From Prorocentrum cordatum (Eukaryota): a DNA stretch of 55,490 nt. This document shows, piece after piece, positions 1 through 55,490 of the stretch. The position numbers and the translations under genes were made by a program. The notes below the pieces were generated by a model, which saw only the letters and a list, made by a program, of their open reading frames with translations, did no database searches and was not told the origin of the DNA. Positions within the stretch are counted from its first letter, which is position 1, and each line of letters begins with the position of its first letter. The stretch spans positions 62,001 to 117,490 of the forward strand of contig CAUYUJ010000154.1 of NCBI GenBank assembly GCA_963575745.1, read 5' to 3'.

Positions 1-1327
1 AATTCATAGTCTCAGAACTTGAATTAAAACCCAACGTTTCCATTAAAACCTTAGGATTTACATTGAAACATTAAGAATAATCGAGACTCTGGTCGAGACC
101 TTAAGTTTTCTTAAGCATCGCCTAAGGTGTACACACACATACACACACACGCACATACACAAATACGTTCGTGCGCCGTGGAAGGTGCGAGTGCCCCGAT
201 GGGGGGGGGGGGGGCAAGCGCCATGATTCAGAAAGCCACGCAGACAGGAGAGGGCGAGCGGGCGGGGGCCATGGCGAGGATGGAGGATGAGGAGGGCGAG
301 TATGACAAGGCATAGCCTCTGACAGCGAGTGTGGGTAGGAAGCGGGAGGGGAGTAGCGATGGCGGTGAGGGGAGGAATAAGACCGAGAAGGAGGAGGAGG
401 GGGCACTGGGAATTGGAAGGTGTTGGGAACTGCGACCAACTCACGTGCACGCAAAGGCTCCCGACGGCATGCTTGTTGTTCTCGTTACGTGCAACCCTGG
501 AGGTCTCGGCACCCTGCCCAACTGTTTCTGCTGACGGCTCCATTGTCCTGACAAGGGCCCAAGATGCCGAAGATCGCCAGCAACCTCCGCTTGCGCTTTT
601 TTTGTTGTTCACGGCACCAGGTGGCCTGGGTCACCTGCGTTGTCAACTGGGACGGATACCACCATCGCCTACCTAGAGGGCTCCCTAGTGGGGTCCGAGT
701 AGATGGGGTCGGGGGATCGAGCCGCATCGTCGAGGTATCGCCAGTGCATCGGCAACGTCAGGGTTGAGAATATCGGGCTCCGAGTCGAGCCGTATCTCCA
801 ACGCATCGGCGATGCGGCGCGAACCTCGGACCCAGATGTTCTCGGACCCCAACTGGGCGGCCTCCGCAAATACACGACGCCGCATATTCTTGAAATGGGC
901 CCGCAGAAAACTGGACCCCTTTCCCTGGTACCGGTTATTCATTTCGGGGCGACCAAGAGGGGGACGTCCAAGAGGGGGAGGTGCAAATCATGTCCGGCGG
1001 CATGGGCGCGTCCCAGGGGGGGGGCGGGGGACGTATTGAAATGAGAAGGGGCGCCATGAAATCTAGGGAGTTATCATGGCCCCCGCCATGATATCCCCCC
1101 CGCTAGCAATCACCCCCCTCGGCCGCCCCTGCTCATCCTAAAAATTGCGTGACGATCCCCAGGGCCAGTGAGGACCCCCCCGAAGCTGGAAAAACAGCGA
1201 GAAACCTCCCGCCACGATTGCTGGGAGCCCCCCCCTTGGGAGGCCTGCACCCGTGGCTCTGGCCAGCCTCGGCGGCGGGTGGGGAGGTCCGCGGTGGCAG
1301 GCGCGCGCGCGCGGAGCGCGCAAGGGC

Positions 1328-1363
1328 CTGGCACGTGGCGGGCACCATCGGCTCGGAGGCCGC
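1328..1363 (-). CDS. Host gene micro-exon G (AASEPMVPATCQ), probable
   Basis: CAG|G acceptor and CAG|GC donor; 36 nt; phase 0 at both ends; all codons end in G or C. No diagnostic motif; the terminal SDH exon is probably left of the window. Confidence 0.5.
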
Positions 1364-3528
1364 CTGTGCGCTGCGCGCGCCCGCGCGAAGCCCGCATCCT
1401 CGTGGTCGTTGCCGTGGTCACGCGGTCGCCACGGCCGTGGTCGCCGCCGTTGTCCCGATCCTTCTTGGAGGTCGGTCGGCGCAAGGAGCATCTCGGCTAC
1501 AACGCAGGTGGGAAAGGTCTTCAGACTCAGAGCAAAGATTCATTCGCGCGACAGGTGGCCTCGCCATTTTTCTCCAGACAGCCCGGACAGGCCAGGGTAG
1601 GTCGTTAGCTCCCCTTTCTCAAAGCGCTGTCGACCGCCAGGTCCCGCTGAATACCGCCTCGTTCTTCCCCTTTGCCCCCCCCAACCCCCTTCTCTCCCTC
1701 CCCCTCTCGCACCCCTACACCTCGCATCCGTTCCTCCCCGTATTTCACCCCCTCCTTTCCATACCTCCGATGTCGTGATTGTTGCTGACAACGCGAAGCC
1801 CTACCTTGCCGTCGCTCGGACGCCCATTTCCCGTACATTTGTCGGTTTCGTGCATGTTTGTTGTGCTCGATGGTCCAGGATGGTCCTCGATGGTTCTCGC
1901 CGAGAAAAAATGCACATGTCCGAGCGATGCCAAGCTTCAGGCCTGGACCCCTTCCCGTGGCTCTCATTCCGAGCCGCTTGGTCGACGGCCCCGAGGCACG
2001 GTACAGGGCGCCCATGGAGGCCAAAGGTTACGAGAATAAGCCCGTCGTAACTTTGTTCTCGACGCAAACACTAACATGTGATCCGCGGGTCGAGAGCGCA
2101 CCTCTTCTGGTCGAAGCTAAGCGGGCCGCGCGAAGCTTGAAGTAGGCAAAGAAGAGGAGGGAGGCCGAGAGGAGGCATAGCCTCGGATACAGGCGGTGCC
2201 GAAGCCGCTTCTCGACGCAAACACGTCTGTGTTCCATTCTCTGGCGGGAACCAAAAAGGTACCGATACCGCTACTCCCCGGACCTCTCCTGGGGTGCGCT
2301 CTGGCCAGAATTTCGAGGCGAATGCGGCGGTGGCGACGAGGACCTCCCAAGCGGGCCAAAACGGGGAAAATGGGCGAAGGGTTCCTGGGCAACGCAAGGG
2401 GGTATGCCTCCAATGTGGGAGTATGGCTGCAATTTGAAATGATTGTTATTCCGGGTGCCTGCGGCGGAGCCTGAAGGGATGGAGGGTCGGAATTGAATGT
2501 GAACGAGGTCCCCCAAAAGATCTGCGACACAAATCAGAAGGAACCCGGGTGAAATTACGCGAGCGCCACGTCATGGGTACCGTGGGTACCCGTTGCTCCT
2601 CCGACCCTCCCCCTCCCCGCTCCTTCCCCGCCCCCCCCTCCACAATTACATAATATGACTACTCTCCTCTCTCCCCTGACGACGTGCGGCAGATGTTCGG
2701 CCCCCCTCCGCGTATTGTTTTTTTATATACAAGATTCCCGGGAGTTGGGTTTCCGCTGGGAGTTGTTTCAAATTCATTGTCCCGCTTAAGCGCTGGCCTC
2801 ATTCTCAGGCTGCCGCTCGTTACAAATCGTGTTCCCGCTGCAACGCTGGCCTCATTTCCGCGCTGCCGCCCGTTCCGAATCGTGCTCCCGTTGCAGCGCT
2901 GGCGTCATTATTCCCAGGGCCATGCCAGGGCATGCAATGCAATGCTATGTGGTGTTCCGCTGTGCGACGCCATGCCTTCAGCTGCAACGCCATGCTATGC
3001 CATGCTACGCTTTGATCTTCAACGCCATACTATTCCATATTCTGCTCTGTGCCGCTATGCGATGCCATTCTGTGCACTGGAATGATTCGTGATGCAATTC
3101 TTCACTACGCGACGCTGGGCCATGCTATGACATACTACGCTCTGCCGTGCTATTCTACTCCCTGCTATGCCGTGCTCTACGATGCATCGCGCACCCTCTG
3201 AGTACCAGTGCCCTTCTCGACATCCGACTGCGCGAACAGAGAGGAGATCTACGCCACGGCAAGGGATGGGAGGGAGGGGCAGGACGTCAGGCATGACGCG
3301 AGCGCACCTGGCTTGCCCTCCCCCCTCCCCCCTCCACTGACCCTCCCCCCCTCCCCCCCTCCTCCCTGCCCTAGCTCCTAGGGAGGAGGAGGAGGAGGAG
3401 GAGGAGGAGGAGGAGGAGGAGGAGGAGGCGGAGGAGGAGGAGGAGGAGGAGGAGGCCGAGGAGGAGGGAGGAGGGAGGAGGAGGGAAGAGGGAGGAGGAG
3501 GGGGAGGCGCTCGGCTGCCCCATAGCGC

Positions 3529-3558
3529 CTCCCGCGGCGGGAAGTAGAACAGGTAGTC
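3529..3558 (-). CDS. Host gene micro-exon F (DYLFYFPPRE)
   Basis: GAG|G acceptor and GAG|GC donor; 30 nt. Completes the EEP motif R-L-D-Y-h-F across a 14.2-kb intron. Confidence 0.7.
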
Positions 3559-3718
3559 CTCCCCCCCCCGGGCGCCCACGCCCCACCCGCCCACCGCCGA
3601 GAGTGGCTGCCTCCTGCGTGGGGCCCGCGCGCACCTCCAGGCGCCCGGCCTCGGGACCGTCACAGACAGCTCGCGAAGAAGAACCAGTCCCAGGGGAGGG
3701 CTCTGGACCTCTGGGGTT

Positions 3719-4196
3719 AAGTCGGGCGTCGTGTCCCCCTGCAGGGGGATTTTGGGCGTTTTGTTGTTGTTGTTGTTGTTTTTATGTGTATATATATATG
3801 TGTGTATATATATATATATATATAAACAAAAATACCCCCCGAATAGGAAAACATAGTCAAAACATCGTCCCCTGACTATTTTCTGCCTATTCCTGAACAT
3901 CCCCCCTGCAGAGGGACACGCCCGACTTCACTCTGGGGCCTGCGCGACGACAAGCAACGGCGCAGCCGGGTGTCTGGGAGAGGGGTGCGCGGAGGGGCCG
4001 GCAGGGCGGCGCTGGGCTTAGGTCGGGCGTGTCCCCCTACAGGGGGATGTTCGACGAAACATCAAAAATACCTAAAAAAATCCCCAAATGGCCACAAAAT
4101 GCTCAAAAAATAGTCCCCAGACTATGTTTGGACTATTTTTGGGGTATGTTCTATTTTTCGTCGAATATCCCCCTGTAGGGGGACAGGCACGACTCA
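3719..4196. mobile_element. Two neighbouring MITEs with AGTCGGGCGTGTCCCCCTGCAGGGGGAT TIRs (3719-3928 and 4019-4196); third, interrupted copy at 35832-36239
   Basis: TIRs of about 28 bp with AT-rich interiors; flanked by TTA/TCA/TGA-like triplets, suggesting Harbinger/Tourist type (inferred). Confidence 0.75.
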
Positions 4197-4590
4197 ACGC
4201 CGGTAAAACAGGGCTAGGATCGGGATAAATCGCTCCAGAGCGTTCCGGAGCGCTCTCAGAGCGTTCCGGAACGCTCTGGAGCGGCCGCGGCGCCCAATAC
4301 ATCCTCCAAACCCGCCGATTCTCAGAGATTTCGAGTTATCCCGATCCGATTTTGTCCCGATCTTCGCGTCGTTTTAGCCGGGCCGATAGCAGGAGCGCGG
4401 GGGGTGGGCCGGTGGGGCCTCGGGCCGCGCGCCGGCGGCCCCTCCCCCGAGGCAGGCCCAGCCGGCCTCCACAGGCCGGCCCCCCTCGGGCAGGCCCCAG
4501 CTGGCCTCAGCGGGCCCCCGGAGCTGTGGATGCCACGACAGTGGGCACTCTGACAATCCTATCGTTGGATTATTTGGACGCCCCAAAAAT

Positions 4591-4939
4591 GGGCACGGAA
4601 AGAATGGGTACACCCTGCGAAATGCTTAAGAAATCATGGGTTAAGAAATTCATAGTCTCAGAACTTGAATAAAAAACCCAACATTTCCATTAAAATCTTA
4701 GGATTTCCATTGAAAAATTAAGAATAATCGAGACTGTGGCCGAAAACTTAAGTTTTCTTAAGCATCGCCTAAGGGGTACAGTGCCCAACAACAAATCTTG
4801 CCCAAAACCCGCAGCGGCCGCTGTTGGGCAGGCGGCCTTCTGTCTCGAGTGGACACGGGCCGCGGCGGCACCGACAGCGAGTCCTGCTCAAAATGAACAG
4901 GAGCTGCTGTTGGGCATTGTACCCATTCTTTCCGTACCC
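4591..4939. mobile_element. MITE whose left TIR is interrupted by the GTAC MITE
   Basis: Removing the insert restores GGGCACGGAAAGAATGGGTACAGTGCCCAACA, inverted to TGTTGGGCATTGTACCCATTCTTTCCGTACCC. Confidence 0.8.
4612..4775. mobile_element. AT-rich MITE with GTAC target duplication (second, truncated copy at 1-128)
   Basis: ATGCTTAAGAAA / TTTCTTAAGCAT inverted ends; GTAC at 4608-4611 and 4776-4779, and also at 129-132. Confidence 0.8.
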
Positions 4940-4955
4940 ACTCCGGGCGCCCAGC

Positions 4956-5819
4956 AAATTCGCCGGCCCAACGGGCCAGAGGCGTGCTAAGATCTCCGGT
5001 AACTGGTTAACAATTCTCTAGTTCGCGCGCGCGGGGCGGCCCCTGGGGGTCCCCAAACGAAAAGTACCCCGGGCGATCCCCGACCGATCCCCGGGAGACT
5101 CCCCCAGAGCGCTCCAGGAGCGCTCCATGAGCGCACCAACAGGGCTCCGAGACGTCCCCGAGAGCCCCAAGGAAGGCCAAGAGGCCCCCAAGAGGCCCCC
5201 AAGATAGTACACGAGGGGTCCGACATGCCACAAGATCGCTCCAAGACGCCCAAGATAGCCCCCAGACGCCCCAAGAGGCCTCCAAGAGCACTCCCAAGAG
5301 GGCCCCCGAAGGCAAAATTCATTGTTTTTCCTTAGGTTTTTGACAGATTTTGGAGCTTCCACCTTTTCGGCTTCCCGACGCCCCAAGACGGCCCCAAAGG
5401 CCCCCAAGATCGCCCCAAGAGGGCTCAAGAGGCCCCCAAGAGGGCCCCAAGATGGCCCAAGAGGGCTCGAAGACGGCCCAAGAAGTCTCCAAGACGGTCC
5501 AAGAGGGCCCCAAGAACGCCCCCAAAGGGGCCCCAGAGAGGGAACACGAAACAACATTTCGAGCCCTCGGCCCTAAGAAGCCCCTACGAGGCCCCAAGAG
5601 GCCCCTAAGAGGCCCCAAGAGGCCCCCACGAGGCCCTCAGGAGGCCCCCAAGAGTCCCCCAAGCGGCCCCAGGAGGCCCCCCAAATGCCCCCCCGAGCGC
5701 CCCAGGAGTCCCCCAAGCGGCCCCAGGAAACCCCAAAGCGCCGCATTGACACCAGGCCCTCGGGCAAACGGCAGACATGAGACTGTATGGGCCGGCGGAA
5801 TGAGCGAAGCGATTAATAA
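4956..5819 (+). mobile_element. Helentron/Helitron2-like non-autonomous element (CCAAGA-rich body)
   Basis: 5' AATTCGCCGGCCC is inverted to 3' GGGCCGGCGGAAT, followed by an imperfect GCGAAGC hairpin. Confidence 0.55.
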
Positions 5820-6496
5820 GGATGTGCTTAGAATGTGTTGAACATGATCTAACCATGTTTCAAGCATGTCCACAAGATAGTTAAAACATACTTGACACCT
5901 CTTTTAGACATCTGCTTGTGGATGCCACGGCCATGGACACTCTCACGATCCTATCGTTGAATTGAAGATGTGTTTCAAAAATGTGTGAAACATGCTCAAA
6001 CCATGTTTCAAGCATGTCCATAACATAGTGAAAACATCTGTGACACCTCTTTTTTAGGCATCTGGAGATTATCTGGCAGCATGCTTCCTCTCCACTGGTC
6101 GTCCTCCGCAACGCGAGGGGCGGTCTCAGCGCCCCGGCGCCACCTCCGACGGAGCGGCCACATGCTTCCTCTCCACTGATCCTCCCACTCCATCATGAGT
6201 TCCCCGTTCCTCTCCACATGCTTCCTCGCCCACATGAGATTATCTGGCAGAATGCCTCCTCTCCACTGATCCTCCCCCGTCACGCCAGGGGCGGTCTCAG
6301 CGCCCCGGCGCCGCCTCCGCGGCGGAGCCGCCGGGACGCTCCGCGCCCCCCCCGGGTGGAGGCGTCGCGTCGAGGCCCCCCCCCCCTCTCGGAACGGCCC
6401 GGGGGGATCTGCCGAGGCTGGCCAGGACTGCCTGGGGAGCTGCAGTGCGCGAGGCCAGGAGCCGCACCGTCGAGGCGTTTGACCCAAGGAACGGTG

Positions 6497-6644
6497 AACC
6501 ATCCTTGGCAAACGCTCTGGCAGCAGTCCGTCTCAAACGAATCCAAGAATGTCACCCCTGACAGTCAAATACGGATGCCCCCAACTATCCCTATTAATCA
6601 TTACCTCAGCTCTAGAAACCGACAAAATAGAACCGAGGTCCTAT
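6497..6644 (-). pseudogene. 18S rDNA fragment (degenerate; region just 3' of V4)
   Basis: The reverse complement reads ATAGGACCTCGGTTCTATTTTGTCGGTTTCTAGAGCTGAGGTAATGATTAATAGGGATAGTTGGGGGCATCCGTATTTGACTGTCAGGGGTG...TTTGCCAAGGATG, recognisable eukaryotic SSU rRNA. No flanking rDNA. Confidence 0.9.
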
Positions 6645-6952
6645 CGGAAAGAGGCCCCTTTTTCCCATCGGTTTGACTTCGATTTCCCATAGGAAACCTA
6701 GAAAGAAAAAAACCCGAGGCACAGCGTAAAACAGCTGAGGAGCACGGAGCTCCTCCCCAGCGAGAAGGGCTCCCTCTTCAGTCGAGGCGCTGACCTGAGG
6801 AACAACAAACAAGGAAAGAGGCCCCTGTTTTCCCATCAGTGAAACTTCGATCTCCCATGGCAAACCTGGAAAGAAAAACCCGAGGCACAGCGCAACACAG
6901 CGAAGGAACACGGAGCCCCTCCCCAACGAAGAAAAGGGCTCCCTCTTCGGCG
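6645..6952. repeat. Diverged tandem duplication (period about 167 bp) abutting the 18S fragment
   Basis: GGAAAGAGGCCCCT...AAACCCGAGGCACAGCG...AAGGGCTCCCTCTTC occurs at about 6646 and about 6812. Confidence 0.8.
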
Positions 6953-8462
6953 CCCCGGCTGTGCAGATGGTGGGCCTGGGCGGGGCGGTCCGGTCCAGGC
7001 CGCTCCTCGGGTCTGCGTCGGGGGAGCTTGCGAAGGGGCCCACAAACACACAAATAAATCCGTACAAATAACAGGAATGCCCACATTGATCCATACTTTC
7101 TGAGCTTCTGTCTTCCCCCCACTTCCCATCTCTTCCCATATTTTCCTGGGAGTCGACGATTAATTGTGTCTGTGTGTTTCTTTCCCTCCTGAACTTACTC
7201 GAAGCGAGGCTCACCATGGCCAACAGAGCATAGAGTGTTCCTCATCTGGCGGCGCAGGGAGGGACGGGGGAGAGAGGAGGAAGGGAAGGGAGAATGGTTA
7301 CGATGAGAAGAAAGGGGAGGGGGGCCAGGGCGGAAGGGAAGGCGGGAAGGGAGGAGCGAAGTAATCCCACCAGCCCTTTCGGGCGTGAGTGGTTTACCGA
7401 GTTCCCTCTTCCAGCCCCATTCTTCCCCTCCAGGGAGGGCTTTGCCCCTCCCCCTACCCCCTATACCCTCCCCTGGACCTGGGCGGCGGGGGGAAGGGAC
7501 TGGAGCGTCCAAGAAGATATCGGCTAATTTCACGAACACGGCCATAATGCGAACGAGACGGCCACTCAGATTGAGTAGACGAGCGCACGAACAGGAAGGA
7601 ACAGTGCTTACATCGGGGGTGGTCTGTGGAGAGAAGCGTGTGGAAACAGACGCCTCGTCGGCGCATGGAGCAGGAAGACGCCAAATCAAATCGGCTCGCA
7701 ACTTCAATTCGATATGCGCTGCGTGGCACATACATTATGAAGAAGGCATTGATGCGTTCGGTGGCCAACAACCACTTGCTGATAAACCGCGGTGCTTGCG
7801 GTTAGGCAGGCGACACTCGCCAGCGATCGATCGGAAAAACCGACAGCGAAACGACACCTGATCGATTGAACCTGGCATGCTGTCCCAAGACCTTCGACGC
7901 TCTGAGAAAGCGCGGCCCGAACACACGACCCCACTCTTTACCGCAGCGGTGCCCGAGACCCGCGCAGCCATACACGGGACAACGAAACCCGTCGCGACTG
8001 CTCATTTTGGCAAGAAGTAGATGGAACCTGACGAGGACGGGACCTGGACTCCAGGACCAAGGATCTTCACCCAAACCCAATTCCAAGGCAACTTTCTGAC
8101 AGCCCCGGGGCCGGTGGAGGACCTGGTTGCCCGAGAACGGCCAAAATCCTCGGGAGCTGTTTCCCTCAAGAAACGTTCCTCCATGGCGATGTACAGGACG
8201 CCAATTTATATGAAGGCAGGTGGGGCGCCGTGGCATCCAGCTGCAACTGTGAAACTCCCGCCCCCGCTGTTCGACGAGGTCCCGAATCCAGCCCCCCGGG
8301 ACAATCTCGATTCCAGCAACTCCGAAAGCTTTGGAGAACCACCGCGGACCTCGGACAACCACCAAGGACCGCCCAGACGTCGTCGTCCCCGTTTGGCACC
8401 GCTTCCATCATCGGCGAACCAGTTTCACCTACCAGGAAAACTGGAAACCACAGACAAATACG

Positions 8463-8507
8463 TCTGTGTGTGTGTGTGTGTCTGTGTGTGCTTGTGCGTA
8501 TGTGCGT

Positions 8508-8550
<43 letters not shown>

Positions 8551-8555
8551 TGTGT

Positions 8556-8603
<48 letters not shown>

Positions 8604-8695
8604 GCGTGTGTGCGTGTGTGCGTGTGTGCGTGTGTGCGTGCGTGTGTGTGTGTGTGCGTGTGTGCGTGTGTGTGCGTGTGTGCGCGTGTGTGCGC

Positions 8696-8747
<52 letters not shown>

Positions 8748-9190
8748 GTGTGTGTGTGTGCGTGTGCGTGTGCGTGTGTGCGTGTGTGCGTGTGCGTGTG
8801 TGCGTGTGTGCGTGTGTGCGTGTGTGCGTGTGTGCGTGTGTGCGTGTGTGCGTGTGTGCGTGTGTGTGTGCGTGTGCGTGTGTGCGTGTGTGCGTGTGTG
8901 CGTGTGTGCGTGTGTGCGTGTGTGCGTGTGTGCGTGTGTGCGTGTGCGTGCGTGTGTGCGCGTGCGCGTGTGCGCGTGTGCGTGCGCGTGCGCGTGCGCG
9001 TGCACGTGTGCGCGTGCGTGTCCGTGTGCGTGTGCGTTCGCGTGTGCGTGTGCGTGCGCGTGTGCGTGTGCGTGTGCGTGTGCGTGAGTGTTGCGCGTGT
9101 GCGCGTGCGCGTGCGTGTGCGTGTGCGTGTGCGCGTGCGTGCGTGCGTGCGTGCGTGCGCGTGTGTGCGTGCGTGTGCGTGTGCGCGCGT
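8463..9190. repeat. (TG)n / (TGCG)n compound microsatellite
   Basis: Seen directly. Confidence 0.97.
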
Positions 9191-9327
9191 CGCACGCCAC
9201 GGGGCACGATGCGCGAAGATGGGCGGAGGAAGAGGAGGGGGAGGAGGAGGGGGGGGAGGGGGGGAGGAGGAGGAGGAGGAGGAGAATGAGAATGATAATG
9301 CGCTACCACGGAGTGATCCAACTGAAA

Positions 9328-12300
9328 CTACCTCGCTGCCCTTGCTGCCTGCTGGGCGCGAGCCAGGGCCTTCGGCCATTCGCCACGCTTGATTCGTCGA
9401 AGATATTCCCTCCGAGCATCGGTGAGCTGACGAGGCTCACAAAGACCCTGAAGACCAGCACCCAGGACTATTATGCTCACTACTATAACAACCGCAACTA
9501 CTGCAGAACCATATACCGAGGGTGCAATGAAAAGCCATGTGATGTGTTTCGTGCACCCAGCCCCCACCTATATGCAAGTGCTGACCGACAGGGAGGTGGA
9601 AAACATGAGCATCCCCAGGAGTGAGCAGAAAGCACGGGGACCGACGCCGCCTCATCAAGGCCGCGTCAATGGCAGATCCCCGACAACGACGGCACCTCTT
9701 CCCGCTCTCATCCAGGGCGTGGTCCGTCTCGAACGCAGTGACAACATTCACCGATGGCGGAGGGGGAGGAGGAGGAGGAAGAGAAGGCCCCGCCTGTGTC
9801 GAACTCCTCGAGGTGGGGGGCTTCGCGGCAGCTGCAGCGTTGAGGGCCTCAAGGCCCGCGCGGAGGAGGCGGCGCCTGAGGGGCAGGGTGTCTTTTTCCA
9901 CCGTCCAGACCTTCGCCCGCAATGCTTCGGGGAGTCGAGCGGACTTCGCGGCCTCTCCAGCCAGTGCGTCCGCCGCCGTGTTGCCAACCGTGAGAAACAG
10001 AGGCACTTTCTTTTCTAATTCCTTTTCTGCCGTCAAATGGGATGCATCCTGGAGAACCGCAATCTGTGACGTGTCACGGTCCTGGTCTCTGGGCTGCTTT
10101 CGGATCATGCCCCAGATCCCCATGTTGTCCCCCGATGGTTCTAGATAGCCCAGCAGACCATCCGTCGGCGACGGCAGAGTTATCTATAACATAGATCAGG
10201 GACCCCGCACTGTACGTAATAGCCAGAAGGGGCCCGTAAAGTTCCCCACGAGGTACTGTTTCCCTACGCCCAGGAAGAGGCCCGAGGATAGCAGAGCGGG
10301 CACTTGGGGGACTGTAAGAGCTCATATTGGCGACTCCGATGCCGATGCGACGAAAGCGAGGTTCACGTGCATCTGGCCCGCCACTGGCATCACCGAATAC
10401 CACAAGCGGTCTATCTTCACGCCCACGGCCCAAAAAGGAACCGTGCAACTGATCATCATTAGTACCATTGAAGAAAAGCAAAGAGGGCACGTCCGAAGGT
10501 GGGGGGATCGCCGTCCAAGCCTTCGGGATCAAGCCTCTGTGCCAGTAGCAAGCCTCGCTCTCGTGCAACGTCTGAGCGCGCGGGGCCAAGTAGTCGGAAT
10601 CGACAAAGGCCTTCGCACTCGTATTGCATGCGCATGTCCAAAAGCGGTGAAACGCTGTCTCAGCACCTTCGTGGCACCGATGGCATTGAACATCAATATT
10701 GGTTCTGGTCTCGTCGGCGACTCGCTGCCGTGGCCAAAACCCCCCCGTAGCTATGTTGACCATGACCTCCGCGAGCCGATGGCCGTTCTTACACAAGCGG
10801 ATACCCTGGATGAACTTACGGTAGCTATATTTGTCGACACCGTCGGCCATCCCCTCCCCGCAATAGTGAATAGACGCGCGAGACCAGCACCTAACTTGAA
10901 ATGCGCATTCAAAGTCGTCAAGAATGTCTGAGTAGCCCTCGAAGCCCGAGAGGTCAAGCTCCGAAAACTCCCGCGTGAAATCAGGAGTGTCCCAAAGGTT
11001 CGGCGCCTGCGGGTCCCATCCAGCCTCCAGAAGGTGTCCAATAATGGCCGCTATGGGCCCCCTGATCTGCCGAGAAACCTGCGACGGCGATATGCTACGA
11101 AGTTGTTCGACGATGCGGGGCCACGCCAAGTTGACCATCGGCCGAATCGCTGGAGTACTGAACCAGACAGACAGCCATAAACGAAGTGCTTCTCTAGGAA
11201 ACTTAACTCCTGGATCTTGCCCTGGAACTTTAAGATCGAGAAGAGTGGTGAGGCATCTCCCTTTGGCCTTAGAACCCAAAGAGGCCCCAGGACGACGACA
11301 AAACTGCTGACGGTAACATCCAAACGCTCCGTGCACTTGGTGGCCGTACGATCCTGCAGCCTGGGCGCCAGCTCTCTCAAGCCGGCCGGTCACAAAGTAT
11401 TGTTTGGACGCACGAGCGAAACGTCGAATCTTGGCATTCATACCGCTGGCTTTCGCTTGCCGTTTATATCGAACCTGCCTAGCTGGCCGACCGTTCCCAA
11501 GGTCCACGCCGAGATACGGGGCCTGCCGAACAGCAGACACACAGATGCCTACCTTCTGCAGCTGCCGTGAGACAAAACGCCCGTCCGCGGGTCTGGAGCA
11601 CATCGGCACACTTCTAGGCGGCGCCTTGAGACCAACCTCGCCGAGCTTGTTGCATGTATCCCGAAGAACGCGAAACAGTTGAGCTCTGACAACACGACGT
11701 GACCCAAGGATCGCCAATCCAGATCCGCATCGACATGCCCACGTGGGCCGTCGAAATTTGCTGGATAATGAAATATACCATGCAACGTGCAAAGCGGGTG
11801 CCTCCTCGTAATCCTTGCACGATACTTCGCGACGGTTGAAGAGCCTGAAAGAAACTACCACATTGGCCAAGGGTCCTTGGGCAGATACAATTTTGAAGTT
11901 CAAGGGCCAGAACCGTCGGGGGGAAGTTCAGCTTCCAAGCAAAACGCACCAAAACAGCCCACCAAATGGAATCGTAAAACCCCTCCACGTCAAGGAGCCC
12001 ATGGCCGTTGTCCGTGCCGAGCTTGAAATAGGCTTCGTCATGAAGCGCACGGAGGAATGCTTCACGAAGCGAAGAGTTGCTTCGGACGGCCGCGTCCCAC
12101 GCAGGCTCTGCCGAGGAAGACCAGGAGCGGGCATCTTCTTCACGGGCCAGTGACCACACTCTTGTGAGCATGGTCAAAAGCCCGATCACCCTGTCCCCTC
12201 CCGACTTCTTCGGCAGTAGCCGACCTGGGACCATCAGCATTTGCCGAGGCCACGTCAGCTGGGCCTCGCAGGCCACAAGAAGAGAAGTAAGCTGCTCGAT

Positions 12301-14470
12301 CACCATCGTCGGGAAGCCGCTGGATATCAACTGGCGACATCTGGTCGATACCCTGGCCAGCCCGAGCCTTCATGAGCGTGGTGGCTCTGAGGACTCGCTC
12401 TGGCGTGAGAGGCGGCAGCTGCTCGTCGTCGCGGGCCGCCTGGATCTCGGCAAAAAGGGCGGATACCTCGCAGAGATTCACTTCCGACGGGCTCCAAAGT
12501 GTGTGCCATTTCTTAGCCTTGAGATCAACGATGTCCCTGGGGTCAAAAATAATCCCCCCCTCCGAAATAAGCTCGAACGGGGGGGGGGGGGGTCTGCAGA
12601 GGGACTTATGCAAAACTCCCACAGCGGGGGCCGACAGGACCCAGGACCGAAACTCTTCCAATGATGATTGGAGCCCCCTCCGCCTGACACGACCAGCAAC
12701 TCGTTTAGCAACAGAGGCTAGGTGAGAAAGCTTGGCAAAAGGCACCTCGTCGATGCTCATGAGATATGCTTGCCAGAGAGACCATGATCCACCCGCGGGG
12801 TCCAGACTCGCAAGCGGCAAGTGCACGCTGGCGGAGATATCTTGCGCAAGATCTTTACGCGCACGCTCGAGACGACTGCGCTGAAGCTGACCATTAGATT
12901 GGGTAAGATGACGGTGGAGATTCTGCAAGACAGTGCACACACGATCCCCACCAACACGCAACCATGCCATGCAGCGGTCCCTGGCGCACTTTACCCAAAA
13001 CGTGATCCTTAGCCCCCTGGAAAATCGGACCAGGCCCCCTGGATCGCCCTTCCTGAGAAAGCCCATGATGGTCCTGAATAGCGGGTTCGACCGTACAAAC
13101 CCATTGCTCGCAAAAGCGCACTGACACCCAAGATGCGCCCTCAACCTGCAGCAAACGCGGCTGCATCGCGAATGACTGGCCAGACACTGCCGTAGTCACG
13201 GGCAGGTATGTAGCCAACCTCCTGCTTAGCCGCGGCCCACGTCTCTGAGGACATGCGGAAGCCAGGTGGGGAAGGGAGGGGGGGAGAGGAGACTGAATCC
13301 CCTCCTGACTGTCAGCACTTACGGGGGCTGGGGGCTCTTGATTATCATCCGCGGGCACGTTGAACTCATCTGCGGCCTCTCCGACATCAGGGAAGAGATC
13401 GCCATCTTCGCTCGGGGCGCGAGCCCCAGGTGGAGGGCCCAGGGGGGAGGACAGAGACAGGGGAGCGCCATAACTCTCTTCGTCGCCGTCGCCACCTTCA
13501 GCTCCACCAGCGGCAGGCGCGCGAGAGTGCGCAGACTGACTGACTTGAAAGCCCTGCTCGTGCAGGTCACCGCACAGCTCGTCGTATTGCTCGTCGGCAA
13601 AAGCCTTGGCAGCTAGCCGTCGCTCGTTGGAGGCGGCTTTACTCTTACTGGACTTCGACCCAGGCACGGGCATGGCTTTCGGCCGCGGGACCTGCGGAAG
13701 CTTCCGCGCCATTTTGAGCACTCGACAGAGCAGCTGCTGGGCGGAGGACCTCAAACGAACGATAGGCCCGCAGTGGGGCCCCCGCGGGACGTCAAGGCAG
13801 CCGTCGACAGAGATGAGATAAGGGATGCTAGAAGAGCTGGCGACGATGTAATCGATATGGGTGCCGCCACCGAGCGCACGCGTGTAAGCGAGGGATGCCT
13901 GAACGACGACACCTCCCACTCTCTCCAAAAACCCAGCTCGCTGCAGAGTAGCCGCAGGCAGGTTAAAGTCGCCCGCCACAATCCACGGGGGCCGACATTG
14001 GAGGAGCAGGGCTCCGAGGCGCGTGAAACGCTGCAGGTCCCTGCCCGCGATGCCTTCCTCGCAGAAGCCGTAGAAGGTAATGAGAATGAATGAGAAGCCT
14101 TTCTGGTGGCAGACTACCGCAGTAAACCCATCTAAGGCGCTGGAGCCGTCGGCAGCGAGATCGCTCCATACCGCCTCAGAGGAAGCAAGGGAATGCACCT
14201 GGAGGTGTTTTCGAGCTAAAACCCATTCCCCCCCCTCGTTCGCACGGGCTTGCCCCTTCAGAGTGATGGCCGTGCCTGTGGCTCGAGCGGGGCTCGCAAA
14301 AAACTTGAGGTGCGCCTTGCTGGCCAAATCCAGCCAAGGCGCGAGTGGGTCGGCAGACTCGACATGAGTCTCACAGACTGCAAGATAACGAAAAGACTTC
14401 AACCTGGCACCTGTGAGAAAACACCGCGCTTTCTTGCCCATAGCCGTGACATTGGCAAAACAAAGGCGCG
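9328..14470 (-). pseudogene. LINE ORF2 (APE endonuclease, reverse transcriptase, RNase H, C-terminal Cys motif), multiply frameshifted
   Basis: APE: FANVT, AVCETH, IVAGDFN, THIDYIV. RT: LLPKKSGGDRVIGLL, LLDVEGFYDSI, IVQG, and WIGD at the YxDD position. RNase H: FGDASGG, TVPRGEL, IDN, GNTAADALA. C-terminus: WFCSSCG...[10 protein letters not shown]. Confidence 0.9.
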
Positions 14471-14570
14471 TCTCAGATGGTGAGGCTGAAGTCGTCCCCG
14501 AATCGGGAGAGGACGAGCGCGGCGCAGTCAGCTGAGACTGCGACTGGGCGCTGGCCCCCTCAGGCGGCGA

Positions 14571-15662
14571 TCACGCCGTCGGCGCAGCTGCAGGCACACC
14601 CTTGCCTGCTGCCTTGGCCGCTGCCGCCGCTGCCGCCTCCGCTGCTGCCTTCTTGGTCTCGCTGATGCGCTGGGCAGCCGCCTGCGCCCCAACCTCGGCC
14701 GCCGCCCCTGCATCGGGGCCGGGTGGCTCGGCCACGGCGGGCGACGCGGCCGCCCCCTGGCCGCCGCCGTTGTTGCCGCCGCTGCCGTCGGCCCCGTTGC
14801 CGCCGCCGCCTGGGTGCACTTGCCCGTCGCCGCGACGCTTCCTGGCCATGCGGCTCTCGATCGCCTGCTGGACTGCCTTGAGCTCCGCGAGCCACTTCTT
14901 CACCTCGTCAGACTTGGACGCGAGGTGCGTCTTCGTTGTCGCCAAATCCTGCCTGAGCTTGGCGAGGGTCTCCTTCTCGTGGCCCTCGCACTCCAGCTGG
15001 TCGACGGACTCGAAGAAGGCCTCGCCCCACGAGACTCGGAAGAGGTGCGCCTCCTCCGTGTCAGCGGCTGCGGCGGCAGCAGACTCGGTCAGCAAGCCGT
15101 CCTGCGTCGCCAACGCCTTCACCGCTATATTCTTGGCCTGCTCGGCCCTGGCCAGGGTGAGCGCTGCCTCCTGCTCACGCTGCTGAACCCGAGCCAAGAC
15201 GGCCTCGGCCTTGAGGAGCGCTGCTACTGCCTGGTCGTGCTTGACGCCTGCGTCTCGCACCGCCGCCGACGCCTTCTGCAAGGACACCTCGGGGCTGACC
15301 GTGGACTCCGCCGCCGCGGCCTGCTGGCGCTTGCAGATCTGGGCCTCGAGCAGCGTGCGCATCCCTGGGTCCGTGGTGACTGCCAGCGCCTGCTGGTACG
15401 CCACGAGCTCCGAGGGCGCCGTCGACGGTGCTGGTGCTGTTCCGCCTCCGCCGCTGTCGGGCCGAAGCGCAAGCTGGTTGCTGCCGTCCCCCTTCTTCGG
15501 GCTGGGGCGGAAGAGTTCGACCTGCTTGCCGCAGTTGCACCAGCACCCGCGCTGCTGTAGCACGTTGTTCCACTCACACTTACCACAACTCTTGCACTTG
15601 GTCCAGAGAGAAGGATCCTGGGTGTCAGCGGCTACTGCGGCCGCCTTCTTGCCCTTACCCAT
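14571..15662 (-). CDS. LINE ORF1: N-terminal Cys knuckle (WTKCKSCGKCEW...CWCNCG) plus Ala/Gln/Glu-rich coiled coil
   Basis: Open frame from the ATG of MGKGKK at 15662, directly upstream of the endonuclease domain. Confidence 0.75.
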   Translation of the reverse strand: MGKGKKAAAVAADTQDPSLWTKCKSCGKCEWNNVLQQRGCWCNCGKQVELFRPSPKKGDGSNQLALRPDSGGGGTAPAPSTAPSELVAYQQALAVTTDPGMRTLLEAQICKRQQAAAAESTVSPEVSLQKASAAVRDAGVKHDQAVAALLKAEAVLARVQQREQEAALTLARAEQAKNIAVKALATQDGLLTESAAAAAADTEEAHLFRVSWGEAFFESVDQLECEGHEKETLAKLRQDLATTKTHLASKSDEVKKWLAELKAVQQAIESRMARKRRGDGQVHPGGGGNGADGSGGNNGGGQGAAASPAVAEPPGPDAGAAAEVGAQAAAQRISETKKAAAEAAAAAAAKAAGKGVPAAAPTA

Positions 15663-15789
15663 CGCCCTCGTTGCCAACCTGATCCTGCGGCCGAACGATC
15701 GCAAGACAGGTGCCCCTCAAGCACCACGTGGAGGTGAGGCGAATCACCCCGAGAAAATGCAAAATGCGCTCGGGGCGACATGGCTTGAG

Positions 15790-16095
15790 AAGAGGAGGAG
15801 GAGGAGGAGGAGGAGGAGGAGGAGGAGGAGGAGGAGGAGGAGGAGGAGGAGGAGGAGGAGGAGGAGGAGAGGAGGAGAAGGAGGAGGAGGAGGAGGGGAG
15901 GAGGAGGAGGAGGGAGGAGGAGGGGGAGGGGCAGGGGGGGGGGCGGGGGGGGAGGAGGAGGAGGAGGAGGAGGGAGGAGGAGGAGGAGGAGGAGGAGAGG
16001 AGGAGGAGGAGGAGGAGGAGGAGGAGGAGGAGGAGGAGGAGGGAGGAGGAGGAGGAGGATGAGGAGGAGGAGGAGGAGGAGGAGGAGGAAGGGGA
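15790..16095. repeat. (GGA)n microsatellite; similar tracts at about 3380, 9225, 22720, 26775-27665, 33070, 35280, 38170-38370 and 45260-45860
   Basis: Seen directly. Confidence 0.95.
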
Positions 16096-16220
16096 GGGGC
16101 AGGGGGAGGCGCGGCCACGGGAGGTGCGCGGCGCGCGGCTGCCCTTTCCGCGGCCCCTCGGGCCCAGCGCGGGCCCGCGCGCGCGCCTGGCGCGCGCTCC
16201 CCATCCCAGCGACGACCAAC

Positions 16221-16321
16221 TGGCCATCGCTCGGACGCCCATGTCCTGTCGCCAAATGGTCCAGGATGTTCCTCGATGGTCCTCGCCGAAGGAACAATGC
16301 ACACGTCCGAGCGATGCCAAG
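16221..16321. mobile_element. Small MITE TGGCCATCGCTCGGACG...GTCCGAGCGATGCCA (also 1806-1934 and 32673-32806)
   Basis: Three copies with inverted ends. Confidence 0.75.
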
Positions 16322-17512
16322 TCAAGAACGGGTCTGACGCAGGATGGCACGGCCACCTTCGGCGGCGGCTGACGCGGTCCGCCCTCTCGGCACGCCGCAT
16401 CGGAGACGAGGGCGCGCTCACACACGACCGTACGCGGGCAGCTCACGCGCCGATGTCGGCGCAGTCGACCCCGTTTCTTTGCGTGTCGCTCACCTGCCTT
16501 TTTCGTGCCGACTCTTTTCGCGCGCGTGCCGCTGCCGCTCTGCCGATGATTCCCAGAACGCGTGGTAGCGCCAACGCGTGCTTGTCCATCGAAGCCGCTC
16601 AAGACGACGCCGCCGATGTGACGAGGGCCGAACAGGGTAACACACACACACACGCACACATTCGGCAAACACACGTCCTGAGCACGATCGGCTCCCCAAA
16701 CGCGCCCGACCTTGGAGGCGGCCGCGGGGTCGGAACTGGTTGGGACACCAGAGATTCGCTACAAAATACGACGGGGCGATGAAGCCGAATCCGTCCACAA
16801 ATCGGTCCCTGTACCCCTCGTGTGGTCCATCTCGTGCAACGTTTCAACCGGATCCGTTTTTTTGATGGTCCCGCGGGGGGGGGGGGGGGGCAGAGAACGC
16901 TGTCCAAAGGCAGAAACATCCTTCTGGAAAACCACCACCTGCCCGCCCATCCTGGTGGATGGAATCAGCTCAGACCCCCAGTCGGCTCCAACGCCCGACC
17001 CTCGCCTGGCCCGACCGCACCAGTTATGCTCAAGTAGGGAATCGAACTCTGTACACCGACGCATTTTCTGGCCCTGCATTGAAATTTGCACTGGAGAGCG
17101 GATCCTGGTGTAAAGGGGGCCCTGGTGTATACATGTTTCGTTGTTTCCTCAGGACATCGAGGAACAAAAGTATACACCACACACCACCCCAGCGTCGTCC
17201 CCGACCCTCAACAAGTCCTGGGATTGAAAAACAGCCCGCCACTGGTAATGTATATGTTCCAATTTCCGATCAAAATCCTGGTGAGTCCAAGTGGTTTCTC
17301 GGGCGTTGGCAGAACTGGGTTCAGTGGAACCTGGTTGAGTGATTTGTACCGGGGGCGCGCCCCCGTCCCATTTCCACTGACCGGAACCGCCGTCGCCCGA
17401 AAAAACACAAACTGTGGCAAACCTGGTTTAGTGATTCTGGCCAACTCAAAGGCTCCAGAGCCCTACCACTAACCGGGTCCCCTTACCGGGGGTCCTGGCC
17501 ATACCCGATTCA

Positions 17513-17678
17513 GTAAAGGGGCCCCAGAACACACAAATAAATACACACAAATAAAAATATTCCCCATATTTTCTCATATTTTCTGGGTTTTTGTCCTCCC
17601 CCCCAATTCCCATATTTTCGCATATTTTCCTGGGGATCGACGATTAATTGTGTCTGTGTGTTTTTTCCCCTCCTGATT
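17513..17678. repeat. Dispersed repeat CACAAATAAAT...CCCATATTTT...GATTAATTGTGTCTGTGTG (also 7033-7192 and 31387-31549)
   Basis: Three alignable copies in the same orientation. Confidence 0.8.
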
Positions 17679-17757
17679 CAGGTCGTTTCGCGGCACGGCC
17701 GCGGGCGCTCTGGAGCGCCCCCCCGCCGGCAGCCCCCCGGTCGCCCCGCCCAGGCTC

Positions 17758-17826
17758 CAGGCGCTGCCGCTTCAGGCTGTCCTTCTCGTAGACGCTGGAG
17801 TTCGTCAGCACCCGCTCCACGGGGAC
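17758..17826 (-). CDS. Host gene micro-exon E (VPVERVLTNSSVYEKDSLKRQRL)
   Basis: GAG|G acceptor and CTG|GA donor; 69 nt; all codons end in G or C. P-x-E-x-V-L-T motif leading into RL|DY. Confidence 0.75.
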
Positions 17827-17897
17827 CTCCCCCTCGTCGACTGCTTGGGGTTGGGGGTTGCTTCAGGCGGGGGCCGAGAGATGGGGTGCCAAGAGAT

Positions 17898-18106
17898 TTG
17901 GAGGCAACTACTGGGAGGTCTTCGCCGGGAGAATGAAAAAAGATTGAGCCCCGTTGGGGGGCTGTTACGCTGGAATGGGCCTCGGATTACGCGGGATTGA
18001 GCCGGATTAAGCGGGATTAAGCGGGATCTAGCCGGATTAAGCGGGATTGAGCCGGATTTCGGACCAGGGCTAAATCAGACTTTGACCTCCCAGGAGTTGC
18101 ATCCGA
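17898..18106. mobile_element. MITE with GGAGGCAACTACTGGGAGGT TIRs and internal (GCGGGATTAA)n (also 36294-36505)
   Basis: Two alignable copies with inverted ends. Confidence 0.8.
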
Positions 18107-18748
18107 AAAGAGCCAAGCACCTTTCGTCCCCCTTCTGGGCCCCAGGGAGCCCCTTCAGGGCCCTCTAGGTGCACGAGAGGCGCACCGGGTGCACGGGTGC
18201 ACCTTTCTTCCCCCCCCCGCTGGTCGCCCCCCCTTACGCAGCGTCCATGGGGCTGCAGTTCTTCATAACTTCCTGTAACGGTTGCGTTGCCCGGGGGAGG
18301 ACGGGGGTGGGACCCTAGATAACGGCAACGCTGGGGCGTGGCAGGGCACGTCGGGGCGGGCGGGCGGTGCGATCGACGTAGTACGCGCGCGAGCACCCGC
18401 ATGTGGGAAGGTGGGTCCAAGCCCAACCCCCCACGCCCGATCGTTGCCGTGACCCCTGAGGGGGCGGGTTGGCCCGGGTAACGACTGTTACGCAGTTCCA
18501 CTGGGAGCTCCACCGAACGCCTCAGTGGCAAAGTGCCGCACACAGTCTGGAGCTACGACGCGCGTGACCGGTGCGCCGCCATGGGCGGACGGACCGCGTG
18601 CGAGACCCTGTGGGTGAAACTCAAAATGTCGGGCTACGAAACGACTGAGAGCTGTGCCGACATGGGCGGGGGGACGGTTTGCGACAACCAAAAGGCTTCT
18701 GACCTATAAACCAAGCAAGGTGGCGGGATGTGCCGAAGGCCGCTAGAT

Positions 18749-20038
18749 GATCCGCCGCCCCCTCTTGATTGCAAGAGAGGTGCCTGGCGTGCCAAATCCT
18801 ATCGTTTTTGGTTTTGGCTCTTTCCAAAAAGAACTCCCCCTGGGGCTCCGTCGCGTCCCGCCGGCCACCCGGAAAGGACCTCAATTTTGAAACAAATCCG
18901 CCAAGACAGCTCAAGATGGCCTTCAAGAAGGCCACGTTGGCCCAAGATGGCCTCCAGGATGGTCCAAAACGGTCTTCAGGACGGCCCAACAGTCTAAGAC
19001 GGCCCAAGTTCGCCCAAGAGGCCCCCCAGAGGCCTCCAAGACGACCCAAGAGGCCTGAGGTACTGCAAGGAGGGCCCGAAGAGGCCCAAATCATTGACTG
19101 TCCTTAGGGTTTTGACAGATTTGGGCAGTTGCTTCGTTTCGGCCTTCCGCCTGCTCAAGACGGCCCAAGAGGCCCCCAAGATCGCCCCATGATCGCCCAC
19201 GAAGCCTCCAAGATGGCCCCATGACGGCCCAAGAGGCCCCCAAGACGGCCCCAGGAGGGCCCCACGACGGGCCAAGAGGCCTCACAGACGCCTTAAATGG
19301 TCTCCAAGACGGCCCCCAAGCGCCCCAAGAGGGCCCTAAGCCGTGGCTGAGAAGCCCCCAAGACGGCTCCCGATGGCGTCAGACGGGCCAGGAACCCACC
19401 AAGATTGCCAAAGTTGGCTCGAAGCTGGCCCAAGACGGCCCAAGGGGCCTCCAAGAGGGCCTCCAGGAAGGCCAGAAAAGGCCAACAATATTCCTGTGGT
19501 TTTGAAAGGATCTTGACATTTGCTTCTTTTCGGCCTTCCGACGGCCCGAGGCGGACGAGGAGCCCCCAAAGATCGTCCAAAGGTCGCCCAAGAGGCCTCC
19601 AAGATGGCCCAAGAGGGCCCCAAGAAGAGCCCAAGACGGCCCAAGATGGCCCCGAAGACCCCGAAGATGGCCTCCAAGACGGCCAAGATGGCCTCCAAGA
19701 TGACGGCCAAGACGGCCTCCAAGGCAGCCAAGATGGCCCCAAGATGCACCCAAGACGGCCCCAAGAGGCCTCAAGATGGCCCTAAACTGCCCAAAAGGCC
19801 CGCAAGAGGCCTCCAAGACTGCCCAGGAGCCCTCCAAGACGTCCTCTAAGAAAACCGAAAGCTTGGCAACCACCTGGTCCGATAGCTCGCCCGACTCCGT
19901 GTTCCTCGAAAGCTTTCGAAACCCACTCGGGGAACGCGTGGCCCGATAGCTTGGCCAAGCTCAAACCCAACGTTCGGCCACGCAGGCGCTTCCAAAAAGG
20001 CAAGGGGCAGCGGTGATTCGCCGTAGACGTCTTCGATC
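18749..20038 (+). mobile_element. Helentron/Helitron2-like non-autonomous element (CCAAGA-rich body)
   Basis: 5' ATCCGCCGCCCC is inverted to 3' GGGGCAGCGGTGAT, followed by a CGCCGTAGACG hairpin. Confidence 0.55.
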
Positions 20039-20099
20039 AAGTAGTTAGTTACTTTTAGTCTGACCCCTCCTCCATCCTCCCTTGTCCCTCTCGGAACAT

Positions 20100-20490
20100 A
20101 GAACTGCGAATCTGTCTAAAGTGTAACCTGCCAGACCATCTCGAGCGCAGAGTCTCGAAACCCAGAACTGCGAGGATGTTTCAAACAACGCGTCAGCTCG
20201 GATCCAAGAGTTGCGAGGATGTCTCAGGCGAAAGGGGCTAGACCAATTCAGGTTACAACATCTTGGAGCCAAGAATTGCGAGGATGTCTCAAGCGAGTAG
20301 GGCTGGCCCACCTCTCCCGCGGTATCCTCGAGCCCATAGTTGCGAGGATGCCCCAGGCGAAGCGGGCCAGGCTACCTCAGGTTGGGGTATCTAGGCGGCC
20401 AGAGTTGCGAGGATGTCTCAGGCGAAAGGGGTTGGACACCACCTCTCGAGCGGCATTTCCAAAGCAAGAATTGCAAGGATGCCTGAGGCA
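20100..20490 (+). repeat. Degenerate tandem repeat, period about 64 bp, core AGAGTTGCGAGGATGTCTCAGGCGA
   Basis: Cores at about 20100, 20165, 20207, 20272, 20337, 20401 and 20467. Confidence 0.8.
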
Positions 20491-20911
20491 AGACACGCTG
20501 GACGCAAACTTTCAGAAACTGTCAGGCGGATGCAAAGCAAATCCGTAGAAATGTTGTTGTTTATGGCTCGAACGCCGAATAGAAAAAACGATGAAGGGAT
20601 GAGCGGATGTGGCGCAAGCCTGATAAATTTCTTCAGCCGCAAATGCCCAACCAGTACACCGAAAACCACACTGGGTCCCCCCGAGCCCGCTGCACACGGA
20701 CTGCGGCCTGTCAGCTCTCTGACTGTCCGCGGCGCCGTCTGTCAGCTCGAGGCGCTGCAAGCGACGAAGCGATGGAACTCATCTGGTCCCACCCCTACGT
20801 GCCCAGAGTTGCGAGAATCGTGCGTTCGTCAGAATCTCCTGCCCTCCGGATATGCAAGTGCTCCGGAGCGAATGAGAGCAGCAGGCGCAGCGCCGAAGCG
20901 CTGCGCCGCAA

Positions 20912-21090
20912 GGGTTGTGGATGCCATGACAGTGGACACTCAAGCAATCCTAGCATTGGATTAACACGTGTTTAACATGTGCAAGCCATGTTCAAAAAAT
21001 GTTTCATATATGTTTTAACGAATTTGCAACATGTTTGAAACAGTTGTTTGACATCGGGAAAATGTTTCGCAGCATGCTTCCTCTCCATCA
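20912..21090 (+). repeat. Dispersed repeat GTTGTGGATGCCA...(AACATG-rich)...GCAGCATGCTTCCTCTCCA (also 5917-6097 and 35076-35216; head only at 4525)
   Basis: Conserved head and tail across copies; no inverted termini seen. Confidence 0.7.
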
Positions 21091-21247
21091 ATCGACTTCA
21101 ACAAAAGCAAGGGTCGGCCTGACTTCGCTGAGATCTGGCATCTCTGAGGTCCGGCAGGCTTGGCGGGCGTATCGAGCGCTGCGGCCGCTCCAGAGCGCGC
21201 TTCGAGCGCGCTTCGGGGCGTGCTGGACTGGTCTATCCATCGATTAA

Positions 21248-21264
21248 ATATATGTATATATATG

Positions 21265-21298
<34 letters not shown>

Positions 21299-21378
21299 TG
21301 TATGTATGTATGTATGTATGTATGTATGTATGTTGGTATGTATGTATGTATGTATGTATGTATGTATGTATGCATTTA

Positions 21379-21429
<51 letters not shown>

Positions 21430-21606
21430 TCGTCTGTCTGTCTGTATGTCTGTCTGTCTGTCTGTATGTATGTATGTATGTATGTATGTATGTATGTGTA
21501 TATCCCTCGTGGGTCGATGTATAGATATGTATGTACGTATGTATATGTATATATATGTATGTCTATAGTTATATCTCTTTATACACATATATATATATAT
21601 ATATGT
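21248..21606. repeat. (ATGT)n-(CTGT)n-(AT)n compound microsatellite
   Basis: Seen directly. Confidence 0.95.
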
Positions 21607-22017
21607 ACACACTTTTGTCCTAGGTCTGCCACGGATCGGCACAGTCACCACAATCGCAAGAATCTGGGGGTCCTCCTTGTGCCAGCTCGGTGAGGCCTGG
21701 AAATGACCCCCTGGTGGTGGTTCTCTCTCTCCACTCATTCTACGGGAGGAGAGCGTCGCAGGTCTACGAAGGGACTCCATCGTTGGATGGCACCTTTGGC
21801 CAAGGGTACTGCCATGTGATGCTTGGCAGCCGTGAGTGGCGTCAGATGTTCGACCCAAGCTGACGCCGGGGAGAGAAATTTCACCCACCGTGTCTTGAAA
21901 GATTGTGATCGTGTCGTATAAAGGAACACCGAGTTCGGGTAATCGGGCCTGGCAGAGGCCTAGACCCTAGACATCAATAGAACTACTCTGGAGGACATCC
22001 TGGAAGCAAGTTTGGGG

Positions 22018-23005
22018 TAATCCCACCAGCCCTCTGGGCGTAGGTGGTCTAGAGCAGATCCTCTTCCACCCCTCCCTCTTCCCCCTTGGGGAGGGGTTTA
22101 CCCCTCCCCCTACCCCCTCCCCTGGACCTGGACGGGGGGGGCCGCGGGTAGTTAGAGCGTCCAAGATGGCCCAAGACGGCTCCAAGAGCGCCTCAGAGAA
22201 CCCAAGATGCGCTCCAAGATGGCTCAAGATAGCGCAAGATCGCTCACGATGGCTCCTAAGATGGTTCCAAGAAGCCCAAAGACGGCCCCAAGATAACTCC
22301 AATTGGCCAAACAGCTCCCCAAGGAGGCCCCGAAGAGGCCAAAATCGTCCCAAAACCTAAGGAAAATCAATGATTTTTGCTTTCTCGCCTTTTCGCTTCC
22401 GATGGCCATCCGAGGCCTGGAGATGGCTCCAAGATGGCCCAAGAGGGCCCCAAGAGAGCCCCAAAAGAGCCCCAAGACGGCCCCAAGAGCGCCCAAGAGT
22501 ACTCCAAGAGCGTTCCAAGAGGGGTCCAAGAGGCGATTTTAGGGGCTTCCGAGGGGGGGCGCTAATTAAACCCCCCCTCTTGTTTGATCGACTCCCTCCA
22601 AGATGGCCACAAAAGCGCCCCGAAGGCTCCCCAGAGCGCCTCAAGAGGGTCCCAAGAGGCGCCCAAGATGCCCCAAGGCGCCCAAAAAGCCCTCCAAGAG
22701 GCCCTCAAAAGACCCCCAAGAAGCTCCTTCCCCTCCTTCTCCTCCTCCTCCGATTCTTCCTCCTTCTCCGTCCTCCTTCTCCTCCTCCTCCTCCTCCTCT
22801 TCCCCCTCCTCCTCCTCCTCCTCCTCCTCCTCCTCCTCCTCCTCCTCCTCCGACGACTCCTCTTCCATCCTCCCCCTCTCGGGGTCTGTGACAGCTTCCC
22901 CCGCCCTTTGTTATTCTGCATGCTCCCCGACTTCCCTGATCACCTCAACTCCCCTGAGCATCGTTTCTGGATGGGCTGGTGGGGATACGCGAAGCGTCAA
23001 CAATT
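22018..23005 (+). mobile_element. Helentron/Helitron2-like non-autonomous element (CCAAGA-rich body)
   Basis: 5' TAATCCCACCAGCCC is inverted to 3' GGGCTGGTGGGGAT, followed by an ACGC-GAA-GCGT hairpin and CAACAATT. The 5' head also occurs at 7362-7513; body fragments at about 41625-41750 and 44590-44930. Confidence 0.65.
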
Positions 23006-23089
23006 GCAACCATCTGCACCACTGTACTGGTACCAACGGCAAAGGCAGAAACTGACCTACATAGTGCTAATTGCAACCACACCCCTGAC

Positions 23090-23139
23090 CTCTCCGTTGA
23101 CGGTGAGGCGGGTGTCGGCGTAGGTGACAGGGTGGGAGC
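23090..23139 (-). CDS. Host gene micro-exon D (SHPVTYADTRLTVNGE)
   Basis: CAG|G acceptor and GAG|GTCAGG donor; 50 nt. Carries an HPVT(Y/F)xD motif; phases match exons C and E. Confidence 0.75.
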
Positions 23140-25029
23140 CTGGCGAACGGCTCACATAACATCCATTCTCAACTTATTGAAAGAAACCAGTAATGTGCAT
23201 GTGGTAGACATGCGCGCAGCCGAACCAATTTGTGCACTGTCCTCCCTCCTCCACCTCTCATTTCTCCTTCGCCGTCGTCGTGTCCTGCGCATCCTCCTGA
23301 GGGAATGCTGCGTGGAACGAAATATGATATGTATGCGACTTCTGGAACAACTCTGCGCGCTCACTGAAGCTACTCCAAGGTCTGTACCAATTCTGGCGCC
23401 AAATCGTTGCATTGACGACTTGTCACTGACGGAAACGGACAATGATGGTATGAAGCTGCCTCAGGCACATCTGCGCCATGACTACAGAGGGGCGCTTGTC
23501 TGCATGAGATTCCCTGTTCGACAGTACTCAACAAAGGTGATGAGCTGTTCGTGCCTCCTCTCCGCGCAATGGGTACAGTGACCGCTCCACTCCAGGCAGA
23601 TACACGCCATCGTCCACAACTCTACGTGTGACATAACCCTGAGCAGACCTGAGAAGTGACTTACGCAACCTCCTACCCACAGTGCCTCGCGAATACCAAG
23701 TACAGGAGCGTACGCAAGCGCATCTCCAACGCTAAGAGACAACGTCGGGCACACGTGGAACTGGCCCTCGCATGCTTGTGTTTCGGGTTCATGAGAGCAT
23801 ACGTGACACCCGGCGCTGTCCGATTTGGGCATGACGTGGACCGAATTTGGAACACACTTGGACTAGATTTTGACCAGATTTGGACCAGACACGCTCCATC
23901 ACGAGGGAGACGTTGGCGATGCATCGGCGCCATCGGGTGGTGAAACTCTGGCTCCACATCGAGCCGCATCGTCGATGCGGCGCGATCCTCCGACCCCAAC
24001 TGGGAGGCCTAAATCCCATGAACAGACATCGAACACGTTGAGCGCCACGCGCTCCCGTGGCCGCGCAGCAGCCGCGCCCCGAACAGTCAAGCAAGAGCAC
24101 GAGGTCACACGGAGACCGCGCGACGCAGCTCTGGACGGGCAACTCCGTGGAAACGTCACCGGTCCGCCCAAGTTGGACGGGGAACAGATTTCGGGAGCGG
24201 CCAAGAGGGGGGGTCCAAGATGGGGGGGTGCAAATCCGCCGATCCGGCGTGTGAGTTTCTGAGAGCGTGGGCTTGAGCTCGCTCAAGTTTCGCTCTGCAA
24301 GGGAAGGGGGGCAACGCAAACGACGAAAGAATTGACACGCAAGGCCTCCCCAATGCCGGGACCGCCACCCCCCCCCTGCACCTTCCTCTCCGGCGCCCCC
24401 CCCCCCTCTCTTCCTGCACCCCCCCCATTCCCCTGCAATCCCCTCTCCGCCCACCCCCCCTGTTCCTTCCTGGACCCCCCCCGCCTCTGCACCTTCTCTT
24501 TCCCCCAGCTCCCCCCCCTTCACTGCGCCCTGGACAGGAGAGAGGGGGGGGGGGAAGGCTGAGGGAAAGGTAGAGAGTGGGGGGGGGGGGGGGGGGAACA
24601 GGGGAGAGAGGGGGGGGGACAGGAGAGAGGAAGGGGGGGGGGGGGACAGGAGAGATGGGGGGACGAGGGGGGGAAGGGGGGGCGACAGGAGAGCAGTGGG
24701 GGGAGGGGACAGGAGAGTAGGGGGAGGGAAAAGGAGAGAGGGGGGGGGACAGGAGAGAGAGGGTTGGGGGGGGGGAAAGGGATGAGAGTGGGGGGGGACA
24801 GGAGAGGGGGGGGGGACAGGACAGGAGAGCCTGCGCGGAGACCGGATGAGAGGGGGGGGGGGACCGTCCTGGAGCTGGGATATAAAAGGAAGGGGGTGGA
24901 GGGACAGGAGAGAGGGGGGGGGGACAGGAGAGAGGGGGGAGGGGGAGGGCAAAGGAGAGAGGAGGGGAGAGACAGGAGAAAACGGGGGGGGGGCAAGAGA
25001 GAGGAGGGGGGGTTGGGGGGAGCCGAGAT

Positions 25030-25373
25030 CATGACAATCACCATCACCATCACCATCGTCACATCACCACCATCATCATCATCATCATCATCATCATCAC
25101 CACCATCACCAGCATCATCATCATCGTCATCATCACCATCATAATCATCATCACCATCATCATCGTCATCATCATCATCACCATCACCAGCATCACCATC
25201 ATCACCATCATTATCATCATCACCATCATCATCATCCTCATCATCACCTTCATTATTACCATCATGATCATTATCATCATCATCTTCACCAGCATCATCA
25301 CCATCATCATCATCATCGTCGTCATCATCATCACCAGTTTCACCATCATCGTCAACATCATCATCATTACCAG

Positions 25374-25412
<39 letters not shown>

Positions 25413-25569
25413 TATCATCATCATCATCGTCATCGTCATCGTCATCATCAGCATCATCATTGTCAGTTTCATCATCAGCATCATCATCATCATCACCAGC
25501 ATCAGCATCATCATCGTCATCGTCATCGTCATCGTCATCAACGCCATCGTCATTATCAGCATCAGCATC

Positions 25570-25601
<32 letters not shown>

Positions 25602-25816
25602 AATCAGTTCCATCATCAGCATCGTCATCATCATCATCATCACAAGCATCATCATCATCATCATCATCATCGTCATCATCATCAGCATCATCATAATGTT
25701 CATCATCATCATCATCATCACCAGCTTCAGCATCATCGTCATCAACATTATCATCATCAGCAGCATCATCATCATTAGCATCATCATCAGTATCATCATC
25801 ATCGTCATCATCATCA

Positions 25817-25875
<59 letters not shown>

Positions 25876-25881
25876 TTCAGT

Positions 25882-25925
<44 letters not shown>

Positions 25926-26482
25926 GTTCACCATCATCATCATCATCAGTTTCATCATCATTATCATCATCATTATCATCATCGTCATCCTCGTCATCCT
26001 CATCATCACCAGCATCATCATCATCATCATCGTCATCGTCATCATCATCATCATCCTAATCATCATCACCAGCATCATCATCATCACCATCAGCATCAGC
26101 ATCAGCATCACCATCACCATCAGCATCAGCATCAGCATCAGCATCAGCATCAGCATCAGCATCAGCATCAGCATCAGCATCAGCATCAGCATCAGCATCA
26201 GCATCAGCATCAGCATTCAGCATCAGCATCAGCATCAGCATCCAGAATCAGCATCAGAAGCAGCATCAGCATCAGCATCAGCAGCAGCATCAGCATCAGC
26301 ATCATCATCATCTCATCATCATCACCACCACCACCACCACCACCACCACCACCACCACCACCACCACCACCACCACCACACCACCACCACCACCATATCA
26401 CACATCATAATCATCATCTCATCAATCATCATCATCATCACATCATCACATCATATCAATCATCATCATCTATCCTCATCTC

Positions 26483-26541
<59 letters not shown>

Positions 26542-26547
26542 TCATCC

Positions 26548-26579
<32 letters not shown>

Positions 26580-26585
26580 ATCATC
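25030..26585. repeat. (CAT)n / (CAGCAT)n / (CAC)n microsatellite; older related tract at about 37195-37680
   Basis: Seen directly. Confidence 0.97.
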
Positions 26586-27984
26586 TGGCGGCACTGGCCG
26601 GAGGGCACTACAATGGTGCAAATCATGATGGCGGCATGTGCGCGGCCAGCGGGGGGCCGGAAGCAATGAAAAAGAGGGAGGCCGCCATGCATATGTGGAA
26701 AGATCCGGGCACCGCAGATGCTATCCACCCCCCAACACGCGAAGATTCAGGACAACGCCAGGGAGCGCATCCAAGAGGAGGAGGAGGAGGAGGAGGCAGG
26801 AGGCGGAGGAGGACGAGGGGAAGGAGAAGGAGGAGGAGGAGGACGGGAGGGAGGGAGGGAGCGGCGGAGGGGAGGGAGGGAGGGAGGGCGGGAGAGGAAG
26901 AGGAGGAGGAGGAGGAGGAGGAGGAGGAGGAGGAGGAGGAGCAGCAGCTCGGCTCTGGGCTCCCGCGTGCGCCACCGCACGGCCCTGGGCGGGGCTGCCG
27001 GTAGGGCCCCTATGCCCGCGACGCCATGGCAGTCGGGTGCCGAGGCGCTCCCCACTGAGACGCCATCCCTCGGGGATCTGGAGGAGGAGGAGGAGGAGGA
27101 GGGGGAGGAGGAGGAGGAGGAGGAGGAGGAGGAGGAGGAGGAGGAGGAGGGGGGAGGAGGGGGAGGAGGGGTAGAGGAGGAGGAGGAGGAGGAGGAGGAG
27201 GAGGAGGAGGAGGAGGACAAGGGAGGAGGAGGAGGAGGAGGAGGAGAGGAGGAGGAGGAGGGGGGGGAGGGGGAGGGGGAGGAGGGGGAAGAGGATTCGC
27301 CTGGAGGCAGGGCCGCCCGTCGGTGCCTCGTGAGGAGGAGGAGGGGGATCCAAACCTGGGTCAAACGGGCCTTGCAACATCCTGCAGGTCCCTGAACCCA
27401 AACACGGGTCGGTGCGCCCCTGGCCCTGCAGGATCCTGCAAGATCCGGCGCTCTGGCTGACCCCCGCTTGCACTGATCCCCGCCTCTCGAGTCCCGACCC
27501 CCCCCTCGAACGTTGCCCCCAGGTGTTCGGACCGTAGCCCAGCTCTCCGACGGCCGTAGGAGGAGGAGGAGCGAAGGAGGAGGAGGAGGAGGAGGAGGAG
27601 GAGGAGGAGGAGGAGGAGGGGGAGGAGGAGGAGGAGGAGGAGGAGGGGGAGGAGGGGGAGGAGGGGCACCTCAACGAACGCTCCCGCCGAGACGCAGCTG
27701 CGGGGAGAGCCTCCCGAGGCCGGAGAGCACCGCCGAGAACCAGAGGTGCACCAAATGCACCCGCAGGCGAGGCACTCGGAGGTGAGCGCTTGCCGACCGG
27801 GGCAGCGCACGTCCGAGCGTCGCAGCGGAGGCCGCACCCGAGAGCGACCGCCGCCGCCGCGAGCGGAAAAGCGGCGGCTCGACGGAGGCGATACGCCGAG
27901 GGTGCCACCGGCGCCGCCGCGAGGGAGAGCAGCACCGCGCCGCGGCGGGGGCACGCGAGGCAGACACGGCGGAGGGGGCGGAGC

Positions 27985-28024
27985 CCGAGACGTCGTAGAG
28001 GAGGTCGCGCACGTCGCCCAGGCC
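27985..28024 (-). CDS. Host gene micro-exon C (GLGDVRDLLYDVSG)
   Basis: GAG|G acceptor and G|GC donor; 40 nt; all codons end in G or C. Joins exon D to give DLLYDVSGSHPVT. Confidence 0.7.
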
Positions 28025-29311
28025 CTCCCGTGCACCCACTGGTCTGTCGCTGGAGTGGGAATGGGATCGAGGGAGAAGTCATGCCAACTCAGGCTGCGTG
28101 GAGCTCGGAGCCCTGGGCCTCGGACACCCGCTGAGACAATTCAAGAACGCACGCCTCCTCCTGGAGATGTGCACGGGATGGTGGGTTATGTTGCATGTTT
28201 AGGGGGCCTCATCTGTCCCGTAGCGCCAACCATGACAGTCGCACCCGTGTCGAACCCGTGCCAAATCCGTGTCGAGTCCACGCCAGATCTGCGTCGACTC
28301 CACATCGAGCCCACGTCGGGCGCAGGGAAAGCTACACATGCTTGGGACCGCTGAGGTCCCCCGAGCATGCAAGGTAAGGTGTGCCGAGGAAGCAAAAAGG
28401 GGGGGCCCAGACTCCCTCGGGTCATGAAACCATCATGGCCGGATGCTCTCCCTGATGTTCGGCCTCCAAAGGCCCTCACCGATCCTTGGGACAGTCAAGC
28501 AACGACTCGGGATGAAAAGCTGGCTCGGGAGAGCGAGTCCCGATCGCTGGGGGTTCACGAAATGGAACAAACACGGCGCTGGGGGAGGAGGAACAGGGGG
28601 TCAAACATGAGGAACCCAGGGTTGGGATTTACATGTATTCGCCACCAGGGAAACCGAGCTTCTTTGACCCTGGGTGGCGATGGATATGTACACTATGTGT
28701 GTATCAATGTGTACATATGTAACTATATGTACAATTGTCAGGGCGTGGGTTGTTTTCCTCCATCGAGTAATCCCAGGGAGAGGAGACTGGGTGAGCCTTC
28801 GTGGCAGCCTGTGGGCGTCCGCGGCCTTATCCTAAACGTGATTTCGACCGGACCACGTCCAAATGTCAGATTTCGTCCAGATGTTGTCAGATGTCGTCCA
28901 AACTTCGTCCAAACGTCGACTACATCAGACGCAATCCAGACGAACTCCCCCAAACCGCAAGGAATGCTGGGACCTTCTGAGGCTCCCATGAAGGACCACA
29001 CAATATATGGTCTCAGCCAGGCCAGCGCTGCGTTCCGAGCGAGCTGCATGAAGGCCAACGGGGCAGCCCGAGCAATGACCTGACAAATCAGCCGTCATCC
29101 GGGAAGCAACAACCGCATCAATGACGCGCCGCCATGGGGAACTCACCAGCGTTGGTACGCACTGCCGAAAAACAGCAACAATCTTCGGAACACCTCGAAC
29201 AAGTAAAACGCGAATGGGTTACCAGCGGCAGCGCGTTCCATTTGTACTCTCTCTACTCCCTCTCTCGTTGATACTCCAGACCCCTCTGTCCTTGATACGC
29301 TCCATTTCTTT

Positions 29312-29405
29312 GAGAGAGCGTGATCCACCGCCGCTTTACTGTGGAAAATTGCCCCCCTCTTGCTCTGGAACCCAGGGTTTTCCCCTCCCCCACCCTCCGG
29401 AAAAT

Positions 29406-29442
<37 letters not shown>

Positions 29443-29488
29443 ACCCCCCCCCCACCCCCCCCCCCCCACCCCCCCCCGGTCCCCCACC

Positions 29489-29545
<57 letters not shown>

Positions 29546-30499
29546 CCCTCGAAAGCAGGGGGGGGTCACTACCGGTTCGACCCCAACCCCCCCCCACTGG
29601 AAAACTGAAGGGGTCACTACCGGTTCGAACCCCCCCCCACCTCCCCCACTCACCGCCAGCAAACGACTCCCGGTCCCTACCACTGGCCGCACCACATCCC
29701 CCACTGTTGTTCCCAGCGCCACTGTCCTCACCACCTCTATCCCCACTGGTTCCGCCACCGTCCCTACTGTCCCAACCAGTGCCCCCACCACTGTCGCACT
29801 GTCCCCACTGTCCCCACACTGTTCCCACCACGGTTCCACTCTCCCCACTTTCTCCACGGACCCAACCACTGCCCGACTATCCCCACTGCCCCCACTGTCC
29901 CACTGACTCTTCCGCTGCCCCACTGAGTTGTCCCACTGTTCCCACCACTGTCCCCACCACTGTCACCACTGCACCTGTGTCCCATTGTCCCGCCGCCGTC
30001 CTCGCCACCGCCTTCACCACTGTCCCCACCACCACTGTACCCTCCACTGTCCCACTGTTTCCACCTCATTCCCAGTCCCCACACCACTGTCCCCACCACC
30101 ACCGTCCCCACCACTGTCCACTGTCCCCACTGTTCCCGCCATTGTCCTCACCACTGTCCCCACCACTACCGTCCCCACCACTGTCCCACTGTCCCCACCA
30201 CTGTTCCGCTGTCCCCTCACCACTGTCCCCACCACCACAGTCCCCACCACTGTCCGCCCCCCCCCTCGGTTTTGAAGGGGGGGGGGGTTCGAACCGGTAG
30301 TGACCCCCCCCCCAGTTTTCGAGGGGGGAGGGGGGGGTCGGTTCGAACTGGTATTGACCCCCCCCCTTTTCATGATGAGCGGGGGAGGGGGAGAGGTTCG
30401 AACCGGTAGTGACCCCCCAGGTTTTCCGGAGGGGGAGTGGTTCGAACCAGTAGTGACCCCCCCCGGTTTTCCGCCAGCAGCGGTAGAACACGCTCTTTC
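29312..30499. mobile_element. TIR element with 8-bp target duplication ATTTCTTT (hAT-like); shorter copy at 44002-44414
   Basis: GA(G/A)AGAGCGTG / CACGCTCTTTC termini; duplication at 29304-29311 and 30500-30507; subterminal ACCGGTTCGAACCCC motifs in both orientations. Confidence 0.75.
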
Positions 30500-30999
30500 A
30501 TTTCTTTACGATTTCGGGTAGTGTTCGCTACCCTCTGGGCACCTCGGGTGGGATCCGAATAGACGTCGTCGGCGCATCGCGCCGCATTGGCGATGCCTCG
30601 GCGATGCGGCGCGGGTGTGGGGCCCAATTCTCTCCAAGCCGCTGCCGCCGATGCATCGCCAACCTCGCCAATGCATCAGCAATGGGGACAAATCATCCGA
30701 CACCATCTGATAACTCGAACTCGAATTCGTATGCCTCCAAGCAGTGACCCGGGTCGGTACTCGGGCCTCCCAGGCAACACTTTGGTGGGCCCTGGAATCA
30801 ACACAGCCATGTTTGTTACCGGTTCCGTGTTGCCGTTTGTTTGCCGCTTCCGTCGCCGTTTTTGTTGCTGGATCCATCGCCGTGATTTTGGGGTCCAAAT
30901 TCCGGCTCCAATCCGGGAGCCGATTCTACGCCGTTTCTGGTAGCAGTTTGTTTGCCGTTTCCATGTTCAAGAGACGTTGTTTCGAAAACGGTGGAAAAA

Positions 31000-31032
<33 letters not shown>

Positions 31033-31676
31033 GGCCCTGCCGTCCCCAGGGGACACTAACAAGGGCAGCGCCCGAAGGACCAGTCGTTATTCTTGGATCG
31101 CCGCGGGGGATGCTAAGGGGATAAGGGGATACAAGTGGATGCGAAGGTAGGTTCGATCCAGCCTAACCCAGCTTCGAAGTGGGCTGCACGTGCCCTAATT
31201 GGCTTAAAAGGCGCACAGCTATGTGCTCAGTCGTGGGCGGAGCCCACCCAGCAGAGCTAGCCCTCGCCATCCTAAGCCACACATGGCACTTGTAACCTCC
31301 CAGGCAAACCCCCCGAGGCGCGGCGTCGACACCCCTGTCCTCCCAGGGGGGCTTAAGAATAACACCGGGACCTCGACATCTGAATTAAAGGGAAATTAGG
31401 ACACACAAATAAATACACACAAATAAAAATAGTCCCCATATTTTCCCATATTTCCTGGGTTTTTGTCTTCCCCCCCAATTCCCATATTTTCCCATATTTT
31501 CTGGGAATCGCGGATTAATTGTGTCTGTGTGTGTTTTTCCCCTCCTGAATGTTTTAACACTCTGGAAGGTCAGGGACGAGGCTCCGCTCGGCCTCCGGCC
31601 CCATCGCCGACGATGCTCGTGCGATGCTACACCGCGGGCAACTTGGCCCGAAAAGCCTGTGCGGGGCGCCTCACGT

Positions 31677-31905
31677 TGGGCGCCCGAGTTATCCGGGGTA
31701 ACTCGGGTCAGGGGTAACTCGGGTTTAGATTCCCGAAAAAGGAACCCGAGTTATCCCTGACCCGAGCTACCCCTGATGATTCGGGGCTCTGGACGCCCGA
31801 GTTATCCGGGGTAACTCGGGTCCGGGATAGCTCGGGTTTGGATTCCCGGAAAACGAACCCGAGTTATCCCTGACCCGAGTTACCCCTGATGATTCGGGGC
31901 TCTGG
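31677..31905. repeat. Tandem dimer of an about 114-bp palindromic GGGTAACTCGGG / CCCGAGTTACCC unit (also 39522-39750)
   Basis: Both loci are dimers with the same structure. Confidence 0.85.
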
Positions 31906-34072
31906 TCACGTAGCCTCTTTTTTTTGTTCGCCAGAGACTCGAACCAGAGCAAAGGCCGTAATTTCAACGTGGGTGCTAAATCTAATACGAAACAAGAACC
32001 GCGACATCGTCGGACCGGGACAAGTCGGGGATCTCTGTGGAGCCGCGGTTCTGGAGGATGCATCGGGCGTCGCCCCCGTTCCAGAACGCGCTAAGAGCGT
32101 CCCAGAACGCTCTGGAGCAACTCATCCCAGTCCTGGTCCCGCCCGCGATCCTGAACTCAATCATCACAAAGTGGCGGGCTCCATTTGGCCCTGGGTGGCA
32201 CCGAATCCAAGATGACCGACGCAAAGGCCTGCAATACTTCCCGCTCGGGCATGATGGTCCCCGTGAGCGCTGGCCCCGCGGCCTCCGCTCCCCGCCGTGG
32301 CTCTTCGCTGCCCCCCCCAGACCCCCGACGTCGCGCTTGTTCCCCAACGTCGACCCGCAAAAGTCTGGGCCCCTTCCCCGGTGCGGGTCTCTTTGTGCGG
32401 CGACGGGGGAGCGAAGAAAGCCTCCGAACGTTCAAGGCAAGCTGCGATGGACCAGACCACGCCGGGCGTCCCCGCCGCCCCGACCGACACAGAAGCCTCG
32501 GCCGACATGTCGGAAACGCCTCAAAAAAACAGCAGCGCTCGTCGCTGCAGCGGCCCGGTACGGGCGTTTCCTCCCGAGTCGTTTCGCTGACTGTCCGGGG
32601 GCCCGACCCAGGCCCCTGGAGGCCGAAAGTAGCGAAGCACCTCCCGTTGTGCTTTCTGCCACAGCGCGAGGCTGGCCATCGCTCGGACGCCCATTTCCTG
32701 TGTTTTTGTTTTTTTGTTTCGTGCGTGGTTTTTTCGCCGAATGGTCGAGGATGCTCCTCGAAGGTCCTCGCCGAGAAAAAAAAAGGCAAACATCCGAGCG
32801 ATGCCAGGGAAGCGATCTGGCACCCCAAGGCCTCAGCTCATTGCCCCTCCCTCGCTCGGCAGCGCACCAGCGTTGACCCGGGGGGGGGGGGGGGGGGGAA
32901 ACGGTCCTGGTGGGGTAGCGGGTCTTGGACCCTCCCTGTGATCCTAACCGGATAAAGGGGCGATAATACCCCCCCTGGGATGATAAAGCTCGCGGTTCCC
33001 CCGAGGATAATTAAGGGTTTTCCCGGGGAATTTGTTTTGAGCTCCACACTCTGTCCGAATTCCCGGGGAAGGAGGAGAAGAAGGAGGAGGAGCAGGAGGA
33101 GGAGGAGGAGGAGCAAGAGGAGGAGAAGCAGGAGGAGGAGGAGGAGGAGGATTGGCCATTTTGGTAGGGATCAGCACTCGGCGAGTGCTGATCCATACCC
33201 AAACGTCGTTCTGACGTTTACTCCATAGTTGTAACTAGTGCATCCCATGACCCTGCCGCACGGTCGTAACGTGGGCAAACTGAACTGGTGAGAATCCCAC
33301 AGCCCTGCCACACGCTCGAGACCATCATGGCCATGCTCGGCGTTTTTGATGCGGTTGCTAATCAACATGATGTGATAGCATATTCGATCCCCGCAACTTT
33401 CCACGTGATTATCAAGTTCGACCCCCGCGCCTCCCCCACAGATAAATCCCTGTGGGCGGGGATTAAAAAATAGAGGGGGGAAAGGGGGGGGCACCTTTAT
33501 TATCACCCCTTCGGGGTTACCTGGCCCAGGCGTTTCGGCCTGATTCTGCGGCAACTCATGGGAGCCTCTGATGCTATCTTCTGGGGGGACGAAAGGGTAG
33601 GATAGCAAAGGGTGGGGTAGAGGATCAGCTCACGTAGCTGGTTTTCCTGGCGCCTCCGGGCGCCGGGAGGTGCCCGTGTATCGAGGAATGGGCCCGGCGG
33701 CGAGGCCGAAACCGCCTGCATGCAGCAGATTTCGTCACCCCCCTTTCCTTATCCTAATCATTCGTCCCCCGACATCTTGGTAGCTCTGGCGAATCGACGC
33801 TAAACGACACTAATCGACGATCATCGGCGGTGGATCGACGCTAATCGACGCCAATCGAAGCTCATCGGCGATCGATCGACGCTTCTCGACGCTACATCGG
33901 AGTTGCCAGTCGACCAGCAGACGCTGATCGACGCCAGGGCACTCTCGAAGTGAAACCCCAAGGGTAATTATGCGAGGCTCCCATGCTTTGCTGGCGGAAC
34001 TGGAGTTGCTACTTGACGGCCCGGGAGTGCCTGGGAAGGATCACTGGAGCCCGAAGATGGCGCGAAACCCTC

Positions 34073-34246
34073 GCTAGAGGCCTCCTAGATGGGTCCGAGT
34101 AGATCTTGTCGGAGGATCGCGCCACGTCGAGCCGCCAATGCATCGGCGACGTCGACGTGAGGCCAAATCGATCTCCACGTCGAGCCGCATCGGCGATGCA
34201 TCGGCGATGCGGCGCGATCCCCCGACCCCATCTACTCCGACCCCAT
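34073..34246. mobile_element. Palindromic MITE family GGGTCCGAGTAGAT...GCATCGGCGATGC (also 672-862; partial copies at about 23910 and 30545)
   Basis: Long inverted arms and multiple copies. Confidence 0.7.
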
Positions 34247-35619
34247 CAGAGAAAGCCCACTGTAGCATCCGCTTCTACCCCCCCCATCCCGACGGCAACC
34301 ATAGCGGCGATCCAAGTGGGACACCCCCTCACCAGCTCGTGGGCCCTCTCGGCTCTGGCAAGCTGAAGCAATATCGGTGACGAGCCGCGGGGAGCCACCA
34401 GTCAGCTCGATGCCCCCCCCACCCCTCCCCAAACTGCGTCGTCCACGGATTATTTTGATCTGGTGCTGGACAAGCACGTGCGGGAGGAGGGAACGCGAGG
34501 GAGTGCGGAGAGGAGAGGAGGCGCGGGGCCAATGTGCTGGCACGGCACGGGATTGCTCACAGACTGGGTCTGGGAAGGAAGGACATGCAAGGGATGAGGG
34601 GTGAGGGTTGATGGGGTGGGAGATGAGGCTGAGGGGCCGAGGGGTGGGAGGTGCAGGAGATGAGGCGGACGGGGATGAAGAGGGATGACACCATAAGGAG
34701 GCGTTGCAGGAGCAGGGGCGGGGGGACAGATGGAAAGGGGGAGGGGGCCGGGGTGGAGAGAGGGGGAGGAGGGGAACCCGACCCCTCACTGCTCCCTCCC
34801 TCCCTCTCTGGTACCGTCCCCCACTCACCCCAGAACTCTCATACACTCCCTCTCACCTCATATCCGAAGAACCCTCATAAAACCTCCTCTCCTAACCCGC
34901 CTGTCGTCTCTCCTCTCGCCTCCTCCCCCAAGAACCCTCAGAGAACCCGCGGGAGCCCCCAGCACAACTTGCAGGGCCCCGCCCCCCCCACCGCGGGGCC
35001 CGCTCCTCCCCCCACATCCTCGGCCTGCTCCATCCTTTGCTGCCACCTCCCCCTTGAGAGCCCCCCGTCCACTTAGGGTTGTGGATGCCACGAGAATGGA
35101 CACCATGTCGGAAAATGTTCCAAACATGTCTCAAACATGTTTTTGGCATGTAGAGAACATGTTTCAACATGCTTTAGGCATCTGGAATGTATTTGGCAAC
35201 ATGTTTCCCTCCATTGACCGCCCTCCACAAACTTCGGGGCTCTGACCTGCCACCCTTGAACAACCTGCTCGGTCCGTAGAGAGGAGGAGGAGGAGGAGGA
35301 GGAGGAGGAGGAGGAGGAGGAGGAGGAGCAGGAGGAGGAGGAGGAGGGGGAGGAGGGGGGGAGAAGGAGGAGGAGGAGGAGGAGGAGGAGGAGGAGGTAG
35401 GAGGAGGAGGAGGAGGAGGGAGGAGGAGGGGGGAGGGGAGGAGAAGGAGGAGGAGGGGGAGGGGGAGGAGGAGGAGGAGGAGGAGTCGCCTGGAGGCAAG
35501 GCCGCCCCTCGGCGACCCGTGGGCGCCCCCAAAAAAGCGCTGGCCGGGTCCGCCGAGGTCGGTGCCCGCCCGTGGAACGCCCCGTGGGCGCAGACTGCAC
35601 CACGCAGCTTGCACCACAC

Positions 35620-35814
35620 TCGGGTCGGGCGAAAGGGGGGGATAGCAAAGGGGGGTTTGAGAATCAGCTCACGTAGCTGATTTTCCCGGCGCCTCCCGGC
35701 GCCGGGAGGCGCCCATGTATCGAGGAATGGGCCCCTCGGTGAGGCCGAAATCAGCTGCATGCAGCAAATTTCGTAACCCCCCCTTTCCCAATCCCCCCCT
35801 TTCGCCCGGCCCGA
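35620..35814. mobile_element. MITE family TCGGG..GGCGAAAGGGG (also 33581-33772 and 40535-40731)
   Basis: Three alignable copies share GATCAGCTCACGTAGCTG; inverted termini. Confidence 0.8.
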
Positions 35815-38575
35815 ACCACACAGCCTGCATTAAGTCGGGCGTGCCCCCCTGCAGGGGGATCTTCGACGAGAAATCCGCCGATGCGGCGTGTGAGTTTCTG
35901 AGAGCGTGGACTTGAGCTCGCTCAAGCTTCGCTCTGCAGGAAGGGGGGGGGGGGCACGTGATTTCCGATGCCATTTCCGATGTGTTTCGGTACACGGGGA
36001 TATTTCCGACGTCAGTTCCGACGTTTTTCGGTACCCGGGGACAGGGGGGTATAGAAAACTCCACTTCCAGAGCCCCCCCGAATCGGCGGCACTGGTCGGA
36101 GGCCAGCCCAATAAGAAATACCCCAAATATTCAAAAGATACCCAAACATCTTCAAACATACAATAAAAAATAATCCCCCGGGATTTTTGTTTAAGTAGTA
36201 TTTTTGAATTTTCCCCCTGTACAGGGACAGGCCCGACTTGAAGCTTGCAGCACATAGCCTGCGCCGCGGACACCCCGTTTTTGCCGAAGACGATTAGGAG
36301 GCAACTACTGGGAGGTTTTCGTCGGAAAGGTTAAGGAGGATTGAGCCCCAGTTGGGAGCTGTTACGCCGGAAGGGGGCCTCGGATTAAGCGGGATTGAGC
36401 CGGATGAAGCGGGATTCAGCGGGATTGAGCGGGATTGAGCGGGATTAAGCCGGATTTCGGACCAGGGCAAAACCTGAATTTGACCTCCCAGGAGTTGCAT
36501 CCGAAAGAGGAGATCAACTCCACGCCCACCCCCCCACCGAGGCCCGTGCGAACGTTTCCCCCTTCCGCACCATATGGGTTCACAGTGTTGTGAACAACCA
36601 CGCGTTGGAACTGTCAGACCGCAGCATGCCAGCCGCCCCGGAATCGACGCCCCCATCAGTCAAATCGTACTGTGCGGTGCACATGCGTTGATCCAGAGAG
36701 TGCTTTCTCTAAGAGCCCCTTGCAGCAACCAAAAGCTTATGCGCGGCACATGTGGGCGCCTCTGCACGCGCATGTCATACTCATGCAAGACATCATACCT
36801 GCCAACCATATCAAGCAATAGCTGGTCAGCAACTACGAAAAAAACACCAGAAGCTGTTCCAACAAAGGGTCGCCAGATTTCGCAGCGGGCGCACTCGCAG
36901 GAGTCATTCGGACACCATGCGTGCACAGCAGTTCTGGCAAACAAGATCATGCGAGTCGCACCTGCACGCATTCAAAATACGTCAGCAAGCTCGCGCGCCC
37001 AACAGCTCTGTCCTTCAAGCCACGCGCGCACATCTCCGTGCGCACACGTCGAACTCCTTCCAGAATCAATGGTTCTCTCGGCGTCAAAATGGAGGTGAGC
37101 AAGTAGATCAGGCATAAACTTTTGCTGATGCAAGATGTCTCTATGATTCCTAAGCTCTGCGAGCGCGCAATTCTTCACCATCGCTATATGTACAAATCGC
37201 CATCAGCAACACCAGCATCACCATTGCGATCTTCATCGTTATCTTAGACAACATCACCATTGCTATCGTCAACATCACTATTGCCAGAATCATCATCACA
37301 CCGACGTCATGATCGCTATCGTCGATGTCGTCAACCTCGTAGAATGCATGCGCGCGTACTTCCTCCTCCTCCGTATCATCACCGACATCATCATAATTGT
37401 CGTCATCATCATCGTTGTCAGCGTTATCGTCATCATCATCAGCATCGTTATCATCATGCCACTCAATATCGTCATAATCAAACTGATCGTTTTCAGCATC
37501 AGCATCACCATCATCATCATCACCATCAGCATCCTCGTGCCATGCTCCTGATTCCCCTCCTCCTCCTCAGCATCATCATCATAATTCCCGGCACCATCAA
37601 CTTCATCACCATCACCAGCGCCGTCGACGTCGCCCCCCAACGCCGTCATGAACAGTACAAGCGTCATCGTCATCGTCGTTCTCGCCGCCCAGTTGAGTTG
37701 TGCCAAAAGCTGACACGAGCACTTGAGGTGGTCACGCGTGGATGCGGTCAATATTGATTGCAACACATACATTGCCCCACACATATTTGACTAACTACAT
37801 AGCCTGCACCATATGGACTGCACACTATAGCTTGCAATGCATAGAACGCAACACGTAGACTGCACCACATAGCCCGCATCTGTTTGTTGCGCCACATATC
37901 TGACAGCACCCAAATTGCAAACATGCTTGCGGCACATATGTATAATGCATCGCATATGCAAAGCATCTTGAATGGAATAACGCACTGGCTGGGGTCCACG
38001 CTGGCAAACATGCCTTCACACGCAACAGTGGCCCCTTAAAACCCGCCACGAAAGCCCCAAAAACCATCATCTTGCATACACTCTTCCCCATCCTGGCGGA
38101 ATATGCCGAGGACCTCTAGGTACTGCCTGCTCCATCGTTGTCGTCCTCCCTCTTGTCCCCCTCTTTTCCTATCTCCCTCCTCCGCCTCCTCCTCCTCCTC
38201 CTCACTCTCGACCACTTGTTCCTCCTCCTCTTCCCACTCCTCCCCCGCCCCCTGCCCATCCCTCCTCGCCCTCCGCCAGTAATTCGTCGCGAAGTTGGGA
38301 GTTCGCACTGTCTCCTCATCCTCCTCCTCCTCCTCCTCCTCCTCCTCCTCCTCCTCCTCCTCCTCCTGTCCATCCCTCCTCGTCCGCCCTCATCGGGCCT
38401 CGCCCTGGTTCTTCTCCTGGCCCTCCTCCCCCAGAGTTGTCGACCTGTCCTGGAGCGCGCCCCGACCAATACCTCGCGGCGAGTCGGGCGAAGAGCGTCA
38501 CACCACCTCCTTTTCATCCTGCTCCTCCTCCCCTTCCTCACACCAATCTGCCATGAGGGAAGCGGGTCTTCAAAG

Positions 38576-38769
38576 TCGGGGGCGGCCAAGAGGGGCGTGT
38601 CCAAGAGGGGGGGGTGCAAATTATGGCCGGCGGCATGTGCGCGGCCCAGGGGGGGGGCCGGGGACGTAATGAAATAAGAGGAGGCGCCATGACATCTGTG
38701 GAAATATCATGGCCCCCGCCATGATATCCCCCTTCCCTAGTCATCACCCCCCTCTTTGCCGCCCCCGAC
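38576..38769. mobile_element. MITE family TCGGGGGCGGCCAAGAGGGG (also 944-1130; partial copies at about 24191 and 26628)
   Basis: The copies align along their length and have inverted termini. Confidence 0.75.
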
Positions 38770-39333
38770 AAAGCAAGGGGTGTGGGCCCCAGCTGGCCCA
38801 GGGGGGCCCACCCCGAGACCAGACCTCCATACCGAGTCGTCATCTGACGGCCCTCGGGCCTGGGGAGTGCCCCTCCGGCCCGGAGCTCCCGGGACAGCAG
38901 CAGACATTCAGGACCCCGATCCCCCCGCACTGCTTTCTAGCATACTGACCTTGAACCGGCGGCGAGCGAGCAGGGACAGCGAGAACAGGAAGGCCCTCTC
39001 AGAAGGTTCGGGAGTCCCCCAGCCTTCTGAAAAAGTTGTCGGAGCCTTCCCCGAAGACACAAACAGCTTCTCAGAAGGCGCCTGGGGGGCTTCTGAGAAG
39101 GCCCGCCGCCTTCTGAGAAGGCGTTCTCCTTCTCACTTTCGCCCCTGGCTCGCCGCGGATTGAAACAGCACACCCAGGACCTCTCGTTGCGTGTGTTGGC
39201 CAGGATTTCGCGACGGAATCCTGTGTGGCGATGGGGGGCCTCCCCGAGAGGCCTGAGCACAGCAACGTCGGCAAGAGAAGCTCGAAGCAAGGATTTAGAT
39301 CCAGCAAGCGACTACCTCCTCGCCCCCCCGCTC

Positions 39334-39380
39334 CTGTCGGAAAATCTCGAGGAACTCCAAGTACTCGGCGCTGTGCGCAC
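39334..39380 (-). CDS. Host gene micro-exon B (AHSAEYLEFLEIFRQ)
   Basis: CAG|GT acceptor and CAG|GA donor; 47 nt. Continues the frame from exon A; matches the S-x-E-Y helix that follows the GDxN motif in sphingomyelinase-like EEP proteins. Confidence 0.65.
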
Positions 39381-41079
39381 CTGCCGCGAGCACAGGAGCC
39401 CACGCCCCCATGACGCAGACAAGCGAAGGTTCGGCCGAGGGTAAAAGAAAACGTTGTGTCCCCCAGGGACCGGGTTTCATAATGGAAAGGGGGCCACGGC
39501 ACGGGTCGGTAAGTTTACACTTGGGCGCCCGAGTTATCGGGGGTAACTCGGGTCCGGGGTAACTCGGGTTTGGATTCCCGAACAAGGAACCCGAGTTAGC
39601 CCTGACCCGAGATACCCCTGATGATGTGGGGCTCTGGACGCCCGAATTATCCGGGGTAACTCGGGTCCGGAGTAACTCGGGTTTGGATTCCCGAAAAAGG
39701 AACCCAAGTTAGCCCTGACCCGAGTTACCCCTGATGATTCGGGGCTCTGGTACACTACGTTGGGGTCCTCGGCCACAGCCTACTCTTTTCACAGGCATAA
39801 ATGGCAAGCATAGCTGGTGGTATTCAGTACCCAATGGTGGACCGATATAACGAATTGTGCCACTCACCAGAGCGAGCATGACTGCCAACCTTTCCCCGTC
39901 TTCCCCCCCTTTTCTTGTTTCTCCGCCACCTGTTCCCCTATCCTTAGTGGCCACGATTGGGGGGGGACTGGCATAGGGAGGGGAACGTCGACCTGAAATC
40001 GGCGATACATCGCCGAGAGATCCGCGATAGAGCCCCGACAGCAAACCCGCACGTTTTTGGGCGGGGTGGGTCTATCAGACCCTCATCGGCGATCAATGGG
40101 CCATGAGGGGTCGACGCAGTCGAAAGTGATATGATTGTACTAAACCTTAGGCGTGTAATAGTGCTCCATGACTTATCCAGCAGGTATGGGCAGGTAGATG
40201 AGAGATAAAACATGGGATGATGGAATACAATGTCGAAGGATCTGGAAGTTTCCTCTTCCGTTGTGCAGATGCAACAGTGCTTCGAGCATGTGGCAGCCAA
40301 ATCAACATAGGCGCGCGCCGCTTGAGTCCAAGCGGCGGCGGACGCAAGCGCGTCACTCGCAGGCGCACCTTCACCTCCGCTTAAAGTGATGTATCTCCCT
40401 GCCTATGCCTACAGTCGGCCCGCATCGTAAGGATGCGCGATAAGGATGTGAGGGCCTTGGACGTCCATTCCGAAGCTTTTCGAGCGGGGCGCGGCCAACG
40501 AAAGTTGTCAAGGATGGACCGAGGAGGCAAGGATTCGGGCCGGCCGAAAGGGGGGGGATAGCAAAGGGGGGGTTTGAGGATCAGCTCACGTAGCTGATTT
40601 TCCCGGCGCCTCCCGGCGCCAGAGGCGGCTATGTATCGAGGACTGGGCCCCTCAGTGGGGCCGAAACCAACTGCATGCAACAGATTTCGTAACCCCCCCT
40701 TTCCCAATTCCCCACCGTTCGTCCGGCCCGAAGGATGCAAGGATTCCCTTGGCAAGGGTGCCATTCCTTACTATGCGGGTTGATCCTCCGCATTCGCTCT
40801 CCCTCCGCCTGCTCCTCTCGAGATCTCCAATGCTCGGCACCAGCCCCCACGCCTGCGGCCGCTGCCCGGCAGCGCCCTCCCACCACGTACTGGCTGCCGA
40901 CGAGACGGAGGCAAATTGCGCCAGCTCGCCTCCCCCCAAATCTCCCGGCCAGCCCCCCCCACCACCACCAGCCCTCCTCTTCCTCCTCATTCTCCTCCTC
41001 CTCCTCTTCCTCTTCCTCCTCCAACCACCAGCCCTCCTCCTCCAGCGAGCCCGCCTCCTTCCCCCCCCCGCCCTCGCGC

Positions 41080-41157
41080 CGCTCATCGCGCTCTGCCGCC
41101 CGTTGAAGTTCAGCGTGCCGCACACCACCAGCGGCCACCGGCGGCCCCCGCCGCCCC
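41080..41157 (-). CDS. Host gene micro-exon A (GGGGRRWPLVVCGTLNFNGRQSAMSG), EEP/sphingomyelinase-like protein
   Basis: CAG|G acceptor and G|GC donor; 78 nt; high GC3. PLVVCGTLN resembles the EEP motif P-h-h-h-x-G-D-x-N. Phase-compatible with exon B. Confidence 0.65.
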
Positions 41158-44100
41158 CTGCGGGTGGTGGTCGCCTTCGTCGTAGTTTTTGTATCGTCGT
41201 CGATCGCAGTCGGTGACATCATCCCGGCGTCGCCTTCGAGGTCGTCGCCCTCGGAGGGGGGCCAGGGGAGACAAAGGAGGGAGGAAAAGGGGAGGCAAGA
41301 GGGAGAGAGAAGGCGAGAGAGGCGACACACGGCACTATTGGGGAGATGTCTGCCTCGTTTATGTGTTCTCTCTCTCTCTCTCTCGTCATGAATGTTTGGT
41401 TCTCTCTCTGTCTCTCTCTTCTATCTTTGTCTCTCTCTCTCTCGCGATATCTGCCTCCGTGTCGCTGGTTACGGAATGTGCGTATTCTCAGGTCCTTTGC
41501 CTAATCCCTGAAGCACTCCTGAGGAGTGTTTCAAAGGCCTGGAGCCCAAATTCACAAATCTCCTGGTCCTTCCCGCATCTTCTCGGGGCTTGTCACGTGA
41601 CCGTTTCGGGCCCAAGAGTGCCCCAAGCCGGGCCATGAGGGCCCTCGACGCTCAAGACGGCCCCCAGACGATCCGAGAGGCCCCCAAGCCCCAAGAGGCC
41701 TCTAAGAGGCCTCCCAAGAGGGTCCCAAGAGGTCCAAATCACTGAGTGTCCTAGAGTTCGTCCTTGGTTGGGCTCTCGATTTGACTAGAGCATTGTAGTC
41801 GAGTCTTCTCCTTCTCCTCCTTCCTCCTCCTGCCTCCTGCTGCTCACTTCCTGCATCCTGATTCCTCTTCCTTCTCTTGCTCCTCCCCTCCCTCCTTCGT
41901 CCTGCTTGCGTAGCAGCCCCGTTGTGTCTGCCTCTCTCGTGGGCTCCTGGGAGGTGGTACCTCGCAGCTCTCTTGGGGGGGGTCCGAAAGGTGCAATTTC
42001 CGCCACCTTCGTGCGCTTGGGAGGCCAAGCGGGCTCGGTAGTCACGCACACAACGTCGAGATCTCGCGGCGCCCTGCGGGGCTGAGACATGCGCAACAGT
42101 CACGACGTTCGTGGCCTCCTGGGAGGCCTAGAGGGCTCGGCATTCACGCACACCCCGTCGAGACCTCGCGTCTCCTGGTGGGGCTGCGAATTGCAAAAAA
42201 AAACGTCGCCACTTGTCTGTGCTTCTGGGAGGTCCAGCGGTGTGGGTAGTCACACACACACACACACACTCTCTCTCACACACACACCTTCTAGCTCTCG
42301 CAACACCCTGGTGGGCTGCAACCTGTGCAGCCGTCGCCCCTTTTCGTGGGCTCCCGGGAAGCCCAACGAGGTCAGCAGCCACGCAGTCACGGTTACACCC
42401 CGTCGAGACCTCTCGGCTTCTTTCGGCGTCGGACATCCCTTTAGTAGACCTCCCCTGAAAAATGAAACCAGCCTGGGACCGAAACCGACGGACCTGGACC
42501 CGCAAAAATGACGGCCTCGACGCCCTTTCGCGAACCGAAAACGGCCAATTCCTTAATCGACGCGTCAGGGTAGGAGGTCTGTCCACCCCCGATTCTTGCG
42601 GGGCTGCGGACTGCGCAGCTGTCGCCACCTGTGCGGGCTCCTGGGGGGCCCAGCGGAGTCGGTAGCCACGCACACCCCGTCGAGACCTCGCGGCTCCCGT
42701 GCGCCTGCCTCGCTCAACGCGACGCGCTGTGCTGCTGTAGAGCGGGCGGCGCGGTTCTGCACCGCGTATGTCGTGCTCGGCGCTGCTGTTGTTTTGTTGA
42801 ACGCTCACTTCTGAAAAGTAATTATTGTTGATCCCCCCACCGGTGCATACTGTTTTTCTCCATCGAAGTGTGCCCCTCGACGCTCGCACGGTGTTTTTTT
42901 ACAAGGAAAATCATGATGTTCAAACTGGGCCCCTGGCCCCCCCGGATTACAACAACAACGGTTCCCGCCTGAGACTTCATCACAATTTAGCCAGGACCGC
43001 CGCTCCCGCCCGAGACTCTTTCACATTGGTTTCAGGAATCGCGCTCTCGCTTGGGACTTCCTTACAATGTATTCAAGAATCGCTCTCCCGGCGCTCTGGG
43101 GTCGCGCTCTCGCTGGAGACTCGCGTGCAATCTATTGCAGAATAGCGCCGTTGTTTTGGAATTTCTTGCAATTTGCTCAAGCGCCGCGCTCCCGACACCC
43201 AACCACCCAGGAGTCGCGCCCGTTGTGGTCCCATGTGCGTGCCCTTCGTGGCCCCGCTGTCGCCGTTTGTGGCCCCCTCGCTGTCCTACGTAGCTCAGTT
43301 GCTACCCTCAGTGGCCCCATCGTTGCTCTCTGTGTCCCCGCATTATCTGCCCTTCGTGGCCCCCGCTCGTTCGCGCTCTTCGTGGCCCCATACGCATTCC
43401 CTTCATGTCCCCGCTGTCGCCCTTCGTGGCCTACTTCGTGTCCTTCGTAGCCCTGCTGTCGTTCTCTCTCGCTCTCGCTTTTGCTTGTCGTCGCCGTCGT
43501 CGTCGTCGCCGTTGTCGTCGACGACGTCGCCGTTGTCGTCGACGTCGTCGTCGTCGTGGTCGGTCCCCTGCCCGTCCCTCTTGGGGTCGGGTCGACGGTC
43601 CGCGGCCGCCCCGCCGATGAGCGCTGCCGCTGGCCAGGCCGACGGTCCGCGGCCGCCCCGCCGCTTGCAGGGGCCTGGCCTGCAGGGAAAAAAGGTATAC
43701 CCCCCAAAGGGGTTCGATCGAGTACGAAGGGGGCGGGTATCGAGGGTTTGGGAAGTACGCGTTATTGGACACTCGGGCAGATAAGGGCGAACAGTCTTAA
43801 AAGGATTGTTGTTGTTGCTGTTGTTGCTGAACATGTATGTCCCTCGTTGGCCCTTATCCGTCAGCTTCTGTCTTCGTCTCTACACCGATATTCCTGCATG
43901 TTGTCTTGTGCACTTATGTCGGCCCCTGCGCACTGCGAGCTCTTCAACACGGCTGTTCGTAGCCAGCGGTCCCGTGTATATATATATATATATATAATTA
44001 TGAAAGAGCATGATCCACCGCCGCTTTACTGTGGAAAATCCCCCGCCCTCTTCCTACGGAACCCGGGGGTCCCCCCCCCTCCAAAAATCCCCCACCCCCC

Positions 44101-44431
44101 CTCTGCCGAACCCCCCCCTCCCACCCGGCAACACCCCCCCTTCGCCCTAACCTCCCCCCCCTCCGGAAAACCGGGGGGGGTTACTACCGGTTCGACCCCC
44201 CCCCTCCGGAAAAAACGGTAATGACCCCCCCCGGGGGGGGGGTTCGAACCGGTGTTCTTGGGGGGGGATTCGAACTGGAAGTCCCCCCCCCTTTCATGAT
44301 GGACTGGGGGGGGGGGGGTTCGGACCGGTGGTGACCACCCCCGTTTTCGGGGGGGGGTCGAACTTGTAGTGACCCCCCTCGGTTTTCCGCCAGCATCGGT
44401 ACACACGTTCTTTCACATATATATATATATA

Positions 44432-44499
<68 letters not shown>

Positions 44500-46207
44500 C
44501 GTGTGTATGTACACTGTAGATATATACGCACATACATCGAACCGCCATATGTTTAGGAAGGGTTGGGCATGTCACCAAATAAATGAAGGTGCTTGGCGTT
44601 CTGGCCTGTTCGGCTTCCCGATGCTCCAAGACGGCCCCAGAGGCCCCCAAGATCGCCCCAAAACGGCCCAAGAGGCCTCCAAGAGGGCCCGAAAACGGCC
44701 CAAGAGGGCCCCAAGAGGGCCCAAAAGGCGCCCACGACGGCTCCAAGAGCGGGCCCCGATGGGGGACCCGAGCTGACATTTCGAGCACTCGGCCCCGCGG
44801 GACCCCCAGGTCCCCAGAGGCCTCCCACGAGGCTCCCAGGGACCCCCAACAGGCTCCCACGAGGCCCCAAGATGCCCCAACCTGCCCCCAAGAAGCCCAC
44901 GAGAGCGCCCCGAAGAAACTCAAAGAGACATCCCAGAGAATTCTGACCCACAATCTGTGCAGTGTGGCGCGATGGGCTGAAAGCCATTTGACTTGCTCAG
45001 CGCGGGAGCGGGAAGCGCATGTACTTTCAGGGCGCACGAGATCGCCTGCTTGCACGCAATGGTATCATGACCGCTTTGGCATCACATGGGCCGTCTTGGA
45101 GATACTTTGAGCTGATGGGGAAACGACGCGCTAACGCGGAGCTTGCGCGAACTTACGCAGAGCTTACGCGAACTTACGCGGATCTGGGGGTCGCCGTGCC
45201 ACCACCCTCAAACTCTCTCTAACTTGCTTTCTCCCCGCTGAAAGGGTAGTGCCCGTTATTCCTCCTCCTCCTCCTCCTCCTCGCTGCTCCTTTTTGCTGC
45301 TGCTGCTGCTCCTCCTCTTCCTCCTCCTCCTCCTCCTCCTCCTCCTCCTCCTCCTCCTCCTCCTCCTCGCTCCTCCACACCCTCGCTTCGCCTCGCTCCT
45401 CCTCGCCCCTCCTCCTCCTCCTCCTGCTCCTCGCTCCTCCTCCTCCTCCTCCTCCTCCTCCTCCTGCTCCTGCTTTTCGCTCCGCCTCGCTCCTCGCTTC
45501 TCGCTCATCGCTCCTCGTTCCTCGCTGCACTGCCTCCCCGCTCCTCGCTGCTCGTTCCTCGCTCCTCGTTCCTTCCGCTCCTCCTCCTCCTCCTCCTCCT
45601 CTTCCTCCTCCGCCTGGCTGATCCTTCTCCTTCTCCTCCGCCTCCTCTTCGTCCACCTCCTTCTCCTCCTCCTCCTCGTCCTCCAGTTCCATCTCCTCCT
45701 CCCTCTCCTCCTCCCCCTCCTCCTCCATCGCGTCCTCCTCCTGCTGTTCCTCCTCGTCCTCCTCCTCCTCCTCCTCCTCCTCCTCCTCTGCCTCCTCCTC
45801 CTCCTCCTGATACGCCTCCTCCTCCGCCTCCTCCGCCTTTTCCCCCTCATCCTCCGCTCCTTCTCCTTATACCAAACTTCTCCCCGTCGCACTCCGATGC
45901 TAGTTTTTAGACCGGGCCGGGCGTTTCGCTTGAGACTTCTTTACCACGTATGGCCCTGAAGCTTCAAACATGACAACAGCCTCACAGATGGAGGGCCGGT
46001 GGTATTCAACATGTGGCTCTCGCCTTAGCGCCCCGCGCACTCGTCGTGAACATGTGCAAGAGCTTCACGCATTGGGGGCGGGCGGTTTCTTTAACGTGGC
46101 TCTCGCCTAAGCGCCGCGCGCACCCGTCGCAAAACATTGCAAGATCTTCGCGGATTGAGGGCGGGTGGTTTTCAAAATGTGGTATAGATCACCGGGGGCC
46201 TTGGCTA

Positions 46208-46503
46208 CCCTAGGCCCTACCCAAGGCCCTAGGCTTCCCAAGGGTAGGCCCTACCCAAGGCCCTAGGCTTCCCTAGGCCCTACCCAAGGCCCTAGGCTTC
46301 CCAAGGGTAGGCCCTACCCAAGGCCCTAGGCTTCCCAAGGGTAGGCCCTACCCAAGGCCCTAGGCTTCCCAAGGGTAGGCCCTACCCAAGGCCCTAGGCT
46401 TCCCAAGGGTAGGCCCTACCCAACCCAGAGGGTTGCAGGTTCTAATTCCTAGAACGTGCATGTAAATGTGATTACGTTCTAGGTTCTAGGTTCTAGGTTC
46501 TAG
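46208..46503. repeat. 34-bp minisatellite (about 6 copies) followed by (GTTCTAG)x4
   Basis: Unit GGCCCTACCCAAGGCCCTAGGCTTCCCAAGGGTA, with near-identical copies. Confidence 0.9.
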
Positions 46504-46854
46504 TTGATACGTTCTTCTATTTTGTGGTTATATGCCTTTTATATATCATAGTTTGCGTGATATCACTATATACCGTTGCCGCGTTGAGAAGTTTAGGAAA
46601 CACACAGGGGTGCCGCCAATTTGGTTGCGTATCGGGCCTTCCCAAGCGTTTCTTAAGGTCCTCGAACCGTCGGTTTGCAACGAGGTCAGTGATAGAGGAG
46701 AGCGAAGGAGGAGAGAAGAGCAGGAGAGAGAGAGAGAGAGAGAGAATACGTGTGTGCGTGTGTGAGAGAGAGGGAACAACACAAGGGATCGAGAGGAGGC
46801 ATTTGTTGCTCACCGCCGCTCGATCGAGCGCGCCACGCGTGGCACGCGCGAGGT

Positions 46855-47170
46855 CTAGGCCTGGCCTCTCTTGGCCTATCCTGGCCTCCTCGCCTCTGTT
46901 GGCCTCTCCTGGCCGCATCTCCTGCGGCCTCCTTGGCCCCCTGCCTCCTAACCTCTTCTGGCCTCTCCTGGCCTCTCCTGGCCTCTCTTGGCCTCTTCCT
47001 GGCCTCTCCTGGCCTCTTCCTGGCCACTCCTGGCCTCTCTCCTGGCTTGTCGTTCTGGCCTCTCTTGGCCTCTCTCCTGGCCTCTCTCCTGGCATCCTCT
47101 CCTCTGGCCTCTCCTGGCCTGGCCTCTCCTGGCCTGGCCTCTCCTGGCCTCTCCTGGCCTCTCGTGGCCT
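46855..47170. repeat. (GGCCTCTCCT)n degenerate 10-mer array
   Basis: Seen directly; related motifs at about 48720-48795 and 53940-54090. Confidence 0.85.
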
Positions 47171-48172
47171 CACGGCCCGTTCGGGCTTGGCCTGTCCTCG
47201 AAGCCCTCGAATGCAGCCCTGCTGCGCACGATCGCGTCGAGACCAGCCTGCCTCGCCTGATCGACGATCGCTTCGAACTCCGCCGCCGCATGGTTGAACC
47301 CCTCATCAATCAAGCGCCGCTCCACCTGGTGCCTCTGCGCGGGCGGCAGCGTCCTGACGAGCCGCGTCACCTCCGCGTCCACGCAGTCCTATATCTGGGA
47401 TTTGGAACACCTCCACGTCCTCCCTCGCCACCCTCTCCACCTAACTGCCCCGTTCTCCTTCCTCCGATTCGTAAACCCCCCACCCTCCCTCCCCCATCGG
47501 TCCTTGAGCGAAGTCCCGAAGGGATAGCACGCTCGAATCTCGTCCTGCCAGTGCGCGATCGAGGCCACCATGAACGCTGGCACCATCGTCAGCGATCTGT
47601 TGACTTCGAAGCGCTGCGCGGCGCGGACCTCCCGCTCACGAGGGCTTTGTGGGACGCTCTCGGTGGGGCCTCCTAGGGCCCTGAAGTCTTCCTTCAGCAG
47701 GAGAAGTTCCTTGGGGTGTCCCCATCCCCCCGTCATCGCATCCCGCGCGAATGAGATGATCGCCCCCCCTCCTGTGGCTTCGAAGCCTACTCGGATTACG
47801 CCAACATCGGGCCCGAAGACGGCCCTCAGCGGGGCCGATGGGACTAAACGTGGGAGGAGGTAGGGGGAGAACGGGATCGAGTAGGAGTGGAATCGTTATA
47901 TAGGAGCCAGAGTATGGGAAGGACTTTGGACCCAGTGGGTCCTCTTCGGCCAAGGGCCTCCACTGAGCCCTGTTCCTCGCTGAGAAGATGTCCAGCACGA
48001 TCCAGCGCATCGTGAATATGCAGAAGCTGATCTCTGCGAAAGGGGACTCGTCGCTGGATTCGCCCATCTCCCAATCCACGTTATCCTGCCTCTGCCCCTC
48101 CTCTGATCTGGCGGATCGCGAAACCGCTCGAGCCAGGAGCGGCGTCGGCGGTGCAAGGGAGGGAAACAACAT
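47170..48172 (-). CDS. Unknown, probably spliced gene (three ORF segments)
   Basis: Consecutive protein-like minus-strand segments at 47636-48172, 47389-47736 and 47170-47382; splice junctions not resolved. Confidence 0.35.
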
Positions 48173-48321
48173 GCAGTCTCCTCGCTCATCGCTCCGCCCC
48201 TCTAGACTTTTTGGCAGTTCTTATCTCAGTACCGCTCTCTCGAATCTCTCACTCTCCCTCCTCTATCTCTAAAGCTCTCTCTATATATAGTCCTCCCTTT
48301 CTCTCCTTTTAGAGGGTATCT

Positions 48322-48384
<63 letters not shown>

Positions 48385-48794
48385 CTCTCTCTCTCTCTCT
48401 ATTTCTCTCTCTCTCTCTCTCCCCACCTCTCTCTCACTCAGGTTTCAATCTCGGCAGGCTCCCTTGACTTGCCGCCTCGCCAGTTCAGCGAGCCCTCCTC
48501 CTCTCGAGTGTGGGGGGTGGCGGGAAAAAAAGAGCGGAGGAGCCAGACGTGGAGGGTTCGGATGAGGAGAAAGATGAGGAACCTGACGGAGCTCGAGGGG
48601 CGGGTGAGGAGAGCATACCTTTCCTTGGCCGCGGCGACGCCACGCGCAAGTACGTCGCATGGCTGCGCGGGCATGGGCCCTCTCAGCTCGCCCGTGTCGC
48701 CTCGGCTCGTCCTCACCCTCCTCGCTTGGCCTCCTCGCATCGCCTCTCGCCGCGCCTCCTCGCCTACTCGCCTCTTCGCCTCTCCTCTCCTCCT

Positions 48795-50247
48795 CTAGGC
48801 GGGCTCATCCCTCCTGTCGGGCCAGCATGAGCTCGAGCTTGATCCCCACCAGCCCTGGCGCTGTGAGGAGTCCTTTGCCCACCAGCCCTGGCGCTGCGAG
48901 TCCTTTGCCCACCAGCCCTGGCCCTGCGATTCCCAGCTGGGCACCCTGCTCGTCCAGTCCTCCTCCCGCGGCTTATCCTTGCACGGCATTGCTTTAGCTG
49001 GTGCCCCCGTGTCGTCTATGGCTTCTGGCTCTTCGAGGTCGTTCTTCTCTGCCTCCTTGCGCTCTTTCGCCTGCTTCGGCTCTTTCTTGCGTTTCTTCTT
49101 CTCCCTATCTTTCTCATCTGCCACTTCGCGCTCTGCTGCCTCCACCTGCTCAGCTGGCTGCGTGGCGATATCGATCTCCTTCTCGGGATCCACTGGAAGG
49201 CGCAGAATTTCCTCGTCCTCCTCCACTGACTTGATCGTCCGCCCCCCGCTTTTCTCTTGCTCACGGGTTCTCTTCGCGCTCTTCATCGCAGGGAACACGA
49301 AATTGTCATGATAGAGCTCATCCAATCGTCGACCGAACTCCCGAATTAAACCGAACATCTCATCAACTCCAGGCTTTCCCGCGTGCGACGCGATGATCTC
49401 GAATAAGGCCTTTTCCTTCGAGATGATCTTCACGTTGAGCACCTCATCTTCTTCGCGGTCCCAAGCCATCATGTAGTTTGGGCCCCCCATGGCCTTGTCA
49501 TTGTCTCGCTTCAGGGTTGCCTTCGGCCTTAAAATCAAGCGCACGGTCGTGAAATCTCGCCGAGTGTCCCAGCTGCTGTCGTCCATCCGCTGCTCGGCGA
49601 CCTTTGGGATGACAGGGCGAGGCGAGGAGGAGGGATGACACAGGGGGGATGGGAGGGGCGGCAAGGAGGATGTGATGCGGACCTTAGCCTCCAGCTCTTC
49701 CGCATCCTCGGCCTTCAAACGCGAGGTCTCCTCGCGGCGCCTTGTTTTTTTTCTCCCCCCTTGCAGCGATGTCATCGAAAATGCGCCTCGAGTTCTTGTC
49801 CGACTTCTTTTTCTCCTTTATCTTCTCAGCTTTCTTGTGCTTATTCTGATTCTTTCCCTCCTCCTCTGGATCTCGAGCTGTCTCTTCCGCTGGCTTCTCC
49901 TCGTCCCAGTCAAGCGAACATGCTGGCGACCTCTTGCCATCGTCGTCGGCATCTGATGTACTCGAGGATATATCTTCTTGCGGCTTAGCTCTCTCCCTCT
50001 TCTCGTCTAGCTCGTTCCTAAACTTCGCCAGCATCTCGTGCGCGAGCGCCATTGCTTGAGGAGTGATGTCAGGTGGGCACTCGACCTCTTTCCTCGCCTC
50101 GGCATCCTTCTTCTGCTCATTGGCCCCTCCTCCTCCTCCTCCTCGAGATCCTCCTCCTCCCTCAGCGCTGCTCGCCGCCTGCATGGCGTCGCACGGCCGC
50201 GGCCGCACGCTGGGGCGCAGCCAGGGTTCAGCCGAGCGCGGCTGCAT
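48795..50247 (-). pseudogene. Unknown charged protein downstream of the transposase, split by a frameshift or intron near 49700-49775
   Basis: Overlapping 187-aa and 326-aa ORFs with protein-like composition and a globular-looking core (FTTVRLILRPK...YHDNFVFPAM). Confidence 0.5.
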
Positions 50248-50261
50248 ATAGAGAATTCACC

Positions 50262-50632
50262 ACATTCCTACGGTCAACATTCCTACGGTCAGAACTCCTA
50301 CGTTGCAAATTCATACGCTCAACATTCCTACGGCACACATTCCTACGCTCGACATTCCTACGCGTAGGAATTGGGAGCGCAGGAATTCGAGGCGTAGGAG
50401 TTGGGAGCGTAGGAGTTGGGAGCGTAGGAGTTGCGAAGGAGTTGCGTAGGAGTTATTATGTGTTTCTCTTTAGGAGGCGAAGGGGTTGCGAAGGAGTTGC
50501 GTAGGAAAGTGGGTGCGTAGGAGTTTGAAGTTGCGTAGGAAAGTGAGTGCGTAGGAATGCTGTGCGTGGGAAAGTGAGCGAGGGAGTTAGAGTAGGAATG
50601 TCGTGCGTAGGAATGTTGCGAAGGAATGCTTT
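50262..50632. repeat. CATTCCTACG / CGTAGGA(A/G)T motif array that switches orientation at about 50362
   Basis: About 6 forward copies, the palindrome ATTCCTACGCGTAGGAAT, then more than 10 reverse copies. Confidence 0.85.
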
Positions 50633-50659
50633 GCTATATATGCCATCAACCCTCTGGCA

Positions 50660-53183
50660 TCAATCCTCTCTGGGCCGCTTATTCCGGGTTCTGGGGTCGC
50701 CATCCTGGATGTTACCGTGCAAGTGGGTGACTGTGTTCATGCGGCCGAGGACCTCGAAACATTGGAACACTGATTTCTCCATGGTGGCCCTGTGGGACCG
50801 TTCTGCGCACAGCCTCAAAAGATAGTTTAGAGACTCATCCACGAAAGTGTCGTACTCTGAAGGCGACCCCATGCATTCGCTCCCTGTGGGACCGTTCTGC
50901 GCGCAGCCTCAAAAGATAGTTTAGAGACTCATCCACGAAAGTGTCGCACTCTGAAGGCGACCCCATGTATTCGCTCCTAGGGGTGCACAAGAACCCCCCT
51001 TCATTTCTCATGCCCCCCTTCCCTGTTCATCCTTAGCATCTTTCCCGTTCCCTGACCCGTCTTCCTCCTCCTCCTCCTCCTCCTCCTCCTCCTCATCATC
51101 CCCTTCTCCTCCTTATAATGCTTCCAGTGGTTCAAGTTTTTAACCCCATGCTCCTTTTCGTCAGTTGCCCGAAGAGGTGGAACTTCGGAGTGGAGTGGAT
51201 CTTAGCGAGGTCGCAGTTCACCAGGAAAACGACGCAACTCTCGCGCAACACTTGGTACTCCGACACTGTCGGCTTAGACTTCGCGGAGTGGTAAACCCGC
51301 ATCCAAGTAAGCAGGGCCTCACCTGCTTCAACGAGCTCCTTTCCATGCGGGACTTCGCAGCCCGATCCTACATGATACTTCAACTTGTTGACTGCGAACT
51401 TCAGAATCTGGAAGGTTTCCGAACCTTTCAACTTGCAAATTCCTCCTCCAAAGCAGGCGCACTCCTCTCCTGGAAACATCTTCTCGTTCAGCGTTCCGAT
51501 CTTATTTTCATGCGGCACCTCCTCCTCCTCATAATATGTCATGAGTTCTGCCTCAAGTCGGTTCCAAACCGTTGATCGCGGCGCACCCCAAGGATTTGCA
51601 AACGTGAGTCTGCGCAAGACCGCGCTGACATACCTCTGCATGCATCCAAGGTGCACCGTGTGCAACGTGTCTAGCGCGAGCGACCGCACTGGCGATGTCC
51701 CGAGCGCCGCGCTGAACAGGGGGGACCTGTGAGTAACTGAGCCTAGTTTCCGCCCCAGGCAATCGCATCTCGGCCGCCAGAACACAGCTTTGAAGGGCAA
51801 GGGTACCTTGTGAAACTCGAGAGGTATCAGGCATTCAGGAGACGGCTCAAGACGGTCACCTTCCAGCAAGCCTAAGGGCGGACAATCGGCTTTCAACAGG
51901 AGGCCTTTGTTCTTCACTGGCACCAGCAATGCCCACAGCTTCCTGCGCGTTTCTTCTGTACCCACAACTACTTCGTGCTCGAAGGATTTACACGTTTCTT
52001 CGTACTCCTCCTCAGATCTATCTTCCCACAGCAAACCGCAGTTGTTCAAAAACTCGCCGTCCACGATCGGCAGCCCATCCTTAGAACATGGGCATATCGG
52101 ACAGCAGTCGTGCACGCACCCCCACCCAGCTAGGCCCATGGATTTGGCGAATTCTGCCCAGTCGCCTTTCAGCAGCACGACAACGCTCCTGAACGAAAAT
52201 TGCGTGGTGGGTTTCTCCCATGCTTCCCAGTCTGACCCGTCGTGTTTCTTGTCTGGCACCGAGCCCTTTATGAGGCATTGCAGCTGGAAGGACGCAACCT
52301 GCATCATAGAGTATATGGAGCAGTGCCCGCCACAACCACACCCGCACATTTCGCTCACCTTCATGAAGCCGAGTTGATGTCTCTTTTTTGATATCATATT
52401 TATTATTGAAACGTCCAAGATGCTGCCCTCCCTCTGAATTTACAAAGCACCCTGGCGCGTGAGCTGCATGGTTACCCCCCCCTCGCTAACGCCGAATGGT
52501 TGTATGTGTTGTTCGCGTGTACTTGTGAAGGGGCGAGGGGCGGGTGGGTGAGGGGGCGGCGGAGCTGACGCAGTCGAGAGCTCGTTTCGACCAGCCGTCT
52601 GCGCCGTGTACCTTACACCATCCATGTACACTGCCAAAGGCAGTGGGTAACCTCCTCCCTCCTGTAGGCACTCCTGGACGTGGGGGTGTTCTTGGTACAC
52701 CCTATTGGACATGAAACTGCTGTAATCGCCCGTGTCACCGTACCTCAACGATTCTTGAATGTCTTTATTCTCCTCGACTTCTGCTGCGATCGAGTGGAAG
52801 ACCTGCCTAAATAGGACCGTCTTGCTGCATTCATGCGAAGCCTTGCTCAGGAACGCTGGCACTCGAGCAGCGTAGAATGGCCCTCCGCCGGGCAAGTGTT
52901 TGTCCATCTCTTTTTTGCATCTGCCCGATTCAAGATCGGGCGGAAGACCGAAAGTTGACCATCTTCCTCCTGGCACATTGCATTGGGCTAGGTAACCACA
53001 GACAACACAAAAGTCTTTAGCTGATATCTTTTTGCACGAGGCCCATACAGTTAGCAGGATCTCAAAAGCCTTGCTTCCAGCAAGCCGCATCTCCTCTCCA
53101 GCCTCATTGCGTATGTACTGCCTTTTTGGCACTCCTCGGGCTGCCTTCGAGCGGCGGCGCCATTGCTTTTTTTTGGGCGCCAT
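50660..53183 (-). pseudogene. Spliced CACTA/EnSpm-Plavaka-like (CMC-type) DDE transposase; about 3 exons; C-terminus disrupted
   Basis: Starts MAPKKK. Motifs in order: VYMDGVRY, CGCGCGGHC, LKGDWAE...CCPIC, DTLHTVHLG, PKFH, MGSPSEYDTFVDESLN. Introns at about 52430-52585 (junction uncertain) and 50977-51153 (GA-AG). A 94-bp duplication frameshifts the last exon. Confidence 0.8.
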
Positions 53184-53670
53184 CTTAGATTGAGCCAACG
53201 TTGCTGCTGCAAATACAAACGCTCGTCTCTCTCTCTCTCTCTCTCTCTCTCCCTCTCTCTGGCATCTCAACCTCCTCTCCTCCTCTCTTCCCCCTCCTCT
53301 CCTCCCCCCCCCTCCTCCTCCTCTCCCCCCCCTCCCCCTCCCATCACTGCTCCTCCCGCCCTCCTCCCTCGCATGGGCCCCACGCCCACTCTCCGAAGCT
53401 CTACGTTCTACGATCTGCCTTCTCATTTTCCTGGGCACCCGCTCGCACTGTCCCATGCGGCCCCGTCCACAGCAGGGAATGCTCAGTGCTCGGCTGCCTC
53501 GCGCTCGCGCGCCTCCCGCCGCCTGGCTCTCCTCCCTCCTCAGCAGCTGCAGCCTCAGCGCCTGGCACGAGTCACAGCCGTCGAAGGTTTGAATTGTCGG
53601 CTGGGGCCCAATCGGGCCGCTCGCGAACGCTTCCCCGCCAGAAATCCCCTCTCCCCAAAGAGGCCCCCCA

Positions 53671-53805
53671 AACTCCTACGCAACTCCTTCGCAATTCCTC
53701 CGGTACATGTTTCTCCTACGCTGTCGTTGTTTTACATATATATAAATGGTTTCCTCCTCTTTCCTACGCATTCCCTCCGCCCAACATTCCTACGTAATTC
53801 CTCCG
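53671..53805. repeat. Second CCTACG motif array, inverted relative to 50363-50632
   Basis: AACTCCTACGCAACTCCTTCGCAA is the reverse complement of TTGCGAAGGAGTTGCGTAGGAGTT at about 50431. Confidence 0.75.
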
Positions 53806-54091
53806 GTACATGGGCGGCTGGGCGGATGGAATTTTCGGTGAAAACCACGTCGGATCAGGTTTTTCCTGGATCGGCCCTGGATCGGATCCCATTTTCCAGA
53901 ACCCCTCCTCAATTCCTCGCTCCTCCGCAAGCCTCCTGCGCTCCAGGCCTCCTGCCTCGAGCAGCCTTCCTCGGGCTTCCCGCCGCCAGCGTCTCTCCTC
54001 GGGCTTTCTGCCTGCGGCGCCTCTCTTCGAGCTTCCGCCTGCGCCTCTCCTGGGGCTTCCTGCCGTCAGCGCCTCTCCTCTCCTCGGCCTC

Positions 54092-55490
54092 CTAGTCCGA
54101 GTCGCTCGGGCTCTCACTTTTCTTCTGCTTCTCTTTCTTGTCCTTCTTGATCGCAGTCTTCTTGCCGCTCGATCCCCTGGGCTTCGCAGCTTCGCGCAGA
54201 CGCATCTCCTCTTCGTCTCTCGCCCAAGCCTGGCGGACTAGAACCTTTGCTTCCAGGAGAAGCTCTTCGATGTCTTTCTTCCAGCCCGCCACCTTGCCAC
54301 ACTGTGTCTCAAACTCAGCTGCAGTCACCTGGAGGCCGCTTTTTTTCGGGGGGGGGGGGGCGTCTAAACCCGAAACCGTTGTCCTGGGCTCTGGGAGTCA
54401 TGGCGAAATGGCCCCTCTCAAAATCTACACCCTCCAATCGGTTTCCCCAAATCCTCACATCCCCGCCTCGTCCCTCTTCGAATGCTCATCCAGCCGCGCC
54501 TGCTTCTTGTACGAGGCCTCATCCGTGACCATCATCTTCTGCAGGCTCTCGCTGGCAAACAGGCTCTGCACCTGGGCACGGACGGAGGGCGGGGAGCACC
54601 ATGAGATAGGATACCTTGTAAGGAGAGGCGAGCAGAAGGAGGGAGGCCAAGGAAGAGAATCAGACGACAAGAAGATGATTTAAACACGCCCACGGGCTCA
54701 GGATGCGGGGCGAGGGGTCCGAAGAACCCCAGGGTGCACGCGCGGCGGACGAGCTGAACGGTGGAGGTGGACAGGCAGCTTCGAGGTATCAAATTCCCGA
54801 ATTAATGGCAGGAGGGGCGGGCGCGAGAAGCTGACGAGCTATGGGAAGCCCATGGGCGATCGGCACGCCAATCAAGGCGCCTTATTCAGCTGGTCGTCCA
54901 TCGGCTTCCTCAGGTCATTCAGCTTCTCGCAGGACTTGTCGGTCTTAATGAGAGCCTCCACCTTGGATACCTCACCAAGGGCCTGCGTGTATGCCTGCTT
55001 CACGGCTCTGAACTTGGTCAGCCACTCTGGTGTTTTTTTTAGGCTCTTTAGGCGCCTTGCCGCAGTCTTTCTCCTTGACGCCGCCTTTTGATTTGCCGCC
55101 GTCTTTGTCTTTTTCTTTGCCAGCCTCTTTGGTCTTCTTGCCTTTCTCACTGTCTTTAGTCTTCTGCTCGTTGTCCGCAGTGCCTTTATCCTTCTTGTCT
55201 TTCTTTGGTTTGTCGCCCTCTTCGTCGGAGCCCGCTGCGCCCTCCTCTTCCTGATCCTCGATCTTTCTCCTCTTAGACGGTGGTTCCTCTTCTTCGTCGT
55301 CGTCTGCACCTCTCTCTCTCTGCTGGCCGCCGCCGCCCCATCCTCAAGAGCCGTTTCGTTCAACCACTTCTCAGTGCGAGTCCACCTTCTCGTGAATCTG
55401 TCGTTCAGTTGGTGACGCACGAGGAGAAATTCAAGGATGCCTCCCAGATCGCAGTATCTTGTGTAGATCCCGCCCATGATCGCACAACTA
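54092..55490 (-). CDS. Unknown Lys/Glu-rich, coiled-coil spliced gene upstream of the transposase (5' end outside window)
   Basis: GC-AG introns at 54572-54880 and 54329-54499 give an in-frame LNK|VQSLF...YKKQ|VTAAEF...SDSD*. Two apparently compensating frameshifts flank an acidic/Lys-rich stretch at about 55035-55320. Confidence 0.6.

What the first reader, a model, noticed from the sequence alone, without database searches (positions are those of the whole stretch)
1328..41157. Hidden host gene: 350 coding nt in seven micro-exons across about 40 kb
Seen: exons 41157-41080, 39380-39334, 28024-27985, 23139-23090, 17826-17758, 3558-3529 and 1363-1328 join in phase without stops. The product is ...RRWPLVVCGTLNFNGRQSAMSGAHSAEYLEFLEIFRQGLGDVRDLLYDVSGSHPVTYADTRLTVNGEVPVERVLTNSSVYEKDSLKRQRLDYLFYFPPREAASEPMVPATCQ. 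Known/inferred: the motif order (GxxN, SxEY, DLL..HPVT, ExVLT, RLDYhF) matches the C-terminal half of sphingomyelinase-like EEP proteins. Nearly everything else left of 41 kb would then be intronic.
Basis: partly seen in the sequence, partly recalled or inferred. Interest (0 to 1): 0.7.

Follow-up and report, generated by a model that had tools for sequence, protein, structure and literature searches.

The report
Dinoflagellate sphingomyelinase-like gene lacking catalytic aspartate
Seven tiny exons scattered over 40 kb are a real, spliced dinoflagellate gene of ordinary layout for these algae; its protein looks like a neutral sphingomyelinase but, like its dinoflagellate relatives, has swapped an essential catalytic aspartate for threonine, so it may bind lipid rather than cut it.

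Summary
The gene is real. All seven minus-strand exons (30-78 nt) lie at the stated coordinates, join into 116 open codons with GC3 0.957, and use GC/GA/GT donors and AG|G acceptors. The product is 50-67% identical to Polarella, Symbiodiniaceae, Polykrikos and Noctiluca proteins, nearly gap-free across junctions 1-5. RNA-type contigs from 4 of 4 runs laid join exons 1 and 2 across the predicted 1,699-nt intron. Junction 6 lies in a variable loop and is less certain. Short exons in multi-kb introns are the described norm in these genomes, so the layout is ordinary. The protein is a PF03372 neutral-sphingomyelinase-like domain. Its motif-iv Asp (GDxN) is Thr, as in 17 of 18 core-dinoflagellate rows (one Ser); 8 of 8 nearest outgroup rows, including Oxyrrhis and Perkinsus, keep Asp. 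The other active-site residues stay essentially fixed. The matching mutation D178A abolishes human nSMase1 activity. Best reading: a soluble, non-cutting or much weakened phospholipid-headgroup binder with a helical-bundle N-terminus (about 55%). No activity was tested.

The parts
41080..41157 (-). Exon A (78 nt): carries motif iv as GTLN; Thr codon ACG at 41116-41114 in place of the catalytic Asp
   Evidence: RNA-type contigs match 41079-41159 with 0 other letters in 4 of 4 runs laid
39381..41079 (-). Intron, 1,699 nt, GC-AG
   Evidence: Skipped exactly (1,699 nt, 2 letters of slip) in contigs of 4 of 4 runs, 2 studies
39334..39380 (-). Exon B (47 nt), SxEY helix
   Evidence: 47-letter side of the RNA-type joint; homology
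28025..39333 (-). Intron, 11,309 nt, GA-AG
   Evidence: junction gap-free against most orthologs; not tested with reads
27985..28024 (-). Exon C (40 nt), DLL motif
   Evidence: Profile score 94.6; GC3 13/13
23140..27984 (-). Intron, 4,845 nt, GC-AG, with long simple repeats
23090..23139 (-). Exon D (50 nt), HPVTYAD motif
   Evidence: Profile score 117.7
17827..23089 (-). Intron, 5,263 nt, GT-AG
17758..17826 (-). Exon E (69 nt), ExVLT motif
   Evidence: Used with its flanks as the database query that found the orthologs; profile score 149.8
3559..17757 (-). Intron, 14,199 nt, GA-AG; holds a decayed LINE on the same strand
3529..3558 (-). Exon F (30 nt), conserved DY motif (Asp253 of B. cereus SMase)
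   Evidence: 3' end less certain
1364..3528 (-). Intron, 2,165 nt, GC-AG; lies in a loop of variable length, so an extra small exon is not excluded
1328..1363 (-). Exon G (36 nt), VPATC motif; the exon(s) with the final SDH motif must lie left of the window
   Evidence: Profile score 61.9; no downstream exon found in 1-1327

Best explanation
Shown (about 97% sure): the window lies inside one long spliceosomal gene of a core dinoflagellate. Seven 30-78 nt exons, 0.9% of a 39.8 kb span, are spliced through GC/GA/GT-AG|G introns and encode residues matching about 550-675 of an 800-1,000 aa ortholog. That ortholog has an N-terminal helical-bundle region, an EEP domain of the neutral-sphingomyelinase branch and an acidic disordered tail, and no transmembrane helix. 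Shown: after the split from Oxyrrhis, Perkinsus and an unnamed sister lineage, this ortholog replaced the motif-iv Asp with Thr, gained the tail, and kept the other metal, phosphate and DK-switch residues. Inferred: without that Asp the site cannot hold Mg2+ and position the attacking water properly. The domain would still bind a phosphodiester lipid headgroup (sphingomyelin, phosphoinositol-ceramide or lyso-phospholipid type) but cut it slowly or not at all, acting as a lipid sensor or scaffold coupled to partners through the helical bundles. The confidence given is for this inferred role.
For: Splicing: joint 39379-41079 skipping 1,699 nt in 4 of 4 runs laid, 2 studies, exon A with 0 differences; two contigs run 1,623 and 1,530 nt upstream, about the length of the orthologs' N-terminal half. 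Homology: 50-67% identity to 16 of 16 close hits that span the region. Junctions 1-5 are gap-free against 21 of 22 proteins aligned, where these cover them; P0016 has 1-residue indels near two. Site: Thr/Ser in 18 of 18 core rows against Asp in 8 of 8 nearest outgroup rows and 165 of the other 185 rows (12 gaps; 4 of the 5 other Thr rows are near-duplicates of core members). The 17 core rows in the tree form one clade, SH-aLRT 100, quick tree. The column aligns with B. cereus Asp195 and, by the match ends, with hSMPD2 D178 (inferred from ranges). [quoted passage not shown] RNA editing does not restore it: transcriptome-derived orthologs also have Thr and the contigs match exon A exactly. No 19-residue window above KD 1.8 in 11 of 11 core proteins; tails 68-292 aa in the core clade against 0-4 aa in 3 outgroup proteins.
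Against: All other active-site residues are fixed in the core clade (Asn, Glu, DK Lys, both His, Asn of motif iv, both late Asp in every row with a residue; DK Asp 16 of 17), and the domain is 53-97% identical between members. The known EEP pseudoenzyme EEPD1 shows variation across all six motifs, so this tight conservation fits retained chemistry just as well. Thr keeps a hydroxyl, whereas the published mutants are Ala or Asn. In the hSMPD2 model His272, not D178, is the base. No substrate, binding or partner was tested. The N-terminal bundles match vinculin/talin-type folds only at Z 12-13.5, within the range for common helical bundles. The structure was predicted for ortholog P0018, not for the window's own protein. 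The runs' RNA status is the tool's guess, and only one junction was covered.
Confidence: 0.55

Rival explanations
1. The gene model is right, and the protein is still an enzyme with changed chemistry: Thr and the kept Asn/His/Lys residues support a slow or different phosphodiesterase, phosphatase or transfer reaction on a substrate other than sphingomyelin.
For: Near-total conservation of the remaining catalytic residues and the DK switch over the whole core clade. Thr is itself fixed (17 of 18, the other Ser), which suggests selection for a hydroxyl rather than free decay. PMC12988330 concedes that an EEP lacking DXN could use a non-water nucleophile (passage).
Against: Motif-iv Asp mutants are dead or nearly so in hSMPD2 and APE1. 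Ligand binding alone could explain conservation of the pocket.
Confidence: 0.3
2. It is an ordinary neutral sphingomyelinase or inositol-phosphosphingolipid phospholipase C, as the UniRef names of its orthologs say, and the Asp-to-Thr change is tolerated.
For: UniRef names 'sphingomyelin phosphodiesterase' for Polarella, Symbiodinium, Durusdinium, Noctiluca and Prorocentrum entries; best structural match hSMPD2, Z 29.8, rmsd 2.5 over 264 residues; DK switch kept.
Against: These names come from annotation, not assay (my knowledge). The essential Asp is missing and there is no membrane anchor.
Confidence: 0.12
3. The exon chain is a chance assembly or the remains of a dead gene.
For: 17% of random chains with these splice signals are open. 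No database protein matched exon E exactly (79 candidates, weak). Junctions 2-6 were not seen in reads.
Against: GC3, collinear homology and the exact RNA-type joint.
Confidence: 0.02

Closest known systems
Neutral sphingomyelinases: human SMPD2/nSMase1 (8J2F), SMPD3/nSMase2 (5UVG), bacterial SMase C (2DDR, 1ZWX, 7CNE)
   Same: EEP fold (PF03372); nearest by sequence profile and by fold; orthologs keep the Asn, Glu, His, DK switch, motif-iv Asn, DY and SDH residues.
   Different: Motif-iv Asp is Thr; no transmembrane helices; a 330-390 aa helical N-terminus without a Pfam family and an acidic tail; about 20% structural identity only.
EEPD1 (metazoan EEP pseudo-nuclease, PMC12988330)
   Same: An EEP protein whose DXN motif iv is broken in a whole clade, read as binding without cleaving.
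   Different: EEPD1 lost the Asn (DXG), varies in all motifs and clamps DNA; here the Asp is lost, the rest is fixed, and the branch is the lipid-acting one. Independent origin (inferred).
Short-exon, long-intron genes of core dinoflagellates (Prorocentrum cordatum, PMC10666404; Amphidinium carterae, PMC12584245)
   Same: Donors here GC 3, GA 2, GT 1 of 6 against 51/24/25% in P. cordatum; AG|G acceptors; mean intron 6.6 kb against 4.7 kb; window GC 59.0% against 59.7%; a 36-kb gene of many short exons is shown as a common structure in A. carterae.
   Different: Exons here (mean 50 nt) are shorter than the annotated P. cordatum mean of 240 nt. The only P. cordatum entry found (CAK0893429.1) stops where this chain starts.
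Fungal kinase-EEP fusion proteins (Borealophlyctis KAJ3299862.1, Catenaria)
   Same: Same EEP subfamily fused to a regulatory domain; P0019 also has Thr and P0105 Gly at motif iv.
   Different: Kinase rather than helical N-terminus; they sit apart in the tree, so the loss is parallel; most members keep Asp.

Membership tests
EEP superfamily (PF03372) | Pfam Exo_endo_phos above the curated cut-off | tested here: met
   Full-length relatives: 9 of 9 and 7 of 8 above 24.5 bits. Single exons A and E alone: no hit. The joined product was not scanned against Pfam.
EEP superfamily (PF03372) | DNase I-like four-layer fold | tested here: met
   AF2 model of ortholog P0018 (pLDDT 82.3): Foldseek E 2.6e-13 to 1e-10; VIA Z 29.8 to hSMPD2
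Active EEP hydrolases | Motif iv Asp-x-Asn | tested here: not met
   Thr-Leu-Asn in the window; Thr/Ser in 18 of 18 core rows
Active EEP hydrolases | Motifs i (Asn), ii (Glu), iii (His), v (Asp), vi (Asp-His) | tested here: met
   Motif v is in the window (exon F). The others lie outside the window and were read from orthologs, fixed in all core rows with a residue.
Neutral sphingomyelinase branch | DK switch (Asp-x4-Lys) | tested here: met
   Asp 16 of 17, Lys 17 of 17 core rows with residues; outside the window; P0032 carries it
Neutral sphingomyelinase branch | Membrane anchor as in SMPD2 (C-terminal transmembrane helices) | tested here: not met
   Max 19-residue hydropathy 1.0-1.8 in 11 of 11 core proteins; control P0022 2.5. 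A simple hydropathy test.
Neutral sphingomyelinase branch | Mg2+-dependent hydrolysis of sphingomyelin | not testable with these tools
   Needs an assay
EEP pseudoenzyme (EEPD1-like behaviour) | Ligand binding without hydrolysis | not testable with these tools
   Inferred from motif iv only
Core-dinoflagellate spliceosomal gene | GC/GA/GT donors, AG|G acceptors, G before the donor | tested here: met
   6 of 6 introns
Core-dinoflagellate spliceosomal gene | Introns removed in transcripts | tested here: met
   Intron 1 only, 4 of 4 runs laid, RNA status guessed by the tool; introns 2-6 lay outside the stretch laid
Introner-derived introns | Terminal inverted repeats of 8-20 nt near the intron ends | tested here: not met
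   Longest inverted match 4-6 nt in 6 of 6 introns, same as random; criterion from PMC10666404

The most novel reading that the evidence does not exclude
The ancestor of core dinoflagellates turned a soluble sphingomyelinase-like enzyme into a dedicated lipid-sensing adaptor. A single catalytic Asp-to-Thr change froze the pocket as a headgroup receptor, an acidic tail was added, and vinculin/talin-like bundles couple it to the cytoskeleton or to membrane traffic. The pair of an Asp-bearing Oxyrrhis ortholog and Thr-bearing core orthologs would make the enzyme-to-pseudoenzyme switch directly testable, with a parallel case in fungal kinase fusions.
Probability: 0.25. Interest if true: 0.6.

Novelty: new variant of a known kind. 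Interest (0 to 1): 0.33.

Why it matters
The gene layout is already described for these algae, so the scattered exons mainly show how gene callers miss such genes: the one Prorocentrum entry found for this family ends just where this chain begins. The protein matters more. Databases label this ortholog group 'sphingomyelin phosphodiesterase', yet every core-dinoflagellate member seen here lacks an Asp that is essential in the tested enzymes, while earlier-branching relatives keep it. If it is a pseudoenzyme, those annotations and any pathway models built on them (for coral symbionts and bloom formers) are wrong, and it would be a lipid-branch parallel to EEPD1. If it is active, it would be an exception to the DXN rule of EEP catalysis. 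I found no paper on it in the listings of five searches, which cover only open-access and preprint text.

Tried and rejected
No genome is held for this window, so exons outside it could not be sought. Single exons gave no Pfam hit. Scans for further exons with single orthologs, a profile, and splice signal plus GC3 found nothing convincing in 41158-55490 or 1-1327; a short exon of the variable linker could be missed. No convincing extra exon in the last intron. The Prorocentrum model P0032 is not encoded in the window (only two chance 6-mers); whether it is the upstream half of this very gene was not shown. No run was on record as RNA (no RNA holder listed; five guessed). Four of the five were laid, on 38400-43400 only; most of their word share probably comes from dispersed repeats, and uncovered intron bins are not used as evidence. 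Two contigs end 376 and 377 nt past junction 1, about 105 nt beyond exon G if the model is exact; this does not test junctions 2-6. Introner signature: absent; junction slip of 2-6 nt (mean 4.2) against a null mean of 2.9, not tested for significance. Rfam: no match. Fifteen further long ORFs: no Pfam hit. ESM Atlas: no usable hit for the N-terminal region, which shows nothing. The careful tree did not finish; the quick tree was used, on 65 of 211 rows chosen by me (all close hits over 200 aa plus the top outgroups), and it includes the Asp/Thr column. No one-clade test was run. The B. cereus Asp mutagenesis paper PMC1135697 is not held. Earlier findings of the scan: nothing. No complex prediction was run. 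Supplements of the papers read were not opened; Table S5 of PMC12988330 may list exceptions to DXN.
Full report
Setting. The window is eukaryotic: no prokaryote genome is held, GC is 59.0%, and simple repeats and transposon remnants fill it. GC content and splice usage fit a core dinoflagellate of the Prorocentrum cordatum type (genome 59.7% GC; donors GC 51.4%, GA 23.8%, GT 24.7%; AGG acceptors 79.7%; mean intron 4,709 bp; PMC10666404, passages and Table 2). The species was not established.

Observation. Third positions are 95.7% G+C, second positions 45.7%. All six introns end AG, all exons begin and end with G, and the donors are GC, GA, GC, GT, GA, GC. Open joining alone proves little: 3,441 of 20,000 random chains with the same lengths and signals were open. 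None of them reached GC3 0.95, and the best of the first 3,000 scored 68 bits against an ortholog where the real chain scores 158.

Homology. A 40-residue window stretch around exon E found four proteins at E 0.018-2.3, among them a Polarella glacialis EEP protein. The joined product aligns with these and with the close hits of a second search at 50-67% identity. Named members are Polarella, Symbiodinium, Durusdinium, Cladocopium, Polykrikos and Noctiluca. Against 22 proteins, junctions 1-5 are free of gaps wherever covered, except for 1-residue indels near two of them in P0016. Junction 6 falls in a loop of 9-38 residues; the window's 9 matches P0050 and P0062, which align without a gap, but an extra small exon cannot be excluded. 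No other exon was found in the window, so the N-terminal half lies beyond 55490 and the final SDH exon left of position 1 (inferred). The only Prorocentrum entry found, CAK0893429.1, covers the N-terminal half and loses similarity just before exon A; it is not encoded in the window.

Transcript evidence. Five runs, guessed to be RNA, held 5-6% of the words of 39300-41300. Four were laid on 38400-43400. All four, from two studies, hold a contig that joins 39379 to 41079, skipping 1,699 nt with two letters of slip; that is the predicted GC-AG intron. The short side is 47 letters (exon B), and exon A matches with no difference. Two contigs extend 1,623 and 1,530 nt upstream, about the length of the orthologs' first 540 codons. 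Junctions 2-6 were not covered.

Architecture is ordinary. A. carterae genes with many short exons, long introns and 36-kb spans are described as common and hard to annotate (PMC12584245, passages). These introns show no Introner-type inverted ends. Intron 5 holds a decayed LINE.

The protein. Orthologs carry PF03372. The nearest solved relatives are bacterial SMase C, nSMase2 and nSMase1 by sequence and by fold: a model of ortholog P0018 (pLDDT 82.3) gives Z 29.8, rmsd 2.5 over 264 residues to human SMPD2. The N-terminal 330-390 residues are conserved (40-85% pairwise identity), all helical, and resemble vinculin/talin-type bundles only at Z 12-13.5, a common level for such bundles. No transmembrane helix is apparent.

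The notable feature. Exon A encodes motif iv as G-T-L-N (codon ACG, 41116-41114). The Thr column aligns with B. cereus Asp195, and by the ends of the match with hSMPD2 D178. Of 211 aligned rows, the 18 core-dinoflagellate rows have Thr (17) or Ser (1). The 8 nearest outgroup rows all have Asp; they include Oxyrrhis marina, Perkinsus chesapeaki and a sister lineage not named by the tools. The Oxyrrhis and sister proteins share the N-terminal region (E 1e-12 to 1e-24). Of the other 185 rows, 165 have Asp, 12 a gap, 5 Thr (four near-duplicates of core members and one chytrid kinase fusion) and one each Val, Gly, Lys. The core rows form one clade (SH-aLRT 100, quick tree of 65 rows). They also carry a 68-292 aa, mostly acidic tail that three outgroup proteins lack. 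D178A abolishes hSMPD2 activity (PMC10682184, section 11 and passages). [quoted passage not shown]

Against that reading, every other pocket residue is fixed in the core clade, Thr itself is fixed, the hSMPD2 model makes His272 the base, and EEPD1, unlike this protein, has decayed in all motifs. I put a non-cutting or much weakened lipid-headgroup binder at 0.55, an enzyme with changed chemistry at 0.30, an ordinary sphingomyelinase at 0.12 and a false gene at 0.02. The ligand and the scaffold role are inference.

Literature. Also seen: PMC9710629 passages on bacterial SMase metal sites and PMC13161914 passages on fungal nSMase clades; neither treats this family in the passages shown. Search listings for dinoflagellate sphingomyelinases and EEP pseudoenzymes showed no paper on this protein. 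No supplements were read. The motif numbering follows PMC12988330. The statement that UniRef names are unassayed annotation is my own knowledge.

Verdict. Its layout is known; its protein is a clade-wide catalytic-site variant of a known family. Interest 0.33.

Noticed in passing
window 15716-10077, minus strand: Decayed LINE inside intron 5, same strand as the host gene: ORF1-like frame 15716-14574, APE-type EEP endonuclease 14570-12897 (PF03372, E 8.9e-6), reverse transcriptase split over frames 13195-11617 (RVT_1, E 2e-4, below cut-off), C-terminal frame 11927-10077. An EEP element sits inside an EEP gene; unrelated to it.
   Followed up: partly
window 53675-51135, minus strand: Two long ORFs (411 and 435 aa) without Pfam hit; the second scores 0.95-0.97 to unnamed Atlas clusters and 0.90 to a Plavaka (PF18759) cluster, so probably a DNA-transposon remnant.
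   Followed up: partly
window 49817-48798 and 55489-54875, minus strand: Charged, low-complexity ORFs (340 and 205 aa) with coding-like third positions and no Pfam hit; perhaps parts of mobile elements or nested genes.
   Followed up: no
window 39522-39750 and 31677-31905; 42470-42593: Dispersed repeats (a 113-nt unit in two copies at two places; a 120-nt element) covered by many divergent contigs in all four runs.
   Followed up: no
window 25037-26585: About 1.5 kb of degenerate ATC triplets in intron 3 giving spurious poly-Asp/His/Met ORFs.
   Followed up: no
proteins P0019, P0105, P0098, P0030: Fungal-type relatives, three of them kinase-EEP fusions (P0019, P0105, P0030), show separate active-site losses: motif-iv Asp to Thr, Gly or Val, or loss of the first Asn and His.
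   Followed up: partly
proteins P0032 (CAK0893429.1), P0004, P0033: Genome-derived models of this family look broken: P0032 stops half-way through the domain, P0004 is fused to a PPR protein, P0033 holds only the C-terminal part.
   Followed up: partly

What the first reader, a model, noticed from the sequence alone, without database searches (positions are those of the whole stretch)
46190..55490. Candidate giant multi-gene CACTA/Plavaka-like DNA transposon carrying three or more unknown spliced genes
Seen: from about 46.5 kb the MITE clutter stops. Four compact, co-oriented minus-strand genes follow one another, with short introns (about 150-310 nt) using GA/GC-AG sites, unlike the 2-14-kb introns of the host gene. 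Three are trailed by CCTCTCCT-rich repeats and two are preceded by (CT)n. Known: the order D (YMDG), D (KGD) + CxxC, DxxHxxxLG, PKxH, E (FVDE) is typical of CMC-superfamily/Plavaka-type transposases. Inference: the block is one element larger than 9 kb, with accessory genes I cannot assign to any family.
Basis: partly seen in the sequence, partly recalled or inferred. Interest (0 to 1): 0.75.

Follow-up and report, generated by a model that had tools for sequence, protein, structure and literature searches.

The report
Compact RAG1-fold transposon, not a giant
The block holds one small, probably decaying jumping gene of about 3.5 kb whose enzyme is folded like the RAG1/Transib cutting enzymes, set among unrelated single-copy reading frames rather than inside a giant multi-gene element.

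Summary
There is a real transposase gene on the minus strand (53183 to 50660). It has three exons and two short GA..AG introns of 156 nt and 177 or 274 nt. The family has no Pfam hit, but it is very large: 2017 representatives at E<=1e-3. A confident model (pLDDT 92) matches RAG1 (Z 15.3), BbRAGL (12.7) and Transib (11.8). With its C(2)C and H(3)H motifs, this places it in the CMCT clade (EnSpm/Mirage/Chapaev/Transib/Plavaka).

The ">9 kb multi-gene element" reading is not supported.
- All 15 exact copies of an 8-nt motif in the 55-kb window lie in arrays just beside this one gene (50262-50625 and 53671-53794). These bracket a unit of about 3.5 kb.
- Three independent relatives have the same single gene between like arrays 2.3-3.6 kb apart.
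- The flanks match none of 72 related loci.
- Two flank ORFs have no homologues.
- The whole block lies at single-contig depth, while the repeats upstream reach thousands.

This copy looks impaired: Q replaces a zinc-binding His, and a 94-bp tandem duplication shifts the frame of the last exon. Termini and target duplication were not found.

The parts
50262..50362 (+). Outer left array. Six copies of TCCTACG at a 15-nt period on the + strand. It forms a palindrome with the inner array, centred near 50362/50363.
   Evidence: (D11, D13, I1)
50363..50625 (-). Inner left array, just 3' of the gene. Ten copies of TCCTACG on the minus strand, inverted relative to the right array.
   Evidence: (50426-50454 against 53699-53671: 29 nt, 96.6%; 50486-50506 against 53694-53674: 21 nt, 100%)
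50660..50879 (-). Last exon as read from the second copy of the 94-bp duplication (model B). It carries FVDESLN and the conserved C-terminus; stop codon at 50660-50662. It is used only if the acceptor at 50880/50879 is used.
   Evidence: 697-aa product that aligns to the ends of the relatives
50788..50975 (.). Tandem duplication, 2 x 94 bp at 97% identity, covering the start of the last exon. 94 is not a multiple of 3, so reading from the best-fitting acceptor (50977/50976) shifts frame after AERSHR and stops in 50835-50837 (model A, 671 aa).
   Evidence: (D14). No Logan contig spans it (records 5 and 6), so it rests on the window's assembly alone.
50977..51153 (-). Intron 2, 177 nt, GA..AG, followed by G.
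   Evidence: The junction gives TKRSEYMGSPSECDTFVDE, the same length as the relatives.
51154..52427 (-). Exon 2. Holds CGCGC, KGDWAE (second D), CPIC, DTLH and PKFHLFGQ (Q in place of the second His).
52428..52583 (-). Intron 1, 156 nt, GA..AG, followed by G. It holds an in-frame stop.
52584..53183 (-). Exon 1 (200 codons): the helical N-terminal domain and the first catalytic D (YMDG).
   Evidence: P0037 aligns from its residue 1 at 53183
53223..53260 (.). (CT)n on the + strand, which is (GA)n 40-80 nt upstream of the start codon.
   Evidence: (D4, D9)
53671..53794 (+). Right array, 490-610 nt upstream of the start codon. Four copies of TCCTACG on the + strand.

Best explanation
The block contains one compact, single-gene cut-and-paste DNA transposon of about 3.5 kb (about 50262-53794, gene on the minus strand). 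It sits between unrelated, single-copy host-type reading frames of a dinoflagellate-like genome.

Its roughly 670-700-aa protein belongs to a very large, unnamed family of the CMCT clade.
- It has an RNase-H-fold DDE core.
- It has a zinc site built from C(2)C just after the second D and H(3)H just before the E.
- The overall fold is that of RAG1/Transib.

Inferred mechanism, not shown here:
- The helical N-terminal domain binds the arrays of an 8-nt core motif (15-nt period) that flank the gene.
- Two ends are paired, and the DDE site nicks and then releases the element, as RAG1 and Transib do.
- The element reinserts with a short target duplication.

This particular copy is probably inactive or decaying. 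It is single-copy, has Q at a conserved zinc-binding His, and carries a frame-shifting 94-bp duplication in the last exon.
For: Gene and family:
- tblastn of 10 relatives places a single gene at 53183-50600. The splice junctions fit the relatives residue for residue.
- 33 homologues were found. One search gave 2017 representatives at E<=1e-3, 1023 at <=1e-10 and 193 at <=1e-30.
- In 47 aligned sequences D289, E292, C309, C312, D456 and H459 are invariant. D181, CxCGC and PKxHxxxH are conserved in 90% or more.

Fold:
- AlphaFold model of relative P0006: pLDDT 92.1, pTM 0.91.
- Foldseek: all 41 hits at E<=1e-3 are RAG1 or RAG-like, best 3.2e-6; the next fold is at E 0.23.
- VIA-align: RAG1 Z 15.3 (443 aligned, rmsd 5.0), BbRAGL 12.7, HzTransib 11.8, P element 10.6, Hermes 6.3.

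Boundaries:
- TCCTACG occurs 23 times against 3.76 expected, and 0 of 100 shuffles reach 23. Twenty of the 23 flank the gene.
- All 15 exact GCGTAGGA/TCCTACGC copies in the window lie in 50000-50999 (12) or 53500-53999 (3).
- The two flanks share inverted matches of 29 nt (96.6%) and 21 nt (100%).

Relatives:
- L003, L008/L009 and L033 have the same single gene between arrays of their own motif, 2.3-3.6 kb apart.
- 29 of 72 loci hold a 9-mer four or more times, often at a contig end.
- 17 of 72 loci encode the protein as one uninterrupted stretch of about 600 or more residues.

Neighbours:
- 0 of 72 loci match the window's flanks.
- Two flank ORFs have no homologues.
- Depth is flat at 13-34 across 46721-55490.

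Decay:
- The second His of H(3)H is H in 44 of 47 (A1) and 24 of 25 (A2); the window is the only Q.
- The 94-bp duplication is shown.
Against: - No terminal inverted repeat, CA..TG terminus or target duplication was found, so the ends of the unit are inferred from motif arrays only.
- Array orientation is not consistent in the family. It is inverted in the window and in L003, but direct in L008/L009 and L033.
- The left side also has an outer array in the opposite sense, which is unexplained.
- No Pfam transposase model matches, and the PDB sequence-profile search gave no transposase. The catalytic assignment therefore rests on the motifs and on a predicted structure of a relative about 36% identical to the window's exon 2, not of the window's own protein.
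- Most related contigs are 1-4 kb long, so the co-occurrence test has little reach beyond about 1-3 kb of flank.
- Contig depth is not a strict copy number (note).
- No whole genome was available.
- Single copy plus introns would also fit a domesticated gene.
Confidence: 0.68

Rival explanations
1. One reading: the whole of 46.2-55.5 kb and beyond is one giant CACTA/Plavaka-like element, and the three other ORF sets are its accessory genes.
For: - All the ORF sets are co-oriented on the minus strand and compact.
- Giant Plavaka elements of 17-19 kb with three accessory genes exist in red algae (passages of 10.1101/2025.02.11.637652).
- Earlier notes report giant multi-gene transposons elsewhere in this genome (unchecked).
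- The window ends at 55490, so an outer terminus cannot be excluded.
Against: - The only shared repeat motif brackets the transposase gene alone. None lies near 46.2-46.5 kb or after 53.8 kb.
- The flanks match 0 of 72 related loci, and left and right flanks do not match each other.
- Two flank ORFs have no homologues.
- The block lies at single-contig depth with no diverged copies at 80% likeness or more.
- Relatives are single-gene units of 2.3-3.6 kb.
- Co-orientation is expected anyway in dinoflagellate genomes, which have unidirectional gene clusters (recalled, no call).
Confidence: 0.06
2. A domesticated or host-retained gene derived from a transposase. It is no longer mobile and is kept for a cellular function. 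The flanking arrays would be relics or regulatory repeats.
For: - Single-contig depth.
- Two spliceosomal introns with host-type GA..AG sites.
- The end of exon 2 coincides with the point where the predicted proteins of several relatives lose similarity, which suggests old, conserved intron positions.
- Clusters of close relatives are small: 1-4 members each.
Against: - A conserved zinc-ligand His is lost, and a frame-shifting duplication sits in the last exon. Both argue against purifying selection on this copy.
- Motif arrays recur around the gene in relatives, and contigs often break in them, as expected of repeated transposon ends.
- The family has thousands of diverged clusters, which is typical of mobile elements.
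Confidence: 0.15

Closest known systems
RAG1 and Transib transposase (solved structures 6dbo, 6xny, 6b40 BbRAGL, 6pqx HzTransib)
   Same: - Whole-length fold match: model residues 36-685 against the RAG1 core, Z 15.3; BbRAGL 12.7; HzTransib 11.8. Foldseek prob 1.0.
- The same order of first D, second D, C(2)C, H(3-4)H, E.
- Spacings in relative P0006 are D181-D289 = 108, D289-C309 = 20, H631-E651 = 20. As I recall, these are close to mouse RAG1 D600/D708/C727/H942/E962; those RAG1 numbers come from no call.
   Different: - About 10-13% identity in the structural alignments.
- No hit to Pfam's RAG1 domain models at E<=1, and no PDB sequence-profile hit.
- No RAG2-like partner nearby.
- The ends are arrays of a short motif rather than demonstrated heptamer/nonamer-like inverted repeats.
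- The target duplication is unknown.
EnSpm/CACTA, and the wider CMC/CMCT clade as defined in PMC12730594 (passages read)
   Same: [quoted passage not shown]
- The C(2)C follows the second D closely.
- Repeated short motifs near the ends, as in CACTA subterminal repeats (the CACTA feature is recalled).
   Different: - No PF02992 (Transposase_21) match.
- No CACTA or CA..TG termini and no 2-5-bp duplication found.
- One gene only.
- The unit is about 3.5 kb.
Plavaka (PF18759), including the giant Plavaka elements of red algae (10.1101/2025.02.11.637652, passages read)
   Same: Nearest named clusters by protein-language-model features: 20 of 30 named hits, best 0.91 with 155 shared features. This is a lead only. 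It shares the same CMCT motifs.
   Different: - No PF18759 hit in 18 sequences at E<=1.
- No accessory genes shown to travel with it.
- The Plavaka termini TGT..ACA or CATCA..TGATG were not seen at the array edges.

Membership tests
CMCT clade (EnSpm/CACTA, Mirage, Chapaev, Transib, Plavaka, ESTA, Lanisha, RAG1) | DDE catalytic triad on an RNase-H-like core | tested here: met
   D181 (90% or more), D289 (47 of 47) and the E of DESLN are conserved. The model matches RAG1, Transib, P element and integrase cores.
CMCT clade (EnSpm/CACTA, Mirage, Chapaev, Transib, Plavaka, ESTA, Lanisha, RAG1) | [quoted passage not shown] | tested here: met
   Family: C309 and C312 in 47 of 47, first His in 46 of 47, second His in 44 of 47. 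The window copy has CPIC, but PKFHLFGQ with Q at the second His.
CMCT clade (EnSpm/CACTA, Mirage, Chapaev, Transib, Plavaka, ESTA, Lanisha, RAG1) | 5'-CA..TG-3' termini and 2-5-bp target duplications | tested here: inconclusive
   Termini could not be located. Only motif arrays were found. There is no second copy and no empty site.
Plavaka (PF18759) | Match to the Pfam model | tested here: not met
   0 of 2 window ORFs and 0 of 16 relatives at E<=1. HMMER's filters can drop very weak matches.
EnSpm/CACTA (PF02992 Transposase_21) | Match to the Pfam model; CACTA termini with a 3-bp duplication | tested here: not met
   No PF02992 hit. No CACTA termini were seen at the array edges; the termini part is inconclusive.
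Transib/RAG1 | RAG1-type fold with ZnC2/ZnH2 modules | tested here: met
   Z 15.3 to RAG1 and 11.8 to HzTransib, over model residues 36-685.
Transib/RAG1 | Sequence-level membership (Pfam RAG1 domain models; PDB profile search) | tested here: not met
   No hit at E<=1. The profile of 47 sequences finds no RAG1 or Transib chain at E<=10.
Giant multi-gene transposon (as in red-algal Plavaka with PAG1-3) | Accessory genes recur beside the transposase in several copies, inside shared termini | tested here: not met
   - 0 of 72 related loci match the flanks.
- No diverged copies of the block at 80% likeness or more.
- Two flank ORFs have no homologues.
- Reach is limited by short contigs and by the lack of a genome.

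The most novel reading that the evidence does not exclude
The gene represents an undescribed, very large lineage of RAG1/Transib-fold (CMCT-clade) transposases of marine protists.
- It has no Pfam model and no name in any source.
- It has more than 2,000 clusters at 50% identity.
- Its elements are compact single-gene units marked by lineage-specific arrays of a short motif (about 15-nt period) instead of classical long inverted repeats.
- One sub-lineage has kept two spliceosomal introns at fixed positions through deep divergence.

If this holds, it adds a major protist branch to the group from which RAG1 arose.
Probability: 0.35. Interest if true: 0.55.

Novelty: new member of a known kind. 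Interest (0 to 1): 0.36.

Why it matters
It removes a tempting but unsupported claim of a giant cargo-carrying transposon. In its place it gives a concrete, testable object: a compact element of a large, unannotated transposase family with a RAG1-like fold.

- Such families are invisible to Pfam-based annotation. They probably account for many 'hypothetical proteins' in dinoflagellate genomes and marine metagenomes.
- A curated profile would improve repeat annotation there.
- It would also widen the comparative set for the evolution of the RAG1/Transib/CACTA group.
- The motif arrays offer a simple handle for testing how these enzymes recognise their ends.

Tried and rejected
- **Whole genome.** None is held. 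Copy number, termini and empty sites could not be sought directly.
- **RNA.** No RNA holder was listed among the sequencing runs. Splicing and expression are therefore untested, and the choice between the two acceptors of the last exon stays open.
- **PDB sequence-profile search**. It gave only cypovirus VP3 (E 0.0046 over 66 positions around the FWR..HRNPLF..DxLHT stretch). I treat this as chance and left it unexplained.
- **First try of the search for related loci** with 25 sequences failed for lack of a conserved stretch. It was repeated with the 8 closest.
- **L010.** Its 'inverted repeat' is AT/ATAC low complexity and was dropped.
- **L059/L060.** Arrays there lie partly inside the matched region, probably in introns or nested inserts. 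They were not used.
- **All-against-all blastn of the loci**. It showed mostly the same locus from different samples, so it gave no independent insertion sites and no termini.
- **tblastx of the block against the rest of the window**. It gave only a linked set of 11-43-residue pieces sharing one E-value, which I read as low-complexity noise. blastn gave nothing.
- **Codon-position GC of the flank ORFs**. It is coding-like but not decisive, and one row (geneB_glob) was out of frame and is void.
- **Protein Atlas hits**. They are leads only.
- **Earlier-findings look-ups** by sequence and by place returned nothing.
- **Fourth ORF set (53.8-55.5 kb).** It got only a Pfam scan; no homology search was left for it.
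Full report
**What the region is.**
- The window is GC-rich, about 55-66% in most 2-kb bins, and is eukaryotic.
- No whole genome is held for it.
- Earlier notes of this scan on other pieces of the same genome call it a dinoflagellate (unchecked).
- The GA..AG introns found here fit that. [quoted passage not shown]

**The transposase gene.**
- Two long minus-strand ORFs (52440-53675 and 51132-52439) lie in one frame, separated by a single stop.
- tblastn of 10 relatives places one gene at 53183-50600 and nowhere else in the window.
- Fitting to relatives and exact coordinates give this structure:
  - exon 1: 53183-52584
  - intron 1: 52583-52428 (156 nt, GA..AG)
  - exon 2: 52427-51154
  - intron 2: 51153-50977 (177 nt, GA..AG)
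  - a last exon starting at 50976
- A 94-bp tandem duplication (50788-50881 and 50882-50975, 97% identical) covers the start of the last exon.
  - Read from 50976, the frame shifts after AERSHR and stops at 671 aa.
  - An alternative acceptor at 50880/50879 (intron of 274 nt, also GA..AG) would give 697 aa, with the C-terminus that relatives share.
  - Which acceptor is used is unknown. No Logan contig spans the duplication.

**The protein family.**
- Neither window ORF, nor any of 16 relatives, hits a Pfam family at E<=1. The one exception is an irrelevant sub-threshold CRAL_TRIO_N match.
- The family is nevertheless large.
  - The word-indexed search found 33 proteins, best at 68% identity. 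None carries a precomputed Pfam domain, and the only names are 'hypothetical protein' and an EukProt Pyramimonas label.
  - The exhaustive search found 2017 representatives at E<=1e-3, 1023 at <=1e-10 and 193 at <=1e-30.
- Full-length members are about 650-700 aa.
- In 47 aligned members, D289, E292 (KGDWAE), C309, C312, D456 and H459 are invariant. D181, the CxCGC cluster and PKxHxxxH are conserved in 90% or more.

**Fold and classification.**
- An AlphaFold2 model of relative P0006 with this alignment is confident: pLDDT 92.1, pTM 0.91.
- Foldseek against the PDB gives 41 matches at E<=1e-3. Every listed match down to rank 44 (E 2.5e-3) is RAG1 or the amphioxus RAG1-like protein, best 3.2e-6. 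The next fold, ISCth4 transposase, is at E 0.23.
- VIA-align gives RAG1 Z 15.3 (443 residues, rmsd 5.0, model 36-685), BbRAGL 12.7, HzTransib 11.8, P element transposase 10.6, ISCth4 8.7, HIV integrase core 6.8 and Hermes 6.3.
[quoted passage not shown] He names this group CMCT, with mostly CA..TG termini and 2-5-bp duplications.
- The present family has these motifs, so I file it in that clade.
- I do not file it under Plavaka, EnSpm or Transib proper, because their sequence models do not match.
- Protein-language-model neighbours are Plavaka (0.91), RAG1 (0.87) and Transposase_21 (0.85). That is a lead, not a test.

**Where the element ends.**
- TCCTACG occurs 23 times in the window against 3.76 expected, and 0 of 100 shuffles reach 23. 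Twenty of the 23 lie beside this gene:
  - six on the + strand at 50266-50362
  - ten on the minus strand at 50363-50612
  - four on the + strand at 53674-53794
- All 15 exact 8-mers GCGTAGGA/TCCTACGC in the window fall in 50000-50999 (12) or 53500-53999 (3).
- The inner left array and the right array are inverted copies of each other: 29 nt at 96.6% and 21 nt at 100%.
- The arrays therefore bracket a unit of about 3.5 kb that holds only the transposase gene.
- I found no classical terminal inverted repeat, no CA..TG ends and no target duplication.
- The outer left array, which forms a palindrome with the inner one, is unexplained.

**Relatives.**
- A scan of metagenome contigs gave 72 related loci.
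- 29 of the 72 hold some non-simple 9-mer four or more times, often at a contig end.
- Three independent elements have arrays of their own motif on both sides of the gene:
  - L003 (the same element as L002): 1428-1560 and 4966-4994, inverted
  - L008/L009: 51-145 and 2406-2694, direct
  - L033 (the same element as L031): 96-306 and 3869-4088, direct
- The spacing is 2.3-3.6 kb. The orientation is not uniform, which weakens a simple 'inverted subterminal repeat' picture.
- 17 of the 72 loci encode the protein as a single uninterrupted stretch of about 600 or more residues. The two introns are therefore a feature of the window's sub-lineage.
- The predicted proteins of the closest relatives (P0003, P0004, P0036, P0038, P0039) cover only the window's exon 2. 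P0037, P0007 and P0008 lose similarity right after LTxR. This suggests that the intron positions are shared. It is an inference from ORF ends, not from spliced transcripts.

**The neighbours.**
- The three other 'genes' are sets of minus-strand ORFs at 46.5-48.2, 48.8-50.26 and 53.8-55.49 kb.
- They have no Pfam hit.
- The globular part of ORF 48795-49817 has no homologue among proteins of 187-595 aa. ORF 47392-47895 has none among proteins of 92-294 aa. Longer and shorter forms were not searched. The fourth ORF set received no homology search.
- tblastx of 46190-50250 and of 53800-55490 against the 72 related loci gives nothing at E<=1e-3. Most of those contigs have only 0.5-3 kb of flank.
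- The left and right flanks do not resemble each other, and the block has no blastn match in the rest of the window.

**Copy number.**
- Contigs of four public runs were laid at 80% likeness or more.
- In X1 (69% of sampled words; possibly the source sample), eight near-identical contigs tile 46777-55490. Each has depth 15-32.
- The summed depth per bin (13-34) equals that of a single contig.
- Eleven of the twelve bins in 40000-46203 sum to 547-40,079 from many contigs; the low-complexity bin 45170-45686 is 2.76. The only high bin inside the block (49823-50339) holds a CCT-type simple repeat.
- The marine metagenome runs X2 and X3 cover parts of the block at depth 0-8, with 0-10 differences per listed piece.
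- Contig depth is not a strict copy number. Even so, there is no sign of further copies of any part of the block at 80-99% identity.

**State of this copy.**
- The second His of H(3)H is Q in the window (PKFHLFGQ). It is H in 44 of 47 (A1) and 24 of 25 (A2) sequences, and the window is the only Q.
- Together with the frame-shifting duplication and the single-copy status, this points to an old, probably inactive copy.

**Mechanism.**
- Shown: the DDE/zinc motif set, the RAG1-like predicted fold, and the motif arrays around the gene.
- Inferred: binding of the arrays by the N-terminal helical domain, synapsis, DDE cleavage of the RAG1/Transib type, and reinsertion with a short duplication.

**Literature.**
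- I found no paper linking such a family to dinoflagellates. The searches were:
  - 'dinoflagellate, transposase, CACTA': 5 papers, none relevant by title or abstract
  - 'Transib, dinoflagellate': 4 papers
  - 'Symbiodinium, EnSpm': 2 papers, one checked and showing only a RepeatMasker fragment
  - 'RAG1-like, transposase, dinoflagellates': 0 papers
- Repbase and the supplements of PMC12730594 were not seen and may hold related entries.

**Verdict.** The transposase assignment is right in kind. The giant multi-gene element is not supported.

Noticed in passing
window 40000-46203: Very high-copy repeats. Summed contig depth reaches 40,079 in X1 and 130,233 in X6 (bin 43102-43618). That is about a thousand times the level of the block beside it.
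   Followed up: no
window 46177-46443: A 34-bp tandem repeat with about seven copies (three identical 68-nt double units) sits at the border between the repeat clutter and the block. Depth is 386 in X1, so the unit is multi-copy.
   Followed up: no
window 10074-14570, minus strand: Two long ORFs (617 and 558 aa) look by eye like retroelement ORFs. They were not scanned against any library.
   Followed up: no
window 46860-47197, 48738-48792, 54039-54093: Similar CGCCTCTCCTCTCCTC-like stretches lie just 3' of three minus-strand ORF sets but not of the transposase gene. They could be a host 3'-end or intergenic signal.
   Followed up: no
window 50262-50432: The left motif array is itself a palindrome: 72-nt arms, 76% complementary, centred near 50362/50363. 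It reads like a second, opposed end abutting the element's left end. Unexplained.
   Followed up: partly
proteins P0003, P0004, P0036, P0038, P0039, P0037, P0007, P0008: Predicted proteins of relatives at 33-68% identity start and/or lose similarity exactly at the window's exon-2 borders. This suggests that the two intron positions are old and are carried along by the element lineage.
   Followed up: partly
protein P0004: One family member is labelled Pyramimonas sp. CCMP1952 in EukProt. Either the family also occurs in a green alga, or that transcriptome holds foreign sequence.
   Followed up: no
alignment A1, profile positions 397-462: The family profile matches cypovirus capsid protein VP3 residues 171-237 at E 0.0046 in the PDB sequence search. 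This is probably chance.
   Followed up: no
L031 2180-2334 and 4630-4784: A relative's downstream motif array recurs 2.45 kb further on, 100% identical over 155 nt. There may be a second, gene-less or truncated unit in tandem.
   Followed up: no
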